Source: a phage. Taken from it: DNA of 52,935 nucleotides. The translations under genes were made by a program, and so were the position numbers. The notes under the pieces were generated by a model. The model saw nothing but the letters and a program-made list of their open reading frames with translations. It was not told the DNA's origin and did no database searches. Where the stretch lies: the NCBI GenBank assembly GCA_024614105.1, contig GCA_024614105.1_4894.1; one strand, given 5' to 3'. Shown here one piece after another: positions 1 through 52,935 of this stretch; the first letter of the stretch is position 1; each line of letters opens with the position of its first letter.

Positions 1-279
1 AAAAAAACCCGTGAGGCAACAGAAGAGCTGTTGGCCACGATGCGACGCATCCAGCTGGACCCGTTGGAAGTTATGCAACGTGCTATCATACTTGCTGAAC
101 GTGAAGACGACTACAAAGCGATGATGGATGGTGCACTGGGCGTTATGCCGTACATGTATCCTAAGCTGAAAGAATCCGTTGTTAAAGCTGACATCGACCA
201 GAACCTGTCCGGTAATGGTGTTAACCTGAACATTACAATCGGTGGCCAGAAAGTGGTAGATACTACTGGGGAAGAGTAA
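1..279 (+). CDS. hypothetical protein, 5'-truncated at window edge (possibly small terminase subunit C-terminus)
   Basis: Frame 1 is open from base 1 to the stop at 277-279 and ends 3 nt before the large terminase start; call rests on position only. Confidence 0.35.
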   Translation, partial: KKTREATEELLATMRRIQLDPLEVMQRAIILAEREDDYKAMMDGALGVMPYMYPKLKESVVKADIDQNLSGNGVNLNITIGGQKVVDTTGEE

Positions 280-282
280 TAA

Positions 283-1731
283 ATGAACCTTGACTTTCAC
301 CTGCATGACAGACAAGGTGCCGCTCTGCAGTCTCAGGCAACTGAGATTCTGTACGGCGGTGCTGCTGGTGGTGGTAAGTCTCACCTTATGCGTGTAATGT
401 CAATTATCATGTGTTGCATGATACCTGACTTGCAGATTTACCTTTTCCGCCGAAACTATAACGACCTTACGGCTAACCACATGGTCGGCCCAACAAGTTA
501 TCCTGCCTTGCTGGATGGTATGTGCAAAGCTGGCAAGTGCAAGATTAACTACTCGAGCAACACGATTAAATTCTGGAACGGTGCGAACATTAAGCTTTGT
601 CACCTCCAGTATGAAAAAGATATTTATACCTACCAGGGCGCGGAGATTCACGTTCTGCTGATGGATGAGCTTACTCACTTCACAGAAACGATGTACCGCT
701 TCTTGCGTAACCGTGTCCGACTCGGTGCTCTCAAAGTACCTGAGAACTTTTTCCGGCCACTACCACTCATCTTTTGTGGGTCAAACCCCGGCGGTGTTGG
801 TCACAACTGGGTCAAGCGTACTTTCGTAACTGCTGCTCCTCCGATGAAAATCGTTAAGCAGGATAAACGTGAAGGTGGTATGGCGCGTCAGTACATTCCG
901 GCTAAGATGACTGATAACCCTACACTGATGGAAAACGACCCTGACTACGGTGACCGTCTTGAAGGTCTTGGTGACCCGGCTCTTGTTGCCGCGATGAAAG
1001 AGGGTGACTGGGATATTGTTGCTGGTGGTGCGCTTGATGACGTATGGTCAACCAAGTGTATTCTGCCACGTATGCGTATTCCGAAAGGCTGGACTATCGA
1101 ACGTTCTCTCGACTGGGGTTCTACTCACCCGTTCTCTGTTGGTATCTGGGCTATTGCAAATGGTGCCTCGCTTACAGACGACGAAGGCAATGAGTACTTT
1201 ATTCCACGTGGTTCAATTATACGTATAGCTGAATGGTATGGGTGCTCTGAAAAAGAAGCTAACAGGGGTATTAAGCTATCTGCTGCCGAAGTCGCTCAAG
1301 GTGTTCTTCGCCTACAGGAAAATCTGCAGACTGGTGGCTGGATTCAAAGCAACGTTAATCCTGGTCCGGCTGATAGTCAGATTTATGCGTGCAAAGAAAA
1401 AGACGTTGAGACTATCGCGAAGAAAATGGAAGACGAAGGCGTAACCTGGGTCAAAGCCGACAAGTCGCAAGGTTCGAGAATAAATGGCTTAGAGCTATTC
1501 CGTCAGCTTCTGAAAAATGTTAAGATGGACGAAACGGAAAAGCCGGGCATTTATTTCATGGAAAACTGTCCAGCAGCCATAAACACGTTGCCGGTTCTGC
1601 CGCGTGACAAGAACAACACGGAAGATGTCGACACGAACTCTGAAGACCACGTATACGATGATTGTCGTTACATGGTGTTGCGTGGCATCAACCGTTATAC
1701 TACCAAGCTCAAAATAAATATGGGACGGTAA
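283..1731 (+). CDS. terL: terminase large subunit
   Basis: 482 aa; N-terminal Walker A-like GGAAGGGKSH, downstream acidic LLMDELTHF; RBS GGGGAAGAG; portal gene follows 2 nt later. Confidence 0.85.
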   Translation: MNLDFHLHDRQGAALQSQATEILYGGAAGGGKSHLMRVMSIIMCCMIPDLQIYLFRRNYNDLTANHMVGPTSYPALLDGMCKAGKCKINYSSNTIKFWNGANIKLCHLQYEKDIYTYQGAEIHVLLMDELTHFTETMYRFLRNRVRLGALKVPENFFRPLPLIFCGSNPGGVGHNWVKRTFVTAAPPMKIVKQDKREGGMARQYIPAKMTDNPTLMENDPDYGDRLEGLGDPALVAAMKEGDWDIVAGGALDDVWSTKCILPRMRIPKGWTIERSLDWGSTHPFSVGIWAIANGASLTDDEGNEYFIPRGSIIRIAEWYGCSEKEANRGIKLSAAEVAQGVLRLQENLQTGGWIQSNVNPGPADSQIYACKEKDVETIAKKMEDEGVTWVKADKSQGSRINGLELFRQLLKNVKMDETEKPGIYFMENCPAAINTLPVLPRDKNNTEDVDTNSEDHVYDDCRYMVLRGINRYTTKLKINMGR

Positions 1732-1732
1732 A

Positions 1733-3295
1733 ATGTCGATAACCCCAAGCAGCACGCCGAACGTCGGATACCAGCGTCCTGAGCTGACTAAGAACGCTGG
1801 TAAGTACCGAATGATTAAGGACTGCATCGAGGGTCAGGAAGCTGTTAAAGCACGCGGTGATTTCTACTTGCCCCGTCCTGACCCTACGAACTGCACAGAA
1901 GAAAACATGATGCGGTACAATTCGTACTTGCGTCGCGCTGTGTTCTACAACGTACTGCAGCGAACTCTTTCGGGTATGACTGGTCTGGTATTCCAGCAGC
2001 AGCCTGAGATGTTGATGCCTGACGATATGGAAGTGCTGAAAGTAAATATCGACGGTGCAGGCATTGGCGCTATTCAGCAAATGCGTAAGTGCTTCAAGTC
2101 TGTTCTGGCTTTTGGTCGCGCAGGTCTGCTGACTGACTTCCCTAAAGCACGTATCGGTGAATTTGGCGAGTCCATTGGCTTTACACGTAAAGAGCTGATG
2201 GACGGAGAAGTACAGCCAACTGTAACGCTGTATATGCCATGGCAGATTATAAACTGGCGGGAAGAGTATCGCAACGGTAAAGTGATGCTCACTCAGGTTG
2301 TCATTTGCGAACAGATACCGGGGGTTACTGATGGCTTTCAGCAAGACTACACACCCGTGTGGCGTCACCTTTACCTGGATGAAGAAGGCAATTGCAACCA
2401 GTCTTTGTGGGTCAATAAGGGCGACAAGAATGCGCAGAATGTCTCCGGTGGTGCGTTGTACGTCACGCAGGAAAATGTTGTCTTACGCGACTCCAATGGC
2501 TTACCGTTGAAGTTTATTCCGTTCCAGTTTATTGGTTCTGAAACAAACAGCGCTGAGATTGACCCTCCGCCGATGTACGACTTAGCTGTGCTTAATATTG
2601 CACACTACCGTAACTCTGCTGACTACGAAGAGTCATGCTTCGTAACAGGTCAACCCACAGTATGGGCGTCTGGTCTTACTGAGGCATGGGTTGAAGATGT
2701 TCTGAAGGGTGAACTGCGACTCGGTTCGTTTGGTGGTATTCCGCTGCCGGCTAACGCCGCTGTAGGTATTATCCAGACCAGCCCTAATACCCAGCCGTTT
2801 GAAGCGATGAAGCAAAAAGAAGCACAGATGATTGCAATCGGTGCTCGTCTGATTCGTGAGAATGGTAAGGTAGAACGACGCGAAGTTGAGATTAAGAATG
2901 AAGCGGCGTCTGAAGCTTCGCTTATCGTAACTGTTGCGCAGAACGTTGAAGCTGCTTATCGTAAGGCAATCGAATGGTGTGGCCTGTTCTACGGACACCC
3001 TAAAGAAGAAATTACGATTAACCTCAGCTACAACTTCATATATAGCCAGTTGACTTATCAAGAACGTCAGCAACTGGTTAACGAATGGATTGCCGGTGCT
3101 ATCACGTTTAGTGAGATGCGTAGCAATCTTAAACAGGCTGGCATTGCTAAGCTCACCGACGAAGAAGCCAAGAAGCTAATTGATGAAGAGCTGGCTGAAC
3201 GTGATGCGCGTGAGGTAGCAAAAGAAGCAGAAAAGAACGCTCAAGCAGCTAAGAACAGCGATGGGCAGGAAAATAATCCAGAAAAAACTGAATAA
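1733..3295 (+). CDS. portal protein
   Basis: 520 aa ORF immediately after terminase; size and position typical of portal; charged C-terminal tail. Confidence 0.7.
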   Translation: MSITPSSTPNVGYQRPELTKNAGKYRMIKDCIEGQEAVKARGDFYLPRPDPTNCTEENMMRYNSYLRRAVFYNVLQRTLSGMTGLVFQQQPEMLMPDDMEVLKVNIDGAGIGAIQQMRKCFKSVLAFGRAGLLTDFPKARIGEFGESIGFTRKELMDGEVQPTVTLYMPWQIINWREEYRNGKVMLTQVVICEQIPGVTDGFQQDYTPVWRHLYLDEEGNCNQSLWVNKGDKNAQNVSGGALYVTQENVVLRDSNGLPLKFIPFQFIGSETNSAEIDPPPMYDLAVLNIAHYRNSADYEESCFVTGQPTVWASGLTEAWVEDVLKGELRLGSFGGIPLPANAAVGIIQTSPNTQPFEAMKQKEAQMIAIGARLIRENGKVERREVEIKNEAASEASLIVTVAQNVEAAYRKAIEWCGLFYGHPKEEITINLSYNFIYSQLTYQERQQLVNEWIAGAITFSEMRSNLKQAGIAKLTDEEAKKLIDEELAERDAREVAKEAEKNAQAAKNSDGQENNPEKTE

Positions 3296-3300
3296 AGCTA

Positions 3301-3329
3301 TTTACTTTCGGTTTACCTGGCTATATAAT
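3301..3329 (+). promoter_or_regulatory. sigma70-type promoter (TTTACT-N17-TATAAT)
   Basis: -35 TTTACT 3301-3306, -10 TATAAT 3324-3329; upstream of scaffold-capsid genes. Confidence 0.55.
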
Positions 3330-3336
3330 CCTTCAT

Positions 3337-3410
3337 GTCAACCGCGCAACAGCCGGCCACGAGAGTCTGCAGGGCTCAGTGGATTTCGGATGGCTGGCTG
3401 CGCGGTTTGA
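3337..3410 (+). other. GC-rich structured leader element (long imperfect stem-loop)
   Basis: GTCAACCGCGCAACAGCC pairs with GGCTGGCTGCGCGGTTTGAC around a 37-nt internal region; between promoter 3301-3329 and scaffold start. Confidence 0.4.
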
Positions 3411-3472
3411 CCCAAACCTGTTCGGAGCCCACTTGAGTGGATTGAGCCCCTCTCATATAGGATTGTAAAATT

Positions 3473-4186
3473 ATGGCACTTAAAACAGTTGTAACTGACC
3501 TTAACGAAGTTGATGAAGGCTTCCGTGGCCTGTATATCAAAGACGACGCGTCCGGTGCGTTTCGTTTGGATGTTGAACCAGACGAAAAAACGCTGAAAGA
3601 ATTAGAAGACCTGCGCAAAGAAAAACAGCGTATGGAGCAGCACACCAAAAAACTTCTCGAAGAGAAGAAAAAAGAAGCTGAACGTGCTCGCCTCGCTGAA
3701 GAAGAACGCGCACGTCGTGAGCGTGATGTTGAATCTCTTGAGCGTTCAATCAAAGAGAAGCATCAGGCTGAACTTGAACAGTATACCAGTCGTCAGGCAC
3801 AGCTGCAAGCACAGCTGGAAGCGCAGATGGTTGATAACATCGCGTTGAACCTGGCTAACCAACTCTCTGACACCCCGGCATTAATTATGCCACACATCAA
3901 GGCCCGACTGCGCGCTCAGGAAATTGATGGTAAGTGGCGTACTATCGTCGTGGATGTTATGGGTAACCCGACTGCTACAACGCCAGATGAGCTAGTGGAG
4001 CATATGCGCGCTGATAAGCAGTTTGCACCTCTTGTGCGTGGAACCAAGGCTGGCGGTGGCGGTGCCAACGGCGGCGGAGCTAATCCTGGTGGGAACGGCG
4101 GTGGCGAACAGCACACTTTCGGGGGCGGGGATGACCGCATAGCACGTGCTCGTGCTAAAATCCAAAACACACAATGGGGCAAATAA
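3473..4186 (+). CDS. scaffolding protein
   Basis: 237 aa, Glu/Lys/Arg/Ala-rich coiled-coil-like core (EEKKKEAERARLAEEERARRERD) and Gly-rich tail; sits between portal and capsid genes. Confidence 0.55.
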   Translation: MALKTVVTDLNEVDEGFRGLYIKDDASGAFRLDVEPDEKTLKELEDLRKEKQRMEQHTKKLLEEKKKEAERARLAEEERARRERDVESLERSIKEKHQAELEQYTSRQAQLQAQLEAQMVDNIALNLANQLSDTPALIMPHIKARLRAQEIDGKWRTIVVDVMGNPTATTPDELVEHMRADKQFAPLVRGTKAGGGGANGGGANPGGNGGGEQHTFGGGDDRIARARAKIQNTQWGK

Positions 4187-4189
4187 GTT

Positions 4190-5167
4190 ATGTCACTGTA
4201 TATTTTTAACGAACAAGTACGTTCTACCGCCACCGAACTGGTCGACCAGGACGTACAGAAGTTCAACGAAGCTTCTGCAGGTACCCTTATCCTGGGTAAC
4301 CAGTACGTAATTGGTGATTACGTTGAGCAGGCAATGTGGCAGCTGGTTGACGGCATCGCTACTCGCCGTAATGCTTACGCAGGCACCAACAAAGTTGATG
4401 CGCAGACTCTGGGCCAGATTCTGGACCGCTCTGTTAAAATCGACGGCCGTGTTGGTCCTCTGAACATTACCGGTACTATGATGCGTCGCATCGGTGCAGG
4501 CGATACTGAACCAGCAGCTGTTGTCGCTGCACAGGCTTCTGCTGCAATGTTCCAGGATTACCTGAACACCACTGCTGCATGTCTGGTAGCTGCTATCGGC
4601 GCAAACGCTGATGTTGTTCTGGACGTAACTTCAGGCTCCGGTGCTGCTGCAAACATCACCATGCAGAACCTGAACAAAGTCAACGCTAAGATGGGTGACC
4701 GTTCTCAGCAGATTCGTGCGTACATCATGCACTCTACTGCGTTCCACTCCCTCATCGATCAGGCTATCAATAACACGGAACATCTGTTCCAGATTGGTGA
4801 CCTGAACGTGTACAAAGACTTCCTGGGTCGTCGTTATGTCGTTTCCGACATCCCGGCTCTGGTTGATGGCGCTGGTTCTTCCGCTAAGTACCGCACTCTG
4901 GGTCTGACCCCGTCTGCTGCAATCGTTCAGGTCGGCGGCCTGTACGACATGGTTACCTCCGAGCAAACCGGTGGTGAAAACATCCTGCGTCAGATGCAGG
5001 GTGAATACGACTTCAACGTGTCGCTGAAAGGCTACAGCTGGGTCGGTCACAAAGCTGGTCAGTCTCCGACTGATGAAGACCTGGCTGCTCAGGCGTCCTG
5101 GTCTAAAGTTGCGACTTCCAACAAAGACACCGCTGGTGTTATGTTGCTGGCTAAGTCTGCAATCTAA
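4190..5167 (+). CDS. major capsid protein
   Basis: 325 aa ORF directly after scaffold gene, followed by a strong intrinsic terminator; Ala/Gly/Thr-rich; position-based. Confidence 0.65.
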   Translation: MSLYIFNEQVRSTATELVDQDVQKFNEASAGTLILGNQYVIGDYVEQAMWQLVDGIATRRNAYAGTNKVDAQTLGQILDRSVKIDGRVGPLNITGTMMRRIGAGDTEPAAVVAAQASAAMFQDYLNTTAACLVAAIGANADVVLDVTSGSGAAANITMQNLNKVNAKMGDRSQQIRAYIMHSTAFHSLIDQAINNTEHLFQIGDLNVYKDFLGRRYVVSDIPALVDGAGSSAKYRTLGLTPSAAIVQVGGLYDMVTSEQTGGENILRQMQGEYDFNVSLKGYSWVGHKAGQSPTDEDLAAQASWSKVATSNKDTAGVMLLAKSAI

Positions 5168-5188
5168 CCCACAAACGGGACTAACAAA

Positions 5189-5216
5189 AGGCGGGCTGAC
5201 GAGCTCGCCTTTTTTA
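5189..5216 (+). terminator. intrinsic terminator after capsid gene
   Basis: GC-rich hairpin AGGCGGGCT / AGCTCGCCT followed by TTTTTT. Confidence 0.65.
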
Positions 5217-5245
5217 TTTACACGTATAAAGTTCTGGTATATAAT
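5217..5245 (+). promoter_or_regulatory. sigma70-type promoter (TTTACA-N17-TATAAT)
   Basis: -35 5217-5222, -10 5240-5245, right after the capsid-gene terminator. Confidence 0.55.
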
Positions 5246-5271
5246 CGGACTAAACTTGCTGGAGGCTTTCT

Positions 5272-5772
5272 ATGGCATACACACTTGTTGTGGAAGACGG
5301 TTCAATTGTTCCGGGTGCTAACTCGTATGTCAGCACTGCAGAAGTTGATGAGTTTATCGCTAACGAAGGTATTCTCATTCAACCAGGAACTGACCCGTAC
5401 TACCAGGCTGCCAAAGCAGCTATTCGACTTGATAACCAGTTTAACTGGCTAGGTCGTAAGGTCAGCAAAACGCAGAACATGGCCTGGCCCCGTACTGGCC
5501 TCGGTGCATGCAATATTGACATCGCGGAGTCTGTAATTCCGCGAGAAGTTAAGCTGGCACAGCTTTATATGATGGCCAGTGTATTGAGCTACGACGGTGA
5601 AGAAGGTGTGCGTAGCGACCAGGCTTTGCGCCGTAAGAAAGTTGGTAACCTGGAGATTGAATACTTCGACTCCAAATCAGGCGTTACCGGTGCAACTGAC
5701 CTTTGGACGTCAGACGTCAAGGTCATGCTCAAGCACCTTGTGGGTGCATCCCTGATAACGCGGAGAGTATAA
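5272..5772 (+). CDS. hypothetical head completion / head-tail adaptor protein
   Basis: 166 aa; RBS GGAGG 7 nt upstream; first gene after capsid terminator and promoter. Confidence 0.4.
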   Translation: MAYTLVVEDGSIVPGANSYVSTAEVDEFIANEGILIQPGTDPYYQAAKAAIRLDNQFNWLGRKVSKTQNMAWPRTGLGACNIDIAESVIPREVKLAQLYMMASVLSYDGEEGVRSDQALRRKKVGNLEIEYFDSKSGVTGATDLWTSDVKVMLKHLVGASLITRRV

Positions 5773-6260
5773 TGATTCGTATACGCCTTGAACGTCGCGA
5801 CAAACAAAAGTTCGAGTTCACCTACCGTGCCTTTAAGTCGTTTGAGGGTCAAGGCGTATCAGTAGGTGTTCATCCAGAGCACAACAGACGTGTAAATACC
5901 AGGGGCCGTATAACAAACGCCGAGCTAGCAATGGTGCATGAGTACGGTCTTAACGGTCTGCCAGAACGAAGCTTTCTTCGTAGTGCTGTTGGTGGCAGGG
6001 GTAAAGGCCGACAGGCAATAAACAAAGCTTTCCGCGATAATGTACCTGCTGTTCTCAGAGGAAGCATGACTGCGCATGAGCTTAACGACAAAATAGGTCG
6101 TATGCTTGTTGACGCTGTTCACGACAGAATGGACAGTGACGTGCCACCGCCTAACACCGAGCTGACAGAAGAACGCAAACGCGGGCCAGGTACACTTAGA
6201 GAATCTATGCAGTTGTATGATTCGATAGGGTACAAAGTTGGCAGAAACTGGAGGCTATAA
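5772..6260 (+). CDS. hypothetical virion protein
   Basis: ATG at 5772 overlaps upstream stop (TAATG); the longer ORF from 5703 would overlap the previous gene. Confidence 0.4.
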   Translation: MIRIRLERRDKQKFEFTYRAFKSFEGQGVSVGVHPEHNRRVNTRGRITNAELAMVHEYGLNGLPERSFLRSAVGGRGKGRQAINKAFRDNVPAVLRGSMTAHELNDKIGRMLVDAVHDRMDSDVPPPNTELTEERKRGPGTLRESMQLYDSIGYKVGRNWRL

Positions 6261-6637
6261 TGCTCAAGATAACTTCGCTAATGAAGGATAAAACCTTTGT
6301 AGCATTAACAGATGTTCTTCTCCGAAATGATTCACGCTTACCAAACGGCGACTTCGAGGACGAGTATACAGCTGCAAAGTATCTGTGTAACATTCAACCT
6401 GGTGCAGCTACTAACCAGCCTAACCTGTTGACTAAAGACGATGGCGAGCATGAGTTCCCACGTATTGCGATATACTGTGGACAAGAGCTGAAGCTCGGAG
6501 ACTTCGTTATATACGAAGACCAGCCATACCGTGTATTCCGTATCGACCCATGGAGTCGTCATGGCCACTACTACGTTACAGCAATTCTCCATAAAGGACC
6601 TCAGGGAGCTCGTTCAGAAGCTTTTAACATTACCTGA
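6260..6637 (+). CDS. hypothetical virion protein
   Basis: 125 aa; TAATG coupling to upstream gene; 3' end overlaps next ORF by about 77 nt, so its true C-terminus is uncertain. Confidence 0.35.
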   Translation: MLKITSLMKDKTFVALTDVLLRNDSRLPNGDFEDEYTAAKYLCNIQPGAATNQPNLLTKDDGEHEFPRIAIYCGQELKLGDFVIYEDQPYRVFRIDPWSRHGHYYVTAILHKGPQGARSEAFNIT

Positions 6638-7088
6638 CGGTGCATGCATTATTGGTGAAGAGTCTGGTACAGTTGATGGTACGCCGTATGTTTATCTGCG
6701 TCCTGGTGATGCTTATGACTTCGGACCTCCTAGAACCAGACAAGGCTCTGACGGCTTTGAGTACGTCAGCAAGCCAATGATGACGGCTGTACGTATTACA
6801 GCTGTCGGTAAGAATGCTGCTGAGCTAATGCGTAAGCTACACATAGCACTGGGTAGTTCACCAGCTAAGCAGTTTAACCGTTTACGGCATTATGCAATAA
6901 CCAAAATATCGAAGATTGATAATGTCGGTGGTGCTATTGGTGCAGGCTATGCTCAGAAGTCAATGCTGACTGTTGATATTAGCTATGTGCATAAAGTTAA
7001 AATTGAGCAACCGTACATCTACAAGGTTGACATCACTTGTATGGATGACAACGGTAACAAAGCGACTGGTACAGTAGAGGAACCGTAA
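6561..7088 (+). CDS. hypothetical virion protein
   Basis: Start moved to ATG 6561 (MATTT..) which has RBS GGAG 5 nt upstream; the ORF track start is 6531. Confidence 0.4.
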   Translation: MATTTLQQFSIKDLRELVQKLLTLPDGACIIGEESGTVDGTPYVYLRPGDAYDFGPPRTRQGSDGFEYVSKPMMTAVRITAVGKNAAELMRKLHIALGSSPAKQFNRLRHYAITKISKIDNVGGAIGAGYAQKSMLTVDISYVHKVKIEQPYIYKVDITCMDDNGNKATGTVEEP

Positions 7089-7711
7089 TGGCAACTGAAG
7101 TAGACCCGGAACTGCAAGCGCAGCTGGATAAGCTAACCACTGCTGTCCAGCTCATTCATGACTTCGGTATGTCAGGCGACCCAAACATCCCTAACCCGGA
7201 AGGCGGTGTCATACGCACACTCGAAGGCATTAACGCTGCAATCAACGAAGCTATACCAAACTTTGAAAACGCTAACGAAGCTGCTATCCAGGCGCGTGCT
7301 GCTCGTGACGCGGCTATTGCAGCCAAAGAAGCAGCAGAAGCCGCAGCTGAACATGCTACAGTATCTTCGACGTCAGCAATCTACGAGTACGGTAACGTTG
7401 CAAGTGCAGCTACAGTGACTATACCAGCTGCATCTAAAACAATTGTCAGCCTTACTCTTAACCAGCCAAACACCGTAATTAATATCGGTGGTGTATCTGA
7501 CCCATCTACTGTTGCGCGTCAGATTACTATTGCTATTAAGCAAGGCACTGGTTCTAACAAGGTGTCTTCCTGGGACTCCAGAATAAAATGGGCCAACAAC
7601 AGGAAGCCCGTTCTGTCATTCCTTGTGGGCTACACAGATGTTGTTACGTTGCTGACCTTTGACTCAGGTGCAACTTGGATGGGTTTCTTTAACGGTGGAT
7701 GGATTAAATAA
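7088..7711 (+). CDS. hypothetical virion protein
   Basis: 207 aa; RBS GAGGAA; Ala-rich helical N-terminus. Confidence 0.45.
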   Translation: MATEVDPELQAQLDKLTTAVQLIHDFGMSGDPNIPNPEGGVIRTLEGINAAINEAIPNFENANEAAIQARAARDAAIAAKEAAEAAAEHATVSSTSAIYEYGNVASAATVTIPAASKTIVSLTLNQPNTVINIGGVSDPSTVARQITIAIKQGTGSNKVSSWDSRIKWANNRKPVLSFLVGYTDVVTLLTFDSGATWMGFFNGGWIK

Positions 7712-10668
7712 TGCACACGATGTTGCTTAAAGACGGATCAGACCATCGAGCTAATGTCGAAAGCCTTATCGAAGGTCACCACCATTTTCTTGAGCGCAAT
7801 ACTGGCAGAACTGACGACGCTACGCGTCAGCATTATATCTTCAACCCAGAAGGAGTAGTGTCGAACAACCGCCATTTTATTGCGCACACCATGATGGAGT
7901 ACCAACCTAACGGTGATGCTCCGTCTGAAAGTCAGTCGCTGCTAATACTCGGCGAAATTCACGCGTACCTTGCTACTAAGGAACAGCGGTACCTTGACAA
8001 AGCAATTGAGTACTTCAATGCTTACGTCAAGTACTATTACGAGGGGGACCCAATCCCTGATACTCCTCGTCGCTGGATCGCTAACTGGCTTTGTAATGGC
8101 AAAGAGCCTGTGCTAGCCAGCTTCCCAATCAACCCTGTTTCACCGACACAAGGCGGCTATAAAAATGTGCCAGTTAAATTTGTTAACGGCAAAGCACAAA
8201 TCCCTCATGGTTCTCCTTTCTGGGGCGAGTACCTGGATGTTGCTACTTGGGCCCACAGGGGGCACATGGCTTGGCCTGCTATTAATGGTGGTGTCCGTGT
8301 TATTAAAAATAAAGTTGACTGGGACGATATTTACAACAATTACCGCATCACTACCATGCCAGCTGACCCGTGGAATCAGTTAGCCTGGATTGACTGGCCG
8401 AGGTATCTGGGTGAACCAAGCTACACTGTGGACTGGTCAGCGGCCGAACCTCCTGTACATCTCATCGAGTATATTGTTGCATGGACCAATAACAAGATTG
8501 GTGTTCTGCCTGGCAAAAATGATGAGCTATGGGGAGGCGAGATTCTTGAGACTGGACTTCCTGACTCTCGCAGAGGTGAGATTCAACTCCGTGACCATAC
8601 TGTCAACGGTGTGTATCTGCTTAACTACGCCGTTAAACTTCCTGTTGAACACGGTGGTTATTTGCTTAAGCGAAATGAAGTATGGCACAACAGACCTGTA
8701 AACGTTCCACTGTACGGCGAGCTTCAGCGGGGTAATGCTGCGGATGCTGAGTTGTGGTTCTGCGACTGCTGCTATATGCTGTGGCGAATTACTAAAGAGC
8801 AAAAGTATTACAACGCTTGGCGAGCTGTCCTGTTTACACTGGAGGAGTATATTGATATTGATAAACAAGACCAGTTCTTCCGTCAAGACTCTCACGCGTC
8901 ATCTCCGTTTACTGATGGCATCTCTTATGATTGGTCTTATCCTGAACTGGCACAAGCTATATATTCACGTGATGAAAATGGTTATATAGTTCTACGTCAG
9001 AACGAAAAAGCTCAATCATCTTTGGAGCAGCAGGCTGTATGGTTTAAGTGTAAGCCAACAGCTAAGATACGTACAGAGGTTGGTGGCAAAGATGATGCTG
9101 GTCAGAATATCAGTGTCAAGGTGGAAATGTACATGAACCGTGAAAAGGTTGACGTTGAGCAAAACATCTATCGTTTTGTCACACAGCTACCTGCTCTTGG
9201 TGCTTCACCTGCTAACTACGACATTCCGTTAAGCGATTTTGTCGCAGGTACTAAGCCAGACGGTTCTGAGTATATCTTAGCTGATATTCGTTCATCCACT
9301 GATTATGGCAACGCCACTATTGCAGTGTCTTACCGTACTGACATACTTGACAACAGACGTGGCAACACTGTCCGTATGACAATACCGGATAGTTCGTCAG
9401 GTGCCATTATAGGCTTTTGGCTACTGGAATCTTCCCAGGCACCTTTAAACTCGCTGACGTATACTTCTACAGGTCCGTTGTGCATCAAAGTAACTGACGC
9501 GCAAGGCTGGAGTTGGATACGTGATTTACCTGCCGCACCAGGCTGGGTAACTCAGCAGATTCGTACGTGGGAGTTCAGACTAGCGTCATACCAGGAAAAC
9601 ACAGGTACACCACCTACCAGCCCACAATTCGGCGAGATTAAGCAGTTCTCGTTTGTACTGCCTGATGGTGTTAATACGTCGACAAGTATTAGCTGGTACT
9701 GTGTGAATGATGTTCCGCCTCGCTATAACTGGCCAATTGGTTATACGATTAAGTACCGTCTTACTTTCTCGGCTGATAACCCGTACACAGCTAAGCTTGG
9801 CGACTGTACTGTGCTGGACTATGAGAATGATAACCTTGCTTACACGCCAGGTGTTATTCCGTTCTCCAACATTTATAACCCTGATTCTAAGCAGTTCGAT
9901 GGTTGGCACGGTATACCTTACCCTGGCTACCAGTATCCGTTTGTCTTTACACATGACGATACTGCAGCAGGTACAATCAGGCTGAACAACATGGTTAACT
10001 TTTTGTACGATTCTCAGCAATGGTACTTTAAGAAGTTTGGTCAGCTAGGTCCTGGTGCATCTGCTTTTATCTGGAACCGTTGGGATAACTTTAAATACGG
10101 TGTACCTGATACGTTTACCATGTATCACTGGGGTAATGGTAGTGCATGGTCAGGTTACCAGCCTCGTGCTTATTTCTCCGCAGCACGTGGATGGTATGAG
10201 CTAGTAAACCGCGGTAAGCCAGTTCCGAGTAAGCTTATTGCTTATGTGGATAACTGGTCAAAATGGTTGCTTGACTTCATGGAAAGGTCAGGAGGTGTGT
10301 CACCTTCTAACTTCCCGCAAGAAGGTGTTGCTCTGCCCGTCCCTTCAGACTTCACAGGTCACATGTGCGGACTGTGGCTTGCTGGTGCAGCTATGTCAGC
10401 CCTTTGTGGGTCAACAGTATCAGGGCTTGATAAGCTGATGGACATGCTTGTCAATGAGCTGGAAGACCATTACGACATAACTGGTATTCCGGGGCATGTA
10501 ATGGATGGTGGTTGGTCACCAGCGTTACGCCTTGAAACTGGTTCAGGACCTGAAAGCAACGCCATGTACTATGGTTTTTACTCTGGCGAAATATTACGAG
10601 GGTTGGGCTTATACCTGCTGTACAAAAACAAAGGGGCTAAAGCAGATATTTATGATTTAGGCCCGTAA
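7711..10668 (+). CDS. large Trp/Tyr-rich virion-associated protein of unknown function
   Basis: 985 aa uninterrupted ORF, RBS GGTGGA; lies between head-completion genes and the Ig-like protein genes; no motif recognised by eye. Confidence 0.55.
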   Translation: MHTMLLKDGSDHRANVESLIEGHHHFLERNTGRTDDATRQHYIFNPEGVVSNNRHFIAHTMMEYQPNGDAPSESQSLLILGEIHAYLATKEQRYLDKAIEYFNAYVKYYYEGDPIPDTPRRWIANWLCNGKEPVLASFPINPVSPTQGGYKNVPVKFVNGKAQIPHGSPFWGEYLDVATWAHRGHMAWPAINGGVRVIKNKVDWDDIYNNYRITTMPADPWNQLAWIDWPRYLGEPSYTVDWSAAEPPVHLIEYIVAWTNNKIGVLPGKNDELWGGEILETGLPDSRRGEIQLRDHTVNGVYLLNYAVKLPVEHGGYLLKRNEVWHNRPVNVPLYGELQRGNAADAELWFCDCCYMLWRITKEQKYYNAWRAVLFTLEEYIDIDKQDQFFRQDSHASSPFTDGISYDWSYPELAQAIYSRDENGYIVLRQNEKAQSSLEQQAVWFKCKPTAKIRTEVGGKDDAGQNISVKVEMYMNREKVDVEQNIYRFVTQLPALGASPANYDIPLSDFVAGTKPDGSEYILADIRSSTDYGNATIAVSYRTDILDNRRGNTVRMTIPDSSSGAIIGFWLLESSQAPLNSLTYTSTGPLCIKVTDAQGWSWIRDLPAAPGWVTQQIRTWEFRLASYQENTGTPPTSPQFGEIKQFSFVLPDGVNTSTSISWYCVNDVPPRYNWPIGYTIKYRLTFSADNPYTAKLGDCTVLDYENDNLAYTPGVIPFSNIYNPDSKQFDGWHGIPYPGYQYPFVFTHDDTAAGTIRLNNMVNFLYDSQQWYFKKFGQLGPGASAFIWNRWDNFKYGVPDTFTMYHWGNGSAWSGYQPRAYFSAARGWYELVNRGKPVPSKLIAYVDNWSKWLLDFMERSGGVSPSNFPQEGVALPVPSDFTGHMCGLWLAGAAMSALCGSTVSGLDKLMDMLVNELEDHYDITGIPGHVMDGGWSPALRLETGSGPESNAMYYGFYSGEILRGLGLYLLYKNKGAKADIYDLGP

Positions 10669-10674
10669 CCACTA

Positions 10675-10703
10675 TTTACTTAACCGAGGCGCCAGCCTAT
10701 AAT
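10675..10703 (+). promoter_or_regulatory. sigma70-type promoter with the -10 inside an 8-bp inverted repeat
   Basis: -35 TTTACT 10675-10680, -10 TATAAT 10698-10703; flanked by GCGCCAGC / GCTGGCGC. Confidence 0.5.
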
Positions 10704-10735
10704 AAGCTGGCGCACCCAATAAGAGGATTCTCCAG

Positions 10736-11374
10736 ATGGCAAATCGTACTACAGCCAACCGTCCTGTTAAAGACGCAGACCTGCGTCAAGAGTCGGTTAC
10801 TCAGTTCCCGTTAGCCAAGCCGACCAAGCTTGATGCGAACGGAAAATTCATTCCAACCCCAGTTACCGGTGTAACTGTTACACCTAAAGCTAAATCAATT
10901 GCTGTTGGTGAGTTTGCTACTCTGACAGCAGCAGTAGCCCCGGCAGACGCAGATGACGTCACCGTATTGTGGGAAAGCGATACACCTGCTAACGCCACTG
11001 TTGATGGTTCAGGTCGTGTACAGGGTATCAAAGTAGGTTCAGCAACTATTACTGCTAAATCCAAGCTTGACCCAGCCAAAACCGATACTGTAGCGATTAC
11101 GGTAACTGCTCCGCCTGTAGCAGTCACTGGTGTTACGTTAGCACCTAAGTCGCCAAGCGTTGTAGTAGGCTCCACTGTACAGCTGACTGCAACTGTACTG
11201 CCTGCTGGCGCTACTAACAAAGCTGTTACCTACGAATCAAACGACCAGTCTAAAGCTACCGTCAGTGCAACTGGTCTGGTGACCGGTAAAGCAGCTGGTG
11301 TCGTCACCATCACTGTCAAAACAGCTGATGGCAGCTTCACTGATACCGCGTCAGTAACTGTTACTGCTGAGTAA
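10736..11374 (+). CDS. Ig-like (Big_2-type) domain protein
   Basis: 212 aa with two repeats of the pattern VTGVT..P....(V/L)..G.T.QL.A.V.P..AT.K.VT(W/Y)ES....ATV...G.V.G...G..TIT. Confidence 0.65.
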   Translation: MANRTTANRPVKDADLRQESVTQFPLAKPTKLDANGKFIPTPVTGVTVTPKAKSIAVGEFATLTAAVAPADADDVTVLWESDTPANATVDGSGRVQGIKVGSATITAKSKLDPAKTDTVAITVTAPPVAVTGVTLAPKSPSVVVGSTVQLTATVLPAGATNKAVTYESNDQSKATVSATGLVTGKAAGVVTITVKTADGSFTDTASVTVTAE

Positions 11375-11382
11375 GGAGCTGA

Positions 11383-13515
11383 TTGATGTCGCTTCCACTT
11401 AATGAGGTTGTCGACGTCCAGTTCAGTAAGAGCAACGGGGGTAAAGGTTTTACCCCCAATGTTCCGCTGGAAGGTATAATGCTTTCCAACTACGAGTACT
11501 CAATCGTCGCGGGTGATGACCCTGTTCAGCTAGTTGTGCGTTACATTCCAACCAATGCTACTGAGCGTGGTATGGCGTGGAAATCTAGCGACCCGGACAT
11601 TATCACTGTTGATGAGCTCGGATTTGTGAAGCCACTGGCGGAAGGTGTTGCATACGTGACTGGTACGTCTGTTGACGGCGGTTATACAGTACGAGCAAAG
11701 TTTAACATTGCTCGGGCACCTATCCTTGTTGAATCTGTTACAGTGTCTCCCACAAGTGTGACGCTTGAAGAGGGTAAGACTCAACGTCTTACATACACCT
11801 ATTTACCTGCTAATGCAGACAAACCTGACTTCTACTGGATTTCAGACGATGAGTCTGTTGCTGTTGTTAACGACAGCGGGCTTGTCACTGCCATTGGGGA
11901 TGGTGAAACAACTGTAAACGTACAGTACGGTGTTGATAGCTCTATATTCGATAGCTGTACCGTAACTGTTATTCCGCCTATTGTACACGTTACAGGAGTT
12001 GAGTTTCTTACTCAATCGCCTCTTAACGTTAACATCGGAAGCACAGCTGGTACTAGTATTCGTATATCGCCAGAAGATGCCACTGACAAAACAGTGACAT
12101 ACGAAAGCAGTGCGCCTACTGTAGCAACTGTGGATACCGACGGAAATGTTACTGGCGTTATAGCTGGTAATGCCACTGTGACTGTTAAGACGAATGATGG
12201 TGATAAGACTGCTACTCTTGATATTATAGTCAGGGTGCCTGCTGTAAATGTTACCGGTGTAAGTATTGACGAAGGCGATACAGCTTCCATGGAAGTTGGA
12301 GACACTCTCCAGCTGCATGCCACTGTAACTCCTGAAAATGCTACTGACCCGTCTGTTGTATGGAGTGCTCCTGTATCAGAAGTTGCGTCTGTGACTGAAG
12401 CTGGTTTGGTAACCGCTAACGCTGCAGGCTTAATTGATGTTACTGTTATCACTAACGACGGGAACTTTACTGATAGAATCGAGGTTAAAGTTACAGACCC
12501 CAGCATCGCAGTTACGGATGTTGCATGGGCTCCTGACTCTCCGACTAAAGTAAGTGCCGGCCATCAGGTGCAGACTAAAATTGTTATAACACCTGACAAC
12601 GCAACCAACAAAAAAGTTAGCTATAATAGCTCAAACCCAGACGCTGTTACTGTTGATACTAACGGAGTTATATACGGTCAGTCTCCTGGAACTTCGACTA
12701 TTACAGTTACAACAGACGACGGTGGACTTGAGGCTTCGTTTGTAGCGACTTGCACGGAGGTTGCTGTTATTACACCAGATGGCCTTGGTGGTATTCCAGT
12801 CGGTGGTACTCAGCAATTCACTTTCACAGTTAGCCCGTCTGATGCTGAGCTGACTAACATTCGTTATGAGTCTGCTAACCCAGATATTGCAACTGTTGAC
12901 TCGTCTGGCGTTGTAACTGGTGTTGCTAGCGGCGGATGTAACATCTGGATTTATGCAACTAGCAATGGTGCGGACATTAGTGCAGCTACTTGGGCACAAA
13001 TTTCTGAGAAGGTGCAGGTATACCCTCAGTATGCCGAATGGCTTGTGGGTAACACCAAACAGCTTGATGTTGAGATTTATCCGTCTGACTCTAAGAGCGT
13101 TACTGTTACTTATGAATCGTCAAATGACGCTATCATTAGTGTAGATGCAAATGGCTTGATGACTGCTAAGTCTGAAGGTTCAGCAACTATTACTGCTAAC
13201 GTTGTGATGAACGGTGTTGCTGCTTCTGGTACAACATCTCCTTACGTGTCTGAGCTTTCTGTTACTACTGATTCGCTGCCTGCACTTACTGTTGGCAACA
13301 CGCAGCAGCTGGTTGTAACTGTTAGACCTGAATACGCTAAGACAGACCCAGGCTATAACATTCAGTATACAACTACAGACGATACTGTCGCTGCTGTAAG
13401 TAATACCGGTGTTATTACTGGCGTTGGTAACGGTGGATGTCGTATTGGTGCCACAGTAACTGTGAGAAATGCTACAGCGTCGGACAGCTCTTATCAGTCC
13501 GTCGATGCAGCATAA
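11383..13515 (+). CDS. multi-domain Ig-like (Big_2-type) protein, possible decoration or fibre protein
   Basis: 710 aa containing roughly seven or eight diverged copies of the same ~85-aa Ig-like repeat; RBS AAGGAG. Confidence 0.65.
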   Translation: MMSLPLNEVVDVQFSKSNGGKGFTPNVPLEGIMLSNYEYSIVAGDDPVQLVVRYIPTNATERGMAWKSSDPDIITVDELGFVKPLAEGVAYVTGTSVDGGYTVRAKFNIARAPILVESVTVSPTSVTLEEGKTQRLTYTYLPANADKPDFYWISDDESVAVVNDSGLVTAIGDGETTVNVQYGVDSSIFDSCTVTVIPPIVHVTGVEFLTQSPLNVNIGSTAGTSIRISPEDATDKTVTYESSAPTVATVDTDGNVTGVIAGNATVTVKTNDGDKTATLDIIVRVPAVNVTGVSIDEGDTASMEVGDTLQLHATVTPENATDPSVVWSAPVSEVASVTEAGLVTANAAGLIDVTVITNDGNFTDRIEVKVTDPSIAVTDVAWAPDSPTKVSAGHQVQTKIVITPDNATNKKVSYNSSNPDAVTVDTNGVIYGQSPGTSTITVTTDDGGLEASFVATCTEVAVITPDGLGGIPVGGTQQFTFTVSPSDAELTNIRYESANPDIATVDSSGVVTGVASGGCNIWIYATSNGADISAATWAQISEKVQVYPQYAEWLVGNTKQLDVEIYPSDSKSVTVTYESSNDAIISVDANGLMTAKSEGSATITANVVMNGVAASGTTSPYVSELSVTTDSLPALTVGNTQQLVVTVRPEYAKTDPGYNIQYTTTDDTVAAVSNTGVITGVGNGGCRIGATVTVRNATASDSSYQSVDAA

Positions 13516-13540
13516 AAATTAATTAACTTTGCACTGGCCA

Positions 13541-13569
13541 TTTACTTGGTTAAACTTACTGAGTATAAT
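13541..13569 (+). promoter_or_regulatory. sigma70-type promoter (TTTACT-N17-TATAAT)
   Basis: -35 13541-13546, -10 13564-13569, upstream of sheath-like gene; flanked by TGGCCA...TGGCC. Confidence 0.55.
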
Positions 13570-13601
13570 GGCCGGAAAGTCCACCCAAGAGGTAAACAAA
13601 A

Positions 13602-14741
13602 ATGCCGTTGAATGTAAACCAGATTGTAAACGTTCAACTGAACAACACTCCAACTGGTATCAGCAAAGGTGACTTCGGTAAGCTGGCTCTTTTAACTCAG
13701 GACCCTGGCACTGCTTTTCCTGACAGCGACAACGGACACTATGTTGAAATCGGCAGCTACTCTGAAGCCGAGTCTTATTGGGGTACTGGTTCAGTTGTAC
13801 TTGGCGCGCTGAAGATTTTCTTTGCACAATCTCCGCGTCCTCGTTCAGTAGTTATCGCCTCATGGAGCAACACCTCTACTCTGGATGCGGCTATTAAAGC
13901 ATTCAACGATGTGTATCCTGACTGGTATGTTCTGCGTCCGCTTCCGCCTACTGGTGAGCTGTCTGACAAGGACATCGATTTGCTGGCGTCAACTGTTGCT
14001 GCCTACGATAAAAAACGTTGCAGCTACACTACCACTAAAGCAACTCATATTGAAAACAGCGACTCCAACCCGATTAAAGTTCTGGCTGGTAAAGGCTACA
14101 ACAATATGTGGCTTCAGTACGATAAGAACAACCAACACTATGCAGACATTTCTGCTATGGCGCGTGCTCTGTCTGTTAACTTCTCTGGTAACCGCACTAC
14201 TATTACCATGAAGTTCAAACAAGAGCCTGGTATTACACCGAACAACACTTTAACGCTCACTGAAGCTAACAAGTGTAAGGCGCTGGGTATTAACTGGTAC
14301 ACCTACTACAGCACCTTTGCTATGCTTGCAGAAGGTACTGTCCTCGGTACGTCCAAGCCGCCACGCTTCTGGGATGAAGTACATGGTCTCGACTGGTTCT
14401 GTAATGCTGTCCAGACTTACGTCTTCAACTCAATCGCTACGTCACCCACGAAGGTGCCGCAGACGAACAAAGGTCACGAGCGCCTTACCGGTGCTGCAGC
14501 TGTTGCTTGTCAGCAGGCTGTCGACAACGGCTTGGTTGCACCTGGTATCTGGTACGGTGATGAGTTTGGTACACTGTCTTATGGTGACCGACTCGAAACA
14601 GGTTTCTACATCTACATCCCTGACGTAGATGACCAGCCTCTGGATGAGCGTGAAGCTCGTCAGGCCGTTGTAATGCAAATCGCGATTAAGCTGGCTGGTG
14701 CAATCCACTCCAGTGACATCCTGATTAACTTCACTCGCTAA
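13602..14741 (+). CDS. putative tail sheath protein
   Basis: 379 aa, first gene of the tail block after a promoter, followed by small tube-like gene, chaperone and tape measure; assignment by gene order. Confidence 0.45.
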   Translation: MPLNVNQIVNVQLNNTPTGISKGDFGKLALLTQDPGTAFPDSDNGHYVEIGSYSEAESYWGTGSVVLGALKIFFAQSPRPRSVVIASWSNTSTLDAAIKAFNDVYPDWYVLRPLPPTGELSDKDIDLLASTVAAYDKKRCSYTTTKATHIENSDSNPIKVLAGKGYNNMWLQYDKNNQHYADISAMARALSVNFSGNRTTITMKFKQEPGITPNNTLTLTEANKCKALGINWYTYYSTFAMLAEGTVLGTSKPPRFWDEVHGLDWFCNAVQTYVFNSIATSPTKVPQTNKGHERLTGAAAVACQQAVDNGLVAPGIWYGDEFGTLSYGDRLETGFYIYIPDVDDQPLDEREARQAVVMQIAIKLAGAIHSSDILINFTR

Positions 14742-14752
14742 GGAGCAGATCA

Positions 14753-15184
14753 ATGATCATCGATTCTTCTGAATGCGTGTTGAGCCTGAATGGTGTTCAG
14801 CTGTCCGACTGGGCAGACGGTGCCGATGTCATTGACGTGCAATGGGTGGACCCAGCTTCCACCTATCTTGCAGGTGCAGATGGCAACGGCATTCAGATTA
14901 TGAACCCGTCCAAAGCCATTAAGCTAACTATCAAGGTTAAGCAAAATGGTCCGGATGCCAAATGGCTTAACGACCAGTACAACCTGCAGCGTAACAACAT
15001 TCGTGGATTTGTCCCGTTTGTGCTGCAAGCCAAAGACCTGCTAAACCAGGATTTGGCATGGGGTAAAAAAGGTTACTTTACCGATGGTTCCCCGTGGACT
15101 CGCGGTAACGGCCATAACCCGACTACCTTCGCTATTGTGTTCCACCAAGGTGGTATGCAGTTGACTGAAGGCTTTGACCAGTAA
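14753..15184 (+). CDS. putative tail tube protein
   Basis: 143 aa, RBS AAGGAG, between sheath-like gene and chaperone gene. Confidence 0.45.
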   Translation: MIIDSSECVLSLNGVQLSDWADGADVIDVQWVDPASTYLAGADGNGIQIMNPSKAIKLTIKVKQNGPDAKWLNDQYNLQRNNIRGFVPFVLQAKDLLNQDLAWGKKGYFTDGSPWTRGNGHNPTTFAIVFHQGGMQLTEGFDQ

Positions 15185-15202
15185 CAATAGAGGAAAGCAC
15201 AA

Positions 15203-15631
15203 ATGACTGAGCCCAAATCATTTGACATCGACGACGTAACGTACAACATGACACTCGCAAACGCGCTGCAAGCCTGGACGGTCCTGAAAAAAGCAGGTAA
15301 GCTGTTCAAAGGCATTGGCAATGCTGACATTGTGGGTAAAGACGGCAAAGTGGACGGTAAGAAAGCGATGCTGGTCCTGTTGGACGCTGTTCTGGAGAAC
15401 GCAGGTTCTGACGAGATGACAGCTATTGAGGAACTAATCTTCCGCAATACTGTTGTTGTAGTTGATGGCAAACCGCGTAAGCTGTCTGACTGTAAAGACC
15501 AACACTTCAACGCACATCGTAGCCATATCTTCGGTGTGCTCAAGGAGGGATTGGTATATCAGTTCGCGGATTTTTTCAAAGGGAATGGCCTGTCAGGTCT
15601 AGCGGGTCTAGCCACGCCCTTGACGAAATAA
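15203..15631 (+). CDS. tail assembly chaperone (short, 0-frame product)
   Basis: 142 aa directly upstream of the tape measure gene; contains slippery heptamer T_TTT_TTC near its 3' end. Confidence 0.5.
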   Translation: MTEPKSFDIDDVTYNMTLANALQAWTVLKKAGKLFKGIGNADIVGKDGKVDGKKAMLVLLDAVLENAGSDEMTAIEELIFRNTVVVVDGKPRKLSDCKDQHFNAHRSHIFGVLKEGLVYQFADFFKGNGLSGLAGLATPLTK

Positions 15632-15813
15632 AACGCAAGCAACAGTCAGGGACGCAAGAAACTGACTGGTTCGTTTGGCTTCCTATTCTCAAGGGTCATG
15701 TGACCCTTGCAGAATTAAAGTCGTCTTACAGCTTGTGTGATTTGTGCGACCTGCATATTGCTATTCTGGACTATGCCGAGTTAGAGGAAATCCATGGCGA
15801 CCATAATCGATAG
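15203..15813 (+). CDS. tail assembly chaperone, predicted -1 frameshifted long isoform
   Basis: After T_TTT_TTC (15571-15577) the -1 frame stays open for 79 codons to TAG at 15811-15813, filling the otherwise noncoding 15632-15793 gap. Confidence 0.45.
15571..15577 (+). other. candidate -1 programmed ribosomal frameshift slippery site (T TTT TTC)
   Basis: X_XXY_YYZ heptamer in the 0 frame (gat ttt ttc) 18 codons before the chaperone stop, in the canonical position between tube and tape-measure genes. Confidence 0.45.
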
Positions 15814-17458
15814 CTTTCTGGTAACGCTTGAGAGTAAAGCTGATAGTTCTGGCTTTGACCTCTTCGACCAGCTGTCCCGCCGTTTTGTGATTACCCTCGG
15901 CGATGTAATCAATCTTGCTGAGCGCGCAGCTGGTGCGCTCGGTAGGATGTTTGCGCCTGCGTTAGAGGCTGACGTACTCGCCGCCAAGATTAAAGGCTTC
16001 GGCTACGACGTTGAGTCGACGTGGAAAACGCTGATGGATATGTCTCTGCAAATGGGTACACCATTCCAGGAGGCACTAGACGGCTTTACTAAACTTAAAT
16101 CGTATGGCGTTGACCCGTTAAACGGTTCGCTACAAATGCTCAAAACAATCACTGCTGCAACAGGCGGTGATTTGGCACGTACCATTGTTGCGTACGGCCA
16201 GGCAACTGCGATGGGTTCATTGCAGGGCCAGGAAAAGAACCAGTTCATTAACGCCGGTGTTGACATCTGGGGCGCATTGTCCCGCTACACTGGTAAGCAA
16301 CTCGGCGAGCTTCAGGATATGATGCGGCAGAAGAAAATTACTGCCGACATACTGACTAGCGCGCTGAAACAAGAAGCCGAACGGCTAAAACCAATTGCCC
16401 ACGAAGTGTCACAGACACTCAAAGCGCAGTTAACTAACCTGAGCACAATTTGGTATGCTGCTCGTTCTAAGATTACCCAGACCCGAGTATGGGATGAGGT
16501 AACTAAAGGCGCGATAAGTATGGTTAAGTCACTCACAACAGTGCTTAACGATACCACACTTACTGCTGCATTTAAAAAGTTCGACGAAGTTGTATTCAAT
16601 ACAATTGAAAACGTAAAACGACTTATCTACGTTATCGGGGATAACTTCCCGTTAATGGTTGCAATAACCTCATACGCGCTGATGTCGCTTATTCCAGTGC
16701 TGGCTAAGGTAGGCAACGCCTTTGTGGGCTTAGCTGCCAAAATACTTATGAATCCGCTCACGTGGATTGTACTGGCTATCGGCGCAGTTATTGCTGTGCT
16801 TGCTGACCTCGATGACGCTCTGGCAGGACGTGAGACAGTTGTTAAGTGGTCAAAAGATGTTGTAGCCGCATGGGGAATTGTCAAGCAGTATATCGTAGTT
16901 ATTGCAGACTTTATTCTGTCAATATTTGACGGCCGTTTATGGAACAAACTCGGTAACTGGTGGCAAGGTTTCCTCGGCGAAGTTAAGCAAGGCATAGAGC
17001 AAATAAAGCTGTGGTTGTCTGAAGCGCTTTACCAGCTACCTGGCGGTAAGTTCCTGATGGCGTTGTTTGGTAAGCTCGATTCTACACTTGGCTTTGCTGG
17101 CAACAAACTTGTGACAGGTGCTGAGGCTACTGTTAATGCCGTGTCGCCTACCACTGAGCAGGGTGGAAGCTTCTGGAGTAGGGCACTCAACTGGTCTATG
17201 CGTAACTTCAACCCTATCACAGGGGAGATGACAGCTGGTGGTCAGGCTATGCAGTCAGCCATAAATACTGCTAAGCAAAGCCAGCAGCAGCAGAACGCAA
17301 CTGTTATCCACCAGGATAATAGCGTTAAAGTTGATGCTACTATTACAGGTGTACAGAACCCACAAGAAGTAGGTCGTGAGGTCAATGACCAGGTCAAACA
17401 GGCGCAGAAAGAGAATGCTACTGTAAGGGCTAACAACAAAACGGCGGTAACACAATGA
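15794..17458 (+). CDS. tail tape measure protein
   Basis: 554 aa; helical N-terminal half, hydrophobic segment (PLMVAITSYALMSLIPVLAKVG...IVLAIGAVIAVLA), follows the chaperone; RBS AGAGGA. Confidence 0.55.
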   Translation: MATIIDSFLVTLESKADSSGFDLFDQLSRRFVITLGDVINLAERAAGALGRMFAPALEADVLAAKIKGFGYDVESTWKTLMDMSLQMGTPFQEALDGFTKLKSYGVDPLNGSLQMLKTITAATGGDLARTIVAYGQATAMGSLQGQEKNQFINAGVDIWGALSRYTGKQLGELQDMMRQKKITADILTSALKQEAERLKPIAHEVSQTLKAQLTNLSTIWYAARSKITQTRVWDEVTKGAISMVKSLTTVLNDTTLTAAFKKFDEVVFNTIENVKRLIYVIGDNFPLMVAITSYALMSLIPVLAKVGNAFVGLAAKILMNPLTWIVLAIGAVIAVLADLDDALAGRETVVKWSKDVVAAWGIVKQYIVVIADFILSIFDGRLWNKLGNWWQGFLGEVKQGIEQIKLWLSEALYQLPGGKFLMALFGKLDSTLGFAGNKLVTGAEATVNAVSPTTEQGGSFWSRALNWSMRNFNPITGEMTAGGQAMQSAINTAKQSQQQQNATVIHQDNSVKVDATITGVQNPQEVGREVNDQVKQAQKENATVRANNKTAVTQ

Positions 17459-18351
17459 GTGACATCTTTGCTGGAATTACTGATGCTGCCAATAACTTGT
17501 ACCAAGACGCCCGTGACAGACTCATGGGCGACGGTACAACCACCTTACGCTTCCGCAACTGCGGAGGCATTAAGATGGATGCTGTCACTAATGAAGAGCA
17601 TCAGTCTGACCTTGACATCGCTGACAATGAACTTGAGTCCGGGGCTAAGGCTTCGGACCATGCTGCTGTACAACCAAAAGTTATTACTGTAACTGGCGTG
17701 GTAGTTGGCTATATTGACGAGTCGATTCAAGAGTCAACAGTTAGTGACGTAACCGGCTTACGGTCTATGGATTTCTTGGATGATATTCAGCTTCCACAGG
17801 TAGTGTCTACTGTCCTCGAAGGAACAAGGGACTTTGCTGTTAACAAGCTAGTCTCATTCATAGACTGGGGCGGTTTAGACGCCACCATTTCACGCTCTTT
17901 AGTTCCATGGCTTCCTGACTTTAGTATAGCTGAACAACTTAAGTCTTCGGACAACATGAGGATTGAACAGGTATACCGTACACTGCTGGATTTACAGAAA
18001 AACGTTATTTACTGTGACGTTGATACTGGTATCTTCAAGTATACGAATATGCTTTTGAAGTCTGTTCGTGTTGTGCAGGAGAAAGATGGTTCAGCTACGT
18101 TTACCCTTACGTTCCGTGAAGTCATTGAAGTACCGATTGTAGTTACAAACGCTGTAGCCGCTAAGTCGACAGGTCGCCCTGCTAATAACGGCACCAAGAA
18201 AAGCGGACGAGCTCAAGGCCAGGGTGACGCCACCAGTAAGAAGGATATAAACACAACTACACCGATTAGCGAGAAGCGTGTAAACGATAACCGCGGTTTT
18301 GGTGTAACACTCGGTGACATGTTTGGCTTTAACCTACGAGGCATATTCTGA
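17455..18351 (+). CDS. tail/baseplate assembly protein
   Basis: 298 aa, ATGA overlap with tape measure stop. Confidence 0.45.
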   Translation: MSDIFAGITDAANNLYQDARDRLMGDGTTTLRFRNCGGIKMDAVTNEEHQSDLDIADNELESGAKASDHAAVQPKVITVTGVVVGYIDESIQESTVSDVTGLRSMDFLDDIQLPQVVSTVLEGTRDFAVNKLVSFIDWGGLDATISRSLVPWLPDFSIAEQLKSSDNMRIEQVYRTLLDLQKNVIYCDVDTGIFKYTNMLLKSVRVVQEKDGSATFTLTFREVIEVPIVVTNAVAAKSTGRPANNGTKKSGRAQGQGDATSKKDINTTTPISEKRVNDNRGFGVTLGDMFGFNLRGIF

Positions 18352-18743
18352 TGATATTTACCACAACTGCTTTCCTTGACATTATAGGTAATGATGGTTC
18401 TGGTATTTATGACTTGGAACCTACCTCTGATGGTAAGCAATCAATATCAATTTCTATCGCTGGATATACGTATAACATTGAGTTGTACTATAACACGGTA
18501 GGTCAGCTCTGGCAAGCTACAGTGACTGACATATCAAGTAATGCTGTACTTTGTTCCAGTTATGCTTTACAATATGGGCGTATTGCTTTTGGTAACTGGG
18601 ACACGCGTATAGCGTTGCTGGTAAGTGACAAATCCTCCAGCCGCATCGGTCCTATGACTACAGATGACATGGGAGGACGTTGCAGTGTCTACATCGTCGA
18701 CAAAACAGCCTACCCGTCAGTTTGGCCGCGCGTTAAAGCTTGA
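18351..18743 (+). CDS. tail/baseplate protein
   Basis: 130 aa, TGATG coupling. Confidence 0.4.
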   Translation: MIFTTTAFLDIIGNDGSGIYDLEPTSDGKQSISISIAGYTYNIELYYNTVGQLWQATVTDISSNAVLCSSYALQYGRIAFGNWDTRIALLVSDKSSSRIGPMTTDDMGGRCSVYIVDKTAYPSVWPRVKA

Positions 18744-19644
18744 GGTCAGCAACGGTAAAGATGAAGGCATAATCATCTCAAATCTTCGTGTTACCTTTGA
18801 CATTCAAAAGGGTAACACGAAGCATCCAAATAAAGCGACAATCACAGTGTTTAACTTGACTGAATCCAACCGTTATAAGTTGGCGTCAGGTACCTGGGAT
18901 TACGTCCGTCTCTCTGTGGGCTACGGTCTTGACAACATAGTTTATCGTTTGATATTCGAAGGCGATATTACTCGCGCTAACGACCAACGAAACGGTCTTG
19001 ACATACAGACTGTCCTCGAATGTGGCGATGCCCGTAAGTCTTACAACGATGGCTTTGTTAATACGACACTAGCTGCTGGTTCTACCTACGACAGTGTTGT
19101 TGATGTTTGCCTGGCCAGTATGCCAAAAGTTGAAGAAGGGTACGTCTGCCTTGACAGCAATAAACCAGCTTTCCTGAGAGCACGTACTCTGTTCGGACAA
19201 ACGCACAGCATACTCGACCAGGTTGCTGCTGCCAACAAGGCTACCTGGTCTATACAAGACAATAAACTCAACATCATTCCTAACGACTCTGTTACTGACT
19301 ACGACGTTGTTGTGCTGTCAGAATCGTCTGGTATGATTGGTGCTCCTCGCGGCACAGACAAAGGTCTTGAGGTTACTTGCAACCTGAATCCTACTCTGGC
19401 CATCGGTGGTCTTGTACAAGTAAATTCTATGTTTACACAGTACAACGGACAGTATAAAATCGACACTATAAGATTTCGGGGTGACAATAAACCGAAAGGA
19501 CCGTGGCGTGCTGACTTGACGGTTCTCGGTGGACAATTTGCGAAGAAAGTTCGTCGACTCAAGAAGCCACGCAAACTGTCGAAGATTGAGTACGACTATG
19601 TTACTGAACCCGGTGTTGACCATACAGTAGGCGGAGGTAGCTGA
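18685..19644 (+). CDS. baseplate hub-like protein
   Basis: ORF track start is 18664; GTG at 18685 has RBS GGAGGA 7 nt upstream and reduces overlap with upstream gene; start uncertain. Confidence 0.45.
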   Translation: MSTSSTKQPTRQFGRALKLEVSNGKDEGIIISNLRVTFDIQKGNTKHPNKATITVFNLTESNRYKLASGTWDYVRLSVGYGLDNIVYRLIFEGDITRANDQRNGLDIQTVLECGDARKSYNDGFVNTTLAAGSTYDSVVDVCLASMPKVEEGYVCLDSNKPAFLRARTLFGQTHSILDQVAAANKATWSIQDNKLNIIPNDSVTDYDVVVLSESSGMIGAPRGTDKGLEVTCNLNPTLAIGGLVQVNSMFTQYNGQYKIDTIRFRGDNKPKGPWRADLTVLGGQFAKKVRRLKKPRKLSKIEYDYVTEPGVDHTVGGGS

Positions 19645-20291
19645 TGTCAGCTATTGACTATAATACAGCAACACTTGATGAGGCCATTGAGGCTGCACTG
19701 TTTGCTGCAATGATTGGTAAGCGCCACTGTTTACCTGGCCGCATAGTATCGTTTAACAGCAAGCTACAGACTGTTGTTGTTGAACCTATGGTTAGTGCCG
19801 AAAACGAAGATGGTTCAATGAGACCGCTACCACCAGCAGCTGATGTTCCTTTGTTCCAGCTAGGCGGTGGTGATTTTGTTATAACGCTTGAACCAAAGAA
19901 AGGCGACCCGTGCTTACTTCTTGTTGCTGACAGATGTATTGACGTATGGTATGAGCTGGCTGAAAACGCTATACCAGGTGACTTCCGACAGAATGACCTG
20001 TCAGACTGCTTCTGCCTTGTGGGCTTCAGACCTAAGCCTCTGAAGATAACAAACTGGATGGAAGGTGTAACTATCCGTAAGGTTGACGGTAGTCACTTTA
20101 TCAATATTAATAATGCTGGCAAGGTATCGATAAAGGCTACAGCAGTGGACTTACTTGATACTCCAACACTTAATGCACCAAACACAGAAGCCAAGTTTAA
20201 AGAAGTTAACATTGGCGGCGTTAAGATGTCCAAGCACAGACACCAAGAAAACGGTGATGGTGGTGGTATTACTAACGGCCCGCAAAACTAG
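19644..20291 (+). CDS. baseplate protein (spike/plug-like)
   Basis: 215 aa; RBS GGAGG; position in baseplate block. Confidence 0.45.
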   Translation: MSAIDYNTATLDEAIEAALFAAMIGKRHCLPGRIVSFNSKLQTVVVEPMVSAENEDGSMRPLPPAADVPLFQLGGGDFVITLEPKKGDPCLLLVADRCIDVWYELAENAIPGDFRQNDLSDCFCLVGFRPKPLKITNWMEGVTIRKVDGSHFININNAGKVSIKATAVDLLDTPTLNAPNTEAKFKEVNIGGVKMSKHRHQENGDGGGITNGPQN

Positions 20292-20301
20292 GTAACCCAC
20301 A

Positions 20302-20673
20302 ATGCGAACTAGACGACTCGATTCAAACTGGGACTGGAACTTTGGGCGTGGCCGACTTGACTACGCCGATACGTCTGAGTCCATTGAACAACGCATCGTG
20401 CAGATACTCCGCTGTTATACTATGGACTGGGTACATGACCTGGACTATGGCATTGACTGGTTCGGACTAATGGAGAAGCCTGTTCGATGGGCTGACCTGG
20501 AAGCTGCAATCAAGACAGCAATACTTGCGGAGTATGGAGTTAGTTCTATCGAGAGCTTTACCCTGAGCTTCGACCCTGACTCACGTCACGCTGTTTATTC
20601 GGTTGAGGTTAATGATATTTATCACAACACAACCTCTATTAACAGAAGTATTAATTTAACCGGAGAAAACTGA
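20302..20673 (+). CDS. small baseplate wedge protein
   Basis: 123 aa gene immediately upstream of the baseplate J-like gene. Confidence 0.4.
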   Translation: MRTRRLDSNWDWNFGRGRLDYADTSESIEQRIVQILRCYTMDWVHDLDYGIDWFGLMEKPVRWADLEAAIKTAILAEYGVSSIESFTLSFDPDSRHAVYSVEVNDIYHNTTSINRSINLTGEN

Positions 20674-21845
20674 TGGGCTCTGTAACTAGCACAGGCTATG
20701 TTCCCGTCAAGCTCGACGACTGGATCAGCAGATTCGAAACGCTCTTCCGTCGTGTGTACGGCGCGGATATTGATTTGTCAGCTAAGTCTGCTGACGGACA
20801 AATGGTTGGTATTCTGGCGCAGATGTTTGCAGACCAGGACGAGCAAGTTGCAATTCTGTTTTCTATGCTTGACCCTAACCAGGCATCTGGTGTATACGTA
20901 GACCAGTTCCTTGCCTACGTAGCGCTTCAGCGTAAAGGCGAGATGTCAACGCTGTTGACCAGGGTTAAGATTGAAGGTGACCGTAACACTATTATACGTA
21001 CTCCTTACTACGTAACTGACAGCTCGAATAACGTGTACCAGCTTAACTCCACTGTTGCGCTGGATGATAACGGTGTAGTCGAAACAAGCTTCAGTTCTGT
21101 TAAGACTGGCCGTTTTGTCGTACTTGCAAACGATGAGCTTAAACCACAGACCATCGTTTCTGGTGTGCGTAAAGTTACCAACATGCAAGTGTCGTCTGGC
21201 GGTGCGTCCACTGAGCTCGACTCTGAGGCAATAGACCGTGCGTATAACTCTTACGGCAAACCTGGCACGAACAGCTTAGACGGTATTGTTGCTGAGATTC
21301 GTCAGATGACTGATGTTATCGCGTGTAACGGTTACGAGAACGAAGAAGATACTCGGGACCCGTTAACTGGCTTACCTCCTCACAGTATGCAGATTGTTGT
21401 GGATGGTGGTTCGCCTGCTGCTATTGCTGACTGTATCTTCCGCCGTAAGACTAATGGCTGTAAGCAGATTGGCACTGTGTCTTATCAGATTACGGATAAG
21501 TCAGGTACACAGCGCACAATGAAATGGAGTCAGCCTACTTATGTTGAGGCTTATGCTTCACTCGTTGTAGCCCGTAAGGAACTGTTTACCGACGTTTCCG
21601 AGGAACTTATTAAGAATGCTATTCTGTCCAAGGTATACAATATCGGTGAAGAGGTATCAACCTACGAACTGGGTCAGCTGATTCAAGAAGCGAATGGCGT
21701 AAGCCCTAACTTCTACATCAAGACTTTCTTTGTGGGTAAATCAGCTAATCCGTCGACAGATACGATTCTGCGTATCACTGCTCTTGAGCGTGCAATATTC
21801 GCTGCAGACCGTATCACTATTGCAGTGGTGAATGCTGATGGCTGA
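20673..21845 (+). CDS. baseplate J-like protein
   Basis: 390 aa; TGATG coupling; size and position match baseplate J family members of contractile-tail phages. Confidence 0.5.
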   Translation: MGSVTSTGYVPVKLDDWISRFETLFRRVYGADIDLSAKSADGQMVGILAQMFADQDEQVAILFSMLDPNQASGVYVDQFLAYVALQRKGEMSTLLTRVKIEGDRNTIIRTPYYVTDSSNNVYQLNSTVALDDNGVVETSFSSVKTGRFVVLANDELKPQTIVSGVRKVTNMQVSSGGASTELDSEAIDRAYNSYGKPGTNSLDGIVAEIRQMTDVIACNGYENEEDTRDPLTGLPPHSMQIVVDGGSPAAIADCIFRRKTNGCKQIGTVSYQITDKSGTQRTMKWSQPTYVEAYASLVVARKELFTDVSEELIKNAILSKVYNIGEEVSTYELGQLIQEANGVSPNFYIKTFFVGKSANPSTDTILRITALERAIFAADRITIAVVNADG

Positions 21846-22491
21846 ATATCATAAACTACTTATTCAACAGTACGCTGATAAGCCAAAAGCTGTTGCAACT
21901 ATTAAGGGCTTCGATGATGCAATTCAAGGTATCTGGGACGGCGCCCAACAAGTTGTTGATAGCCTTAATATCGATAAAGCTTTTGGTAAAGGTCTTGATA
22001 ATGTTGCAGCCCGCGTCGGCGCATCTCGTGTTCTCAAGAAAGGCGTAGACCGTAAGTTCTTCGGCTTTACTAACAAAGTACCAGACGTGCTTGGCTTCGG
22101 TGGTTCGTCAGGTAATAAAGGTGGCCCGTTCTATCGCTACGGCGCATCAGTATGGGACCCGGTAATTCTTGACGACATTGACCTGCGTACTTACATCAAG
22201 ATGAAAATCTGGAAGAACATGCAAGATGGTACTATGCCGTATTTAATAGACTTCCTGATTGAATTCTTCGGAATGAATAACTTCGTTATAACTGACAACG
22301 AAGATATGACAATGACTCTGGAGATATACAGTACTCTGACTCCGCTTAAGCAAGTGCTGATTCAGAACTACGATATACTTCCGCGCCCCACAGGGGTGAA
22401 GATTGAACTTAACACGAGCGTTGACGTCACGGATAGTCTGTACCGTTACGCTACTGTAAACTTACCAGCACAGGTGAATGTATATGGCTGA
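21832..22491 (+). CDS. tail protein
   Basis: 219 aa between J-like gene and fibre gene. Confidence 0.45.
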   Translation: MLMAEYHKLLIQQYADKPKAVATIKGFDDAIQGIWDGAQQVVDSLNIDKAFGKGLDNVAARVGASRVLKKGVDRKFFGFTNKVPDVLGFGGSSGNKGGPFYRYGASVWDPVILDDIDLRTYIKMKIWKNMQDGTMPYLIDFLIEFFGMNNFVITDNEDMTMTLEIYSTLTPLKQVLIQNYDILPRPTGVKIELNTSVDVTDSLYRYATVNLPAQVNVYG

Positions 22492-23818
22492 TGTACAAAC
22501 AAGACCCGATAACGACATCTTCGCCAGCTCCGCGGGTACTGGTGAACTGCTGCCGTTCGGTGACCTTGCTCGAGGCTGGGGTGCAACCCTTGGCTACTCG
22601 GAAGGTATTCCTCCGATGGAGTGGTTTAACTTTATTGGTAACCGTACTGACAAAGGTATCCACTACATCCTTCAGCAGGGTGTTGATATATGGGTAGAAA
22701 CTGAGACCTACCCGGTTGGTGCACTGGTTAAAGTTAACGCCGACAATATGCTGTACCGTTGTCTGGTGCAGAACATTAATATGTCACCGTCTGCTAACCC
22801 TACACAATGGCGCCCTGTACTTGACCTGACTGCGGCAACTGCGGCAGCACGACAGGTTGGTAAAGCCTCTGGTAACGTAATCCAGGTCGGTGCATTTGGC
22901 TTAGGTGGCAACGCTGAGGTAGTTACTAATGCTAACAGCATTGTAAACGACGGTATCTACCAGCTTCCAGCGTCAGGTACGGGCGGACCTACTAACGGCG
23001 TTGAGACTGAGATTCTGCATATCAACTGGGATGAGAAAAACGCTTCACAGTGGGGACGCACCAAGGGTAAGCGCGTAATAGCTATGCGCGAGAAGGTTAA
23101 CAATACCTGGGGCGGATGGTCATACTCTTACGGGCCTGATAATAAACCTACGGCAGCTGAGCTGGGTATTAACCAGGACTTCATCCCTATGGATGGTTCT
23201 GACTCTATCCGTGGTAACTTAGGTACTGTTGGCTGGCTGCATATTGCACGTACTACTTCCGACTTGCTACGTGCTGCTAACTCCGCCGGCGTAGGTACTG
23301 TTGAATATTCTGGTAACATCGCAGGTGGTACTGCTGTTCAGGAGTTGCTGACTTCAGTTTCTGTCGCGGCTAACAGTAATGTTGTCACTGCGGCTCGCTG
23401 GGGGTCTGTACCTATGTCGCACATCCAGCACATCCTTGTGGCTGGCGGTGCTACCCAGATTAACATGGCGGTATGTCGCCCTGGTGGTATTGCCGACCGC
23501 CGTACAGTAGCTTTGCAGGTGGATGGTCTTAACAACCGAGTAACTACCACAAATAGCTTTATTTTATGTGAGAATGGTGTTAGAGTATATTCACCTAACA
23601 ACCCGCAGCCTATCGATACTTCAGCCGGTAACGTTCGGGGTATTCGACTTGGCGCTCGTATTGCAGCTGGTGTATCTGAGTCAACGTTCTACCCAGGCCA
23701 TGTAATGACTGGCTGGCGCTTCGGCAATAAGAAAGAGCTGCGCGGTGGTACATACTGGTCAGCGCCGTTACAGTATTATATCAACGGCACTTGGATTAAC
23801 GTAAGCAACGTATCGTAA
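22478..23818 (+). CDS. tail fibre protein
   Basis: 446 aa, Gly/Thr/Asn-rich C-terminal half, followed by two chaperone-like paralogs. Confidence 0.5.
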   Translation: MYMADVQTRPDNDIFASSAGTGELLPFGDLARGWGATLGYSEGIPPMEWFNFIGNRTDKGIHYILQQGVDIWVETETYPVGALVKVNADNMLYRCLVQNINMSPSANPTQWRPVLDLTAATAAARQVGKASGNVIQVGAFGLGGNAEVVTNANSIVNDGIYQLPASGTGGPTNGVETEILHINWDEKNASQWGRTKGKRVIAMREKVNNTWGGWSYSYGPDNKPTAAELGINQDFIPMDGSDSIRGNLGTVGWLHIARTTSDLLRAANSAGVGTVEYSGNIAGGTAVQELLTSVSVAANSNVVTAARWGSVPMSHIQHILVAGGATQINMAVCRPGGIADRRTVALQVDGLNNRVTTTNSFILCENGVRVYSPNNPQPIDTSAGNVRGIRLGARIAAGVSESTFYPGHVMTGWRFGNKKELRGGTYWSAPLQYYINGTWINVSNVS

Positions 23819-23827
23819 AGGTTTATT

Positions 23828-24370
23828 ATGACTAAGCATAAGGTGTTCCGTAACTTTACCATGTACCATCCCGAGGTAACAGAAGAGAACGAGAACATTG
23901 TAAATGCTGGTGCAATCTTCCTCAAGGATGAGGAAGGTCGCGACTGGTATAATCTCGCAAAAGAGTTCGCTATCAAATACGAAGGCGCAACGTTCTTGCA
24001 GGTAGATAAGAACGGAGTTGTAATTGCGGCACATACCGACCCAACTATGTTCCATCCTGTGGGTTGCGATATGGTTGTAACTTACGACCCGCCTTTCAAC
24101 ATCTTCGAGACGGTTGGCGAATGGCTGTTTGACGGTAAAGAGTTTACGCTTAACGCACCAATGATGAAGGAGATTGCTCGTGAGCGTAAAGAACAAGCTC
24201 TGGCCATCGCTTCGACCAAGGTCAGTGTTTTACGTGACACAGTTGACAGTGGCAATGCTACCGATGAAGAAAAAGAGCTATTTGCTAAATGGCGTGATTA
24301 CAGGATTGCTGTCAATCGTCTTGACATTAACCTTGGTTCCGCTATGGTTGTTCCACCTATGCCGGAGTAA
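23828..24370 (+). CDS. tail fibre assembly protein
   Basis: 180 aa; paralogous to next gene (shared ...KD..G.DW..LAKE.A...E...VDK...V.A...DPT.F.PV.CD..V..). Confidence 0.5.
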   Translation: MTKHKVFRNFTMYHPEVTEENENIVNAGAIFLKDEEGRDWYNLAKEFAIKYEGATFLQVDKNGVVIAAHTDPTMFHPVGCDMVVTYDPPFNIFETVGEWLFDGKEFTLNAPMMKEIARERKEQALAIASTKVSVLRDTVDSGNATDEEKELFAKWRDYRIAVNRLDINLGSAMVVPPMPE

Positions 24371-24373
24371 ACC

Positions 24374-24877
24374 ATGCAACTGTCATTTTTCAACTTTACA
24401 GAATACAACCCACAAAGGACGGCGGAGACACTTCCGCTGATTAAGCAAGGCGTTGTATTCATCAAAGATAACAATGGTAATGACTGGCGCAAGCTGGCTA
24501 AAGAGCTGGCTAAGAATAAAGAGCTGGTTCATTACATTGTTGTGGACAAGTACAATGCTGTTGCCGCGTATGCTAACGATCCTACGCCACTGTTTCCTGT
24601 TAATTGCGATTTGCATATTGTTGAGTCTGTCCCTGTTGCTAAGTTTGCGGATTGCTATTACGAATGGTCGTACGTTAATGGCAAGTTTGTTAAGCACTCT
24701 GAACTGCAGAAGGTGATTGCAGAAGAACGCCTGCAGGAAGAACAGGCTTGGGTTGAAGGACAACTCGACACTGAAGAAGATGAGGAACGTATTATCGCTC
24801 TCCATAAATTCCGTGCCGATTTGTTGCTGCTTGTTATGTCAGATGCGCCGCATATCGACTGGCCTGTACGACCGTAA
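24374..24877 (+). CDS. tail fibre assembly protein (paralog)
   Basis: 167 aa; tandem paralog of 23828-24370; followed by strong terminator. Confidence 0.5.
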   Translation: MQLSFFNFTEYNPQRTAETLPLIKQGVVFIKDNNGNDWRKLAKELAKNKELVHYIVVDKYNAVAAYANDPTPLFPVNCDLHIVESVPVAKFADCYYEWSYVNGKFVKHSELQKVIAEERLQEEQAWVEGQLDTEEDEERIIALHKFRADLLLLVMSDAPHIDWPVRP

Positions 24878-24884
24878 CTAATTG

Positions 24885-24926
24885 CTACCAGCAAGCTTGT
24901 GCAGTTGCTGGTAGTGTTTCTTTTAC
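24885..24926 (+). terminator. intrinsic terminator after tail fibre assembly genes
   Basis: Perfect 10-bp stem CTACCAGCAA / TTGCTGGTAG, 10-nt loop, T-rich tail. Confidence 0.65.
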
Positions 24927-24945
24927 GCTTGAGTCGTGCTATAAT
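24917..24945 (+). promoter_or_regulatory. possible promoter of the lysis cassette (good -10, weak -35)
   Basis: -10 TATAAT 24940-24945; -35 TTTCTT at 17-nt spacing. Confidence 0.35.
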
Positions 24946-24979
24946 CCACTCTGGGTATACAATAAACCGGAGATATGGG

Positions 24980-25240
24980 ATGTTTGACTACAACGACAAG
25001 TCTTCCCTTATTGGCCAGTTTGTGGCTTGGGTAACAATAACAGTAAGTACTTTATCACTGAGTGATTGGGGTACTCTTATCGGTATACTCAGTTCCTTGG
25101 TGATGCTGATTGTTGTTACGTATAACCAAACACGGCGAACCAAAATTATGTCGGATTATTACAATCGTAAGAAGCCGATAGAGGATGAAGTCGCATCGAA
25201 AGAAGAGGTGTTGCGTGAGTCTGAAATCAGCAGCGACTAA
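24980..25240 (+). CDS. holin (two predicted TM helices)
   Basis: 86 aa from ATG 24980 (MFDYNDKSS); hydrophobic stretches LIGQFVAWVTITVSTLSL and WGTLIGILSSLVMLIVV, charged C-terminus; directly upstream of endolysin. Confidence 0.55.
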   Translation: MFDYNDKSSLIGQFVAWVTITVSTLSLSDWGTLIGILSSLVMLIVVTYNQTRRTKIMSDYYNRKKPIEDEVASKEEVLRESEISSD

Positions 25241-25252
25241 AGGAGGTTGCAG

Positions 25253-25760
25253 CGTGCTGGCTATCATCGGGCTTGTATTGTCGATGACGAGTACGCATGT
25301 CCGTACTAATAAAGAAGGTCTTGAAATAATCGGTAATGCAGAAGGTTGTATGCGCAACCCGTATGTATGCCCTACTGGTTATTTAACAGTTGGCATTGGT
25401 AGCCGCATCTACAGCGATGAGCCCGCTGTACGGCGCGAAGGCCTGACAGACCAGGAGATTGCTGACCGCTGGGTCAAGAATATTCAAGAGGCCGAAAAGT
25501 GTGTTAATGACTGGTTCCACGGTAAAGATATGAACACGAACCAGTTCAGCGCCATGACCTCTATGGTATTTAACCATGGTTGCACTAGACTCCGTAAGAA
25601 CAAGGATGGTTCACCTACCAAAATATATACTGCTGCTCGTAAACAAAACTGGACTGAAATGTGTAACAGCATAACGGACTGGGATATGGGTGGTAAGTAC
25701 AGGGGCTTGACAATACGTAAGCAAAAGGAAAAAGCGCTATGTCTAAAACCGGTGCAATAA
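25253..25760 (+). CDS. endolysin, lysozyme-like with N-terminal signal-anchor (SAR-type)
   Basis: GTG 25253 with RBS AAAGGAGG 7 nt upstream; alternative ATG 25185 would add MKSHRKKRCC; weakly hydrophobic LAIIGLVLSMTST then lysozyme-like E...C/D...T..GIG block. Confidence 0.7.
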
Positions 25761-26068
25761 TTGCAGTTATTCTCGGCCTCGCCATTGTGTTCCTGTCTTT
25801 GTGGGTACGTGAGCTGAAAGGCGATATTACCGACCGCGACGGTATAATCAAACAGCTTAACAAGACTAATGGCGAGTTGTCTGCTGCTAATCAAACGCTG
25901 ATTAATTCTGTAAAGGATGAACGCGAGGCCTCAGCCAAACGCGCCAGTAAGATAGCTGAACTTGAACAACAACTGCGTGATAAGAAGGGTAAATATGACG
26001 AAGCGACAAAAGATGATTCGTGCGCTAATACCGTTGCTCCTTCTGCCGTTCTTGAACTCATGCGCTGA
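25739..26068 (+). CDS. i-spanin (Rz-like)
   Basis: 109 aa; N-terminal TM helix (AIIAVILGLAIVFLSLWV) then charged coiled-coil-like periplasmic domain. Confidence 0.6.
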   Translation: MSKTGAIIAVILGLAIVFLSLWVRELKGDITDRDGIIKQLNKTNGELSAANQTLINSVKDEREASAKRASKIAELEQQLRDKKGKYDEATKDDSCANTVAPSAVLELMR

Positions 26069-26270
26069 TAAGCCTGAAGTTGTTTATGTTGACAGGGTAG
26101 TCAAGGTTTATCCGCCTGGTGCGTACCTGGTTAAATGCCATAAGCCTGAATTAACAGGTAATACCTGGAAGGCAATAGGTCAGTTAGCTATTGAACGTGG
26201 AACAGCTCTTGATGATTGTGCAGACAAGATGGACAGCATAATTAGCTGGAGTAACAAAGGGGCCGAGTGA
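25995..26270 (+). CDS. o-spanin (Rz1-like outer membrane lipoprotein)
   Basis: Starts in +1 frame inside i-spanin gene; RBS AAGAAGGG; signal peptide with lipobox LNSC; extends past i-spanin stop. Confidence 0.6.
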   Translation: MTKRQKMIRALIPLLLLPFLNSCADKPEVVYVDRVVKVYPPGAYLVKCHKPELTGNTWKAIGQLAIERGTALDDCADKMDSIISWSNKGAE

Positions 26271-26285
26271 TGGCCCCTTTATTTG
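26257..26285. terminator. bidirectional terminator between convergent lysis (+) and replication (-) blocks
   Basis: AAGGGGCC / GGCCCCTT stem around the o-spanin stop codon, T-rich on both sides. Confidence 0.55.
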
Positions 26286-26286
26286 C

Positions 26287-26565
26287 TTAGGCCTGCAGGA
26301 AGCCTGGGAACATATCAGCGCGTAAAGCAGCGCCCTTCAGTAACCAGATTTGGTCTTTAGCCTGTGCAAGCGCATTGTCCTGAGCTACTTGTTTGCCGAT
26401 GTCTGCATTGAACTCTGCAGGGTCAACACAACCAGAAGTACCTACACCTAACTGGAAGCCATCCAGCGTTGCCACACATACAGTTACAGTTGTATTCGGT
26501 ACCTGCCAGAAATGATACTCCAGCTTTTCTACAAGAGCATTAACTTCTTTAAAATCTACTTTCAT
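26287..26565 (-). CDS. hypothetical protein
   Basis: 92 aa; TAATG coupling to upstream TraR-like gene; last gene of the - strand block before the convergent terminator. Confidence 0.4.
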   Translation of the reverse strand: MKVDFKEVNALVEKLEYHFWQVPNTTVTVCVATLDGFQLGVGTSGCVDPAEFNADIGKQVAQDNALAQAKDQIWLLKGAALRADMFPGFLQA

Positions 26566-26789
26566 TATCGCTTTCCTTTCTTCTCGTTATACTGCGCGCA
26601 GGATGCACACAATACTGTGCCTGGTAATAGCTGACGACGCTTTTCTTCAATATCATCCCCACACTGGTAGCACGTCAGCGGGCTTACGCCGGTATATCTG
26701 ACACGGTTCGACAGTGCTGCGTCCCGGGCAACTTGTTCAGCTTCAGAAGCCATATCAGTAATGTCCGATGTGCGCATAGCCTCAATCAT
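26565..26789 (-). CDS. DksA/TraR-family C4 zinc-finger protein
   Basis: 74 aa with CYQC-x17-CASC. Confidence 0.6.
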   Translation of the reverse strand: MIEAMRTSDITDMASEAEQVARDAALSNRVRYTGVSPLTCYQCGDDIEEKRRQLLPGTVLCASCAQYNEKKGKR

Positions 26790-27064
26790 TATTTTCCCTC
26801 TTCTTCACAATACAGGGTTTCTAATTCATCGCATAGCTGTTGCGTCCAGTAATCATCCTCGCCACGTATCTGGAAGCACAGCACAGGAATATCCTGTCGT
26901 AAAATATCACTCTTGTAAATCTTTTTGGCAACAGCTTCTGGTTCTTCCTGGAATATCTTCATAAACCAGTCCAGGCCTGACGTGCAGCCTGAGGCGTCTA
27001 GTATCTCCTTTGCCCTTAACTTAAGCGTTTCATCTACTTCATACTCTAAACCTATCTTAGACAT
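26789..27064 (-). CDS. hypothetical protein
   Basis: 91 aa acidic protein immediately downstream of DNA polymerase gene. Confidence 0.4.
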   Translation of the reverse strand: MSKIGLEYEVDETLKLRAKEILDASGCTSGLDWFMKIFQEEPEAVAKKIYKSDILRQDIPVLCFQIRGEDDYWTQQLCDELETLYCEEEGK

Positions 27065-27079
27065 ATTATAGACCTTTAA

Positions 27080-29047
27080 TTAGTGTGCCTCTGCCCAGTT
27101 ACTTTCTATCTTAGCATCAGTAAGAACAGGTACACGAAGCGGTAACACAGTTTCCATGACCCGTACGAAATCATAGAATCCATCTTCTGCTTGCTTACCA
27201 GTTGGTAGAGAGAAGTTAAGCTCATCGTGTACCGTCAGGCGAGGCACGCCAATCACGTCAAAGTAACCGTCTTCATACCCTTTCAGCATTGCAGACTTCA
27301 TCTGGTCTGCTGACGACCCTTGCAGCACTCGGTTGATTGCTTTGTGGGTGTCTGCCAGTTTAATGTTTGGACCATACTCCTGACGTGCTTCTTCAAATGG
27401 TAAAGGCGTCTTACCGAATCCACCACGTTTTGGGACCCATTTGTTGAACCACGTCTTCCGGCCCATAAAGGTTTCTACATACCCCTGGCTATAACATAAA
27501 TCTTCATAATGCTTCATGGTAGCACCAATGAATGGTGCACCCTGATGGTACGCCTTCAGAACAGGTTCTGCTTCTTCAGGCGTCATTGCTAACTTACGGG
27601 CAAGAGCATTAAGCATCATGCCATATAACAAACCAAAGTTGATGGTCTTGGCCGGCTTACGCTCTATAACGTGACCTGAGGCTTCCTTGATAATATCGAC
27701 CATAACATTGTGGTAATCTGCTTCCGGGTTAGCCGCGAAAATTGCTCGTAACTCATCAGCGCCCGGGCCGACTGCAAAATGCGCCATGAATCGATATTCA
27801 ATTTGGGCGTAGTCTGCTGATCCCCATCTATGTCCGACGTCCGGTACGAAACAAGCACGAAGGAGTGGTCCCAGTATTTTGTGTCTAGACGGTATATTCT
27901 GCAGATTAGGGTCAGATGAGCTAAACCGACCACTAACGGTTCCACCGTCATCACCGCGCATTTGATGGAATTGACCGTGAAGGAAGCCATTTGTATTCAT
28001 CCCCAATATGTAGCCACGAATAAACGTGGACTGGATTTTCTCATAAGACTTAATCTCAGACACCAGTTCCGCAAACGGATGGTGCAAGCCTGCTAAGAAG
28101 TCTGCCGTAAACGACGGATTACCCGCCGCTGTTCTGAAGTACTCCAGACCTAAATGGTCAAATGCAAGAGCTAAGTCCGGACCTGAGTTAACGTTAATGT
28201 TAAAACCAATCTGGTCTTTAATCTGCTGGTGCATTTTCCTTATTTCAGCGCTAAGCGTATCATCCGCCTCCTTGGCCTTGTCAAGGTCAACACGTACACC
28301 TGCAAAACGCATCTTAAGCATTAATGGAATGAGTTTGCACTCCATATAGAATACGTCTGTTAAACACCAGCGACTTAACAATGGCCACTGGGCTTTGATA
28401 ATGTGTATTGGTAAGTCGGCGTCAGATTCAGCATAGTAACCCACAAGACGAGGAGGCGTTTTGTAGATGTACTTTCTGGCTTCACCTGTTGGCTTACAGC
28501 CATAAGCATCTGAAATCCATTGGTACATCTCGGCTGAGTCTTTACCTTCGCCTACATATTTTCGTCCAAGTCCTTCAAGTGCAACACGCGCGCCTGGGTC
28601 AAGTAATGCTTCCGCGAATTGTACATCCATGCACAATCCTTTAACTTCCACGCCTTCTGCTGCAAGCCAGCCCAAGTCATATGTGATGTTAGCACCGACT
28701 TTAACTTGGTTAGGTCGCGAGAGTTCGAGCCGAAGCCAACCAAGTACTTCCTCAACTGGAAGGTTATCCTCTTCGCCGAGCTCGTGTCTGATTGGGTAGT
28801 AAGCTTTGAAGCCGTTGTCCGTAGCGATACTAACTCCAACGATATGACCCTCCCTCCTGGCCCAACCACTACCATTTGTATCCATCCCTGGGTCGTATGT
28901 TTCACAGTCAAGACCGATAATCTTTGCAGAAGACAAGTCCGGGTAATGCGCGCGCGGCCGCCATCCAGTATCCCTGACGTATGGGATAGGACGGCTGATA
29001 GGTTTAACATTCTTTGCACCTTCGAAGCTATCGAATAAAAAGCTCAT
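27080..29047 (-). CDS. DNA polymerase, family A, with 3'-5' exonuclease domain
   Basis: 655 aa; exo motif IIGLDCETY; polymerase motifs DYAQIEYRF, KTINFGLLYG and VHDE; ATGA coupling with upstream gene. Confidence 0.9.
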   Translation of the reverse strand: MSFLFDSFEGAKNVKPISRPIPYVRDTGWRPRAHYPDLSSAKIIGLDCETYDPGMDTNGSGWARREGHIVGVSIATDNGFKAYYPIRHELGEEDNLPVEEVLGWLRLELSRPNQVKVGANITYDLGWLAAEGVEVKGLCMDVQFAEALLDPGARVALEGLGRKYVGEGKDSAEMYQWISDAYGCKPTGEARKYIYKTPPRLVGYYAESDADLPIHIIKAQWPLLSRWCLTDVFYMECKLIPLMLKMRFAGVRVDLDKAKEADDTLSAEIRKMHQQIKDQIGFNINVNSGPDLALAFDHLGLEYFRTAAGNPSFTADFLAGLHHPFAELVSEIKSYEKIQSTFIRGYILGMNTNGFLHGQFHQMRGDDGGTVSGRFSSSDPNLQNIPSRHKILGPLLRACFVPDVGHRWGSADYAQIEYRFMAHFAVGPGADELRAIFAANPEADYHNVMVDIIKEASGHVIERKPAKTINFGLLYGMMLNALARKLAMTPEEAEPVLKAYHQGAPFIGATMKHYEDLCYSQGYVETFMGRKTWFNKWVPKRGGFGKTPLPFEEARQEYGPNIKLADTHKAINRVLQGSSADQMKSAMLKGYEDGYFDVIGVPRLTVHDELNFSLPTGKQAEDGFYDFVRVMETVLPLRVPVLTDAKIESNWAEAH

Positions 29048-30042
29048 CAGTCCCCTCTCACATACGCAATTACAACTGTACGAGTTGAGTTTTCCATTTT
29101 GAGCGCCTGACTACCAAGTCCTATTCTTTCCATGCCTTTAGCCAGTTTACTCATCTGACTAATAACACAGTTGAATGGTTTACTAAACTTAGTCGACTGG
29201 AACTTAATGTCGACGGACATCTTTGGAATAATCTTATCTGGTAAGTCTGCCTTTGCAGTTGACTCACCTGTTATCTCCAGAATGGCTTGACCTTCGTCGT
29301 ACCCAGTAAGCTGGTCCATGACTTCCAGGAACTCAGGAGTGATGGCCTGCATATCCATTTCCATATTGAAGAACTTCGATACGTCTGGCCATTTGGCTGC
29401 AAGTACCGGGGCATCCATCTGTACACCATCCGCAAAGCCGAAGAACATCTGGCCGCGGGCGTATCCTACACTTGTGGGTTCCATCTTCAGCTTAACCAGA
29501 GCCTCAAGCATTGGTTTGGCTATGGCACATTCAAATTCAAAATCTACGTTCAACTTCTCGCGTATCATATACTTACCGTTAGTAGCGTAAGCATAACCAT
29601 CGCGCAGAAGTAAAGATGTAGCCCATACCTGCGGTGCTTCGTTAGGTACCCACTTGGCTAAGGCAGTTAATACCGGGAGTAATTCGCCATGCGCTGAATA
29701 CCAGTTGTTAACTGTAGCAAGCGGCGGTATTGGTTCATTAAGCGCTTGCATTCTTGTTTTAAGTACACCTGCTGTGACTGTGAGGTTTCCAGCGGCTGTA
29801 ATGTTAAAAGTAATCTGTTCAGTTCTTGCCGCATTAACGGCCTTACGAAATGATTCAGCATCCACTTGCAGGTCTGGGAATCCTTTACATGGCGCTCGTA
29901 GTAATACGTTCTTGTAGTATGAATGGATTGTTCCGTCTGCAATCCATATTTTGCCCATAAGACCACTATCAGTATACTTGATGGGACGAGCTTGTTGAAC
30001 GGCAGTCTGTATTTGTTTGGTGTCATAGTTAAACTTGCTCAT
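29047..30042 (-). CDS. hypothetical protein, translationally coupled to DNA polymerase
   Basis: 331 aa; start directly preceded by a GC hairpin with UUCG loop and no clear SD; no motif recognised. Confidence 0.5.
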   Translation of the reverse strand: MSKFNYDTKQIQTAVQQARPIKYTDSGLMGKIWIADGTIHSYYKNVLLRAPCKGFPDLQVDAESFRKAVNAARTEQITFNITAAGNLTVTAGVLKTRMQALNEPIPPLATVNNWYSAHGELLPVLTALAKWVPNEAPQVWATSLLLRDGYAYATNGKYMIREKLNVDFEFECAIAKPMLEALVKLKMEPTSVGYARGQMFFGFADGVQMDAPVLAAKWPDVSKFFNMEMDMQAITPEFLEVMDQLTGYDEGQAILEITGESTAKADLPDKIIPKMSVDIKFQSTKFSKPFNCVISQMSKLAKGMERIGLGSQALKMENSTRTVVIAYVRGD

Positions 30043-30049
30043 AGTATAA

Positions 30050-30065
30050 CGGGGCCGAAGCCCCG
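30050..30065 (-). terminator. GC hairpin with UUCG loop between TS-family gene and downstream gene (attenuator/stability element)
   Basis: Minus strand CGGGGC-UUCG-GCCCCG, no long U-run. Confidence 0.35.
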
Positions 30066-30072
30066 CTCCATC

Positions 30073-30957
30073 TTATACGGCCATTTGGAGTTTGATGTTC
30101 GGCATAGGTTTGTATTTCTCAACCATTGGCGTAACATCGGCAGGAGTGAAGTCAAACACTGACACGTCGTAAATTGCGTTAATGTCAGGACGACCTTCAA
30201 AGTTAGTGTCCAGTGTAGTATCAGAATTGCTTACGATACGTTGCAGGAAAATCTTTGCCGCATCGATATGATTCTGATAGATGTGGTAATCGCCCAGCGT
30301 AACAGTCATATCGCCTACACCAGTACCAAGCTCAGCAGCAATGGTAATTTGCAACATCTGATGCAGCAGAATATCGTGAGGTAGGCCGAGAATAACATCC
30401 GCGCTACGCATGTGGAACATCAGCTCTAGTTCATTACGGTTGTTAATGAACAGCTGAAAACCATGGTAGCAAGGCGGAAGGGCCATGGCGTCCATCTCTT
30501 GTGGGTTCCACGCCGTAATGTACGCCCGGCGGTCAGTAGGCTTAACCTTCAGCGTTTCAATAACGTCTTTAAGCTGGTTAGTAAGAACACCATTCTTATA
30601 GAATGGCTTAATCCATTGCACGCCGTACACAGGACCTAAGTCACGGTTGTCTGGCGTACCCCAACGTTTGTTTGCATCCTGCAGGTTACCTTCCCACCAG
30701 TTGCAGCCAAAGCCTTTGAGCGTGTCGACGTTTGAAATGCCGTTGATAAAGCAATAAAGCTCAGCAGCAACAGCTTTGATGTTAACAGGCTTAAACACCG
30801 GCACCATCAGTTTGTTGTCGTTGAAAGCCAGCTTAAATGCTGTACCAAAACAACGGCGGGTACCAACACCTGTACGGTCTACAACATCCTCGCCTTTACG
30901 CAGGATAAAAGAAATGATGTCGCTGTAAAGAGAATCGACAGTGCTGTATGTTTTCAT
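30073..30957 (-). CDS. thymidylate synthase-family enzyme with Asp at the Asn177-equivalent position (candidate dCMP hydroxymethylase/methylase)
   Basis: 294 aa; DLGPVYGVQW and ALPPCYHGFQLF (catalytic Cys) motifs; RSADVILGLPHD aligns gap-free to E. coli RSCDVFLGLPFN, placing Asp where ThyA has Asn. Confidence 0.75.
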   Translation of the reverse strand: MKTYSTVDSLYSDIISFILRKGEDVVDRTGVGTRRCFGTAFKLAFNDNKLMVPVFKPVNIKAVAAELYCFINGISNVDTLKGFGCNWWEGNLQDANKRWGTPDNRDLGPVYGVQWIKPFYKNGVLTNQLKDVIETLKVKPTDRRAYITAWNPQEMDAMALPPCYHGFQLFINNRNELELMFHMRSADVILGLPHDILLHQMLQITIAAELGTGVGDMTVTLGDYHIYQNHIDAAKIFLQRIVSNSDTTLDTNFEGRPDINAIYDVSVFDFTPADVTPMVEKYKPMPNIKLQMAV

Positions 30958-31550
30958 TAAAACAGTTCCTTTTGAGCCGGGTTAACGTGTGCGTCGATGA
31001 TGGCCTGGATGTCAGGTGCTTTCCATCCTTCAGGCTTAACAATATCCTGACCAGACTTATGCTTACTGTTGCTTGCATCAGGCTTAGCACGCTCTTTCGC
31101 CATGTTAGCAGTCTGTACCGCATCCCATGCAGCATCAAGCGGCCAGTTGTTGTTTGCACACCAGGTAATCAGGTGGATAATTAACTGGGCCAGACGGTCG
31201 CAATGGGTGTCTTCAGTATCTTTAACGTATACGATAAGACCATCAGCATCGAAGCGGTCCATAAATCCGCATGGCGTGGTTAACAGAATCGGATACTCAA
31301 ATTCGTTGGTGAACCATGCAGTCTGGTCATACAGGTATAACGTACCTGCAGCAATATAAATTAAATCTACAATACCGTCTAAGAATCCAGCTTTGTCGCC
31401 ATCCTTCTTAGCTTGCTTAATTTCTTCCATCTCCTCAATAAGACGGTCGTAGCGAAGCTTGAACTCAGGTTTACCGCCTTGGCTAACAGGCTTGAGGTCA
31501 AACTTCTCATGAAAAGCGGTAACGCCTGCAGCAATTTTACTGAATCGCAT
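30957..31550 (-). CDS. MazG-like nucleoside triphosphate pyrophosphohydrolase
   Basis: 197 aa; EExxE-type motif LIEEMEEIKQ and DGIVDLIY; TAATG coupling to the TS-family gene. Confidence 0.6.
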   Translation of the reverse strand: MRFSKIAAGVTAFHEKFDLKPVSQGGKPEFKLRYDRLIEEMEEIKQAKKDGDKAGFLDGIVDLIYIAAGTLYLYDQTAWFTNEFEYPILLTTPCGFMDRFDADGLIVYVKDTEDTHCDRLAQLIIHLITWCANNNWPLDAAWDAVQTANMAKERAKPDASNSKHKSGQDIVKPEGWKAPDIQAIIDAHVNPAQKELF

Positions 31551-31935
31551 TTCGTAACTCCTTACAAACAGTTTCGATAAACTTACGTTTAATTTCTGTA
31601 GACCAGATAATATGACGAGCCTGTTCTAAAGTGTCCCAACGTTCTTTACCCACAGGAAAGGGAACAATGAAAAGGCCGGTACGGGATATGCGCTTGATAA
31701 ACGGGAATTTACAGCGCATGGTTGTTTCAAACTTGATAAAGTTTGTTTGCACTTCGCGTGTAAACTTGACCTTATCAAATTCATGTTCAAGAGTTTGAGC
31801 AATGTTGCATACTTCCTGGAAAGAAGATGCAGGCAAGTAATCTTCGCGGCCGACTGTGTTCACGTAGTCGATTTGGCCCTCTAGCCGAAGTATCCAAATC
31901 CTGTAATAAGCTTCAGCAACACGTTGTAGGTTCAT
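31537..31935 (-). CDS. hypothetical protein
   Basis: 132 aa; RBS AGAGGAGAG; first gene after promoter at 31962-31990. Confidence 0.45.
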   Translation of the reverse strand: MNLQRVAEAYYRIWILRLEGQIDYVNTVGREDYLPASSFQEVCNIAQTLEHEFDKVKFTREVQTNFIKFETTMRCKFPFIKRISRTGLFIVPFPVGKERWDTLEQARHIIWSTEIKRKFIETVCKELRNAIQ

Positions 31936-31961
31936 TGTATCTCTCCTCTAAAAGATAACTT

Positions 31962-31990
31962 ATTATACCACATCACTCTCTAGTGGTAAA
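31962..31990 (-). promoter_or_regulatory. sigma70-type promoter with CCAC/GTGG dyad in spacer
   Basis: Minus strand: TTTACC (rc of 31985-31990), 17-nt spacer, TATAAT (rc of 31962-31967). Confidence 0.5.
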
Positions 31991-32010
31991 GCACTTTTTA
32001 CGCTTCTGGT

Positions 32011-32046
32011 AAAAATAAAAAGGACCAGCGTTAACTGGTCCTTTTG
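32011..32046. terminator. bidirectional intrinsic terminator
   Basis: AGGACCAG / CTGGTCCT stem flanked by A-run (32011-32020) and T-run. Confidence 0.6.
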
Positions 32047-32274
32047 GCAGGGTGGCGTAAGGAGATACAAGGCATCGTAACTATGCAACCAGGCAGCGCA
32101 TATGAGATTGGCCAAAAGATTTACCATTTTAATCCCCGCGACGAGACGAAAAGGAGGTGTCATCGAGTAGCCAATCACATATGCGTTACTTGCTGTGTGC
32201 TCTCACCGCAGAAAGTATAGAGCGTTGCGCTTATTACACCGATGGAGTGGCAAAAGCACACAGCGAGTACAACC

Positions 32275-32359
32275 TTAGTTGTGGTGTCTTAGCACCTGAG
32301 TTATTGTGGATAACCTGCACCCGACGGGTGTCAAAAAGATACGCCAAAACACCACAACT
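32275..32359. repeat. long-range inverted repeat TAGTTGTGGTG / CACCACAACTA
   Basis: 11-mer at 32276-32286 and its reverse complement at 32348-32358 enclosing about 60 nt. Confidence 0.4.
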
Positions 32360-32382
32360 AAAATTGTGACCGCCGTCTACAC

Positions 32383-32394
32383 CAGGCGCCTGGG
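32383..32394. repeat. perfect 12-bp palindrome CCAGGCGCCTGG
   Basis: Self-complementary dodecamer in the 570-bp noncoding region next to the tRNA-like element. Confidence 0.5.
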
Positions 32395-32421
32395 GTCAAG
32401 GTAGCGAGCCAATACCCTTTT

Positions 32422-32516
32422 TCAGCGTCGGAGGAATCGAACCTCACACATCACGGCTTTTACCAAATCTCGGTCAGCGAGCAGAATTGAACTGCATTCA
32501 CTGGACACCCTCACTG
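32422..32516 (-). tRNA. tRNA-like element (canonical T-arm; cloverleaf not resolved, possibly intron-containing or degenerate)
   Basis: Minus-strand GGTTCGATTCC T-loop motif (rc of 32433-32443) with 4-bp T-stem and a 5/7-paired acceptor candidate; D and anticodon arms could not be built by hand. Confidence 0.3.
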
Positions 32517-32613
32517 TTTCAACACACCAGGCTTAATTGATTGTTGATAAGAAGAGAGATGTAAGGATGTCCATTGAATGCACCTCCGTAGAGGTGCGTT
32601 CAGATCAGCGCTA

Positions 32614-33081
32614 TTATTCAGCAACTTCTTCGTTGTCGCCTTCGATCGCGCCAGCCAGTTTAGCAGCTTCAGCTTTAGCAGCTTCTGCTTTCTGACGAGC
32701 TTTTTCAGCTTTCTCTTCAGCTTTGCGAATCTGCTCAGCAGCTTTCGCTTCGGCTTTTTCAGCTTTGATGCGAGCACGCTCTTCAGCTTTACGCTGTTTT
32801 TCAGCGGCTTTAGCAGCATCGCGTTCTGCTTTAGCGGTATCAACACGCTTAGCCAGAACCTTACCAGTGGCTTTACGCCAGTAGGTCAGCTGGGAAGAAA
32901 CAGTACCACGGGACATTTCGGTAGTGGCAACAACTTCGTCCATAACGTCAGAGCTGGACTTGCCTTCTTCATGAGCTTTATCAGCCAGGTCCCATACGTA
33001 ACGCGCACCAGTACCAGCTGCCGGATACAGTACGCCGTTAACTTCTTCTTTACCAGTTACAAAAGTCAGTTTCTCGCTCAT
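32614..33081 (-). CDS. DNA-binding protein with Lys/Ala/Glu-rich repetitive C-terminal tail (histone H1-like)
   Basis: Start at ATG 33081 (MSEKLTF) with RBS GAGGA; C-terminal AEKA/KAEE repeats mirrored by cagcttt DNA repeats. Confidence 0.5.
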   Translation of the reverse strand: MSEKLTFVTGKEEVNGVLYPAAGTGARYVWDLADKAHEEGKSSSDVMDEVVATTEMSRGTVSSQLTYWRKATGKVLAKRVDTAKAERDAAKAAEKQRKAEERARIKAEKAEAKAAEQIRKAEEKAEKARQKAEAAKAEAAKLAGAIEGDNEEVAE

Positions 33082-33129
33082 AATTTTTTCCTCGTCTACA
33101 GGGCTTAATGTTTGTTCGTTACGTGAGTT

Positions 33130-33158
33130 AATATACGTCATTTAAAAGAGTGTGTAAA
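33130..33158 (-). promoter_or_regulatory. sigma70-type promoter (TTTACA-N17-TATATT)
   Basis: Minus strand -35 = rc of 33153-33158, -10 = rc of 33130-33135. Confidence 0.45.
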
Positions 33159-33187
33159 CACCTTTTTTAAACTTTTTTCATTAGTGT

Positions 33188-33415
33188 CTAGAAAGGCACA
33201 TCATAGTCAAAAAGTTTACATCCGGAAGACAGGACCGCCGGCGGTGGTGTTTTGCCTCCGGATAATAGACAACCTCCTGCCTGAAAACTACGGCAGTTTG
33301 CACAGCTCATATCCTGCAAGTATATAATAAGCTGTCGGCGAACATGCCGTGGTAAAGCTTTAGCCTGGGTTGCTACCCGTTCAAATAGTTCTCTGTCATC
33401 GAGCGCCATAGCCAT
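33188..33415 (-). CDS. hypothetical small Cys-containing protein
   Basis: 75 aa; overlaps helicase 3' end by 20 nt; weak support. Confidence 0.3.
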   Translation of the reverse strand: MAMALDDRELFERVATQAKALPRHVRRQLIIYLQDMSCANCRSFQAGGCLLSGGKTPPPAVLSSGCKLFDYDVPF

Positions 33416-35066
33416 TTCCCCAGTCGTAGTTCATGATTTGTGGGTAGGGTCGTTTAATCCATACCTTGATGCGCTTAGGAATAGCCAGCTCACCCTTACG
33501 GCGAATAAACTCATCGCATGTTTCAGGCGGTTCTGTTCCTGCAGCATTACGCCACCAGGCATCTGCCATTTGCTTAGCATTACCATGGGCCTCTATATTT
33601 ACCCAAGTTGTGTACACTTCCAGGTTTGAGTAGTACACAACCTTTATACTGTCAGGCCGTCCCTGCTTCTGGAATAAAGAATAGTTTACCAGCGTAACAT
33701 CTTTATCCACAACACGAAGCTGACCGTTAGTCATTACCTCTTCCTCAGATGAGGTGAAGGCAATAGCAGGTCCGTTAACTGTAAACTCAAATTCATGTCC
33801 GCACATCGGATATACACCATTCTCGTCTGGTGTACTTCCTTTAGCCGGATGCTTACACGTACGAGCAGCATAGCCACTTACCTGGTGGCAGATAGGGCAC
33901 TCTTTACCGCCAGGTGTTTTCTCTGACCGTTTCTTTTTCTTCTTACCAAGACGCGGCGGAACAGCCGGGTCGTCAATAGGTCCAAGGTCAATGGTGTTAG
34001 ATGTAAAGTCCATAACAAGACAGTCATGCTTGCCAGGCGCTGTACGTAATCCTCGACCAAGTATCTGCACCCACAAAGCAACAGACGTGGACGGGCGCAA
34101 GATGCCGAGCATATCAATTTCAGGGTAGTCAAATCCTGTCGTCAATACGTTTACGTTTACGCAGACCCTGGCTCGTCCGCTTGTAAACTCTTCCAGTGCG
34201 GCTTCGCGTTCTTTCTTTGTAAGACCACCATGCACAACTACAGTCTGCCACCCGCGCAGATTAAACTCGTCTGCTATGTTGTGGGCGTGCTCAACACTTG
34301 TGGCAAATACAAGAACGTGGTTCCTGTCTTTACCGTAGTGCATCATCTCACGAATAGCCGCGACTGTTATACTATGCTGGTTGGCTACCTTCTCAAGCTC
34401 TGACGGGATATAGTCACCCATCCTTTCGCCAACATTACTGGTGTCAATCTTGGTTAACACTTTCTTGTTGACCAGGCGTGACAGGAAGCCTTCATTTACC
34501 AGTCTGGTGAATGCGTCAGGTGTTGTAAGGTCATAGCAGATGTCGGTAAATATACCACAGTCCAGCAAGTGACCACCTGCAAGGCGATACGGAGTTGCTG
34601 TAAGTCCTGTTACTTTTACCTTAGGATTAAGCTCTTTGAAGTGAGCAATAACCTTACGGTATGTTGTTTCAGACTTCTCAGGAACAAGATGGGCTTCGTC
34701 AATGAATATAAGATTGAACTTACCTGCTTCTTCCAGGTTCTTAATGATTGACTGTACTGATGCTACAACGATACGACCTGAAAAGTCTTTATGTCCTGCA
34801 CCTGAAGAGTAGATTGATACTGGTGCTTGTGGCCAGTGACGAACAATCGCTTTGGCGTCTTGTTCAACCAGCTCCTTGACGTGAGTCAGTATAAGAATAC
34901 GCTGACGCGGATAGCTGGTAAGAATATCCTTCATCAGCATACCAAGCACAGGTGACTTGCCTGAACCTGTTGGCATGACAATAAGTGGGTTACCACTATA
35001 AGAATTGAAGTACGACCACCAAGCTGTGACCGCTTCTTGTTGATACCAGCGAGCTTCAAAAGCCAT
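33396..35066 (-). CDS. superfamily 2 DNA helicase (DEAH box)
   Basis: 556 aa; Walker A PTGSGKS, DEAH in FIDEAHLV, C-terminal Cys cluster (CPICHQ...C...C); RBS GAGGAG. Confidence 0.85.
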   Translation of the reverse strand: MAFEARWYQQEAVTAWWSYFNSYSGNPLIVMPTGSGKSPVLGMLMKDILTSYPRQRILILTHVKELVEQDAKAIVRHWPQAPVSIYSSGAGHKDFSGRIVVASVQSIIKNLEEAGKFNLIFIDEAHLVPEKSETTYRKVIAHFKELNPKVKVTGLTATPYRLAGGHLLDCGIFTDICYDLTTPDAFTRLVNEGFLSRLVNKKVLTKIDTSNVGERMGDYIPSELEKVANQHSITVAAIREMMHYGKDRNHVLVFATSVEHAHNIADEFNLRGWQTVVVHGGLTKKEREAALEEFTSGRARVCVNVNVLTTGFDYPEIDMLGILRPSTSVALWVQILGRGLRTAPGKHDCLVMDFTSNTIDLGPIDDPAVPPRLGKKKKKRSEKTPGGKECPICHQVSGYAARTCKHPAKGSTPDENGVYPMCGHEFEFTVNGPAIAFTSSEEEVMTNGQLRVVDKDVTLVNYSLFQKQGRPDSIKVVYYSNLEVYTTWVNIEAHGNAKQMADAWWRNAAGTEPPETCDEFIRRKGELAIPKRIKVWIKRPYPQIMNYDWGNGYGAR

Positions 35067-35092
35067 TTAACGTCTCCTCATTAACTTCATAT

Positions 35093-35121
35093 ATTATACC
35101 ACTTCCTTGTGGTGATGTATA
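35093..35121 (-). promoter_or_regulatory. promoter with CACCAC/GTGGTA dyad and TATAAT -10
   Basis: Minus strand -10 TATAAT = rc of 35093-35098; -35 weak (TATACA); dyad in spacer. Confidence 0.4.
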
Positions 35122-35124
35122 CTT

Positions 35125-36003
35125 TTATTTTAAGGAAAGTTTAACGGGCTTCTCATCCTGTGGGAAGACATCAGCAGGGCGATACTCATCGCAAGCCGCT
35201 AATTGCTCTTCGATTGTTTCGAGCTCTTTCTGATGCTTGTTGCAGTACCACACTTTGCCCTGAAGCGGTTTACTGTAATGGCAGGTTCTGCAGTTCCTGT
35301 CTGGCATTGCTCCTTTGTGGCACAGGTGATGGTATTCGCACATCCCTGGTTTGCACTCCCACCAAATAGGCGATTCAGAAATCTTCGGCATATCCAAACC
35401 AGATTCCGCATATACAACAGCCTCCGCTTTACTCAGTTGTATGTCGCTTTCCAGTAAGTCAATATCGACCACTTCAAAATACATCTCGTCAGTGTTCTTA
35501 TTGATTGCAATGTACACAGCTTGATTCAGCTTAAGCTTCCGCATGTATACCTGCATCTGGGCGTAGTGTACCGGCTTACTTGCTTTAACAGACTTGAGCT
35601 TGACTAACTCTTTAAACGACTTATCACCATGCGTCTTGAATTCAGCAAGTGCCCATACGCCTTTGTATTTAATTACACAGTCACAAGACCCGGAGAAGAT
35701 GTCATTGAATTCGTGTATGCGCCATTGCTTACCCGTCTTGGGATTGACGTCCAGCACTTCGTCACATACGGTGCGAAGCCACTTTACAATTCTGCTTTCT
35801 TCAAGGTTACCACGTTCAAACAGACGAAGTTGCTTAGCAGAAAACTTCTCCTTGAACGACCAGTGCAGAACGTGCCAAAGATAGCGATAGCAGTTGTGTC
35901 CTATCTGCGATGCTCCAAGATGCCCGCGTCGCTCTTCTCTTTCGTGGGCTTCGACTATCTTGATGTCGATACGCTTCTGCAGGTCGTCAAACGGACTGGG
36001 CAT
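35125..36003 (-). CDS. PD-(D/E)xK nuclease with C-terminal Cys cluster (Cas4/RecB-like exonuclease)
   Basis: Start at ATG 36003 with RBS GAGGAG; ..D..V...G.WALAEFKT.. core; C-terminal C-x7-C-x5-C...C-x2-C cluster. Confidence 0.6.
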   Translation of the reverse strand: MPSPFDDLQKRIDIKIVEAHEREERRGHLGASQIGHNCYRYLWHVLHWSFKEKFSAKQLRLFERGNLEESRIVKWLRTVCDEVLDVNPKTGKQWRIHEFNDIFSGSCDCVIKYKGVWALAEFKTHGDKSFKELVKLKSVKASKPVHYAQMQVYMRKLKLNQAVYIAINKNTDEMYFEVVDIDLLESDIQLSKAEAVVYAESGLDMPKISESPIWWECKPGMCEYHHLCHKGAMPDRNCRTCHYSKPLQGKVWYCNKHQKELETIEEQLAACDEYRPADVFPQDEKPVKLSLK

Positions 36004-36472
36004 TGTTAAACTCCTCAACACTGAATTCATCGTACACAATATTATGAGCCCACAAATGAGCGACGGCATTTGCCATGCTTTCCTTCCATTTGGATTGTGA
36101 AGCTGTATGCGCCAATGCAACTACACGTACCAGGTTAAGGTTGGCTATCAGCATGTCTGCACAATGTTCGCACGGCGGGTAGGTTATGTAGATGGTAACC
36201 GGGCCTAATGAAGGAGTGTCTAACTCCCTCCTTATATTAGCTAAGGTGTTTATCTCGCTATGAATAGTTAGAGCGTTCTTGAGGCTATTAGGCACTATCC
36301 TTATAGAGTCTAACTGCGTAGGCAGACCGTTATATCCAGTGGAAATAATACGCTTGTTCTGGTCCACAAGAACGCTACCGACTTGACGTTTCGGGTCCTT
36401 CGACCAGCTTGCAACTTCACAAGCTATGCGCATAAACCGCCTGTCCCACTTGTCCATCTTCTTCTTTTGCAT
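35987..36472 (-). CDS. dCMP deaminase (cytidine/deoxycytidylate deaminase fold)
   Basis: 161 aa; zinc-binding HSE(INTL) and PCEHC motifs; RBS GGAG. Confidence 0.75.
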   Translation of the reverse strand: MQKKKMDKWDRRFMRIACEVASWSKDPKRQVGSVLVDQNKRIISTGYNGLPTQLDSIRIVPNSLKNALTIHSEINTLANIRRELDTPSLGPVTIYITYPPCEHCADMLIANLNLVRVVALAHTASQSKWKESMANAVAHLWAHNIVYDEFSVEEFNNAQSV

Positions 36473-36480
36473 GGTAGTCT

Positions 36481-36512
36481 CCGTATACGAAAATAGGGGC
36501 CGAAGCCCCTAT
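36481..36512 (-). terminator. intrinsic terminator downstream of SSB-like gene
   Basis: Minus strand ATAGGGGC-UUCG-GCCCCTAT then UUUCG. Confidence 0.5.
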
Positions 36513-36533
36513 TGAATATCTACTCGGCAGGGA

Positions 36534-37061
36534 TTATTCTTCCCAAGGAGCTGCTGCACCGTCGTCAGCACCAGGCGCCGTTGCAGTAGCCTTCGCACCA
36601 GCACCTACTTTCTTAGTCGTTGACGCAGTTGCTTGAGAATGACCGCCTACTGCAGTAGTTGCTTCAGTTGACGCTTTGTATTCGCGAATATCGTTTTGTG
36701 GGTCGTACTCACCAGTCTTGTCGATACGAACACCAACTTTACCAGCTACGATACGGTTTTCCAGTAAGTCGGTAGAAGTCAGTTCAACAATACCAAGCGC
36801 ACGACACAACGCAGACAGTTTGCGATGACCGATTTCAACAGCTTGTGCATTAGGGTTGGAGTAGGTAATCATGTCAAATACAACACGGTTAGCGAACTCA
36901 CCTTCCTGCACTTTCAGACGCAGGGACAGGTAAGAACCAGTGCCTGCTTTAGTCGGCTTCAGCTCGACCTCTTCAATCATGAAGTTGTACCAGCCTTTCG
37001 GGATCGGGTCAAAAGACTGTTGCGGTTCGACGGTAGAGCTGTTGAAGTTTAATTCAGCCAT
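36534..37061 (-). CDS. putative single-stranded DNA-binding protein
   Basis: 175 aa; PIPKGWY...E.EL N-terminus, Gly/Ala/Thr-rich linker and acidic C-terminal tail (DDGAAAPWEE); adjacent to recombinase-like ATPase. Confidence 0.45.
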   Translation of the reverse strand: MAELNFNSSTVEPQQSFDPIPKGWYNFMIEEVELKPTKAGTGSYLSLRLKVQEGEFANRVVFDMITYSNPNAQAVEIGHRKLSALCRALGIVELTSTDLLENRIVAGKVGVRIDKTGEYDPQNDIREYKASTEATTAVGGHSQATASTTKKVGAGAKATATAPGADDGAAAPWEE

Positions 37062-37133
37062 TGTTTGGTATCCTGTTTAAGTTTAATTTAATTTCGTTTA
37101 ACGCTTTACCGGCAGCGTTCGGCCGTGATGCTT

Positions 37134-37163
37134 ATTATACACCACTTTTTATCATGGCGTAAA
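37134..37163 (-). promoter_or_regulatory. sigma70-type promoter (TTTACG-N18-TATAAT)
   Basis: Minus strand -35 = rc of 37158-37163, -10 = rc of 37134-37139; upstream of SSB-like gene. Confidence 0.5.
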
Positions 37164-37168
37164 CACTT

Positions 37169-38053
37169 TTATTCGCTGGTTCCTTTCTCAGCTTGAGCGG
37201 CTTTCTTCGCCATCCAGGCTTGGTGCTTCTCTTTCGATTCGTCCGAACCAATTTTAGTGAGCTGCACGTTCGGGTCGTCGTTCTGCATCTGTTCTGCAGC
37301 TCGACCTGTCAGAAGCAGGTAGCTGTCTGACTCCGGATGATAGTACCACAGCTGGTAAGGATGATAGCCTTGCAGCTTGTCATAAATCCAGCCCAGGTCA
37401 GCAGGTTCACGTGCATCCAGTTCACGACCTGGTGCGTTACGGCACTTAGCTTCCCATTGGTAGTCGGGCTGGGTCTGAATGTAGCGCTCGCTGTTACCAT
37501 TGGCATCAGGTGCAGTCATACGTAAAGCAAGCACCGCATCCATAAGATACGGCAGTTGTTTAGGTAACTGCTGGCCAGGCATAAGTGGTGAGTACAACAT
37601 TGCACCACTAACCTCGTCCTTGTTCTTCTCAAGCTTGCACAGGTATGCAACGCTGAAAGGCAGGTCACGGAACTGACGCATGATATACATCATCTTGTCG
37701 TTGGTATTACCATAAGCCTGTCGTTTGTCGTTGACTTGCGACTTCTCATAGTCCAGACAAACTTCAGCCACATCTGACAGCGAGTCGAAAATCAGATGCT
37801 CATACTTCTGCGCATCCTTACTTTCTGTAAGCCATTTGTACAGCGCCAAAATGTCGTTGAACGTATTGATTGGCGTAGAGTCGATGTCAGCATCTGCAAT
37901 CGACATCAAACCGCCTTCAGCGTTAATGACAAGAACCTTATCGTGAGGCAAGGTCTTAGCCAGGCTTGTTTTACCAACACCTGATGCGCCGTAAATAGCG
38001 ACCTTAGGTCGCTTATTTTCTACGGCTTGTTTAGTAGATACAATCTGAACCAT
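37169..38053 (-). CDS. RecA-fold AAA ATPase, Sak4-like recombination protein
   Basis: 294 aa; Walker A VAIYGASGVGKTSLA; Walker B-like HLIFDSL; paired with SSB-like gene. Confidence 0.65.
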   Translation of the reverse strand: MVQIVSTKQAVENKRPKVAIYGASGVGKTSLAKTLPHDKVLVINAEGGLMSIADADIDSTPINTFNDILALYKWLTESKDAQKYEHLIFDSLSDVAEVCLDYEKSQVNDKRQAYGNTNDKMMYIMRQFRDLPFSVAYLCKLEKNKDEVSGAMLYSPLMPGQQLPKQLPYLMDAVLALRMTAPDANGNSERYIQTQPDYQWEAKCRNAPGRELDAREPADLGWIYDKLQGYHPYQLWYYHPESDSYLLLTGRAAEQMQNDDPNVQLTKIGSDESKEKHQAWMAKKAAQAEKGTSE

Positions 38054-38283
38054 TAATGATAGTCCTCGTAAAGTGATTCTTCATCGCAGTACATACGATA
38101 AAGAGCTTCTTCGGCTTCTTCCAGGGTGTCAAACTCCTCGCCACAGACGGAGTATTTTGTGGGTTCATCAAATGACTCGACGATGTGCCAGTCATGATGA
38201 ATGCCGTATGTCCACAAGTCGCAGTCATCTTTTGCAACAAGCTTACGTGTGGAACGAAATTGTGCTAGAGTATTGATGCTCAT
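38053..38283 (-). CDS. hypothetical small acidic Cys-containing protein
   Basis: Start moved to ATG 38283 (MSINTLAQ) with RBS GAGGAGAG; the longer ORF would cover promoter 38311-38340. Confidence 0.4.
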   Translation of the reverse strand: MSINTLAQFRSTRKLVAKDDCDLWTYGIHHDWHIVESFDEPTKYSVCGEEFDTLEEAEEALYRMYCDEESLYEDYH

Positions 38284-38310
38284 ATTATCTCTCCTCATGT
38301 GTATAGAGGT

Positions 38311-38340
38311 ATTATACACCACTTACATGTGGTAAGTACA
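38311..38340 (-). promoter_or_regulatory. promoter with CACCAC/GTGGTG dyad and TATAAT -10
   Basis: Minus strand -10 = rc of 38311-38316; -35 weak; dyad 38318-38333. Confidence 0.4.
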
Positions 38341-38343
38341 CTA

Positions 38344-38790
38344 CTATTTTACACTAACAGCTTGACACGATAGCCGTGACAAACCGAGGTTGGCTATGAC
38401 ACCATCAAGCAATACTCCTGCATGCTCTTCATTGTATGCTTCTACCCACAAAGGGATGGTGACGCCCTTCAGATGGTCGCTGTACACGTTGAACCTGTAT
38501 ACTTGTTTGTGTGCTTTGTCAACACGTACAACAGTAAGGTTACCATCCTCGTAAGGAGGAAGCTCAACGCCTTTCTTGCTCCAGAAGTTACGGAACTCAG
38601 CACTATTAACAATGCCGTGTACAACACGCTCAGTAAGTTCTGTTTTGAGGTCAGCACGCGCCTTTGTACTGATAAAGAAACGACAAGAGAAGAAAGCATT
38701 GACGTTTATCACATCAACCGCATACACAACATTATGCTCTTCAGTAGTTGGTGCTTTATAAACAATGTATTTAGTTTTGAACAGGTCCAT
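38344..38790 (-). CDS. hypothetical protein
   Basis: Start at ATG 38790 (MDLFKTKY) with RBS GGAGAG. Confidence 0.45.
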   Translation of the reverse strand: MDLFKTKYIVYKAPTTEEHNVVYAVDVINVNAFFSCRFFISTKARADLKTELTERVVHGIVNSAEFRNFWSKKGVELPPYEDGNLTVVRVDKAHKQVYRFNVYSDHLKGVTIPLWVEAYNEEHAGVLLDGVIANLGLSRLSCQAVSVK

Positions 38791-38838
38791 AGTACTCTCC
38801 AGGGAGGAAGACTGGCGGGCTTGCACCCGCCTAAGTTA

Positions 38839-39744
38839 TTACAGCAGTTCTGCTTTCAATGCAGCGATACCATCGAGCAGTGCTTTGATGTCCGGGTTAG
38901 ATGCCGCCAGATCAGCAACAACTGACTGACGACGACGTTCCAGTTCTTTCTCAACTTCCAGGTCGAGGCGTGCTGACGCTTCACGCAGTAAGTCTTCAAC
39001 CTGCTGACGACGCTGATACTTGCTAAAGTCAGGCACGTCAACCAGCCATTTGAGAGTTGCAGTGTTGTAGCCAGAAGTATTTGCTGCACTTACAGACACA
39101 ACATCAACGAGCTTGGTACCATTCAGCTCAGGATAGTTAACATTGCGAACGTCAACAACCGCTTTGTCACCTACACTTACTTTGCCGATGTACTTGTAAG
39201 TGTACACACGACCATTCGGTTCAAACTTAACACCAACAAACTTCAGTTTGTCGTCTGCAATAACCTCTTCCTCAACTTTGAAGTTGATTGCAGTGTTCTT
39301 GACAGGTGCAGCCGCTTTGAGCTTAGCAACCATGTACTGTTCGGAATGAGACGGACGGCACAGACGGAAAACGTCTTCATTGTATGTCAGCCAGTTACCG
39401 GTTTCATCCACGCATGCAATCTGATTAGTGCCATCCAGCGAACGAACGCCCGGGCGATTCTTCTCAACACGATACAGCTTACCTTCTTTCAGGTTAGCGT
39501 AAGAACGGCGGGCGATACCCCAGTTGTGTTTTTCAGATTCGTACTTAGCGAAACGGTCAACGCTGAAGTTCTGCTTCAGACCACGGTCGTCAATTACCCA
39601 TAAGTTATCATAAGCCCCGCCGAAAGAGCCGAGGTTGGCATACACTTTGCCCTGCGTCAACAGGGAAGTGTTTCCCTCGTCAACACAGATAACAAAACCC
39701 AGAGCTTCGTGTGCTTTACCGCTGCGGTCAAATACTGTAGTCAT
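38839..39744 (-). CDS. hypothetical protein
   Basis: 301 aa; RBS AAGGA; C-terminal coiled-coil-like segment. Confidence 0.5.
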   Translation of the reverse strand: MTTVFDRSGKAHEALGFVICVDEGNTSLLTQGKVYANLGSFGGAYDNLWVIDDRGLKQNFSVDRFAKYESEKHNWGIARRSYANLKEGKLYRVEKNRPGVRSLDGTNQIACVDETGNWLTYNEDVFRLCRPSHSEQYMVAKLKAAAPVKNTAINFKVEEEVIADDKLKFVGVKFEPNGRVYTYKYIGKVSVGDKAVVDVRNVNYPELNGTKLVDVVSVSAANTSGYNTATLKWLVDVPDFSKYQRRQQVEDLLREASARLDLEVEKELERRRQSVVADLAASNPDIKALLDGIAALKAELL

Positions 39745-39826
39745 TTCTTGTTTCCTTGTATACCAGTTTAATTGTATGCCAGAGTTATTCCCTGCGCATG
39801 TGCTTTATTGCTTAACCGTTAAAGAC

Positions 39827-39856
39827 ATTATATCATTAGTGAGTGGTGACGTACAC
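39827..39856 (-). promoter_or_regulatory. promoter-like element with half-dyad and TATAAT -10
   Basis: Minus strand -10 = rc of 39827-39832; GTCACCACTCAC upstream; weak -35. Confidence 0.35.
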
Positions 39857-39858
39857 AT

Positions 39859-40149
39859 TTATTTTAAGGCAGAAGTGCAAATAGCATCACACAAACAATA
39901 ATGAGCACGGTCGTAGTCTTCAAACAAGAACACTTCGCCATTGGCGACAACTTCATTACTGTTGACCTGCAGGCTGATACCTGAATGCAGGAGCACATCC
40001 ATAGCCTGGTCCTTGTTCTTGTACGGGTCCCAAATAAGCTGGAAGCCTGACCCACAAAGGAGACATCCCTTGAGCTCCGGGAGAGTTGACTCCTTCACAG
40101 TCACATTACAAATCTTAGCCAGTTTAGCACGAGAATCGAGAGTACTCAT
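39859..40149 (-). CDS. hypothetical protein
   Basis: 96 aa; ATGA coupling with upstream gene. Confidence 0.4.
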   Translation of the reverse strand: MSTLDSRAKLAKICNVTVKESTLPELKGCLLCGSGFQLIWDPYKNKDQAMDVLLHSGISLQVNSNEVVANGEVFLFEDYDRAHYCLCDAICTSALK

Positions 40150-40436
40150 TTACGTTTACCTTTACGTTTGTGTAGCGGAGTATATGTTTTCTTTGGCACG
40201 CCGAACATAGCCGCATATGTGCCGACTTCTTTCTTTGTTGGCTTATCCACAATTTCGTCAATCACGATTAAGTCATGGTCGATATTACGAAAGGCTTCAG
40301 CCGCTCTTTTCTCAATAGGCGTAAAGTCAATAACCAGCTCTTTGCCTATCAGGCTTTCTTTGAACTTGTCAAACAGCCATTTGTCACGCGGACCAGGATT
40401 GCCAATAAACATAACACGCACCTGCTTATTGTCCAT
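40146..40436 (-). CDS. hypothetical protein
   Basis: 96 aa; basic C-terminus (KRKGKRK). Confidence 0.4.
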   Translation of the reverse strand: MDNKQVRVMFIGNPGPRDKWLFDKFKESLIGKELVIDFTPIEKRAAEAFRNIDHDLIVIDEIVDKPTKKEVGTYAAMFGVPKKTYTPLHKRKGKRK

Positions 40437-40504
40437 GGATGATATACTCAGTTATTTGCGTTGCCAGGTACAAGCCGTATACCACACACCCAACTAGTAT
40501 GGCA

Positions 40505-40843
40505 TCAAGAATCAGATGCGCTATCTTCACGTTTGACCTCCGGAAGGAATGAGTTATCAACCTTGATCAGTACGTTACGGCTGTTAACCACTTCCAGGCT
40601 GTGGCCATCATTTTTGTGGGTTACACGAATAAATGCAACACCCTCAGCCTGCGCCTGCTCAATAGCTTTATTCAGCACAACATTATCCTGTACCATATGA
40701 CGTACGCGAGGAAGGATATTGCAAAGAGGTTCCATCTCATCCATTCCTGCAGTACGCATGACCGACTTGAGAATGCCGAGATGATGCTTGTAACGGTCTT
40801 CAAGATTATACTTCTTGCCGTTATGCTTTAGTTCTGACGCCAT
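40505..40843 (-). CDS. hypothetical protein
   Basis: Start at ATG 40843 (MASELKH) with RBS GGAGA; ORF track start 40855 is a TTG. Confidence 0.4.
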   Translation of the reverse strand: MASELKHNGKKYNLEDRYKHHLGILKSVMRTAGMDEMEPLCNILPRVRHMVQDNVVLNKAIEQAQAEGVAFIRVTHKNDGHSLEVVNSRNVLIKVDNSFLPEVKREDSASDS

Positions 40844-40850
40844 GTAAGTC

Positions 40851-40881
40851 TCCAAAAGTTAAGGGGCTTGTGCTAAGCCCC
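40851..40881 (-). terminator. hairpin terminator between minus-strand genes
   Basis: GGGGCTT / AAGCCCC stem, U-rich stretch downstream on minus strand. Confidence 0.4.
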
Positions 40882-40887
40882 GTTTAA

Positions 40888-41337
40888 TTACTCGGCTTCT
40901 TCCGTAGCTGCCGGGGTGAATGTTACAGTCGGAATACCAGGTGAGGTCTTCACAACAGGGTCGACGATAGCCAGTTGTTCTGGTGTCAGGTTACGGTATG
41001 CAGTAACTGACATTTCATACTTGGTTTTAAACAGCTTGGCAACAACAGTCTTCGGTAACTTCTTCATTACGTCAGGCACAAGCTTCTGGTCAAGTGAGCG
41101 GTTAACTTTCTGCTCAACCTTGAGTTTACCAGGTACACCATGCATGCTGAACTCAACCGTCTGGGTAACTTCTTTACCACGATTGATAATCATGTCACGT
41201 TCAAGACGTGCTTTAATGGTCCGGCGTAGTGTTTCCTGGTCAGCTTTCGCCTGTGCCATCCAGCGGTTCAGATTCGCCAGCTTGTCGTACAGCTGTTCCG
41301 TGTCCATCGATTCCAGTTCTTGTGGGTTCAATGCCAT
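40888..41337 (-). CDS. hypothetical protein
   Basis: Start at ATG 41337 (MALNPQELESM) with RBS GAGGA; lies downstream of promoter 41442-41471. Confidence 0.45.
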   Translation of the reverse strand: MALNPQELESMDTEQLYDKLANLNRWMAQAKADQETLRRTIKARLERDMIINRGKEVTQTVEFSMHGVPGKLKVEQKVNRSLDQKLVPDVMKKLPKTVVAKLFKTKYEMSVTAYRNLTPEQLAIVDPVVKTSPGIPTVTFTPAATEEAE

Positions 41338-41608
41338 CAGTTGTTTCCTCAGGTTGCATGTGCATAGTTGCACCAATTAGTAGACAATAGTTATTGAACA
41401 TTGTACGTAGCGCCTGGCCCGCAACAATATCCGTTATGTCTATTATACCACTTTTAGTGGTGACGCGTAAAGCTTTTTCTTTCTTTGTTTTCTCCACAAA
41501 TGCAATGCTGATGATTTCTTCCGCATGAATTACGTGGATGGTACCTGCAAACTCACCAGTCTTAGCTGGTGCCTGGTACACTAACGACATAGACGGTTGG
41601 TTACTCAC
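41240..41608 (-). CDS. questionable ORF (conflicts with internal promoter and next gene)
   Basis: GTG start with RBS AGGAG, protein-like N-terminal 55 aa, but the frame runs through promoter 41442-41471 and overlaps the next gene by about 97 nt. Confidence 0.25.
   Translation of the reverse strand: MSNQPSMSLVYQAPAKTGEFAGTIHVIHAEEIISIAFVEKTKKEKALRVTTKSGIIDITDIVAGQALRTMFNNYCLLIGATMHMQPEETTDGIEPTRTGIDGHGTAVRQAGESEPLDGTGES
41442..41471 (-). promoter_or_regulatory. sigma70-type promoter (TTTACG-N18-TATAAT) with CACCAC/GTGGTA dyad
   Basis: Minus strand -35 = rc of 41466-41471, -10 = rc of 41442-41447. Confidence 0.5.
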
Positions 41609-41618
41609 TTAATTACTC

Positions 41619-42056
41619 CTATTTATATAAGTCCATCCAGTTGCGATACTCGTCATAAAACCGGTCAAACTCGTTTTTGGTGAGCGCAATAGCAACACCG
41701 TTTACCAGATGCATGGTTCGTGTTTTGATGTTGACATACATGACATTGCTGTACGGGAACAGACTACCGTCATTGTCAGTAAAGTAAGTCGGTGTAATAT
41801 GAAGCACATCGCGCAATGCAACCAGCGCTTCAACAGCTTCTGCATGACCATCACGGCGGAACGTCATGCAAGGCGGTGCACCGTCTTCGTCCTGAGTACC
41901 GCGCAAAGTAAGGTACACAGTTTCAGCAACATCATTGTGTACGACTACGCTGATGTCAACGATGTCACTGGTACGGAAAGTAACAAAGTGCTGTACAATT
42001 ACCTGTTCGTCGGTATTAGGACTGACTCCCTGAAAGGTCTTGAGTGTATGAAACAT
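41619..42056 (-). CDS. hypothetical protein
   Basis: Start at ATG 42056 (MFHTLK) with RBS AGGAGG; first gene downstream of - strand promoter 42088-42116. Confidence 0.45.
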   Translation of the reverse strand: MFHTLKTFQGVSPNTDEQVIVQHFVTFRTSDIVDISVVVHNDVAETVYLTLRGTQDEDGAPPCMTFRRDGHAEAVEALVALRDVLHITPTYFTDNDGSLFPYSNVMYVNIKTRTMHLVNGVAIALTKNEFDRFYDEYRNWMDLYK

Positions 42057-42087
42057 TGGTTGTACCTCCTTAACAGAATGTAAGTCT

Positions 42088-42116
42088 ATTATGTATATAA
42101 AGGAGGGGAAAGTAAA
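42088..42116 (-). promoter_or_regulatory. sigma70-type promoter (TTTACT-N17-CATAAT), divergent from the + promoter at 42150
   Basis: Minus strand -35 = rc of 42111-42116, -10 = rc of 42088-42093. Confidence 0.45.
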
Positions 42117-42149
42117 TAGATATAAATGTATAAAATACATAAAAGTCTA

Positions 42150-42179
42150 TTTACTCTGGTTTAATAACGTGTATATAAT
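42150..42179 (+). promoter_or_regulatory. sigma70-type promoter (TTTACT-N18-TATAAT)
   Basis: -35 42150-42155, -10 42174-42179; drives 42210 gene and primase-helicase. Confidence 0.55.
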
Positions 42180-42209
42180 GAGAGCCCCACAAACAAGAGG
42201 AGAGACTCA

Positions 42210-42542
42210 ATGATAAAGCCAAAACTGTTGCGGCATATTCGCAACGGTATTAAGCTACTCGCCGAAGGCAATGAATATGCCTGCAAGCAACGCGGTATTA
42301 CAAAAGTCGGCTTGTTTAATAAAGAGTTACCGACTCGCTACTTTACCAAATCACCATTAACACTCGTACCTGCAGCGGAGTATTATAAAGACCCCGAAGC
42401 AGCTCGGGCTAAAATCAAGGAAGGTCTTGACCGACTTGTAGAGGAAGGCTATTTGACAGTACGTCAACACACTGAATCATCTTATTACTACAAGCCAACT
42501 TCTAAGGTAACCAGCAATGACAATGACGAGTCAGCCGAGTGA
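42210..42542 (+). CDS. hypothetical protein (possible DNA-binding regulator)
   Basis: 110 aa; RBS GAGGAGAG; first gene after + promoter 42150-42179. Confidence 0.45.
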   Translation: MIKPKLLRHIRNGIKLLAEGNEYACKQRGITKVGLFNKELPTRYFTKSPLTLVPAAEYYKDPEAARAKIKEGLDRLVEEGYLTVRQHTESSYYYKPTSKVTSNDNDESAE

Positions 42543-45051
42543 TATTCTTGGTCTGAAATACTTTAAGCCAGAAGGGATCCCCCAAGTCTTCAAAGATATG
42601 AAGCGCTGGGCCATCTTTGAGCTGACGTACGAAGACGAGACCCTCGAAGTTCAATCCAAACCTAAGAAACCTGCAAGAGCGCCATCAGGCCGTTCCTTCA
42701 GCACAACAGTGCCTGAAGAGTGGATGACTTTCGACGACGCCCTGACACGTTGTATCCGCAATCGTGAAATGAAGATTAAAGCTGTACAAGGTAACATCAC
42801 CTTTGTGCCGGCTTTGATTGTTCCTCGCCAGTGGTACTTTGTTGACCTGGACAACCATGAAGATAATCCAGACATTGAAGCAACCCACAAAGCGATAATT
42901 GAGGGTACCCGTGGTGCTTATGCTGAGACGTCAATCTCTGGCAAGGGGCAACACATTGCAATCCCTTTACCCTGGACTGCAGCAACATCTAAAGAGAAAG
43001 ACGAACAGCTGGACATCAAAATCCAGAAGGCTGAGATGTTCCTGGTAATGACAGGCAATGTATTGAGTGAGTTCAATGCTAATCCTGTTTCAGCCCGTGA
43101 ATGGCATGCGGCTATTGAGAAGTTCTTTCTTGAAGCAAGCGCACCTGACATTGATGTTGAGTTTGAGCAAGACGAAGACCGTGGCGAAGAGTATGATAAA
43201 GAGCTGTACGAACAGTTAGCAGACAATACTCGCTGGGCTTTAGAGCACTACCTGAATGAGCATGCACCAGACGGTGTTGGTGTGAGTAATGACGGTTCCG
43301 AACGGTTAAGCCGCATACTCAAAGACCTGCTTCGTGTAACCCGTAACTACGAAGTTACACAACGCATCTTCATGGCCAGCAAAGCTGCAGCATACGAAGG
43401 TCGCAGACCAAGCCGACACAACTTGTCTGTTGATAAGTATCACCAGTGGTTCAGTCGTGTCGGTAAGACTGTGCTGAAAGAAATGCAACGTGACGGCTTA
43501 TTCGTCAAGACCAAGTTTGCTCTTGACATCAACAAAGAGTTAGCCAAGAATTCAGGTGTCTCCCTGGCTGAGAACGTTGAATTCAAAGTCAACGACGATA
43601 TTCTGCCTTCTGATGTATTTGTCAAGACGGCCCCGTCCGGGTTTAAACGGCTTATTGCTGAGATACAGGATAACATATCTCCGGCTAACAGGGTTAACGA
43701 CTATGCAATCGGCACAGCTCTTAACATCCTGAGCAACTGCGCTGGTCGCAAGTATGTTTGTCCAGTAGGCGGTCATGCTAACTTCCTGGTAACCAACATC
43801 ATTCTTGTGGGTGGTTCATCAATCGGTAAATCGCTGTATACCGAGTTGTTCCCACAAATCCAGGCAAGTTTACCTGACACATCGCCTATCAGTCTTAACC
43901 GTATCCCAAGGGAGCAGACTTTTGCAACCAGGACGTTTGCTGAACTGATGTCCAACCCGTCATACCATTCAGTCCAGTTGTTCTATCCTGAATTTGGTCT
44001 GGCTTTAGGTTCTGGCTTACGCATGAATCCTAACAACCCGGACAACTTTCAGAAAGCTCTGATGGACGCTTCAACCAAGCGTAAGTTAGGCGGTATACTG
44101 ACAGGTATCAAACGTGCTAATGCTGATAATGATGTCAAGACAGTAAGCGAACCATGCTACTCTATCCTGGGTGACTCCACTCAAGAGCTTATCCTTGATA
44201 ACACCCGGAAGCAAGACTTCTCAAGTGGCTTTTTGCCCCGCTTCCTGTTCATCCCGAACTATGAACGAGCGGAGTTTGCCAAACCTGAGAAGGTAGGACG
44301 TCGCCAGCAGATTCGCCGTACATCCTTTTCAAAGGAGCTGATTGAGAAGCTGGAAGCAATCGCTTATGTGAATGCTATCCCGCCTAACGGTAAACTAAGG
44401 CACGACCCGATTCCTGTTTACGACGAGTCAGACGATGATGACTTCCTGTACGAGTACCAGTGCAATATTAATGACATGCGCCAGTATTACAGGGATAACG
44501 AAGTAGCATCTGCCTTTGTGGGCCGAATGGGTGAGTATGTATTCAATATAGCAGCACTTATTGGATTACTCGACAACTGGGATACTCCTGTAATGACCAG
44601 GGACAACATCGAATGGGCTTACAAATATGTTCTTCGTTGTATAACAGCCTGGGTCAATAACACAAGCAGGATAGTCGCACCACCAACTACCAACGCCGAA
44701 GTAGTGGACGGCTTCCTAAAAGTCTACAGGGACATTTTGGCCCTTTACACCAAAAGAGGATGGTCTGGCATAGTCAAGCATTATCCCGAAGGTGTTGTAA
44801 GAAGCTTACGGGAAGACCATCTGAAAATGAACGGGCTGAGCATATATGCTATCCGGCAATCATTAAGTTGGTTCAAGTCCAATTATGGCTTTAACATAAC
44901 CGCAAATAACAAGGTTATTGACGGTATGTTGCAGGACATGATTGACCAGGACTATTTAGCAGTCCAAATATACAAACCCACAAGAGGGAAATCGGCAAAT
45001 ATCTACTGTTTAACCGAACGGGGATACGACGAAGCCAAGAAACTTAAGTAA
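42517..45051 (+). CDS. primase-helicase: archaeo-eukaryotic-type primase-polymerase domain fused to P-loop helicase domain
   Basis: 844 aa; AEP-like motifs YFVDLDNHED and ETSISGKGQHIAIP in N-terminal third; P-loop GGSSIGKS in central region. Confidence 0.65.
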   Translation: MTMTSQPSDILGLKYFKPEGIPQVFKDMKRWAIFELTYEDETLEVQSKPKKPARAPSGRSFSTTVPEEWMTFDDALTRCIRNREMKIKAVQGNITFVPALIVPRQWYFVDLDNHEDNPDIEATHKAIIEGTRGAYAETSISGKGQHIAIPLPWTAATSKEKDEQLDIKIQKAEMFLVMTGNVLSEFNANPVSAREWHAAIEKFFLEASAPDIDVEFEQDEDRGEEYDKELYEQLADNTRWALEHYLNEHAPDGVGVSNDGSERLSRILKDLLRVTRNYEVTQRIFMASKAAAYEGRRPSRHNLSVDKYHQWFSRVGKTVLKEMQRDGLFVKTKFALDINKELAKNSGVSLAENVEFKVNDDILPSDVFVKTAPSGFKRLIAEIQDNISPANRVNDYAIGTALNILSNCAGRKYVCPVGGHANFLVTNIILVGGSSIGKSLYTELFPQIQASLPDTSPISLNRIPREQTFATRTFAELMSNPSYHSVQLFYPEFGLALGSGLRMNPNNPDNFQKALMDASTKRKLGGILTGIKRANADNDVKTVSEPCYSILGDSTQELILDNTRKQDFSSGFLPRFLFIPNYERAEFAKPEKVGRRQQIRRTSFSKELIEKLEAIAYVNAIPPNGKLRHDPIPVYDESDDDDFLYEYQCNINDMRQYYRDNEVASAFVGRMGEYVFNIAALIGLLDNWDTPVMTRDNIEWAYKYVLRCITAWVNNTSRIVAPPTTNAEVVDGFLKVYRDILALYTKRGWSGIVKHYPEGVVRSLREDHLKMNGLSIYAIRQSLSWFKSNYGFNITANNKVIDGMLQDMIDQDYLAVQIYKPTRGKSANIYCLTERGYDEAKKLK

Positions 45052-45055
45052 AATC

Positions 45056-45095
45056 AAGGGCTTAGGTAGATTATATACTTAAGCCCTTATTTTAT
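45056..45095 (+). terminator. intrinsic terminator after primase-helicase gene
   Basis: 11-bp stem AAGGGCTTAGG / CTTAAGCCCTT followed by ATTTTATAT..CTTTTT. Confidence 0.55.
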
Positions 45096-45175
45096 ATACT
45101 CTTTTTGGCTTTTTAAATTAGCTATAATTAGGTATAGAGCAAAAATATGGTCCTAAGCTCTTAATTTATATACTC
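45080..45175. repeat. 22-bp imperfect direct repeat, two copies
   Basis: TAAGCCCTTATTTTATATACTC (45080-45101) and TAAGCTCTTAATTTATATACTC (45154-45175). Confidence 0.6.
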
Positions 45176-45212
45176 ATTTTGAATTTATAATATATGGCCT
45201 CGATAAATAAAA

Positions 45213-45259
45213 ATAAAGGGGGTAATAAAGGGGATACAAGTACCGGATAAAAGGGGGTA
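45213..45259. repeat. three iteron-like 12-bp direct repeats ATAAAGGGGGTA
   Basis: Copies at 45213-45224, 45225-45236 and 45247-45259 in an AT-rich intergenic region. Confidence 0.55.
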
Positions 45260-45262
45260 TAT

Positions 45263-45310
45263 ATTTATTTATTATTATTATTATTATTATATATTATTAA
45301 TTATATTAGA
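45263..45310. repeat. (ATT)n microsatellite within AT-rich tract
   Basis: tttatttattattattattattattatatattattaattatatta. Confidence 0.7.
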
Positions 45311-45349
45311 AGTAATAAAAACAGCTACTTAGAGGCGTCTATATGTATG

Positions 45350-45385
45350 ATCCGGTTTATCTCTTTATTAATATCAGAACCGGAT
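45350..45385. other. 8-bp inverted repeat enclosing a 20-nt AT-rich loop
   Basis: ATCCGGTT ... AACCGGAT. Confidence 0.4.
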
Positions 45386-45449
45386 GAAAAAAATATTTTT
45401 CGCCAGCGAAAAATTTAAAAAGTTGACAATTGAGTGTAAAATATAGACG

Positions 45450-45478
45450 TTTACACTTATTTTTATATACGCTACAAT
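45450..45478 (+). promoter_or_regulatory. sigma70-type promoter (TTTACA-N17-TACAAT)
   Basis: -35 45450-45455, -10 45473-45478; an additional TTGACA hexamer at 45423-45428. Confidence 0.5.
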
Positions 45479-45521
45479 GTATGTTAATATGATTAAACAC
45501 AAATATTTGGAGGTTGTATAA

Positions 45522-45722
45522 TTGGACAATGAAAACGTTAAGAAAGCAATACTGTTATTGGCTGATGAAGTAGATTTATTGAGGGCTTATGCTCAAGCCA
45601 ATGGTGAGGGTAGAGCGCGATTGATTGGCCGGTTGAGAACTACCTGGAAACGTCAGGCTGAGAACGGTGTGTCTTTTGAAAAATTAATTGCACTTCTTAT
45701 GGAGATAACAGATAATGGTTAA
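45522..45722 (+). CDS. hypothetical small protein
   Basis: 66 aa; TTG start with RBS GGAGG 9 nt upstream; downstream of promoter 45450-45478. Confidence 0.35.
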   Translation: MDNENVKKAILLLADEVDLLRAYAQANGEGRARLIGRLRTTWKRQAENGVSFEKLIALLMEITDNG

Positions 45723-46146
45723 TATTCGGCAGAAAGGACAGAACTTTGAGCGCAAAATGGCTAAGAAGTTCAATAGCTCGTTCGGATTAACTGTTGAGCG
45801 CAATCTTCAACAGTCTATTAATGGCGGGGACGACTTGCTTGGTGTGCCGTTTTTCAGCGTTGAACTGAAGAAGCACAATACCAAGTCTATCGGAACATGG
45901 TGGAGACAGTGTGCGGCATCGGCAAAGGCGCAGAATAAGATGCCGGTACTGATATACGAACTACCAAGAAAACAGCCTGTCGTGGTGATGAATAAGGCTG
46001 ATGTGATTGACTGTTTTCCAAGTGGCACGACTTTTAACGAGGCATCGACCCGACTCTTTGTGGGTCTAGTAGAATTAACATGGGAACAATTTTGCCGGGT
46101 CTACAACTATTACGTTGCGCCCGGCACTCAATATCACGTCAATTAA
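45715..46146 (+). CDS. PD-(D/E)xK nuclease, Holliday-junction-resolvase-like
   Basis: 143 aa; GQNFERKMAKKF ... GGDDLLGV ... SVELKKH resembles the G..FER / D / E.K arrangement of Hjc-type resolvases. Confidence 0.45.
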   Translation: MVNIRQKGQNFERKMAKKFNSSFGLTVERNLQQSINGGDDLLGVPFFSVELKKHNTKSIGTWWRQCAASAKAQNKMPVLIYELPRKQPVVVMNKADVIDCFPSGTTFNEASTRLFVGLVELTWEQFCRVYNYYVAPGTQYHVN

Positions 46147-46328
46147 TCTTGTTTCAGCTCGTCGCAAATGACACGCTGATTTTTGGCAGGGATAATACCA
46201 AGATTTAGCAGGGTGTATGGACTATCAGCGACACATTGTTCAACGGTAGTCCATTCAGGTTTGGATTCAACAATTTTGTAACTACAATCATGAGTAGCCA
46301 CACATGTTGCCAGGATTAAGCCAATCAC
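46143..46328 (-). CDS. hypothetical small protein with N-terminal hydrophobic segment
   Basis: 61 aa, GTG start overlapping upstream stop (GTGA), RBS GAAGGTGA; N-terminus IGLILATCVA. Confidence 0.35.
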   Translation of the reverse strand: MIGLILATCVATHDCSYKIVESKPEWTTVEQCVADSPYTLLNLGIIPAKNQRVICDELKQD

Positions 46329-46504
46329 AAGTAATCACCTTCAACCAGAAATTCAAACAGCTGGTTGTAAACGTTGCAACCTTTAGCGAAAGAGCTTTCA
46401 GCAGGTTTACCGTCGCGGACAATCATCATATACTCACCGCCATGGATGTCCACCCAGTATTGCATGCCACCTTTGACCGGGTTACGTTGTAAGAATTTAA
46501 ACAT
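46325..46504 (-). CDS. hypothetical small protein (not in ORF track)
   Basis: 59-aa ORF found by hand (MFKFLQRNPVKGGMQYWVDIHGG...), RBS GGAG, TAATG coupling with upstream gene. Confidence 0.3.
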   Translation of the reverse strand: MFKFLQRNPVKGGMQYWVDIHGGEYMMIVRDGKPAESSFAKGCNVYNQLFEFLVEGDYL

Positions 46505-46749
46505 TATTTGCTCCTTATTCCAAGTTTATTCAATAGCCACACTGTCATGTCAACCCAGGTTAACGGTACAGTTTTCGGGGGTTGATAATTCCAGCAGCTT
46601 GCAGTTCTTTGTATTTCTGCTTGGCGCCGCTCCGCTTCGCGTAGTACCGCATCGTCAGAAGTGCTGGCAGAAAAAAGATCGGTAACACCAGATAAATCGC
46701 GTTGATTAACACGTCGAGCAATGTCATATAAGTCATCCTTAGAAAACAT
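46504..46749 (-). CDS. hypothetical protein
   Basis: 81 aa. Confidence 0.4.
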   Translation of the reverse strand: MFSKDDLYDIARRVNQRDLSGVTDLFSASTSDDAVLREAERRQAEIQRTASCWNYQPPKTVPLTWVDMTVWLLNKLGIRSK

Positions 46750-46864
46750 AAGCCAATACCATAAGAATTACCAGAAAGATCCCAACCAGCTTCCTCATCG
46801 CCCGACCTTCAGCATATGCAGGATTCACAACAGAATACTCAACAACATGTTTACAGCGGACCAT
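46739..46864 (-). CDS. hypothetical small membrane peptide (not in ORF track)
   Basis: 41-aa ORF with strong RBS GGAGG 5 nt upstream and hydrophobic C-terminus (LVGIFLVILMVLAYVF). Confidence 0.3.
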   Translation of the reverse strand: MVRCKHVVEYSVVNPAYAEGRAMRKLVGIFLVILMVLAYVF

Positions 46865-46888
46865 AAGGCCTCCACTTGTGGGTTAATT

Positions 46889-46935
46889 CAATCATGAGGA
46901 CTTTCATCAAATCCTCATTGTTGAACCAATTACCA
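46889..46935. repeat. intergenic hairpin element, copy 1 (family with conserved flanks)
   Basis: caatc-ATGAGGACT-ttcatca-AATCCTCAT-tgttgaaccaattac. Confidence 0.5.
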
Positions 46936-46955
46936 GCGTCAGGACTTTGTTGATA

Positions 46956-47156
46956 TTACTCTATCATTACCTGAACTACTATTATACACTCTTTATTGAA
47001 GCGAGTAAACACTTTTCCACCATTAGTGCGTTTAGCCCCAGATTTTAGAGCTGACTGGCACCAGATATGCCACTCCTCAACTGTCAAGAATTTTTGTTCA
47101 GCTTTGGGTGGCAATCCATGGGCAAGGTCTACCGTAGTAAATTTGACTAATGGCAT
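46956..47156 (-). CDS. hypothetical small protein
   Basis: 66 aa from ATG 47156; TGATG coupling. Confidence 0.35.
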   Translation of the reverse strand: MPLVKFTTVDLAHGLPPKAEQKFLTVEEWHIWCQSALKSGAKRTNGGKVFTRFNKECIIVVQVMIE

Positions 47157-47545
47157 CACTTGACCTCAAATTTTGACTCGTCATATTCCGGATCAGTCAC
47201 GTCCCGGGTCGCACAATTTTTGATTGCCTCCCAGTAACGTTGGGCATCATCGCCATCGACATAAACTGTCCAGTGGCCGTAACCACCTTCAAATCTGTCC
47301 CAGGCTTGTTCCCAGACTTTGCCATCTTCCAGCTTGTACCAAGTTGGACGACTGTCAAACTCGCGGATTGGATGGTACCCCATCAAGGGATTCATCAGGT
47401 CAATAATGTCTTCCCGACTAATCTCCTGGTTCTCCCACAACACCGTCATGAATTGCTCAAACTTGAAGGCGTTTGGCAGAACTTTGATGACTTCACCATC
47501 ACGATATACGGTATAGGTGCCATCTTCGCATTTTGCACTGTACAT
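47156..47545 (-). CDS. hypothetical protein
   Basis: Start moved to ATG 47545 (MYSAKCEDG) with strong RBS AGGAGAGAG; upstream hairpin element in leader. Confidence 0.45.
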   Translation of the reverse strand: MYSAKCEDGTYTVYRDGEVIKVLPNAFKFEQFMTVLWENQEISREDIIDLMNPLMGYHPIREFDSRPTWYKLEDGKVWEQAWDRFEGGYGHWTVYVDGDDAQRYWEAIKNCATRDVTDPEYDESKFEVK

Positions 47546-47570
47546 GTTTCTCTCTCCTATTGATATAATT

Positions 47571-47615
47571 TCAATCATGAACTATCACAACTTTGGATAG
47601 TTCATTGTTGAAACT
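47571..47615. repeat. intergenic hairpin element, copy 3
   Basis: caatc-ATGAACTATC-acaactttg-GATAGTTCAT-tgttgaaactatac; perfect 10-bp stem. Confidence 0.5.
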
Positions 47616-47787
47616 ATACTAACTTTGTTACAATCTGAATTGTCAGCCGGAAATCTTCCATCAAGTTATCAAACTCTTTGGAACCACCAACAGCGTCAGA
47701 AATTTGGTCTTTGACTATCTGGGCATTTGATTCCAGTAATTCAATCAGGTGCGCCAATTCGTCTTCAGTCAATTTCAGATCTTTCAT
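47614..47787 (-). CDS. small acidic helical protein, member of a three-paralog family
   Basis: 57 aa (MKDLKLTEDELAHLIELLES...); ATGA coupling; paralogous to 48047-48205 and 48909-49082. Confidence 0.4.
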   Translation of the reverse strand: MKDLKLTEDELAHLIELLESNAQIVKDQISDAVGGSKEFDNLMEDFRLTIQIVTKLV

Positions 47788-48041
47788 AATGCATCCACCC
47801 AAGCCATAACTTTTGCCAGTTTTACAACGTCGTCATGGTCCCGCTCGCCATCAGAAAATTCGCTGGCGATGATACCCATAATTGACGCCAGATTCATATT
47901 GATGATGTAGGCGTGTTGGCGCACTTCATCAATTCCTGAATCTATCACCAGCTCCGCAAATTCTTGTGAACCTTCATCCCATTCAGCCCAATACTGTTCA
48001 GCATAAAAGTCCAGTTCTTTTTTCATCTCAATGTCAGTCAT
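47784..48041 (-). CDS. hypothetical small acidic protein
   Basis: 85 aa. Confidence 0.4.
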   Translation of the reverse strand: MTDIEMKKELDFYAEQYWAEWDEGSQEFAELVIDSGIDEVRQHAYIINMNLASIMGIIASEFSDGERDHDDVVKLAKVMAWVDAL

Positions 48042-48046
48042 TTTGA

Positions 48047-48205
48047 TTACTCCTCAGAACCTGAAAATTTGTCATCAATGGACTCAACAATATAATCAAG
48101 AGTTGAAGTGTGAGAACTATCAGAAAAAGTGCCCATCTTCTCCAGCTCAATCATCATATCCCGTAAAGCCATTGCCTGGTCTTTGGTCAGTTTAATTTTA
48201 AGCAT
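48047..48205 (-). CDS. small acidic helical protein, member of a three-paralog family
   Basis: 52 aa from ATG 48205 (MLKIKLTKDQAMALRDMM...) with RBS AGGAGAGAG; hairpin element upstream. Confidence 0.4.
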   Translation of the reverse strand: MLKIKLTKDQAMALRDMMIELEKMGTFSDSSHTSTLDYIVESIDDKFSGSEE

Positions 48206-48230
48206 GTCTCTCTCCTGTTGATTGTGAATA

Positions 48231-48270
48231 ATTTCAATTGATGGCACTACTTGAGTGCCATCTCAAAAAT
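48231..48270. repeat. intergenic hairpin element, copy 4
   Basis: caatt-GATGGCACT-acttg-AGTGCCATC-tcaaaaattac; perfect 9-bp stem. Confidence 0.5.
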
Positions 48271-48812
48271 TACTCTTCAGTTTCTTGGGTTTCAGGTTTT
48301 TGACCAGTCACAGACTTGCCCTCAGTCACTTTACCAGATTTTACATCATTCCGGTAGTATGACATATATGACTGGATAACTCTTTTGGCTTTGATGTCAT
48401 CCGCTTCCATCCCACAGGCTTTCATGGCATCAACTAGGGCCAGTTTGGAATCTTCCTTGTCCATCAGGTTATAGTCCTTAAATACCAGATAACAAGTATC
48501 TTTGGTTGATGGACCAGATGACTTCCGGGCCCCGCCATTGGAAGATTTTGATGCCACAACTTTGACCTCTTCCACTTCCAGTTGGTTCAGTTCATCAAAC
48601 AATGCCTTGACCAACACTTCTTTTGAGTCCTTGACACTTACAGTACTTTCATCATTAAGGGACTTAATCATCTTAATGATCTGGTTATTGGCAAAGTACT
48701 GAAGACTATCCATCTGCACTACAATAGTCCCAAGACTTTCAGTAGTCAGACCAGATTTTACAGACTCAACAGAAAAGGCGGAAGTCAGGTAAACATAGTT
48801 GATAGTTGTCAT
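48270..48812 (-). CDS. hypothetical protein
   Basis: About 180 aa from ATG 48812 (MTTINYVYL), RBS-like AGGA upstream; largest gene of the small-gene block. Confidence 0.45.
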   Translation of the reverse strand: MTTINYVYLTSAFSVESVKSGLTTESLGTIVVQMDSLQYFANNQIIKMIKSLNDESTVSVKDSKEVLVKALFDELNQLEVEEVKVVASKSSNGGARKSSGPSTKDTCYLVFKDYNLMDKEDSKLALVDAMKACGMEADDIKAKRVIQSYMSYYRNDVKSGKVTEGKSVTGQKPETQETEE

Positions 48813-48868
48813 TTGATGTATCCTCATTGATAGAATTTTTGATAGGTGTCAATCCTTGACAAGTAAAT

Positions 48869-48912
48869 CCAATCATGAGGACTTTTACCAAGTCCCCATT
48901 GTTGGAAATTAC
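48869..48912. repeat. intergenic hairpin element, copy 2
   Basis: caatc-ATGAGGACT-tttacca-AGTCCCCAT-tgttggaaattac; near-identical to copy 1. Confidence 0.5.
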
Positions 48913-49082
48913 TTCAACTTAACCAGAATTGATTGGAGTAACTTGACCCTCACTTCCTGGTCTTTGACATCCCTTCCACTCTCCCTGTCATATTCCAACA
49001 GGTCACTTTCCATAAATAAAGTAGTGTCCAATTGGTCAACCAATAATTCCAGTTCTTCTTGGGACAATTCTAAAACTTTCAT
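48909..49082 (-). CDS. small acidic helical protein, member of a three-paralog family
   Basis: 57 aa from ATG 49082 (MKVLELSQEELELLVDQL...) with RBS AGGAG. Confidence 0.4.
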   Translation of the reverse strand: MKVLELSQEELELLVDQLDTTLFMESDLLEYDRESGRDVKDQEVRVKLLQSILVKLK

Positions 49083-49086
49083 CTTA

Positions 49087-49233
49087 TTACTCCTGATATT
49101 TAACAACTTGGGATTGGATAAAGTCAACACAATCTTCCACATCCATTGATTCAAAGTCTGGAACTGGACCATTGTTTATATTGACACACCAAAGCCCTTC
49201 ATTGGTATCATACCAAAGTGTGTAGTTGTCCAT
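49087..49233 (-). CDS. hypothetical small protein
   Basis: 48 aa from ATG 49233 (MDNYTLWYD) with RBS AGAGGTGA; first gene of the small-gene block. Confidence 0.3.
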   Translation of the reverse strand: MDNYTLWYDTNEGLWCVNINNGPVPDFESMDVEDCVDFIQSQVVKYQE

Positions 49234-49260
49234 CTTAATAGTCACCTCTTGTACTAGTTT

Positions 49261-49306
49261 CCAGTTGTGACTACTGTTACCAATAGTCACTGGTTGAAAC
49301 TATTAC
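49261..49306. repeat. intergenic hairpin element, copy 5 (imperfect)
   Basis: CCAGTTGTGACT...AGTCACTGG followed by conserved flank ttgaaactattac. Confidence 0.35.
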
Positions 49307-49623
49307 TAGTGTTACTATCAACAAGAAACATGTTACCAGATTGTTAAAGAGCAAAAGGTACCATTAACATCTACCAGATGTACCTGTTGACTGGTTAAGT
49401 ACTACCTACCCAAATTAAACCATACCAATACCCTCCAGACCAGTTGACTGGTCACTCAGTCATCACATTCAATAAATATATAATAGTCCAATCCCTCTTG
49501 ATTGTACACCTTATATTTGTAAGTTTATGCAAGTTTTTAGAAATGATAATCACTTGCGATTGAGAGTGGTTCTCATATGCAATTGATATAGTTTCACATG
49601 TAATTACTCAACTCAAAATGGTC

Positions 49624-49680
49624 GGCAGGGGTTATAATCACATAGGGGTGCCACTTAAAGGAGCCGGCGAAATTATTTCT
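49624..49680. repeat. direct repeat unit A (about 50 bp) in noncoding control region
   Basis: GGCAGGGGTTATAATCACATAGGGGTGCCACTTAAAGGAGCCGGCGAAATT; shares GGGGTGCYAC and GGAGCCRGCRAAATT blocks with unit B. Confidence 0.5.
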
Positions 49681-49800
49681 AAAAATATAATTTCAATCTG
49701 AATTATAGACGCTTTGTACTATACCGGCCGAAGTAGTTCACACGGTAATTGTACCAATCATAATAGTTACCAGGGTAATCATTTCAATTGAAATAGGTGC

Positions 49801-49860
49801 GGCGGGGGGTAATTTCGCAGGGGTGCTACCTGCCAGGAGCCAGCAAAATTTTTTTATTTT
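49801..49860. repeat. direct repeat unit B (about 50 bp) in noncoding control region
   Basis: GGCGGGGGGTAATTTCGCAGGGGTGCTACCTGCCAGGAGCCAGCAAAATTTTTTTATTTT; a third partial AAAATTTTTTTATATTTTTC tract at 49947-49975. Confidence 0.5.
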
Positions 49861-50084
49861 TTCTCTATTTTCTCCTTATCAGGACCAATCATCATCAGAT
49901 TGATACAACAGGAGCTAACCTTTTGCCTAACACAATAATAAGTGAAGCCCCTCTAAAATTTTTTTATATTTTTCGGAAATTGTGTAGACACTCACTAAAA
50001 AGTGGTGTACTTTCTCTCCTCCACGCGCTATCATTAATGCGAATAATCAAACGGCCTCACGGTCTCCTACTTGTGGGTAACATT

Positions 50085-50570
50085 ATGAAAATTGTTCAAT
50101 TAGAGCCATATCCGCCTCAATTGGCTATCGTTTGTAGCGAAAAAGAGCACGAAGAGCTCCAAAAACTGATGGATTTGCCTGATTTTGGCAACTGGAATGA
50201 CCGCGAAACGCGTACTGCATCTACCTTTACGTTCTCTCGCGTTAACTATCCGTACCTGTTAATCGTCGTCGAGCTGTACCACCCGGACGACCTGAAGTAC
50301 AACACCATTTCCCACGAAGGCATTCACGTAATGTCATCGCTGATGAACTATGTTGGCCTTAAATACGACCCAGAAAACGATGAATGGTACGCATATCAGC
50401 ATGATTTCATCGTAAATGCCATTTGTAAGGCCCATGACGAGTATACAGAGCGCCAAAAAGCGCCAAAAACTAAGCAAAAAATCGAAACAGGCAATCATCC
50501 TGTGATACAGCCACAAGACGTTATGAACTCGCTTTTGACTGACACTACTGGGGACTTTTTAGGTGATTAA
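50085..50570 (+). CDS. hypothetical protein with HExxH motif (possible small zinc metalloprotein)
   Basis: 161 aa from ATG 50085 (MKIVQLEPY); HEGIH followed by Glu about 20 residues later; upstream part of the longer ORF lacks RBS. Confidence 0.45.
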   Translation: MKIVQLEPYPPQLAIVCSEKEHEELQKLMDLPDFGNWNDRETRTASTFTFSRVNYPYLLIVVELYHPDDLKYNTISHEGIHVMSSLMNYVGLKYDPENDEWYAYQHDFIVNAICKAHDEYTERQKAPKTKQKIETGNHPVIQPQDVMNSLLTDTTGDFLGD

Positions 50571-51237
50571 TATAATCTTCGCAATGGGCCAAAATGGGGA
50601 ATTCGGGTTATCTCCGGAGTTTATGAAGCATCAGGTTGACTCATGCAAGACCATGGAAGAGGTTCGGGCGCTTCCTAAATCTGGTCTGCCCTGGAAATGT
50701 CCGTCAGATATGCTCTTTTTCAGGACTATGACTAATTCAATTGCGACAGAACCAGGCTATAATGCATATCAGCAACTACGTGGACAGTTCCCACAAGACC
50801 AGTTGCGAAACATGATAGCAGATGTAACGGTAAAAATGGTCGGGCATAGTGTATTGTTAGCCGGTCGTAATACGTATATGACTATGAGTCTGCCTATGTC
50901 AGCCCACAGAATACTGCTGCCGGTATCTCGCCAGATTATGGCTTCAGAAGGCTACAATAATCTGGGTGAGATGGCAGCAGACCTCGAATCCAGGGGTACT
51001 GACGTCTGGATTGTAGGCGGTGCCGAGTTGATACTTTCGGCCCTTGAAGAACACGCAAAAGACTTACTCCGTATCGACAACATGTTTATCAGTACGATCA
51101 AGCAATCAGGTCCAAGTGATATTTTAATGGATTGTAGAAAATTAATGATGTACATTGATAGCGACTTCACTTATAATGATGAATATGTTGATAACAAACA
51201 AGTTCTGATACAACGATACAGGAGTTTACACAAATGA
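50563..51237 (+). CDS. dihydrofolate reductase
   Basis: 224 aa; GTG start; N-terminal INIIFAMGQNGEFG, LPW..P.D..FF..T, VLLAGRNTY and VWIVGGAELI blocks match the DHFR layout. Confidence 0.7.
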   Translation: MINIIFAMGQNGEFGLSPEFMKHQVDSCKTMEEVRALPKSGLPWKCPSDMLFFRTMTNSIATEPGYNAYQQLRGQFPQDQLRNMIADVTVKMVGHSVLLAGRNTYMTMSLPMSAHRILLPVSRQIMASEGYNNLGEMAADLESRGTDVWIVGGAELILSALEEHAKDLLRIDNMFISTIKQSGPSDILMDCRKLMMYIDSDFTYNDEYVDNKQVLIQRYRSLHK

Positions 51238-51740
51238 ACATCATAATCGAGGGGCCCGACAATGCTGGTAAATCTACACTTATTGAGTTCCTTAAATCTC
51301 ATACTGGCCGCAATGTTATTCATAATACTGTTGATAAAGACCCCGAATCGGTCATGGCTAAACAGGCCAAAGAAAACGCGTTGGAAGGCGATTGCATTTA
51401 TGATCGTAGCGCTGTTATATCTGAGTATATCTATTGCCTGGTTCTTCAACGTACGCCTGTCATCAATATTAATGTATCACATGTAGCAGATATGTGTGAC
51501 AACGCCATCGTTATCTTTTGTATGCCGCCTGTTGAAAAGGTACTGGCAACTACAAAAGACGAAATGCCTGGTGTTGTGGAAAATCTTGAGGCGTTATACA
51601 ATCAGTATGACAACCTCATTGATGAACTGGTTCTGATGAGCAAGCAGTTCTTCATTTACGACTGGACTGTTGAAGAAGACGGTCCTGAAGCAGCTCTCGA
51701 ATATATCAACGAACGTATTAATAAGGAGTGGAACAAATGA
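51234..51740 (+). CDS. P-loop nucleotide kinase (dNMP kinase-like)
   Basis: 168 aa; Walker A GPDNAGKST near N-terminus; ATGA coupling to DHFR gene. Confidence 0.55.
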   Translation: MNIIIEGPDNAGKSTLIEFLKSHTGRNVIHNTVDKDPESVMAKQAKENALEGDCIYDRSAVISEYIYCLVLQRTPVININVSHVADMCDNAIVIFCMPPVEKVLATTKDEMPGVVENLEALYNQYDNLIDELVLMSKQFFIYDWTVEEDGPEAALEYINERINKEWNK

Positions 51741-52456
51741 GCCCAGTATACAGTAGCACAATCACACTGTCAGCAACCGTAGGGGACGTCAACAAGACCG
51801 TTACTGTGGGTTCAACTAACCCGAACCTGTCAGGCGAAGACCTGCTGCGCCTGGCCAAACGTGCTCTTGAAGATAACGAAGTGACTGGTACCGAAGGCGT
51901 CAGCATCGAAATTAACGTCGAAGGATGTCCGCACAGCGTCAGCATTGCGACCTCTTCATTGCAGGAGGATGAAACTCGTGAACAGCTGGAAACTAAAAAG
52001 TTCAACGACGAGCTGGAATATCGTACTGGTGAGATGTTCAGCAGTGCGCTAAACTGGTACTTGTGCAAGGCCTCGGGTTATACTGGTGCTCCTATGTCAG
52101 ACCGCATGTTAGCTGATATGTCAGCACGTGAAATAGCTAAAGGCTGGGCGCATGTACAGATGCTGCAGGAGCATATCTGCAAGCTGGAAAGCTGCAATAA
52201 AGACGCGTCTGAGCTTATTACTGCCTATAAGCGACAGATTAACGACCTGCAGCAACTGATGGGCAAACGCGCTGAAGAATATGAGGCTGAGATTCGTAGC
52301 CTTAACGGTACAGCTGTTGCTAACAACCGTGCTTTCAGCGAAGAGCGTAAAGCGCTTATTGCTCAGCGTGACGCTGAAAAACGTCGTGCAGACGACCTGG
52401 CAGACCGTCTTAACTTTATCCGTAAGCATATGGATGCTATGGAAGGGGTAATCTGA
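51737..52456 (+). CDS. hypothetical protein
   Basis: 240 aa from ATG 51737 with RBS AAGGAG; coiled-coil-like C-terminal half. Confidence 0.45.
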   Translation: MSPVYSSTITLSATVGDVNKTVTVGSTNPNLSGEDLLRLAKRALEDNEVTGTEGVSIEINVEGCPHSVSIATSSLQEDETREQLETKKFNDELEYRTGEMFSSALNWYLCKASGYTGAPMSDRMLADMSAREIAKGWAHVQMLQEHICKLESCNKDASELITAYKRQINDLQQLMGKRAEEYEAEIRSLNGTAVANNRAFSEERKALIAQRDAEKRRADDLADRLNFIRKHMDAMEGVI

Positions 52457-52746
52457 TGGACCTGTTCGATATGGTCGAACATCCTGAAGTAAACGGCTTG
52501 GCGGAAGCTAAGCCGTTTAGCTGGGATGAATTCGTAGCAGGCAAACCTGCTGTAACCCACAACGGGCAGATTGCATATTACGGAGGCCATAGCGAACATC
52601 CGATGTGCACTCACCTGTACAACGCTATCACAACCATAGCCGACGAAAACGTTATTAAATATGGAAAAGAAGTAATGCCTTTTCTTGTAGATGAACGCGG
52701 TTACTTCGAAGGTAAATGGTTCCCGTTTCTGGTAGAAATGGCATAA
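52456..52746 (+). CDS. hypothetical protein
   Basis: 96 aa; TGATG coupling. Confidence 0.45.
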   Translation: MDLFDMVEHPEVNGLAEAKPFSWDEFVAGKPAVTHNGQIAYYGGHSEHPMCTHLYNAITTIADENVIKYGKEVMPFLVDERGYFEGKWFPFLVEMA

Positions 52747-52862
52747 AAACCGGATAAATATAAAGGCGTCTAAGCTAGTTCTTCATCTATATAAGCTACT
52801 TATTCGCCTTTCTACTGTAGACTTTCTCATCATCTCTCTAGACACTCCATTTTTATATTCTG

Positions 52863-52891
52863 TTTACTTACTTCGCGTAACTCGTTATAAT
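52863..52891 (+). promoter_or_regulatory. sigma70-type promoter (TTTACT-N17-TATAAT)
   Basis: -35 52863-52868, -10 52886-52891. Confidence 0.5.
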
Positions 52892-52923
52892 CCCGACTAT
52901 CCGGATTAACGAGGACGATACCC

Positions 52924-52935
52924 ATGGCAAAACCT
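52924..52935 (+). CDS. start of a gene truncated by the window end
   Basis: ATG with RBS GAGGA 7 nt upstream and a TTTACT-N17-TATAAT promoter at 52863-52891; only four codons visible. Confidence 0.2.

Follow-up and report, generated by a model that had tools for sequence, protein, structure and literature searches.

The −10 hexamer of the lacUV5 promoter is TATAAT, and GTTTAC is the published −35 consensus of the early promoters of phage T4. The lac promoter P has the −35 hexamer TTTACA with an 18-bp spacer (PMC2613000), and T4 early promoters have been described as "uber" promoters that combine UP, −35, TGn, and −10 elements (Hinton 2010, PMC2988021). These T4 promoters, with a TTTAC −35 and TAtAAT, are read by unmodified host holoenzyme; T4 limits the type to early genes and then uses MotA/AsiA middle and gp55 late promoters. 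Among phages closer to the one studied here, the BP63 RefSeq record (NC_031250) annotates orthologues of seven of our sites as "promoter similar to TTGACA(N15-18)TATAAT with 2bp mismatch", and the paper on S144 (Loughboroughvirus) reported no RNA polymerase and 18 predicted host-type promoters, naming a DksA-type protein as candidate late regulator (PMC7432712). Because of these seven annotated promoters and the same inference in the S144 paper, the core finding was already known: the genome-wide use of such promoters proposed in a sequence-only reading of this DNA is correct, but not new. Host-type promoters are also what is expected of a phage without an RNA polymerase of its own. Both annotations are site lists, without the TTTAC consensus, the cross-lineage invariance, the two promoter classes, or the covarying hairpins described below, and the BP63 record is without the scaffold, sheath, terS, primase, hyp66, hyp68, hyp72, and hyp74 promoters.

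The window, meaning the whole stretch of 52,935 nucleotides analyzed, is a complete, circularly permuted Rosemountvirus genome with 97–98% identity to Salmonella phage BP63 and relatives, and the phage belongs with the BP63-like rosemountviruses of Salmonella and E. coli. We scored a TTTACn hexamer followed by a spacer of 17 or 18 nt and TATAAT on both strands, and detected 10 exact matches: six on the forward strand, at 3301, 5217, 10675, 13541, 42150, and 52863, and four on the reverse strand, at 47009, 41471, 37163, and 31990. The interval 3301–52891 named in the sequence-only reading begins where the first exact copy begins and ends where the last one ends. Exact copies with a 17-nt spacer numbered seven against 0.03 expected from shuffles, and when up to one mismatch was allowed the count rose to 19, where 200 dinucleotide shuffles averaged 2.4 ± 1.6 (maximum 8). 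A co-oriented gene start lies within 150 nt downstream of all 10 exact copies and of 16 of the 19 relaxed ones, compared with 10.7% of genome positions in the background; by our own arithmetic, the chance of all 10 exact copies being so placed is 0.107^10, or about 2e-10. The canonical TTGAC-N17/18-TATAAT does not occur in the genome (−35 cores paired with TATAAT are 10 TTTAC, 3 TGTAC, and 0 TTGAC) and a generic sigma-70 consensus scan showed no enrichment (30 vs 23, 37 vs 28, and 30 vs 28), so the signal is specific to the TTTAC version.

Counting three more divergent but conserved sites (24917, 49985, and 49508 on the reverse strand) brings the candidate promoters to about 20, which bears out the earlier claim of at least fifteen promoters of the same architecture on both strands. 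With two uncertain sites left out, 15 of 20 candidates have TATAAT itself as their −10; in the other five it is one mismatch off in four and three off at 49985 (TACTTT). The −35, T(T/G/A)TACn, agrees with TTGACA at 4–5 of six positions, and the spacer is 17 or 18 bp at all sites. The same hexamers and 17–18 bp spacing are found directly upstream of genes in lacUV5 and other E. coli sigma-70 promoters, and the change from G to T at position 3 is the sole difference of the phage −35 from TTGACA. In the host, −35 hexamers vary widely, whereas this phage uses the TTTAC variant almost exclusively. That TTTAC is typical of strong phage early promoters, as had been suggested, agrees with T4, where, over 100 kb, the strand of the early genes carries nine promoter-like sites with TTTAC and one with TTGAC, and the opposite strand carries none.

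The motif is conserved beyond this genome. S144, Erwinia phage SOI901, fHy-Eco03, and KE25 each carry 8–9 exact copies at syntenic positions, against 0.02–0.09 expected. In an alignment of 24 sequences of five orthologous late promoters, from lineages with ~72–80% nucleotide identity, the invariant columns were those of TTTAC and TATAAT only, at a mean column identity of 52%. This pattern indicates that the hexamers are constrained while the spacer is not, with TTTAC under purifying selection across phage lineages; at sites lying inside genes (19432 and 51149, with 41471 and 47009 partly so), conservation could have coding reasons. The motif is thus real, non-random, and correctly placed and oriented, its hexamers alone are conserved across relatives, and its copies differ between two classes. 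We consider it very probable that these motifs are promoters read by the host sigma-70 RNA polymerase holoenzyme and that they serve every module of a phage without its own polymerase or sigma factor. Enrichment, placement, and conservation in relatives all support sigma-70-type promoters for every gene class. In the searchable literature, we came across no Rosemountvirus with transcription start-site mapping, RNA-seq, or in vitro transcription.

Late-class promoters precede the structural genes on the forward strand. The exact copy at 52863–52891 (TTTACT-17-TATAAT; discriminator CCCGAC) stands before the terS-like gp19, TerL, and portal genes, with a gene start 33 nt downstream and syntenic exact copies in S144, SOI901, fHy-Eco03, and KE25. 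Another, at 3301–3329 (TTTACT-17-TATAAT; discriminator CCTTCA), precedes scaffold and major capsid with a structured 144-nt leader (fold −54 kcal/mol, z −3.0). The exact promoter of the head-tail adaptor at 5217–5245 (TTTACA-17-TATAAT; annotated in BP63) lies directly 3′ of an intrinsic terminator at 5186–5213, and the Ig-domain and major tail genes follow an exact TTTACT-17-TATAAT at 10675–10703 (annotated in BP63) whose −10 is flanked by an 8-bp inverted repeat, GCGCCAGC/GCTGGCGC; this hairpin covaries between genomes (fold −16.8 kcal/mol, z −3.6). Tail sheath and tube have an exact TTTACT-17-TATAAT at 13541–13569, with discriminator GGCCGG. We saw no late motif lacking a sigma-70 −35, the pattern of T7-like and N4-like phages and of T4 gp55: the late promoters keep TTTAC-17-TATAAT. 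The claim that such promoters stand before head, tail, lysis, and replication genes held for head, tail, and replication genes, but the lysis cassette has only a variant, in which TTTAC is wrongly spaced and which relies on the extended −10 TGc (24917–24945, forward; TTTCTT-17-TGc-TATAAT). This promoter stands after a hairpin (24883–24914) and its T-run, and its orthologue in fHy-Eco03 and KE25 is TTTATT-17-TGcTATAAT. A forward site within the baseplate hub gene (19432–19460, TTTACA-17-TAAAAT) is uncertain; the coding sequence itself may account for its conservation. A strong intrinsic terminator at 26256–26280 on the forward strand ends the rightward transcription of structural and lysis genes.

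Promoters of replication genes lie on both strands. A forward promoter for hyp75 and primase (42150–42179, TTTACT-18-TATAAT, exact) stands back to back with the reverse promoter that opens the leftward replication module (hyp74; 42088–42116, TTTACT-17-CATAAT), which has orthologues in SOI901 and KE25. Early/middle-class promoters on the reverse strand precede hyp72 (41442–41471, TTTACG-18-TGg-TATAAT, exact, with the spacer dyad ACCACT/AGTGGT), hyp68 (39827–39855, TGTACG-17-TGa-TATAAT), hyp66 and Sak4 (38311–38340, TGTACT-18-TATAAT, with a spacer dyad covarying among relatives), SSB (37134–37163, TTTACG-18-TATAAT, exact), helicase (35093–35121, TATACA-17-TGg-TATAAT), and hyp59 (33130–33158, TTTACA-17-TATATT), the last three being annotated in BP63. 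The SSB promoter has AATAAAAGTG upstream and a dyad, ACGCC/GGTGT, and the helicase promoter has a spacer hairpin, ACCAC-aaggaa-GTGGT. The operon of hyp57, thyA, DNA polymerase, and a TraR-like protein follows a reverse-strand promoter at 31962–31990 (TTTACC-17-TGg-TATAAT, exact; annotated in BP63), which comes just after an intrinsic terminator at 32045–32018 on that strand.

The remaining sites lie between 45450 and 51177. A rightward promoter at the presumed left genome end (45450–45478, TTTACA-17-TACAAT; annotated in BP63) precedes a 66-aa ORF and RusA, and its orthologue in fHy-Eco03 starts 46 nt from the physical end. On the reverse strand, the small-gene (terminal-repeat) region of low GC contains an internal promoter (46981–47009, TTTACT-17-TATAAT, exact) with an orthologue in S144. 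On the same strand, hyp13 through hyp02 follow what is probably the first leftward early promoter (49480–49508, TGTACA-17-TATTAT), which has ACTTGCA direct repeats upstream and is kept in S144, SOI901, and fHy-Eco03. The operon of hyp14, DHFR-like, and dTMP-kinase genes has a probable forward promoter at 49985–50013 (TAGACA-17-TACTTT), with ~45 bp conserved in five lineages. Within the DHFR-like gene is an uncertain forward site (51149–51177, TGTACA-17-TATAAT), 57 nt before the start of the dTMP kinase gene and present at the same site in S144.

A comparison of six late with 12 early/middle orthologue groups separated two classes of promoter. Discriminator GC was 0.67 in late and 0.33 in early/middle promoters (Mann-Whitney p=0.0012), with per-position values just 3′ of the −10 of 0.89/0.74/0.74/0.78 against 0.27/0.38/0.40/0.24. 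The A fraction at −47 to −36 was 0.31 in the late and 0.48 in the early/middle class (p=0.027), and A was the majority base at −36 in 5/6 late but 2/12 early/middle groups (Fisher p ~0.013, own arithmetic). An A-rich tract resembling a proximal UP element (aaTAAAAGtg) marks the early and replication promoters, along with G or C at −36 and a discriminator rich in A+T, and TGn is often present; their consensus is aa.a.a...gTtTAC, with an A fraction of 0.58–0.82 at −10 to −5 from the −35 start. The UP-like tract was not found in the late class, where structural and lysis promoters read taTTTAC(T/A) and have a G+C-rich discriminator. TGn is the majority state in about 4/12 early/middle groups and otherwise occurs in the lysis promoter only. 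The early/middle class resembles T4 early promoters in its A-rich upstream tract and perhaps in its TGn, but in this phage, unlike T4, the same core also precedes structural and lysis genes, and T4-type switching factors were undetected in Pfam and PHROGs searches. This difference between structural/lysis and replication promoters appears not to have been described before. The G+C-rich stretch after the late −10 could alternatively form 5′ stem-loops that stabilize late mRNAs.

Dyads are embedded in several of these promoters. Spacer dyads were significant in 4/12 early/middle groups and in none of the late groups. Among orthologues of the helicase promoter, the stem is ACCAC/GTGGT, TATCAC/GTGATA, or CGCGC/GCGCG, and the loop is always a(a/t)ggaa, so related phages differ by compensatory substitutions in the stem under an unchanged loop; the T4 site at 2457 on the reverse strand, TTTACTTTACCACAAGGATGTGGTATAAT, has a spacer dyad nearly that of our helicase promoter. 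Within each of S144, SOI901, and fHy-Eco03, different promoters have unrelated stems, and promoters with CCAC/GTGG partly in common are seen in the window alone. Covarying, promoter-specific stems are the pattern of conserved hairpins rather than of an operator that one regulator would recognize throughout; the dyads are real, yet look like hairpins, and this too is apparently undescribed. A hairpin whose 5′ half falls within the spacer or around the −10, and so precedes the transcription start, would be limited to read-through transcripts. At 52863, pairing of the gene's Shine-Dalgarno sequence with the stretch of −10 and spacer is restricted to read-through RNA. Some promoter-embedded hairpins thus appear to form in read-through RNA only, one of them hiding a Shine-Dalgarno sequence, for which we likewise found no apparent earlier description.

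Searches of ~40 proteins of the phage against Pfam and PHROGs profiles detected no RNA polymerase, sigma factor, or HTH family, in line with the earlier statement that no phage polymerase or sigma gene was recognized; the only proteins longer than 650 aa are primase, a tail protein, an Ig-repeat tail protein, and DNA polymerase. The only recognizable transcription factor in these scans was gp51 (26565–26789, reverse strand; 74 aa), a TraR/DksA-type C4 zinc-finger protein (PF01258, E 1e-9) encoded next to last in the leftward operon of the window, before a gp49-like gene (26287–26565). The closest PDB match to it is TraR in complex with E. coli RNA polymerase (6n57/5w1s, E 2e-7, residues 25–73). 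It is like F plasmid TraR (PDB 5W1S, 6N57) in size (74 vs 73 aa), in its C4 zinc finger, and in its SDxxD acidic motif, the N-terminal SDITD resembling SDEAD of TraR. As a candidate small regulator, gp51 would bind the RNA polymerase secondary channel. The established rules for DksA, ppGpp, and TraR predict that a TraR-like factor would inhibit rather than activate promoters with a G+C-rich discriminator. In gp51 (MIEAMRTSDITDM...), D9 and D12 are spaced as D3 and D6 of TraR, according to a study on phage TraR homologues, which are known to reprogram host RNA polymerase (PMC9239242). That study reports almost no direct effect of one such homologue, lambda Orf73, on lambda lytic promoters (PMC9239242), and a role of gp51 in late-promoter timing is therefore hypothetical. 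The suggestion that timing depends on small regulators and promoter dyads thus stood in part: there is one candidate regulator, but the dyads do not look like operators.

Other readings of these data differ widely in probability. That the motif arose by chance or from base composition, or serves packaging, replication, or recombination, might be argued from the unenriched generic sigma-70 scan, but a motif over 100-fold above the shuffle expectation, with strict strand and position bias relative to genes, spacing fixed at 17–18 nt, two hexamers alone conserved across ~72–80% identical lineages, and a match to the sigma-70 consensus leaves this reading effectively refuted, with next to no probability. 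It is also quite improbable that the dyads are operators through which a dimeric phage repressor or activator switches promoters. They do overlap the −10, an effective position for repression, and CACCAC...GTGG is common to three or four window promoters (35121, 41471, 38340, and 49985); against this stand the covariation of stems between orthologues under a constant loop, the unrelated stems from promoter to promoter in the three relatives, the restriction of significant dyads to a third of early/middle and no late groups, and the lack of any DNA-binding domain in Pfam and PHROGs scans of the phage proteins.

If all classes are good sigma-70 promoters, these findings leave the delay of the structural genes without explanation. 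Late-class promoters may instead be closed to unmodified holoenzyme and need an unrecognized phage factor, such as an activator or a small protein that appropriates or resembles sigma, in which case the two classes would be truly temporal and set by a phage protein. The significant class differences at three positions or regions, conserved in five lineages, speak for such a factor, as does the Shine-Dalgarno-sequestering hairpin at the terS-like gene: it implies that RNA reading through from the upstream operon has to be kept from translation, and so points to a separate time of use. The ~35 conserved proteins without assignable function could also include a novel small factor that appropriates sigma, beyond the reach of profile searches, and the fHy-Eco03 screen found mild toxicity in E. 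coli for several orthologues (PMC8145870). The late promoters nevertheless have a complete −35 and −10 set 17 bp apart, which is enough for sigma-70, no motif peculiar to late genes takes the place of the −35 in the manner of the T4 MotA box or gp55 TATAAATA, and sigma, RNA polymerase, and HTH domains were undetected in the scans. We regard this factor as a real possibility, though on balance an unlikely one.

Returning to host sigma-70 promoters throughout, every module would be transcribed from about 20 promoters with a lacUV5-like core (−35 T(T/G)TACn, 17–18 bp spacer, −10 TATAAT). Timing could then be achieved with neither a phage sigma factor nor a classical operator, by a kinetic split between promoters and by hairpins confined to read-through RNA, a speculative proposal to which we give a low probability. 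The two classes may differ in open-complex kinetics and therefore in sensitivity to the TraR-like protein, initiating-NTP levels, supercoiling, or template copy number; the split between late G+C-rich and early A+T-rich discriminators with their UP-like tract might be read by gp51 or by the NTP or supercoiling state. Part of temporal control would act after initiation, through terminator-plus-promoter junctions and hairpins limited to read-through RNA. Such hairpins may insulate adjacent operons or mask the next Shine-Dalgarno sequence, so that translation would proceed only from mRNA made at a gene's own promoter.

Candidate promoters of the TTTAC type, in which a -35 TTTACn and a -10 TATAAT are separated by a 17- or 18-nt spacer, were detected ahead of structural and replication genes alike. 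TTTAC followed 17-18 nt on by TATAAT was matched 7 times in the window against 0.03 expected; the hexamer with a spacer of 17 or 18 nt gave 10 exact matches there, and allowing at most one mismatch gave 19, against 2.4 ± 1.6 expected from 200 dinucleotide shuffles. Every one of the 10 exact sites, and 16 of the 19 relaxed ones, is followed within 150 nt by a co-oriented gene start, a property shared by only 10.7% of positions genome-wide. The canonical TTGAC-N17/18-TATAAT form occurs nowhere in the window, and scans with the generic TTGACA/TATAAT sigma-70 consensus did not rise above shuffles; those scans were therefore left out of the evidence, and the two null results together make the signal specific to the TTTAC variant. 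The genome holds 48 TATAAT hexamers, of which 10 have TTTAC and 3 have TGTAC at promoter distance upstream. Three more divergent sites are nonetheless kept in relatives: the lysis promoter at 24917 (TTTCTT-17-TGc-TATAAT; coordinates are first bases in the reading direction), one at 49985 (TAGACA-17-TACTTT) and one at 49508 on the minus strand (TGTACA-17-TATTAT). Overall, the window holds about 20 candidate promoters: on the structural side they precede the genes for terS-like/TerL/portal (promoter at 52863), scaffold/capsid, adaptor, Ig/major-tail, sheath (13541) and holin, and in the replication module most units are headed by one.

The window is a complete, circularly permuted Rosemountvirus genome of 52,935 bp, from a BP63-like myovirus (Salmonella, E. 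coli); it matches Escherichia phage vB_EcoBD_211, Salmonella phage LSE7621, BP63 and some 40 more at 97-98% identity across 20 kb. In the phage collection searched, about 90 genomes of Rosemountvirus, Loughboroughvirus and related phages gave a match. We compared the window with four lineages at roughly 72-84% coding-region nucleotide identity, S144 (Loughboroughvirus), Erwinia phage SOI901, fHy-Eco03 and KE25, each of which carries 8-9 exact copies of the promoter at syntenic positions where 0.02-0.09 are expected. When 24 orthologous late promoters (those of structural and lysis genes) are aligned, TTTAC and TATAAT alone are invariant, while mean column identity is 52% and spacers and flanks have diverged; leftward promoters are likewise retained, with a -35 of T(T/G/A)TAC. 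This hexamer-only conservation is, on the aligned sequences, the phylogenetic footprint of a predicted bipartite sigma-70 promoter. A helicase query of IMG/VR returned five close loci only, and its other matches (31-47% identity), which belong to other phage groups, were excluded. The window lacks a promoter that lies inside thyA in SOI901, fHy-Eco03 and KE25.

The -10 of lacUV5 is TATAAT, and the core of the window promoters, TTTAC with TATAAT, is of the lacUV5 type. The -35 of lac P is TTTACA (PMC2613000). In 100 kb of T4, TTTAC-N17/18-TA(T/A)AAT occurs nine times on the early-gene strand and never on the other, with TTGAC found once; these counts were made directly on the T4 sequence, whose GenBank record carries no promoter features. 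T4 early promoters, built of UP, -35, TGn and -10 elements, are served by the unmodified holoenzyme (PMC2988021). Given nine TTTAC sites against one TTGAC in T4, it is reasonable to regard TTTAC as typical of strong phage early promoters, as the sequence-only reading had done.

Pfam and PHROGs scans of about 40 proteins, which took in nearly all those of unknown function plus the large proteins, detected no RNA polymerase, sigma factor, anti-sigma factor or HTH family; the only families matched were TraR-like, DHFR-like, N4-gp49-like, DUF7173, AAA_24, Ig repeats and DUF3987. The same reading had proposed at least fifteen TTTAC-type promoters before structural and replication genes and no phage RNA polymerase or sigma factor; the site counts bear out the former and the protein scans the latter. 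Judging from sequence, it is very likely that host sigma-70 promoters serve all gene classes in this phage. This core finding is already, for the most part, in the public record for the phage group. The BP63 RefSeq record annotates seven of the window's sites as 'promoter similar to TTGACA(N15-18)TATAAT with 2bp mismatch', the S144 record marks sites orthologous to the window promoters, and the S144 paper reports no RNA polymerase gene, predicts 18 host-type promoters in all clusters and suggests a DksA-type protein as a possible late-gene controller (PMC7432712). A literature search found no transcriptome or start-site studies of this phage group. Because host-type promoters are expected where there is no phage RNA polymerase, and several sites had already been marked by curators, the core finding leaves knowledge unchanged.

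The sole recognisable transcription factor is gp51 (26565-26789, minus strand), a TraR-like protein of 74 aa with a DksA/TraR C4 zinc finger that is kept in BP63, S144, fHy-Eco03 and KE25. Its top match in solved structures is the complex of TraR with E. coli RNA polymerase (E 2e-7), and its N-terminal SDITD resembles D3/D6 of TraR homologues. One study reports that D3/D6 are functionally required in TraR homologues, that phage TraR homologues inhibit host rRNA promoters and that lambda Orf73 has hardly any effect on lambda lytic promoters (PMC9239242). At 26287-26565 (minus strand) lies an additional 92-aa gene of the N4 gp49/Sf6 gene 66 family (PF13876), which is not in BP63 at that position and is present in fHy-Eco03 and KE25.

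Late promoters differ from early/replication promoters in ways that are conserved. With orthologous promoters sorted into 6 groups for structural/lysis genes and 12 for early/replication genes (71 sequences in all), the six bases after the -10 have a GC of 0.67 in late promoters against 0.33 in early/replication ones (Mann-Whitney on group means, p=0.0012; p=0.003 for this discriminator difference in the window alone). G+C at the first four of these positions is 0.89/0.74/0.74/0.78 in late promoters versus 0.27/0.38/0.40/0.24 in early/replication promoters. Directly upstream of the -35, the early/replication class carries an A-rich tract (e.g., AATAAAAGTG), with an A fraction of 0.48 versus 0.31 in the late class (p=0.027), and this tract resembles in sequence a proximal UP subsite. 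Position -36 is G or C in the early/replication class. Late promoters read taTTTAC(T/A), with A in the majority at -36 in 5/6 groups, compared with 2/12 early/replication groups (Fisher p about 0.013). TGn elements are scattered and do not separate the classes. Discriminator composition classically governs how long open complexes last and how sensitive promoters are to DksA, ppGpp and TraR, so a link between the class difference and gp51 is a testable hypothesis; the established rule, however, is that G+C-rich discriminators are inhibited, not activated, by these factors, which predicts the opposite of late-promoter activation. The G+C-rich bases after the late -10 may instead belong to 5' stem-loops of the late mRNAs.

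We also compared inverted repeats within the -35-to--10 segment with spacer shuffles, and such dyads were significant (p<0.05) in 11/45 early/replication and 1/26 late promoters, concentrated in the groups for helicase, SSB and two genes of unassigned function (hyp66 and hyp72). The helicase promoter stem is ACCAC/GTGGT in the window and close relatives, TATCAC/GTGATA in S144, SE4, fHy-Eco03, KE25 and one IMG/VR relative, and CGCGC/GCGCG in SOI901, with the loop a(a/t)ggaa unchanged across all variants. The stem of the SSB promoter (37163) changes from ACGCCA/TGGCGT to ACATCA/TGGTGT, those of hyp66 read CCAC/GTGG, ATACCCCA/TGGGGTAT, ATAACC/GGTTAT and TACCCCT/AGGGGTA, and stems differ from promoter to promoter inside one genome. 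Variable, compensating stems around a conserved loop argue for a hairpin and not a common protein-binding site, and an earlier view of the dyads as operators is thus not supported. In the late class, the Ig-gene promoter has an 8-bp repeat flanking its -10 (hairpin 10684-10722) that also covaries (GCGCCAGC/GCTGGCGC versus GTGCCTGC/GCAGGCAC) and folds at -16.8 kcal/mol (z -3.6). At the terS-like gene, the promoter spacer and -10 are predicted to pair with the gene's own Shine-Dalgarno sequence (hairpin 52876-52915), at -14.3 kcal/mol (z -1.7) in the window and -21.8 kcal/mol (z -4.6) in fHy-Eco03. Since the 5' arm of these hairpins lies upstream of the predicted start, they would form only in read-through transcripts; promoter-initiated terS-like RNA is unstructured at this position (-2.1 kcal/mol). 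We infer that read-through hairpins may insulate adjacent transcription units or couple translation to the gene's own promoter. Spacer dyads are not general to TTTAC-type phage promoters, since in 100 kb of T4 stems of at least 5 bp occur in only 3/9 such sites. One T4 site, at 2457 (minus strand; TTTACTTTACCACAAGGATGTGGTATAAT) between gene 60 and rIIA.1, has a spacer hairpin ACCAC-aagga-GTGGT nearly identical to that of the window helicase promoter (35093-35121), which could be convergence or a common promoter cassette.

The gene map was built by placing the 76 BP63 proteins on the window. Genes for packaging, head, tail and lysis are read rightward, beginning near 52.9 kb, crossing the window origin and ending at 26.3 kb; the module for replication and nucleotide metabolism is read leftward between 42.06 and 26.29 kb, and a primase operon rightward between 42.2 and 45.05 kb. 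A low-GC (38-43%) small-gene block lies at 45.4-49.5 kb, and only 8.2% of the genome is intergenic. Strong intrinsic terminators at 5186-5213, 24883-24914 and 32045-32018 lie directly before the promoters at 5217, 24917 and 31990, respectively, and a terminator at 26256-26280 closes the structural/lysis direction. Through these junctions of terminator and promoter the genome falls into many short units, headed by individual TTTAC/TATAAT promoters. The annotated small gene at 31963-32127 (minus strand), an orthologue of BP63 gp58, is overlapped by the terminator at 32045-32018 and by the promoter at 31990 and may not be real. The replication module also contains a 486-bp gene-free gap (32128-32613) that is 82% conserved with S144 and partly with fHy-Eco03 and KE25, and where SOI901 has tRNA-Gln and tRNA-Pro; ARAGORN and Rfam were negative for tRNAs in the gap, which may hold an uncharacterised non-coding RNA, an origin or tRNAs that have decayed. 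At 42088-42179, divergent back-to-back promoters read leftward into hyp74 (unassigned function) and rightward into primase; they have in common an inverted upstream segment, ATACAT(W)3-4..TCTATTTACT, as well as late-like -35 contexts ('ctaTTTACT'), and may represent a third class or a joint control region. The 137-nt leader of the scaffold/major-capsid mRNA (3336-3472) forms a long hairpin (-54 kcal/mol, z -3.0), and its start (ACCGCGCAA...) is kept in relatives. Long two-part hairpins between small leftward early genes, at 46872-46932 (z -4.1), 47556-47624 (z -6.7) and 48855-48915 (z -5.9) on the minus strand, have conserved flanks TTCAACAATG...CATGATTGAA and differing inner stems, and resemble the RNase III-type processing sites of the T7 early region.

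In fHy-Eco03, the counterpart of the low-GC small-gene block is an experimentally determined 3.7-kb direct terminal repeat (PMC8145870). By analogy, the promoter at 45450 would begin about 45 nt inside the physical left genome end, and the genes of this block would therefore enter the cell first. Beside this presumed end and after the primase terminator is an AT-rich, gene-free segment (45052-45420) with a (TTA)n microsatellite at about 45262-45290 and repeated AAGCCCTTATTTTATAT / AAGCTCTTAATTTATAT boxes. ACTTGCA direct repeats adjoin the leftward early promoter upstream (49509-49560), and some 45 bp surrounding the promoter at 49985, together with its leader (within 49940-50084), are almost invariant. 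Both features are kept in four or five lineages, to a degree far beyond that of the flanks of other promoters, and may mark regulator sites or the terminal-repeat boundary.

In practical terms, the analysis provides a promoter map for a phage group widely isolated in biocontrol work on Salmonella and E. coli, together with a small set of candidate sigma-70 promoters that are conserved and probably strong. Here a lytic myovirus places near-identical core promoters before early and late genes alike, and neither a sigma or anti-sigma factor nor a repressor was recognised among its proteins. The conserved discriminator difference, the TraR-like protein and the read-through hairpins are concrete, cheap handles on how such phages order expression, and the two promoter classes, the covarying read-through hairpins and the TraR-like protein offer modest new leads on late-gene timing.

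Follow-up and report, generated by a model that had tools for sequence, protein, structure and literature searches.

Adaptor-mounted tailspikes are known from phages K1E and K1-5 (gp37), CBA120 (TSP) and G7C (gp63.1/gp66), in which, as proposed below for the gene studied here, receptor-binding proteins with enzymatic activity can be exchanged on a docking module that is itself conserved. The K1E, CBA120 and G7C systems use trimeric beta-helix tailspikes, whereas the enzyme considered here is predicted to be an (alpha/alpha)6 barrel. Tail-region glycosidases with clan GH-M-type (alpha/alpha)6 folds, as in our model, are encoded by Erwinia phage S6 (gp094/gp095), and come from phages needing host cellulose: gp094 is a bona fide GH48 enzyme (Pfam E=1.5e-198) and gp095 belongs to GH5. 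The S6 cellulases are a precedent for tail-region cellulases of clan GH-M/GH5. In structures of GH8 enzymes (clan GH-M; E. coli BcsZ, C. thermocellum CelA), helices 2 and 4 carry the Glu proton donor, in an (S/T)-E-G-Q motif, and an Asp, in a D-x-D/E motif, at their N-terminal ends; these enzymes are periplasmic or secreted, in contrast to a virion component.

The closest described relatives by sequence are phi92 gp141, PVP-SE1 gp50, phAPEC8 gp097, rV5 gp42 and S144 gp17, all full-length homologues classified as "tail protein" in PHROG 2871. In all five phages a small partner gene lies upstream, as it does here, and the pair is located inside the baseplate module. According to a later source that cites it, phi92 gp141 was predicted earlier to be a glycosidase (Schwarzer 2012, PMC3457257), and glycosidase domains are mentioned for the rV5-like homologue in the BASEL annotation. 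For these five homologues, neither a solved structure nor a demonstrated activity nor an assigned place in a virion map is on record. The 2026 cryo-EM paper on phi92 makes no mention of gp141, and a literature search for enzymatic or binding assays of any PHROG 2871 member found none.

Here we analyse a further member of this family in a 52,935-nucleotide stretch of phage DNA (the window). We consider it very probable that its product has a glycosidase fold and is carried on the tail by an adaptor. The full explanation that we favour on balance, with less assurance, is that it makes up the distal subunit, directed at sugars, of an accessory tail appendage built from two proteins.

Family and gene neighbourhood

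The features of the locus are the following:

5217-5245, plus strand: promoter-like site TTTACA-17-TATAAT, directly 3' of a terminator-like hairpin (5186-5213)
7088-7711, plus strand: 207-aa partner, proposed adaptor, PHROG 27998 "tail fiber protein"
7711-10668, plus strand: 985-aa tail protein, PHROG 2871, homologous to phi92 gp141
10675-10713, plus strand: promoter-like site (10675-10703) with hairpin (10689-10713), dividing the target gene from the Ig-protein genes
10736-13515, plus strand: two proteins with Big_2/Ig repeats (212 aa and 710 aa), from PHROG matches
22478-23818: Mu-type tail fibre

The open reading frame proposed by the initial annotation, starting with ATG at 7711 and coding for 985 aa on the plus strand, was confirmed. 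It is not a chance frame, since tblastn matches to it were obtained in 533 phage records; these come from myo-, podo- and jumbo phages and make up about 1% of deposited phage genomes (533/50,697 records). The PHROG 2871 HMM covers aa 3-980 of the protein (E=0, 1422 bits), and BLASTP alignment with phi92 gp141 extends over the full length (43% identity over 977 columns), the protein of the window having about 50 extra aa (aa 199-250) compared with homologues of the phi92 gp141/rV5 gp42 type. Among Rosemountviruses from different serovars and species the protein is 93-99% identical. Sequence searches of Pfam, NCBIfam and the PDB with the intact protein retrieved no family. A gene of this size had been regarded as unexpected at this position; it is instead a member of a large known family, for which a glycosidase prediction was already on record.

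The product is indeed rich in Trp and Tyr, as had been noticed, with 36 Trp (3.7%) and 62 Tyr (6.3%); mean values for 26 proteins of the structural module are 1.55% (sd 0.98) and 3.27% (sd 1.65), respectively, and its combined content of Trp, Tyr and Phe (13.6%) is the highest of the 26. It lacks a P-loop (motif GxxxxGK[ST]), and it is distinct from the tape measure protein, which is encoded at 15794; both statements agree with the initial annotation, as does the presence of Ig-domain genes 3' of the target gene. The location within a block of head genes did not hold. Genes are arranged in the order TerL, portal, scaffold, major capsid protein, Ad1 adaptor, Neck1, phrog_939 and tail-terminator-like protein, followed by the 207-aa "tail fiber protein" (7088-7711), the target, the 212-aa and 710-aa Ig-repeat proteins (Ig212 and Ig710), sheath and tube, and then by tape measure, baseplate and Mu-type fibre. 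This order therefore places the target gene at the neck/tail boundary. In the window, the pair comes after the neck genes and before the sheath gene, whereas it is inside the baseplate module in the homologues named above. The two Ig-repeat proteins may be associated with the proposed tail appendage.

The stop codon of the 207-aa gene overlaps the start codon of the target gene (TAATG). Seven copies of the promoter-like motif are present in the window, where 0.04 would be expected, and the one at 5217 is the putative start of a unit running from Ad1 through the 207-aa partner to the target. Since it is the last gene of this putative unit, the target gene looked tied to the head-completion genes. 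An 8-bp GC hairpin (10689-10713; z = -4.0) holds the -10 box of the second site (10675-10703) in its loop.

Predicted fold and candidate active site

Structure prediction and fold search, which the initial annotation had suggested as a check, yielded a model with a split (alpha/alpha)6 barrel of glycosidase type, and by fold search the protein did not resemble components of the head or neck. As modelled, the 985-aa protein is a "six-hairpin" glycoside-hydrolase barrel composed of three segments (aa ~10-135, 335-400 and 735-985), between which a beta-rich insertion and jelly-roll domains of CBM-like type are placed:

7738-8115, plus strand: barrel segment 1 (aa 10-135, helices 1-3), with candidate proton donor E73
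8116-8712, plus strand: beta-rich insertion 1 (aa 136-334), with a variable stretch (~aa 199-250) absent from phi92 gp141
8713-8910, plus strand: barrel segment 2 (aa 335-400, helices 4-5), with motif G-N-A-A-D-A-E-L-W-F
8911-9912, plus strand: CBM-like beta-sandwich region (aa 401-734), from Foldseek and PHROG 23426
9913-10665, plus strand: barrel segment 3 (aa 735-985, helices 7-12), with conserved stretch W788-N-R790-W-D792

Foldseek matched the aa 401-734 region to jelly rolls of the CBM11, CBM22 and CBM6 types, and PHROG 23426 matched aa 520-696. A copy of this region is also found in the "proximal tail fiber" of phiEa104. No beta-helix tailspike of the classical trimeric kind was among the fold matches listed, the model consisting of an alpha/alpha barrel and jelly rolls. 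Relationship of the barrel to the six-hairpin superfamily was also detectable in sequence: a barrel-only family profile matched the GH76 enzyme 4c1s (E=1.3e-5), while the full-length family profile gave a marginal match to GH76 helix hairpins in the PDB (E=0.016). When three barrel-only constructs were compared with Pfam, one homologue showed a GH127 match just under the curated cut-off.

The candidate proton donor E73 (nt 7927-7929) lies in the motif S-E-S-Q-S (family consensus T-E-G-Q-S), and D345 (nt 8743-8745) and E347 (nt 8749-8751) lie in barrel segment 2. E73, Q75, D345 and E347 are invariant in an alignment of 51 sequences and in 14 very divergent ones; N342, W349 and D792 (in W-N-R-W-D-N) are invariant in the 51 and nearly so in the 14. 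In the model, E73/Q75 and D345/E347 are found where helices 2 and 4 begin. Glycosidase activity is predicted for the 985-aa protein, and the initial interpretation of its role is supported in part.

Assignment to GH8 was considered. Pfam Glyco_hydro_8 (PF01270) matched neither the full-length protein nor the three barrel-only constructs. Using hhalign, the motifs of E73/Q75 and D345/E347 were paired with E55 and D116 of BcsZ in alignments that were not significant, either against BcsZ alone (E=0.3) or against 18 BcsZ orthologues (E=0.068), and GH8 membership was therefore not assigned. Only the motif segments align, barrel segment 2 being the sole barrel segment aligned with the profile of orthologues, and this profile is narrow, the database search with BcsZ having given only orthologues of at least 60% identity. 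No residue could be assigned as catalytic base; a counterpart of the GH8 base motif (Y-D-A-x-R in BcsZ) was not detected in the protein, and D792 could not be aligned with the GH8 base. The target also differs from GH8 enzymes in having its barrel split by about 530 residues of insertions. Neither a Glyco_hydro_48 match nor similarity to phage GH48 enzymes was detected. S6 gp094 was rejected as a homologue (hhalign E=0.24); since it has no detectable sequence relationship to the target family, it is regarded as a functional analogue.

The upstream partner and presence in the virion

The 207-aa partner was modelled with a helical N-terminus, including a long helix (aa 59-94), and a C-terminal beta-sandwich (aa ~100-207) with pLDDT of about 90 across this domain in the AF2 model. 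The C-terminal domain is the conserved part: at 12 of 13 loci, the window among them, an HMM built for it matched the open reading frame that immediately precedes the large gene (E 9e-45 to 6e-20). At the remaining locus, the large protein carries a fused N-terminal extension with the annotation tail protein I. N-termini of the partners are lineage-specific, with Phage_T7_tail in Kaonashi, Tail_spike_N in RudolfGeigy and a helical region in the window, where the N-terminus differs from those of the phi92, PVP-SE1, phAPEC8, rV5 and S144 partners. The Tail_spike_N domain of the rV5-like partner is known from CBA120 TSP1 and G7C gp66. Fold search with the partner of the window gave weak matches of its beta-sandwich to N-terminal regions of tailspikes (E=3e-3 and 0.5), and a search of PDB sequences with its profile gave none. 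In the T7-like phage Kaonashi the pair fills the tail-fibre slot, just 5' of the holin gene.

Fusions are also found on the enzyme side, where the glycosidase module is joined to Tail_P2_I, the Gp77 fibre-tail adaptor or N4-type NCTSP domains, and in three family members (P0041, P0058 and P0078) to a C-terminal Big_2 array. Two longer homologues (P0010 and P0033) were considered as natural partner-enzyme fusions and rejected, their extra length being due to internal insertions. Published proteomics has detected both members of the pair in virions of S144 (gp16 and gp17, the latter with 25 peptides and 33% coverage) and of rV5 (gp42 and gp43). Together, these data suggest that the partner probably mounts the 985-aa protein on the virion; we infer the interaction of the two proteins, its stoichiometry and their position on the Rosemountvirus virion.

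Substrate and alternative roles

According to the mechanism that we propose, the N-terminus of the partner would anchor to the tail and its C-terminal domain would dock the 985-aa protein, whose barrel would bind, and probably hydrolyse, a chemically conserved host exopolysaccharide. This would let the phage make its first contact with the matrix, or get through it, before LPS is engaged by the Mu-type tail fibre. The substrate is most likely a conserved bacterial surface polysaccharide. Bacterial (phosphoethanolamine-)cellulose is the leading candidate, tentatively, another conserved glycan being about equally likely. Two independent host-genetics reports back cellulose: insertions in bcs genes lower susceptibility to Rosemountvirus SPLA2, whose protein is 98.6% identical to that of the window, and Erwinia Kolesnikvirus M7, which has the partner-target pair, is reported to be cellulose-dependent. 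Against it, SPLA11 depended on LPS rather than cellulose, and its protein is 97% identical and has the same candidate residues. SPLA2 and SPLA11 differ by 31 aa in the target (11 of them clustered at aa 200-249), by 10 aa in the fibre and by a domain loss in Ig710, so that the difference in dependence is not assignable to a single gene. The pair-bearing phage phiEa21-4 is likewise reported to have an LPS receptor. E. coli K-12 is cellulose-negative, yet rV5-like phages carrying the family gene plaque on it, which indicates that the family protein is not essential on this host. Dependence on bcs could also reflect the outer-membrane protein BcsC or indirect effects and not the polymer.

An adaptor-mounted glycan-directed protein as proposed, with a conserved target other than cellulose, is a reading to which we give fairly low odds. 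O-antigen, LPS core, enterobacterial common antigen, the N4 glycan receptor, colanic acid and other beta-linked exopolysaccharides are candidates; the 93-99% identity among Rosemountviruses argues against a variable target such as O-antigen, and the two reports tying family carriers to cellulose weigh against this alternative as a whole.

It is rather unlikely that the protein is a catalytically inert scaffold, that is, an arm or hub of a branched fibre carrying other receptor-binding proteins (the Ig-repeat proteins here, gp142/gp143 in phi92). This role would agree with the position of the phi92 gene between gp140 and the gene for endosialidase gp143, the enzyme described at the tip of the L-shaped arm that forms fibre I, and with the fusions to Big_2 arrays, NCTSP domains and the Gp77 adaptor; the sequence is also unusually conserved for a receptor-binding protein. 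However, polar and acidic residues at canonical active-site positions of the barrel are invariant down to about 32% identity, CBM-like domains are present, and in Kaonashi the pair is the sole product of the tail-fibre slot. One protein could fill both the scaffold and the enzyme role.

A neck, collar, whisker or head-decoration protein is improbable; a large decoration or neck protein was the second of the roles first suggested for this gene. The nearby head-completion genes and the putative transcription unit shared with Ad1, Neck1 and tail-terminator-like genes would favour it, as would the resemblance of the long helix of the partner to fibritin-type stalks, but no likeness to head or neck proteins emerged from the fold search, the pair adjoins baseplate genes in phi92, phAPEC8, rV5-like phages and Vibrio D495, and the module also occurs fused to the baseplate wedge domain of P2 gpI. 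In addition, short rigid fibres at the distal tail are all that the legend to the S144 micrographs describes, and the words "collar" and "whisker" are absent from the text of that paper. A peptidoglycan hydrolase or ejection protein released at infection, also suggested at first, would suit a large virion component (as judged by proteomics of homologues) but is very improbable, given that no lysozyme, transglycosylase or peptidase fold was found, that no transmembrane or internal-virion features were noted, and that the gene has a tail-fibre-type adaptor as its partner, the pair occupying the external fibre slot in podoviruses.

Returning to the preferred tail-borne glycosidase, its broadest form would make PHROG 2871 a new adaptor-mounted glycoside hydrolase family related to GH8, with which Rosemountvirus, Kolesnikvirus, phi92/rV5-like phages, jumbo phages and podoviruses alike would bind and cut cellulose as a chemically invariant first receptor. 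We regard this as doubtful. If true, such a family would explain the bcs dependence of SPLA2 and M7 and account for the unusually high conservation of the target protein across lineages, and the gp140-gp141 complex would be part of the phi92 fibre density lacking assignment. The two-gene adaptor and glycosidase cassette, the candidate residues E73, D345 and E347, and the cellulose substrate are testable predictions. Should they fail, the target would be an ordinary accessory tail protein. If they are confirmed, the phage protein on which the need of SPLA2 and M7 for cellulose depends would be identified, a matrix-degrading enzyme that could serve against biofilms would be at hand, and unresolved baseplate fibre densities of the phi92 type would become easier to assign. 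Therapeutic and biocontrol candidates bearing the family include Rosemountviruses, phi92-like and rV5-like phages, PVP-SE1 and Erwinia Kolesnikviruses.

Gene order around the 985-aa protein

The ORF call identified a gene with an ATG start (7711-10668, + strand) coding for a protein of 985 aa with 36 Trp (3.7%) and 62 Tyr (6.3%), the highest aromatic content among 26 structural-module proteins (W mean 1.55%, sd 0.98; Y mean 3.27%, sd 1.65). This length and these counts showed that the initial annotation was correct in describing a large, aromatic-rich product, and a motif check agreed with it in finding no P-loop in the sequence. It had also placed the gene within the head block. The gene does lie near head-completion genes, but the PHROG order sets it at the neck/tail boundary, outside that block.

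Structural module according to PHROG annotation
283-1731: TerL
Between TerL and major capsid protein: portal, then scaffold
4190-5167: major capsid protein
After major capsid protein: Ad1 adaptor, Neck1/tail completion and phrog_939, in this order
6531-7088: tail-terminator-like protein
7088-7711: partner, 207-aa 'tail fiber protein'
7711-10668, + strand: 985-aa protein, followed by the Ig-repeat proteins Ig212 (212 aa) and Ig710 (710 aa)
13602-14741: sheath
Between sheath and tape measure: tube, then chaperone
15794-17458: tape measure
Between tape measure and Mu gpS-like fibre: P2/Mu-type baseplate
22478-23818: Mu gpS-like fibre
After Mu gpS-like fibre: two chaperones and endolysin

The tail-terminator-like ORF (6531-7088, 185 aa) is a mechanical call with a GTG start and a 107-nt overlap with the preceding gene; since its product is annotated as 175 aa in SPLA2 and SPLA11, the real start is probably about 10 codons downstream. 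After the tape measure gene, 17455-18351 codes for a 298-aa protein of PHROG 817, counterpart of the phi92 tube initiator gp135, and a short N-terminal stretch of it (aa 38-87) that matched an endolysin PHROG may represent a peptidoglycan-binding motif.

A promoter-like motif, TTTAC[A/T]-N16-18-TATAAT, occurs seven times in the window (0.04 expected by chance). Four of the seven fall between genes of the structural module, where they would define late transcription units.

Promoter-like sites and hairpins
3301-3329: promoter-like motif
5186-5213: strong terminator-like hairpin, 12 pairs then a T-run
5217-5245: promoter-like motif
10675-10703: promoter-like motif
10689-10713: GC-rich 8-bp hairpin, GCGCCAGC...GCTGGCGC
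13541-13569: promoter-like motif
42150-42179: promoter-like motif
46981-47009, - strand: promoter-like motif
52863-52891: promoter-like motif

The 5186-5213 hairpin is located directly 3' of the major capsid gene and immediately 5' of the site at 5217. The loop of the hairpin at 10689-10713 contains the -10 element (TATAAT) of the promoter-like site at 10675. This hairpin belongs to a 67-nt intergenic stretch that folds at -19.7 kcal/mol (z = -4.0); there is no T-run 3' of it, and therefore it is not a classical terminator.

Relatives and candidate active site

The 985-aa protein belongs as an ordinary member to a large family of tail proteins for which annotations already exist. It matched PHROG 2871 ('tail protein') with E=0, and tblastn found homologues, mostly full-length and with 29-47% identity, in 533 of 50,697 phage records: phi92/PVP-SE1/phAPEC8-like and rV5-like phages, Felix-O1-related Erwinia phages (phiEa104), 7-11, the T7-like Serratia phage Kaonashi, the jumbo phages 121Q/G17 and Asesino/SPFM3, and Vibrio phages. 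Searches of the intact protein against Pfam, NCBIfam and PDB sequences gave no match. The window region showed about 97% nucleotide identity to Rosemountviruses including LPSEYT, BP63, UPF_BP2, swi3 and SPLA12. Phi92 gp141 (43% identity over 977 alignment columns) is, in the passage of a review citing Schwarzer et al. (2012), a predicted 'glycosidase', and the BASEL annotation of an rV5-like homologue reads 'lateral tail fiber protein with glycosidase domains'. In S144, from the sister genus, gp17 (111 kDa) gave an HHpred hint of hydrolase activity and 25 peptides from virions, and the rV5 virion proteome includes gp42 plus its small neighbour gp43.

Some database labels deserve mention. PP583539.1 ('Listeria phage 220426122051') shares 96% identity with this enterobacterial Rosemountvirus, and the homologue in MG065635.1, 'Campylobacter phage C12', nearly equals those of E. 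coli rV5-like phages in score, identity and span; on these sequence matches, both host labels look doubtful. Genes of MN158218.1 (BEC1-17) and MT768059.1 (swi3) under the 7000-11400 match include some named 'diguanylate cyclase/phosphodiesterase' or '1,4-alpha-glucan branching enzyme'. Their window counterparts matched only tail-fibre, tail-protein and Ig-domain PHROGs, and the two enzyme names are therefore suspected to be artefacts of annotation.

Residues E73, D345 and E347 are conserved in a 51-sequence alignment, where Q75 is nearly invariant, and all four are invariant among 14 very divergent members, including rV5-like and Vibrio homologues of about 32% identity. N342 and W349 are invariant among the 51 sequences and nearly so among the 14. 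In the predicted structure these residues are placed at the N-terminal ends of helices 2 and 4. The family consensus segments T-E-G-Q-S and N-A-A-D-A-E-x-W-F resemble T-S-E-G-Q-S (E55) and A-S-D-G-D-V-W (D116) of BcsZ, and hhalign aligned the same segments at non-significant values (E=0.3 and E=0.068). Membership of GH8 was considered and dropped: besides these values, the Pfam GH8 model did not match the protein, in which no residue could be assigned as the catalytic base. Accordingly, the protein was filed under the six-hairpin glycosidase fold. The earlier proposal of a virion-borne polysaccharide enzyme gained support from fold, conservation and homologue proteomics; enzyme activity itself stands as a prediction, according to which catalysis is likely retained. 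The alternative roles of neck/decoration or ejection protein found no support.

The partner gene and place on the virion

The partner gene end overlaps the start codon of the large gene (TAATG). The C-terminal 95 aa or so of the partner are conserved in small genes 5' of the homologues in phi92 (gp140), phAPEC8, Kaonashi and 7-11, and an HMM of this domain matched the ORF directly 5' of the large gene at 12 of 13 loci (E 9e-45 to 6e-20). The sole exception was Serratia phage PCH45, in which about 277 aa, annotated 'tail protein I', are fused to the N-terminus of the large module. Partner N-termini differ by lineage: a T7 tail-fibre N-terminal domain in Kaonashi, where the pair occupies the tail-fibre slot directly before the holin gene; a Tail_spike_N domain in the rV5-like RudolfGeigy; and, in the window, a predicted helical region with a long helix (aa 59-94). 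A fold search with the partner beta-sandwich gave only weak matches, in the N-terminal parts of tailspikes. Elsewhere in the family, fusions exist to Tail_P2_I, to the podophage Gp77 fibre-tail adaptor, to N4-type non-contractile sheath domains and to Big_2 arrays. Most simply, the two genes can be read as a portable cassette in which an anchor or adaptor would interact with a sugar-directed distal subunit.

In phiEa104, a separate 502-aa 'putative proximal tail fiber' (L008:3143-4648) carries at aa 307-490 a copy of the beta-sandwich region of the 985-aa protein (HMM E=7e-48), indicating that this CBM-like module also circulates independently.

Phi92-type phages encode the pair beside baseplate genes. 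The S144 micrograph legend mentions fibres at the distal tail that are short and rigid; the words 'collar' and 'whisker' are absent from the text of that paper. A 2026 cryo-EM study of phi92 assigned no protein to fibre II or the fibre I arm; it weighed gp140 by itself and does not mention gp141. The strictly co-inherited gp140-gp141 (L002:4239-7588) were not considered as a complex in fitting these densities.

Cellulose as candidate substrate

Cellulose is the leading substrate candidate, proposed here tentatively. In a TraDIS study of S. Typhimurium, insertions in the cellulose synthesis genes yhjL, yhjN, yhjQ, yhjR, yhjS and yhjU lowered susceptibility to the Rosemountvirus SPLA2, and its authors concluded that this phage recognises cellulose, naming no phage protein. 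The SPLA2 homologue is 98.6% identical to the window protein. Independently, Erwinia Kolesnikvirus M7, which carries the complete pair, was reported to require cellulose. The established cellulose-dependent phage S6 encodes GH48 and GH5 enzymes in its tail region; its GH48 shows no sequence relationship to the family, and is thus a precedent and not a homologue.

Against cellulose, SPLA11 is LPS-dependent, yet its protein is 97% identical, and phiEa21-4 has the pair and LPS as its reported receptor. Moreover, rV5-like phages form plaques on E. coli K-12, which is cellulose-negative. Dependence on bcs genes could also be due to BcsC and not to the polymer. The homologues of SPLA2 and SPLA11 differ at 31 positions (including W221A, Y591C and W620S) and their fibres at 10; between their Ig710 proteins the difference is one Ig domain. 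This Ig-repeat protein (window 11383-13515; SPLA11, L015:21799-23667) has 710 aa in the window, 709 in SPLA2 and 622 in SPLA11, the last being shorter by about one Big_2 domain, and, with 83.4% identity, it diverges more than any other tail-module protein between cellulose-dependent SPLA2 and LPS-dependent SPLA11.

To what was already annotated for this family, the present analysis adds a barrel of split architecture, a set of invariant candidate residues and a near-obligate adaptor partner, together with a testable, literature-backed link of the 985-aa protein to bacterial cellulose.

Follow-up and report, generated by a model that had tools for sequence, protein, structure and literature searches.

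The window, a 52,935-nt stretch of DNA, represents the near-complete genome of a Rosemountvirus (BP63-like) phage. The 331-aa protein encoded on its minus strand at 29047..30042 is a strongly divergent phage version of the bacterial β sliding clamp, the ring by which a DNA polymerase is held on its template. We conclude with high confidence that this DnaN-type clamp homolog serves the phage polymerase, and with confidence only slightly lower that the best overall explanation is a diverged DnaN homolog encoded in the same operon as a family A DNA polymerase and most likely acting as its processivity factor. The first-pass annotation had left the function of the protein between a clamp-like polymerase accessory factor and a DNA-modification enzyme; the former is borne out by the predicted fold, by profile homology to DnaN, by PHROG and GenBank annotation, and by the presence of a polymerase gene next to it in every distant relative that was examined.

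29047..30042, minus strand: clamp gene, encoding a 331-aa DnaN-type (three-domain) sliding-clamp homolog, very probably the processivity factor of the phage polymerase (ORF list, PHROG 947, AlphaFold, Foldseek, profile searches, RefSeq name)

Identification of the clamp gene

The ORF was recovered with an ATG start at the coordinates originally given, and full-length homologs with 43–100% identity in many phage genomes establish that the ORF is a genuine gene rather than a product of chance. The protein matches PHROG 947, "DNA polymerase processivity factor", with an E value of 1.9e-47, the same protein in RefSeq (BP63 gp54) carries the name "DNA polymerase beta subunit", and a BFVD search returned phage proteins called beta clamp. 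The clamp label is already known from public records and PHROGs, and the identity is in itself ordinary because related phage genomes already annotate the gene that way. No experimental study of the family was found in the literature library searched. The clamp gene of Salmonella phage rivia is annotated as two pieces and that of SPHG1 is a 214-aa fragment; unless these reflect sequencing errors, the gene may be dispensable.

No motif had been recognized in the first reading, and Pfam, NCBIfam, and a direct sequence search of the PDB likewise gave 0 matches for the single protein. Neither Pfam nor NCBIfam yielded a family at E ≤ 1, the DnaN domains PF00712, PF02767, and PF02768 included, so that homology to DnaN was not detected at the curated thresholds of these libraries, and none of the homologs carries a precomputed Pfam domain. 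Identification came only via PHROGs, profile searches, and structure prediction. Used as single queries, the window clamp retrieved only 4 IMG/VR loci and the Halfdan clamp 0, and the family profile was matched by 3467 cluster representatives.

Predicted structure and remote homology to DnaN

The AlphaFold model of the protein (pLDDT 89.4, pTM 0.81) is composed of three tandem clamp-domain repeats, delimited by DSSP at residues ~1–116, 114–230, and 231–331, each of which is a two-helix, two-sheet domain built from β-α-β-β-β twice. In a Foldseek search of the PDB the top 50 matches were all DnaN clamps in full-length alignments, with E values of ~1e-18 and TMq of 0.75–0.81, at an identity to DnaN of only 10–14%. 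The three domains and the full-length DnaN match do not correspond to the two-domain protomer of the trimeric PCNA and T4 gp45 clamps. HMM searches and structure prediction, which had been proposed as the way to separate a clamp fold from a glycosyltransferase, thus returned a clamp and no transferase.

Remote homology to DnaN was also detected at the profile level. A profile of 22 family members searched against the PDB gave 18 matches, all of them β clamps (best E value 2.2e-7), and hhalign of the family with Escherichia coli DnaN gave a probability of 89% and an E value of 2e-6 over 215 columns, pairing RPWAxGxLL with RYYLNGMLF, SAYATNN with VATDGHRL, and WPD with FPDY. The most conserved residues of the family (..VWA..LLL.., YATNG, and WPD) are aligned with the E. 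coli stretches RYYLNG, ATDGHRL, and FPDYRRV, which we take to line the peptide-binding cleft between domains II and III of DnaN.

Gene neighborhood and operon

ORF calls and Pfam place the clamp gene between a thymidylate synthase (TS)-family gene and a family A polymerase gene, as the first-pass annotation had it.

30073..30957: TS-family gene (Pfam PF00303, E value 2e-62)
27080..29047, minus strand: family A DNA polymerase that also contains a 3'-5' exonuclease domain, presumably the client served by the clamp (Pfam PF00476, E value 5e-63, and PF01612; PHROG 17)
29051..29059, minus strand: GAGAGGGGA, putative Shine-Dalgarno-like run for the polymerase gene, within the last clamp codons (sequence read)
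31962..31990, minus strand: sigma-70-like promoter TTTACC-17-TATAAT with TG (consensus scan, pattern match only)

The promoter-like site, which has an annotated counterpart at the equivalent place in BP63, probably drives an operon of orf132, a MazG-like gene, the TS-like gene, the clamp gene, and the polymerase gene. The overlap of the last two had been read as ATGA; the junction is GAC-TGA/ATG-AGC, in which the stop and start codons share a single nucleotide (29047) as TGATG.

The clamp gene adjoins the polymerase gene in every distant relative examined, and it is located immediately 5' of it in Rosemountvirus, Loughboroughvirus, Nonagvirus 9g, Septimatrevirus Ab26, Titanvirus, Lokivirus, and metagenomic contigs. 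The gene upstream of the clamp varies, from the TS/MazG cassette of the window to 7-deazaguanine genes or a helicase gene elsewhere. Because the polymerase neighbor is constant and the upstream neighbor changeable, this arrangement supports a clamp and not a DNA-modification enzyme.

The specific proposal of a transferase, for which the neighboring TS-like enzyme would supply the substrate, is, in our assessment, extremely improbable. Its appeal lies in the position of the gene directly downstream of a TS homolog in which Asp replaces the Asn of true thymidylate synthases (GLPHD versus GVPFN), a change that suggests dCMP as the substrate and that makes the earlier description of this homolog as cytosine-type a fair one. 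Furthermore, phage S144 of the sister genus has DNA that is refractory to enzymes with GC in their cleavage sites, and no gene for a modification has been identified in it (PMC7432712). The predicted β-clamp fold, with sliding clamps as all of its top 50 structural matches, argues against a transferase, as do the Pfam, PHROG, and NCBIfam searches, in which no transferase family appeared, and the lack of a conserved catalytic motif, the conserved residues mapping instead to the DnaN peptide cleft. TS adjacency is moreover lineage-specific: homologs adjoin polymerase genes in phages without any TS gene, and in one relative (L006) the TS homolog has the ordinary Asn with the clamp-polymerase pair unchanged. 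The modification option therefore found no support, and a glycosyltransferase or other modification enzyme was rejected on fold and synteny.

Polymerase terminal peptides as candidate tethers

The polymerase of the window begins with a short aromatic-acidic peptide that is followed by a Lys/Pro-rich linker and then by the exonuclease domain.

29021..29047, minus strand: polymerase codons 1–9, MSFLFDSFE, candidate clamp-binding peptide (conservation, analogous peptides in other clades)

All polymerases of the window-clade relatives start with MSFLF[DE]xFE or a close variant (MLFENF or LLFSDF). In the main clade, RxDxxG[LFM][FW]WxD opens the polymerase in 75/75 loci containing a polymerase ORF, and these comprise 12 A-family and 63 B-family-like enzymes with no detectable similarity between the two. 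In the Ab26 clade, most complete polymerases have the C-terminus L-x-[FL]-F (AALSFF, GKLFF, etc.), which resembles the bacterial clamp-binding motif QL[SD]LF (PMC9690074). A scan of all ORF termini in the window for LF[DE]xF, ΦFWx[DE], QLxLF, and SLF matched nothing but the polymerase and a single spurious antisense ORF, leaving the polymerase as the sole real gene of the window with a terminal LF[DE]xF motif. These terminal aromatic-acidic peptides, which vary with the clamp clade, are probably clamp-binding motifs. For MSFLFDSF itself we lean toward a role as tether to the clamp; this assignment is by analogy, since the peptide is an exact match to neither the main-clade motif nor QL[SD]LF.

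Proposed ring assembly, docking, and loading

With three clamp domains per protomer, the protein is expected to form a head-to-tail dimer, whose six domains would encircle duplex DNA as a ring. The net charge is +6 on the six predicted channel helices and −5 on the rest of the protein, and K67 and K184 are basic in 90–100% of family members. The clamp would be made from the operon shared with the family A polymerase, whose gene overlaps the clamp stop codon, and would most likely act as the processivity factor of that enzyme. The polymerase N-terminus MSFLFDSF, carried on its Lys/Pro-rich linker, may serve as the tether and, as we propose, would dock in the hydrophobic cleft that separates domains II and III of the clamp, the site of the most conserved residues of the family.

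A clamp loader was not found in the RefSeq annotation, nor among the large unannotated ORFs searched with PHROGs and Pfam, where the matches were limited to a Sak4/AAA_24 protein, DHFR, and families whose function is unknown. The absence of a loader is awkward for a closed ring, and since the phage has no recognizable one, loading of the ring would presumably fall to the host DnaX complex or to an unrecognized factor. The same absence would be accounted for if the protein were a non-ring processivity subunit, in which the clamp fold is used as a UL42/UL44-like monomer or open dimer with a basic face that holds DNA and therefore needs no loader. The pI of the window protein is 7.6, above the family median of 5.66 and raised in comparison with E. 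coli DnaN (5.25), and leans toward direct DNA binding; Kazlauskas and Venclovas associate viral clamps that lack a loader with a raised pI and with binding DNA directly (PMC3201878), and the tight coupling of the clamp and polymerase genes fits a stoichiometric complex. The family, however, is acidic overall, with a pI above 7 in only 10% of members, and its median, near the value of E. coli DnaN, is typical of ring-forming cellular clamps by the criterion of the same study (PMC3201878). In addition, the DnaN match is full-length and includes both edge domains that form the DnaN dimer interface, and a DnaX loader that could be borrowed is present in all hosts of these phages. We thus consider the non-ring subunit unlikely and prefer a ring of the DnaN type.

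A missing phage loader also makes contact with the host loader plausible, and the protein could in principle be a host-directed mimic that sequesters the DnaX complex, Pol III, or Hda, or that poisons the host β clamp, stopping host replication, with any role for the phage polymerase secondary or absent. The cleft-lining motifs are DnaN-like, and 11 of the 15 Ab26-clade clamps end in an SSB-like ...DDIPF tail; in E. coli, this motif recruits host replication proteins. The adjacency of the polymerase gene in every relative examined stands against such a mimic, the clade-specific terminal peptides point to the phage polymerase as the main client, and none of the analyses revealed an effect on the host; we judge the mimic highly improbable and retain the clamp as a partner of the phage polymerase.

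Comparison with known clamps and processivity factors

The phage protein is closest to bacterial DnaN (E. coli Pol III β; PDB 2pol), with which it shares a chain of three clamp domains that match structurally from end to end (TMq 0.75–0.81), detectable profile homology in which the ATxG and [FW]PD stretches align with the peptide-cleft region, and an acidic overall family pI combined with basic channel helices. It differs in being shorter (331 versus 366 aa), in its 10–14% identity, which falls below all Pfam and NCBIfam thresholds, in having A-family or B-family polymerases as partners and not the C-family Pol III, and in that the phage encodes no cognate loader. The client motif is also distinct, being N-terminal and aromatic-acidic (MSFLFDSF) in place of the QL[SD]LF of DnaN clients.

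T4/RB69 gp45 and the C-terminal peptide of gp43 likewise combine a phage clamp, a phage polymerase, and a short terminal hydrophobic-acidic peptide, and the RB69 polymerase tail, ...SLFDMFDF, resembles MSFLFDSF. In contrast, gp45 is a trimer of two-domain protomers with the dedicated loader gp44/62, whereas the phage protein described here is of the three-domain DnaN type with no loader, and the peptide is C-terminal on gp43 and N-terminal on the window polymerase. A transcription-activator role like that of T4 gp45 was also considered, with nothing in its favor. Herpesvirus UL42 and UL44 have in common with the phage family the clamp fold, the absence of a clamp loader, and direct partnership with a viral polymerase (PMC9690074; PMC3201878), but they are PCNA-like two-domain proteins with strongly basic DNA faces and open assemblies, whereas the phage family is DnaN-like and mostly acidic. 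T7 gp5-thioredoxin provides a further example in which an accessory protein makes a phage polymerase of family A processive; there the accessory protein is a host protein unrelated to clamps that binds a thumb insertion of the polymerase, whereas here it is a phage-encoded clamp homolog.

A candidate interchangeable processivity module

Taken across its clades, we tentatively propose that this very large, loader-less DnaN-type clamp family of 40–60-kb phages is an interchangeable processivity module for A-family and B-family polymerases, to which it would be linked by a terminal peptide that covaries with the clamp clade (N-terminal MSFLFDSF in the window clade, N-terminal RxDxxGΦFWxD in the main clade, and C-terminal LxΦF in the third, Ab26 clade) and loaded via a hijacked host DnaX complex or without any loader. 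If true, such a module would represent an undescribed replisome architecture and would contradict the generalization that phages of this genome size are without sliding clamps (PMC3201878). The pairing of one clamp family with two dissimilar polymerase families through a shared N-terminal peptide provides a concrete, testable handle on polymerase-clamp recognition, and the peptide pattern could aid annotation of divergent phage polymerases and of clamps missed by current HMM libraries.

A hairpin and GGAG upstream of the clamp start codon

The spacer between the TS stop codon and the clamp start codon contains two elements, of which the hairpin with a UUCG loop lies exactly where the first-pass annotation placed it.

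30050..30065, minus strand: GC hairpin CGGGGC-UUCG-GCCCCG, within the 29 nt that separate TS stop and clamp start (sequence read, centroid fold)
30066..30069, minus strand: GGAG, putative Shine-Dalgarno-like tetramer touching the 5' foot of the hairpin (sequence read)

The hairpin is conserved in relatives via compensatory changes: 8 distinct variants keep a hairpin of 6–12 bp at ~−15 to −16.5 kcal/mol, and at four positions of the stem GC and CG pairs replace each other. Stem pairs were counted from the loop outward on RNAfold structures, and a MAFFT alignment of the hairpin region, which was structurally incoherent, was not used. The earlier remark that the start codon has no obvious Shine-Dalgarno applies only to the 7 nt that separate the hairpin from the AUG and not to the GGAG on the far side of the hairpin, whose placement is conserved in relatives. 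GGAG is separated from the AUG by 23 nt along the linear sequence and by ~7 nt with the hairpin folded out, and in 8/8 hairpin-bearing variants it is positioned 0–2 nt before the core stem, at an effective spacing of 5–9 nt to the AUG.

The location of GGAG 5' of the hairpin suggests either a hairpin-bridged Shine-Dalgarno or an attenuator. That the hairpin serves to bring GGAG to the AUG is a possibility we put forward with reserve. It is also conceivable, if short of probable, that the hairpin is an intrinsic terminator or attenuator, or an RNA-stabilizing 3' end for the upstream nucleotide-metabolism genes, and not a ribosome-binding device. U-rich tails after the GC stem in relatives, for example UUUUAACU, UUUUUGACU, UUUUAAUAU, and UUUUAAUUU, have the classic form of an intrinsic terminator; in the window, however, the tail is UUAUACU, and a terminator scan did not flag the hairpin because this tail is U-poor. 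With full termination, moreover, the clamp and polymerase genes would not be transcribed, since there is no promoter-like site between the hairpin and the AUG. The GGAG at the 5' foot in 8/8 variants argues in the same direction, as does the absence of the hairpin where the gap between the TS and clamp genes is only 2 nt (L097 and L099). A metagenome pattern scan for the junction of TS stop, hairpin, and clamp start returned 64 stretches, one of which is a true relative (a duplicate of L168) and the rest chance matches.

For a hairpin that bridges the Shine-Dalgarno to the start codon, T4 genes 38 and 25 provide a precedent, in which the Shine-Dalgarno lies ~22–27 nt from the AUG and a stable spacer hairpin would bring it to normal spacing. 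The phage element differs from these in that its function is putative and in that the element of most relatives also resembles an intrinsic terminator; the clamp gene shares with both T4 genes the combination of a distant Shine-Dalgarno-like sequence and a spacer hairpin.

A predicted DnaN-type sliding clamp is encoded beside the polymerase gene

The 331-aa ORF at 29047..30042 (-), termed here the clamp gene, is present as reported by the first-pass annotation and lies, as described there, between a thymidylate-synthase (TS)-family gene and a DNA polymerase gene, both neighbors being borne out by their domain assignments:

30073..30957 (-), TS-family gene (PF00303, E 2e-62), upstream of the clamp gene
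27080..29047 (-), family A polymerase with a 3'-5' exonuclease domain, downstream of the clamp gene
29051-29059, Shine-Dalgarno-like run GAGAGGGGA belonging to the polymerase gene itself

As a single query, the clamp protein had no match in Pfam, NCBIfam or PDB sequences; PHROG 947, "DNA polymerase processivity factor," matched it end to end (E 1.9e-47). An AlphaFold2 model built from 14 homologues was confident (pLDDT 89.4, pTM 0.81) and is composed of three copies of the clamp domain, each repeat with two helices and two sheets. All top 50 Foldseek matches in the PDB were bacterial DnaN beta clamps aligned over their full length (E ~1e-18, TMq 0.75-0.81, identity 10-14%), and a viral structure library matched it to phage proteins that go under the names beta clamp and DNA polymerase III beta. 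A 22-member family profile searched against PDB sequences found 18, all beta clamps (best E 2.2e-7), which makes the relationship to DnaN one of homology, beyond a shared fold. Alignment to E. coli DnaN with hhalign (89% probability) places the most conserved family stretches on E. coli RYYLNGMLF, VATDGHRL and FPDYRRVL, which we take to line the peptide-binding cleft of that clamp; the window clamp has VWATSLLL, YATNGKYMI and WPDVSKFF in these stretches. The choice between a clamp and a transferase, which the first-pass annotation had left to HMM searches and structure prediction, thus fell to the clamp with PHROG 947, AlphaFold2 and Foldseek alike. By predicted fold and remote homology we place the protein in the DnaN clamp superfamily, although its family lies outside every curated DnaN model. 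At E <= 1e-3 the family is matched by 3467 cluster representatives, and nearly all of the best 150 of these are 310-330 aa long.

This identity is already known from public annotation. Across the 4.6 kb around the clamp gene, the window shares 97-99% identity with over 40 genomes of Salmonella and Escherichia phages in Rosemountvirus, the BP63-like myoviruses of ~52-53 kb (closest match Escherichia phage vB_EcoBD_211, 98.8%), and the window is essentially one entire Rosemountvirus genome. RefSeq gives the equivalent BP63 product, gp54, the name "DNA polymerase beta subunit"; elsewhere it is recorded as "DNA polymerase processivity factor" or as "hypothetical protein." A literature search found no experimental study of the family. 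What merits experiments is the clade-specific terminal peptides common to A-family and B-family polymerases, and the missing loader. Annotation splits the clamp gene of Salmonella phage rivia (MT074438.1 25713-26694) into two CDSs, with BFVD lengths of 186 and 150 aa, and in phage SPHG1 the clamp is a 214-aa fragment (P0013); either sequencing or assembly was at fault in these records, or they indicate that an intact clamp is dispensable.

The constant neighbor is the polymerase

The polymerase gene adjoins the clamp gene in all distant relatives examined. Nonagvirus 9g, Septimatrevirus Ab26, Titanvirus RcTitan, Lokivirus Halfdan and metagenomic contigs have in common the order Sak4, SSB, Cas4 exonuclease, DEAD helicase, a variable insert, clamp and polymerase. 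Comparison of the insert slot (window 31537-36120 with L002, L004, L009 and L010-L012) showed orf132, MazG-like and TS-like genes in the window, FolE-QueD-QueE-QueC with a tRNA-ribosyltransferase-like (DpdA-like) gene in 9g-like phages, and an empty slot in Ab26 and RcTitan. Lying directly upstream of the replicase, between the DEAD helicase gene and the clamp-polymerase pair, this slot has the appearance of a DNA-modification cassette hotspot. Because the insert differs by lineage, proximity to the TS gene is an accident of a variable cassette, and the pairing of clamp with polymerase is what stays constant. Together with the predicted DnaN-type fold, this constant adjacency supports the earlier proposal of a clamp-like polymerase accessory factor. 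The other proposal, a DNA-modification enzyme acting after the hydroxymethylase, is disfavored by the clamp fold and by a TS gene that accompanies the clamp in only some lineages.

Polymerase termini carry clade-specific candidate clamp-binding peptides

The partner polymerases bear short terminal peptides that differ by clamp clade. For the main clade, 80 IMG/VR loci were retrieved, 75 of which include the polymerase ORF, and an N-terminal RxDxxG[LFM][FW]WxD is found on the polymerase in 75/75. Twelve of these 75 polymerases are A-family, as in the window, and 63 fall in PHROG 1252, a diverged B-family group with PDB matches to S. solfataricus PolB1 (E 1.5e-8) and E. coli Pol II and with no detectable similarity to the window polymerase (comparison loci L013-L092 from IMG/VR and L009, phage 9g, 5984-7957). 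Since the peptide occurs on two polymerase families without detectable similarity, both encoded downstream of one clamp family, it is best explained, from these sequences, as a clamp-binding element; the pattern also suggests that the polymerase was replaced while the putative clamp-binding tail was retained or transferred.

All window-clade polymerases start with MSFLF[DE]xFE, followed by a Lys/Pro-rich linker and then the exonuclease domain, with LLFSDF and MLFENF in the more distant relatives RF1 and L099; the N-termini of L187, L188 and Halfdan read MFFDEE, MFFAEA and MFFDDL. Polymerases of the Ab26/RcTitan clade have no such N-terminal peptide, and the complete ones mostly end in ...AALSFF, GKLFF, TLGLF or ESASLF, close to the bacterial clamp-binding motif QL[SD]LF (PMC9690074). 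No other real gene of the window has a terminal motif of this kind, and the polymerase peptide MSFLFDSF is proposed to dock in the clamp cleft.

Proposed ring form and loading

No AAA+ clamp loader was found in the RefSeq annotation or in PHROG and Pfam scans of large unannotated ORFs. Among the replication-block ORFs that lack an assignment, the largest, a conserved 301-aa protein at 38839-39744 (-) (PHROG 33391, function unassigned, no Pfam match), has no AAA+ signature and is thus not an obvious loader. Kazlauskas and Venclovas (PMC3201878) argued that viral clamps without a loader tend to a raised pI and direct DNA binding, and noted that clamps are as a rule missing from phages of 40-140 kb; the present family was evidently too diverged for inclusion in that survey. 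The family median pI is 5.66 (n = 165), compared with 5.25 for E. coli DnaN and 7.6 for the window clamp, whose six predicted channel helices have a net charge of +6 and the remainder -5; K67 and K184 are almost invariably basic in the family. Because the family pI is near that of DnaN and the channel helices are net positive, we favor a dimeric DnaN-like ring with the host DnaX complex as loader over an open UL42/UL44-like mode, which is less likely but still a serious rival.

Clamps of the Septimatrevirus/Titanvirus clade (L010 4842-6005, Ab26; L011 4845-6071, RcTitan; L170-L180) have a low-complexity N-terminal extension of ~50-80 aa, and 11/15 end in ...DDIPF, a terminus absent from the window clamp that mimics the C-terminal tail of bacterial SSB. 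The SSB tail brings in numerous host replication proteins, the clamp loader chi subunit among them, and by analogy the ...DDIPF tail may be a loader-recruitment device.

Junctions of the clamp gene

Before the clamp start, the GC hairpin with a UUCG loop reported at 30050-30065 is exact (CGGGGC-UUCG-GCCCCG). The accompanying remark that there is no obvious Shine-Dalgarno holds for the 7 nt before the AUG (UUAUACU) and fails just beyond the hairpin, where GGAG (30066-30069) abuts the stem at its 5' foot. Relatives with 48-86% clamp identity supplied eight different TS-clamp spacers, and 8/8 consist of GGAG, 0-2 nt, a GC-rich hairpin of 6-12 bp (-15 to -16.5 kcal/mol), 5-9 U/A-rich nt and AUG. 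Four stem positions show GC<->CG swaps through which the hairpin is retained, so its structure is under selection. By looping out 16-24 nt, the hairpin could bring GGAG, 23-29 nt upstream in the linear sequence, within normal reach of the AUG; this reading fits the fixed GGAG, the U-poor tail in the window and the promoter-free stretch from the hairpin to the AUG. Hairpin-bridged Shine-Dalgarno sequences have precedent in T4 genes 38 and 25. Also compatible is a role, between the nucleotide-metabolism and replicase genes, as an attenuator or partial intrinsic terminator, with U-tracts in relatives in its favor. In RF1 and L099 the hairpin is absent and 2 nt separate the TS gene from the clamp gene.

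At the other end, the ATGA overlap previously placed at 29047 is incorrect: the junction reads GGG GAC TGA / ATG AGC, and the clamp stop and polymerase start have one base in common, 29047 (TGATG). Small ORFs separate the two genes in some relatives (L021 4960-5364, L088 5161-5571, L062 5173-5541, L097 5003-5684, L099 1138-1326), including Cys-rich HNH-like proteins (MKPCKRGH...HCxEC), a KilR-like protein and others, so tight coupling is common, not obligatory.

Strong terminator-like hairpins at 26256-26280 (+) and 32018-32045 (-) bracket the replicase operon. The first, AAAGGGGCC...GGCCCCTTT, sits where the lysis and replication gene blocks converge, could be bidirectional, and has annotated terminators at its equivalent in BP63; the second lies just upstream of a promoter-like site (31962-31990).

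Polymerase subfamily and TS homologue

The best NCBIfam match of the window polymerase is NF038380 (aminoadenine-incorporating DpoZ) at 306 bits, well under the 500-bit cutoff, so it is related to the DpoZ subfamily without belonging to it; no PurZ gene was seen in the window. At the site of the thymidylate synthase motif G[LV]PFN, the TS homologue reads GLPHD, the Asp being D195 (codon 30373-30375), and this Asp is kept in all clade members checked except L006 (PHN). Asn-to-Asp at this position makes dCMP the substrate in place of dUMP, examples being T4 dCMP hydroxymethylase and TS N177D. The window also encodes a MazG-like pyrophosphatase (30957-31550), dCMP deaminase, DHFR and dNMP kinase, and with the TS homologue this set looks like a pathway to 5-modified dCTP. 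In the sister-genus phage S144, where no gene has been assigned to the trait, the DNA resists GC-site restriction enzymes (PMC7432712).

Follow-up and report, generated by a model that had tools for sequence, protein, structure and literature searches.

Complete replacement of cytosine by 5-methylcytosine (5mC) has been described for the siphoviruses Xp12 and PaMx74 (Bosavirus, Pamexvirus), which carry a dCMP methyltransferase cassette (bioRxiv 10.1101/2024.12.05.627091). Of seven natural homologs of thymidylate synthase (TS) with Asp at the position of Asn177 in E. coli ThyA, five made 5mdC in vivo, as did the Xp12 enzyme, while two gave no 5mdC; TS, PRA-PH, deaminase and PolA form the domain set enriched on modified contigs, and Xp12 and mSCD-B5 are documented to deaminate 5-methyl-dC nucleotides to dT nucleotides (bioRxiv 10.1101/2024.12.05.627091). 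In MetaGPA, positions 177 and 147 were the top two discriminators between cytosine-modified and unmodified contigs (PMC8670742). N-to-D mutants of TS are dCMP methylases, as later papers cite from two earlier reports (Liu & Santi 1992; Hardy & Nalivaika 1992), and the same conversion is reported for L. casei N229D and E. coli N177D. Two other products are made by enzymes of this family. dCMP hydroxymethylases are recognised by Asp or Glu at the third position ahead of the catalytic Cys, by a Ser/Thr-x-Tyr motif and by the absence of the C-terminal tail (PMC6400193), and the 5-hydroxy-dCMP synthases RB69 gp48 and DLP3 gp80 have Asn at the position of ThyA D169 (PMC13326640).

Here, we analysed a window of 52,935 nucleotides, the complete genome of a Rosemountvirus, a phage of Salmonella/E. 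coli. An initial annotation had seen in it a TS homolog with an Asn-to-Asp switch and had predicted that the enzyme transfers a one-carbon unit to C5 of dCMP, as the source of a genome-wide cytosine modification. Curated alignments, conservation within the phage clade and gene context support this prediction, which is also backed by published wet-lab data on relatives. With a probability of roughly 70%, in our estimate, the gene encodes a dCMP C5-methyltransferase of ThyA fold that performs the committed step in the replacement of cytosine by 5mC in the phage DNA.

A ThyA-family enzyme with Asp at the specificity position

The predicted dCMP C5-methyltransferase (5-methyl-dCMP synthase) gene occupies positions 30073–30957, exactly as annotated initially, and lies on the minus strand, which had not been stated. 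It starts with ATG and encodes 294 amino acids that include both motifs quoted before, ALPPCYHGFQLF and MRSADVILGLPHD. The protein matches Pfam Thymidylat_synt (PF00303; E=2.3e-62) from profile position 3 to 266 of 266, hence over the full length, and is a member of the thymidylate synthase / dCMP hydroxymethylase superfamily. Searching the PDB with phmmer returned 124 TS chains, led by M. tuberculosis ThyA (9e-41), to which the catalytic core aligns without gaps (phage 'mrsadvilglpHDill' versus 'qrsadlflgvpFNias'). The core alignment to ThyA, initially made by hand, was followed up with MAFFT in alignments of 8 and of 128 sequences with E. coli ThyA as reference, in which R21, R126, R127, C146, R166, S167, H207 and Y209 (ThyA numbering) are conserved in the phage enzyme. 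Scores against the NCBIfam equivalog models are far under the cutoffs (NF002497, 187 versus 327; NF002496, 166 versus 325), and the looser model TIGR03284 is passed (172 versus 108).

The catalytic nucleophile is kept as Cys163 at the ThyA Cys146 position (TGC codon at 30469–30471, minus strand; MAFFT), and the specificity-switch residue at the Asn177 position is Asp195 (GAT codon at 30373–30375, minus strand; HMMER and both MAFFT alignments). The latter assignment is unambiguous, because the residue is flanked by the invariant R166, S167, D169 and G173. Curated alignment, the check proposed initially, places Asp, not Asn, here. Furthermore, Tyr164 corresponds to H147, Met183 to Q165, His194 to F176, Leu160 to L143 and Asp187 to D169. 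Where dUMP-specific ThyA (EC 2.1.1.45) has Asn177/Gln165/His147, the phage enzyme therefore has Asp195/Met183/Tyr164, and it carries the Asp at the N177 position by which dCMP C5-methyltransferases would recognise cytosine. T4 gp42 and the PaMx74 enzyme, which both act on dCMP, have also lost Gln165, with Met and Leu, respectively, in its place.

In the 128-sequence alignment, the phage homologs form a discrete clade of 31 clusters with Tyr147/Met165/His176, 29 of which have Asp177. The cellular-type homologs retrieved have His147/Gln165/Phe176/Asn177 in 89 of 89 cases and Asp177 in none, so that the Asp of the phage clade is not a matter of chance. Two members of the clade carry Asn177 on the same Tyr147/Met165/His176 scaffold; the accessory residues alone are therefore no proof of dCMP specificity.

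These two Asn variants speak for a rival reading, an ordinary dTMP synthase that acts on dUMP despite its Asp, the deaminase supplying dUMP and DHFR recycling folate, in which case the modification of the relatives' DNA would have another cause. In all deposited GenBank records examined the gene is simply called thymidylate synthase, its top phmmer scores in the PDB are to real ThyA enzymes, and deaminase, TS, DHFR and Tmk are also the enzymes of the classical route to dTMP, which is how they were interpreted for S144. Yet the division between Asn177 in all 89 cellular-type sequences and Asp in 29 of 31 phage clusters, accompanied by the loss of His147 and Gln165, and the switch of TS to dCMP that the cited mutant reports attribute to N-to-D mutation argue for dCMP as substrate. 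In addition, the genome scans revealed no alternative modification enzyme, while the DNA of the relatives is blocked specifically at C-containing sites. We hence consider action on dUMP extremely improbable.

Gene set of the phage and its nearest paradigm

The gene is embedded in a putative transcription unit comprising ORF132, pyrophosphatase, TS, a clamp-like protein and PolA. Its start may lie at 31962–32045 (minus strand), where a terminator-like hairpin (32045–32018) precedes an extended −10 promoter-like site (31990–31962), both being consensus matches only. The first gene, ORF132 (31537–31935, minus strand, 132 amino acids; phrog_36727), encodes a conserved helical protein with no function assigned and shares 14 nt with the beginning of the pyrophosphatase gene. 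It has no Pfam match and only close homologs, and its AF2 model (pLDDT 87.8) has no neighbour in the PDB (best E=0.8). Next follows a PRA-PH/MazG-like all-alpha NTP pyrophosphohydrolase of 197 amino acids (30957–31550, minus strand; Pfam 2e-07, PHROG 1.3e-24), a candidate dCTPase/dUTPase. Its stop codon (30959–30957) and the TS start codon (30957–30955) overlap by one base, confirming the TAATG coupling described at the outset. The all-alpha fold, which is that of dimeric dUTPase, and the invariant residues E39, E40, E43, D58 and D62 correspond to the EExxE...DxxxD arrangement of dimeric d(C/U)TPases and all-alpha NTP pyrophosphohydrolases; phmmer against the PDB gave marginal matches only (3NL9, 0.048; DR2231, ~0.1). 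Homology to T4 gp56 at the sequence level was rejected (BLASTP E=7.3, no pairwise similarity), the fold class alone being common to both. Downstream of TS, the unit continues with a protein of 331 amino acids that other annotations call a DNA polymerase processivity factor (29047–30042, minus strand) and a family A DNA polymerase (27080–29047, minus strand).

The remaining pathway genes named in the initial annotation are all present. A small dCMP/dCTP-type cytidine deaminase of 161 amino acids (35987–36472, minus strand; Pfam 2.3e-21) has the motifs HSE71-73 and PCEHC100-104, finds PBCV-1 dCMP/dCTP deaminase as best PDB match (7FH4, 9.7e-12) and is 34–36% identical to the deaminases of Xp12 and PaMx74. 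Dihydrofolate reductase (50563–51237, plus strand, 224 amino acids) is recognised by Pfam DHFR_1 (8.3e-07; 29.3 bits, cutoff 25) and phrog_316 (7.2e-26). The P-loop kinase (51234–51740, plus strand, 168 amino acids) is thymidylate-kinase-like (phrog_761 'thymidylate kinase', 2.7e-26), with weak sub-cutoff Pfam matches to dNK and Thymidylate_kin, and is a candidate 5-methyl-dCMP/dTMP kinase. Pfam scans of 66 ORFs of the complete genome found a single Thymidylat_synt protein, leaving the predicted methyltransferase as the only TS-family gene, and detected neither an Asn-type ThyA nor a strong ThyX, glycosyltransferase or DNA methyltransferase; the former absence and that of glycosyltransferases had been noted before. 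The genome-wide scan covered the best 25 of 45 families, and non-structural ORFs of at least ~65 amino acids were also scanned singly; TET/JBP, glycosyltransferase, DNA methyltransferase, aminotransferase and radical-SAM domains were found in none of the non-structural ORFs by Pfam.

The initial annotation had likened this set to that of T4 (gp42, gp56 dCTPase, gp1 kinase, cd, frd). The genes are indeed there, and both sets follow the logic of rewriting the nucleotide pool: an Asp177 TS homolog, a dCTPase-type pyrophosphatase, a dNMP kinase, a deaminase and DHFR. However, the window phage has neither a separate td gene nor glucosyltransferases, its TS homolog is 21% identical to gp42 and lacks the hydroxymethylase signature, and the nearest paradigm is the 5mC cassette of Xp12 and PaMx74 rather than T4. 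The cassette of whole-genome 5mC replacement combines an Asp177 TS with PRA-PH pyrophosphatase, dCMP-family deaminase, DHFR and PolA and lacks a dUMP-type TS; the window phage has the same combination. Common to both are the ThyA fold with Asp at N177 and substitutions of Gln165 and His147, a homologous PRA-PH pyrophosphatase directly upstream of TS (E 1e-08 to 7e-11), the homologous small deaminase, a replication module uniting DHFR, PolA, an SF2 helicase and a Cas4-like nuclease, and the lack of a second TS. In contrast to Xp12 and PaMx74, the window phage is a myovirus with Enterobacteriaceae hosts, and its genes are dispersed, the deaminase lying 5 kb away and DHFR and kinase at the other genome end; its pyrophosphatase contains an internal insert and ends without the C-terminal extension seen in Xp12.

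Since no dUMP-type TS is encoded in the genome, it is more likely that the deaminase makes dTTP/dTMP from 5-methyl-dC nucleotides than that it provides dUMP for TS. Taken to its end, this route would make 5-methyl-dCMP a mere intermediate that is methylated and then deaminated to dTMP, with little or no 5mC reaching the DNA, and the presence of a deaminase in a phage without dUMP-type TS, together with the deamination documented for Xp12 and mSCD-B5, speaks for it. Nevertheless, full replacement accompanies the cassette in every characterised case cited (Xp12, PaMx74), the coupled enzyme of d(C/U)TPase fold suggests active exclusion of dCTP, and the DNA of two relatives resists C-site enzymes in a 5mC-like pattern, so that such an exclusive use of the product appears very unlikely.

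Probable methyl product and the DNA of related phages

With respect to the product, the phage enzyme has the hydrophobic residue at the L143 position and the Asp at 169 that characterise the methyltransferases (Leu160, Asp187), and it keeps GPVYG, Trp83 and the C-terminal tail ...NIKLQMAV. With Leu160 three residues before the Cys, GPVYG and the complete tail, it lacks the signature of the T4 gp42-type dCMP hydroxymethylases, and this assignment was rejected. A 5-hydroxy-dCMP synthase was rejected because Asp169 (Asp187) is retained: RB69 gp48 and DLP3 gp80 are also TS homologs that act on dCMP with Asp at N177, but they carry D169N and L143E (PMC13326640), where the phage enzyme has Asp and Leu. 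DHF production is implied by a phage DHFR in the absence of any other TS. A hydride-transfer dCMP methylase that yields 5-methyl-dCMP and DHF would fit these signatures, from which, and not from orthology, the product specificity is deduced. Indeed, the enzyme is not an ortholog of the Xp12 type: identity is 28%, the clades are separate, Tyr147/Met165/His176 faces Pro/Leu/Tyr, the phage enzyme retains the canonical ThyA C-terminus, and Xp12/PaMx74 (bit scores 92–97) are no nearer to it than cellular ThyA (136–176). In its near-canonical ThyA site with Asn changed to Asp it resembles the engineered L. casei N229D and E. coli N177D enzymes, and R21, E58, W80, W83, Y94, L143, C146, R166, S167, D169, H207, Y209 and the tail of ThyA are all kept. 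It differs from these mutants as a natural enzyme, of predicted activity, with clade-wide changes at 147, 165 and 176 and with insertions.

The relatives S144 and fHy-Eco03 encode the same enzyme (the two TS proteins are 73% and about 58% identical to that of the window), and their DNA has been studied by digestion. Seven of seven enzymes whose sites contain C/G failed on S144 DNA, which SspI and PacI cleaved. ScaI was the sole enzyme that cut fHy-Eco03 DNA, giving exactly the predicted fragments, and the authors could not explain the block by known methylation sensitivities. Xp12 DNA containing 5mC is cleaved partially by ScaI, while 5hmC-containing T4gt DNA is resistant. The pattern of the two relatives matches the 5mC profile of Xp12, with the reservation that ScaI cleavage was complete for fHy-Eco03 and only partial for Xp12, which counts against 5mC. 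5mC would explain the restriction-blocking DNA modification reported for both phages. In the window, 6-bp palindromes containing C/G show no avoidance when taken together (mean z −0.45; AT-only, −0.66), a pattern that is compatible with a protective modification and too weak to serve as evidence.

The same data bear on 5-hydroxymethylcytosine, which a gp42-like enzyme would place in virion DNA, possibly as a handle for more groups. T4 gp42 and the phage enzyme have Asp at N177 and Met at Q165 in common, and the resistance of S144 DNA would fit 5hmC just as well, but ScaI cleaves fHy-Eco03 DNA and not T4gt DNA. Moreover, the folate released by a hydroxymethylase is THF, and with no other TS present the phage DHFR would then have nothing to do; every published signature element fails (Leu at Cys−3, GPVYG, Trp83 kept, full tail), identity to gp42 is just 21%, and Pfam scans of the genome ORFs found no glycosyltransferase or other transferase. 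5hmC is accordingly very unlikely, and of the two products that the initial annotation had allowed, methyl is favoured over hydroxymethyl by the residue signatures, by DHFR without another TS and by ScaI cleavage of fHy-Eco03 DNA. Its further suggestion of a decoration by neighbouring genes found no support, as no candidate domain turned up and ScaI still cuts. A hypermodified cytosine, formed after replication from 5mC or another initial product by an uncharacterised protein, might be sought in several conserved ORFs without assigned function, among them ORF132 of the operon and the proteins of 257 and 242 amino acids flanking DHFR and kinase, and would agree with the difficulty of the fHy-Eco03 authors in accounting for the block. 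Given that the Pfam scans revealed no TET/JBP, glycosyltransferase, aminotransferase or radical-SAM domain, that even 5hmC blocks ScaI, which digests fHy-Eco03 DNA to the predicted fragments, and that plain 5mC already explains the whole enzyme pattern, we regard it as highly improbable.

For replacement by 5mC, we propose the following route. The coupled all-alpha pyrophosphatase would hydrolyse dCTP (and dUTP) to the monophosphate, thereby removing canonical dCTP and supplying dCMP. Cys163 would then attack C6 of dCMP, with Asp195 protonating and hydrogen-bonding cytosine N3/N4 and CH2-THF as carbon donor. In an active site that Leu160, Trp and the C-terminal tail keep sealed and hydrophobic, the reaction would end with hydride transfer from THF, giving the methyl group and DHF, from which phage DHFR would regenerate THF. 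The Tmk-like kinase and host NDP kinase would produce 5-methyl-dCTP for incorporation by phage PolA, and the phage deaminase would turn part of the 5-methyl-dC nucleotide pool into dT nucleotides, so that a dUMP-type TS would not be needed. Fold, residues, clade signature, gene set and synteny were computed here; the restriction resistance of the relatives' DNA and the activity of other Asp177 TS homologs were published by others. From these we infer the substrate and the product, how completely cytosine is replaced, and the parts that pyrophosphatase, kinase and deaminase play.

Origin of the enzyme and significance

The phage enzyme is apparently a new, independent member of the dCMP-methylase kind already known. 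We infer its independent origin from the asymmetry of the bit scores; in the NJ tree, bootstrap values of the deep nodes were not recovered after re-rooting. On a wider reading, the enzyme of Rosemountvirus and Loughboroughvirus would be a recent, ThyA-proximal invention convergent with Xp12, and these phages would carry 5mC, plaque on K-12 and need to evade type IV restriction; this combination is possible, though we think it doubtful. The literature outside subscription-only papers yielded no prior statement of 5mC or of a dCMP methylase in either genus.

CF2, a phage 97.5% identical to the one analysed here, was isolated on McrBC+ E. coli K-12 MG1655. Growth on a McrBC+ host is unexpected for fully 5mC DNA. 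McrBC is reported to be barely active in vitro on fully substituted Xp12 DNA.

In more than 60 genomes deposited for the group, the gene is labelled a plain thymidylate synthase, and many of these phages are in development for biocontrol and therapy of Salmonella/E. coli. DNA chemistry governs their host range, how they fare against restriction-modification and type IV systems, and how they behave when sequenced, cloned or mapped with restriction enzymes. If confirmed, the group would supply enterobacterial phages that are easy to grow and whose DNA is fully substituted with 5mC; as 5mC standard and as probe for McrBC/McrA/Mrr, they could conveniently take the place of Xanthomonas phage Xp12. 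The enzyme may also provide a clean system for the dUMP/dCMP switch, since it is far nearer to genuine ThyA than that of Xp12 and natural Asn variants exist in the clade. Should the wider reading be true, the specificity residue would still be toggling (Asp in 29 clusters, Asn nested in 2), a natural series for the evolution of TS specificity. Fully 5mC phages plaquing on McrBC+/McrA+/Mrr+ E. coli K-12 would then need a counter-measure or an evasive DNA property, and a counter-measure to type IV, modification-dependent restriction would perhaps be found among the unassigned conserved ORFs, for example ORF132.

Asp at the Asn177 position in nearly all of a phage clade

The window is a complete genome (52,935 nt, 46.1% G+C) of a Rosemountvirus-type myovirus and shares 97-98% identity with Escherichia phage vB_EcoBD_211, with the Salmonella phages BP63, PA13076 and LPSEYT and with the E. 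coli phages JEP7, swi3 and CF2. The 53-kb, Rosemountvirus-like CF2 record (KY608966.1, 97.5% identical to the window, flagged UNVERIFIED and without annotation, stated host E. coli K-12 MG1655) is filed in GenBank taxonomy under Straboviridae; Tequatrovirus, evidently a taxonomy error. Scanning the 66 ORFs of the window revealed only one thymidylate synthase (TS)-family protein, a full-length ThyA-family product of 294 aa encoded on the minus strand at 30073-30957, which matches Pfam Thymidylat_synt over profile positions 3-266 of 266 (E=2.3e-62) and 124 TS chains in the PDB, with M. tuberculosis ThyA on top (9e-41). In the deposited records of relatives that we compared, the gene product is named "thymidylate synthase" without exception.

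The initial annotation had proposed, from a hand alignment of the catalytic core, that this TS homolog keeps the nucleophilic Cys and carries Asp at the ThyA Asn177 position, and profile alignment proves it right. HMMER pairs 'MRSADVILGLPHDILLH' of the window enzyme gap-free with 'QRSADLFLGVPFNIASY' of solved ThyA, and MAFFT alignments of 8 and of 128 sequences, numbered after E. coli K-12 ThyA, both place Cys163 (codon 30469-30471, minus strand) at Cys146 and Asp195 (GAT, codon 30373-30375, minus strand) at Asn177. Since the invariant residues R166, S167, D169 and G173 flank the latter position, a register error is ruled out.

A homolog search over 5.8 billion proteins with the window TS returned 31 clusters with an identity of 50% or more (E <= 1e-88), most of them on contigs of phage-genome size (44-54 kb), below which identity drops abruptly to ~37% (E ~1e-41), the level of ordinary cellular ThyA. 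All 89 cellular-type homologs have His147, Gln165, Phe176 and Asn177, while the phage clade has Tyr147, Met165 and His176 in 31 of 31 clusters and Asp177 in 29. Asp177 is hence a property of the clade rather than an isolated substitution. In ThyA, Asn177 is oriented by Gln165, a residue also replaced in validated dCMP enzymes, by Met in T4 gp42 and by Leu in the enzyme of PaMx74, a phage with complete 5-methylcytosine (5mC) replacement (MAFFT). Furthermore, residues 177 and 147 were the top two in MetaGPA for separating TS homologs of cytosine-modified from those of unmodified viral contigs (PMC8670742). Two metagenomic members of the clade, P0013 and P0020 (contigs of 1.0-1.6 kb), read 'LGLPHNIV', i.e. 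Asn177 on the Tyr147/Met165/His176 scaffold, and are placed beside KE25-type sequences (NJ tree, bootstrap 84), which looks like a natural Asp-to-Asn reversion. Because of these two sequences, residues 147, 165 and 176 alone are no proof of specificity.

Operon and pathway partners

The TS (30957-30073) belongs to a minus-strand gene series in which ORF132 (31935-31537) and a PRA-PH pyrophosphatase (31550-30957) come before it and a clamp-like protein and PolA after it. Upstream of the series lie a terminator-like hairpin at 32045-32018 and a promoter-like site of the extended -10 type at 31990-31962. The pyrophosphatase stop overlaps the TS start in the sequence TAATG, as initially described. 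ORF132, a conserved 132-aa protein heading this operon with a 14-nt overlap with the pyrophosphatase start, has a confident all-helical AlphaFold model (pLDDT 87.8); it matches no Pfam family, sequence search retrieved close homologs only, and Foldseek against the PDB gave no structural neighbour (best E=0.8).

The set is completed by a deaminase with intact HSE and PCEHC motifs (35987-36472, minus strand), DHFR (50563-51237, plus strand) and a Tmk-like P-loop kinase (51234-51740, plus strand), all three recognised initially. Likewise, the reported lack of a glycosyltransferase and of an Asn-type ThyA stands, and in no window ORF did domain scans detect a DNA methyltransferase, a glycosyltransferase or a TET/JBP domain. 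The deaminase is 34-36% identical to those of PaMx74 and Xp12, another phage with complete 5mC replacement, and its closest solved relative is the PBCV-1 dCMP/dCTP deaminase 7FH4, named as the nearest structure to the 5-methyl-dCTP-selective deaminase mSCD-B5 (bioRxiv 10.1101/2024.12.05.627091). The same study found the deaminase on cytosine-modified metavirome contigs together with Thymidylat_synt, PRA-PH, DNA_pol_A and a 3'-5' exonuclease; when seven associated Asp177 TS homologs were tried in vivo, five yielded 5mdC, as did the Xp12 enzyme, and two gave none, and the deaminase was proposed to turn 5mdCTP into dTTP, bypassing a dUMP-type TS. This gene set recurs in the window, where the pyrophosphatase, kinase and deaminase would have the specificities that a 5mC pathway calls for.

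The longest ORF of a Cas4/PD-(D/E)XK-like exonuclease (35125-36120, minus strand) begins with TTG at 36120, overlapping the deaminase by 134 nt; it is annotated shorter (about 290 aa) in related genomes, and translation probably begins at an ATG within this ORF, beyond the deaminase stop. A 257-aa protein (phrog_1365, 49797-50570, plus strand) and a 242-aa protein (phrog_37540, 51728-52456, plus strand) flank DHFR and kinase and are probably co-transcribed with them, as the genes overlap by a few bases. Matching ORFs are among the most variable between two genera (PMC7432712), and both could be host-takeover or anti-defence genes.

Methyl or hydroxymethyl

Hydroxymethylases such as T4 dCH have Asp/Glu at Cys-3, which activates water, Ser/Thr-x-Tyr and Val for Trp83, and lack the C-terminal tail (PMC6400193; PMC13326640), whereas the 5-hydroxy-dCMP synthases of RB69, DLP3 and RL38JI carry D169N (PMC13326640). 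The window TS and its whole clade retain Leu143, GPVYG (same as E. coli), Trp80, Trp83, Asp169 and the ...NIKxQMAV carboxy-terminus (MAFFT). The T4 type is therefore rejected on Leu143, GPVYG, Trp83 and the tail, and the RB69 type on Asp169; judged by these residues, the active site appears to be of the sealed, hydrophobic, hydride-transfer, methylase type. Reductive methylases release DHF and hydroxymethylases THF, so that with a phage DHFR and a sole TS-family protein a methylase is favoured, as a hydroxymethylase would leave DHFR idle. Residues and DHFR together led us to choose a reaction in which the enzyme would convert dCMP to 5-methyl-dCMP and the phage DHFR would recycle the released DHF.

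Restriction data on relatives fit this product. The TS of S144 (Loughboroughvirus) is 73% identical to the window TS and has the same residue signature; S144 DNA resists XhoI, EheI, Bsp120I, Cfr42I, NotI, MauBI and SspDI and is cut by SspI and PacI alone, and its authors concluded that cytosine carries a modification, found no responsible gene and took the TS for an ordinary dTMP-forming enzyme (PMC7432712). The signature recurs in the TS of fHy-Eco03, and the near-identical KE25 TS is 58% identical to the window TS; fHy-Eco03 DNA resists AflII, EagI, NcoI, NotI, Sau3AI, SmaI and SphI, is cut by ScaI alone, and was said to bear "an unknown modification" (PMC8145870). When Type II enzymes were surveyed systematically against phage DNAs with modified bases, ScaI cut Xp12 5mC DNA partially and was fully blocked on T4gt 5hmC DNA (PMC7653180), and all enzymes scored there that fail on S144 or fHy-Eco03 were blocked on Xp12 DNA too. 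The digests thus match the Xp12 profile and 5mC fits the published patterns, while ScaI cutting of fHy-Eco03 DNA disfavours 5hmC or a bulkier group. Of the initially proposed dCMP 5-(hydroxy)methylase, the dCMP-directed enzyme is supported by Asp177, clade and context, with methyl favoured; the hydroxymethyl option is opposed by signature, DHFR and ScaI.

If its DNA carries 5mC, the isolation of CF2 on McrBC+ K-12 MG1655 is surprising, although McrBC showed hardly any activity in vitro on Xp12 DNA with full substitution. In fHy-Eco03 (MW602648.1), TS, pyrophosphatase, ORF132 and polymerase, all homologs of window 27080-31935, as well as helicase and exonuclease are annotated 'virion associated' (particle LC-MS/MS), either as replication-protein carry-over in the preparation or because they are packaged. 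In the window, GATC is ~7-fold under-represented (22 observed vs 155.5 expected, z=-13.6, maximal-order Markov model), GATATC is absent against an expectation of 12.6, and CATG and CTAG are depleted too, while 6-bp palindromes with C/G show no avoidance as a class; for fHy-Eco03 (57 kb), its authors list no more than 9 GATC sites (PMC8145870). Dam/MutH could account for such strong GATC avoidance in a phage whose sites are predicted to read GAT(5mC), as could a DpnII/MboI-type system that 5mC does not inhibit.

Origin and meaning

Although Xp12 and PaMx74 represent the same functional type and share pyrophosphatase and deaminase in the replication module, their TS is no ortholog: the window TS is 28% identical to both enzymes and scores 92-97 bits against them, versus 136-176 against cellular ThyA, and the Xp12 clade is likewise no nearer to it than to ThyA. 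We infer from these comparisons that a ThyA-like ancestor may have undergone an independent Asn-to-Asp switch and been recruited into the replication module.

Altogether, our data support a dCMP methylase that would provide 5mC replacement in phage DNA after the Xp12 paradigm, the extent of which we infer. The predicted genome-wide modification by 5-hydroxymethyl- or 5-methylcytosine is supported and narrowed to 5mC, 5hmC being disfavoured by ScaI in relatives. This kind of system is already known and would not astonish a specialist, yet for this phage group, which is in wide use, the dCMP-methylase assignment seems to be new. The 5mC reading would answer two published puzzles, the restriction block of S144 and that of fHy-Eco03, and would correct a pervasive "thymidylate synthase" annotation.
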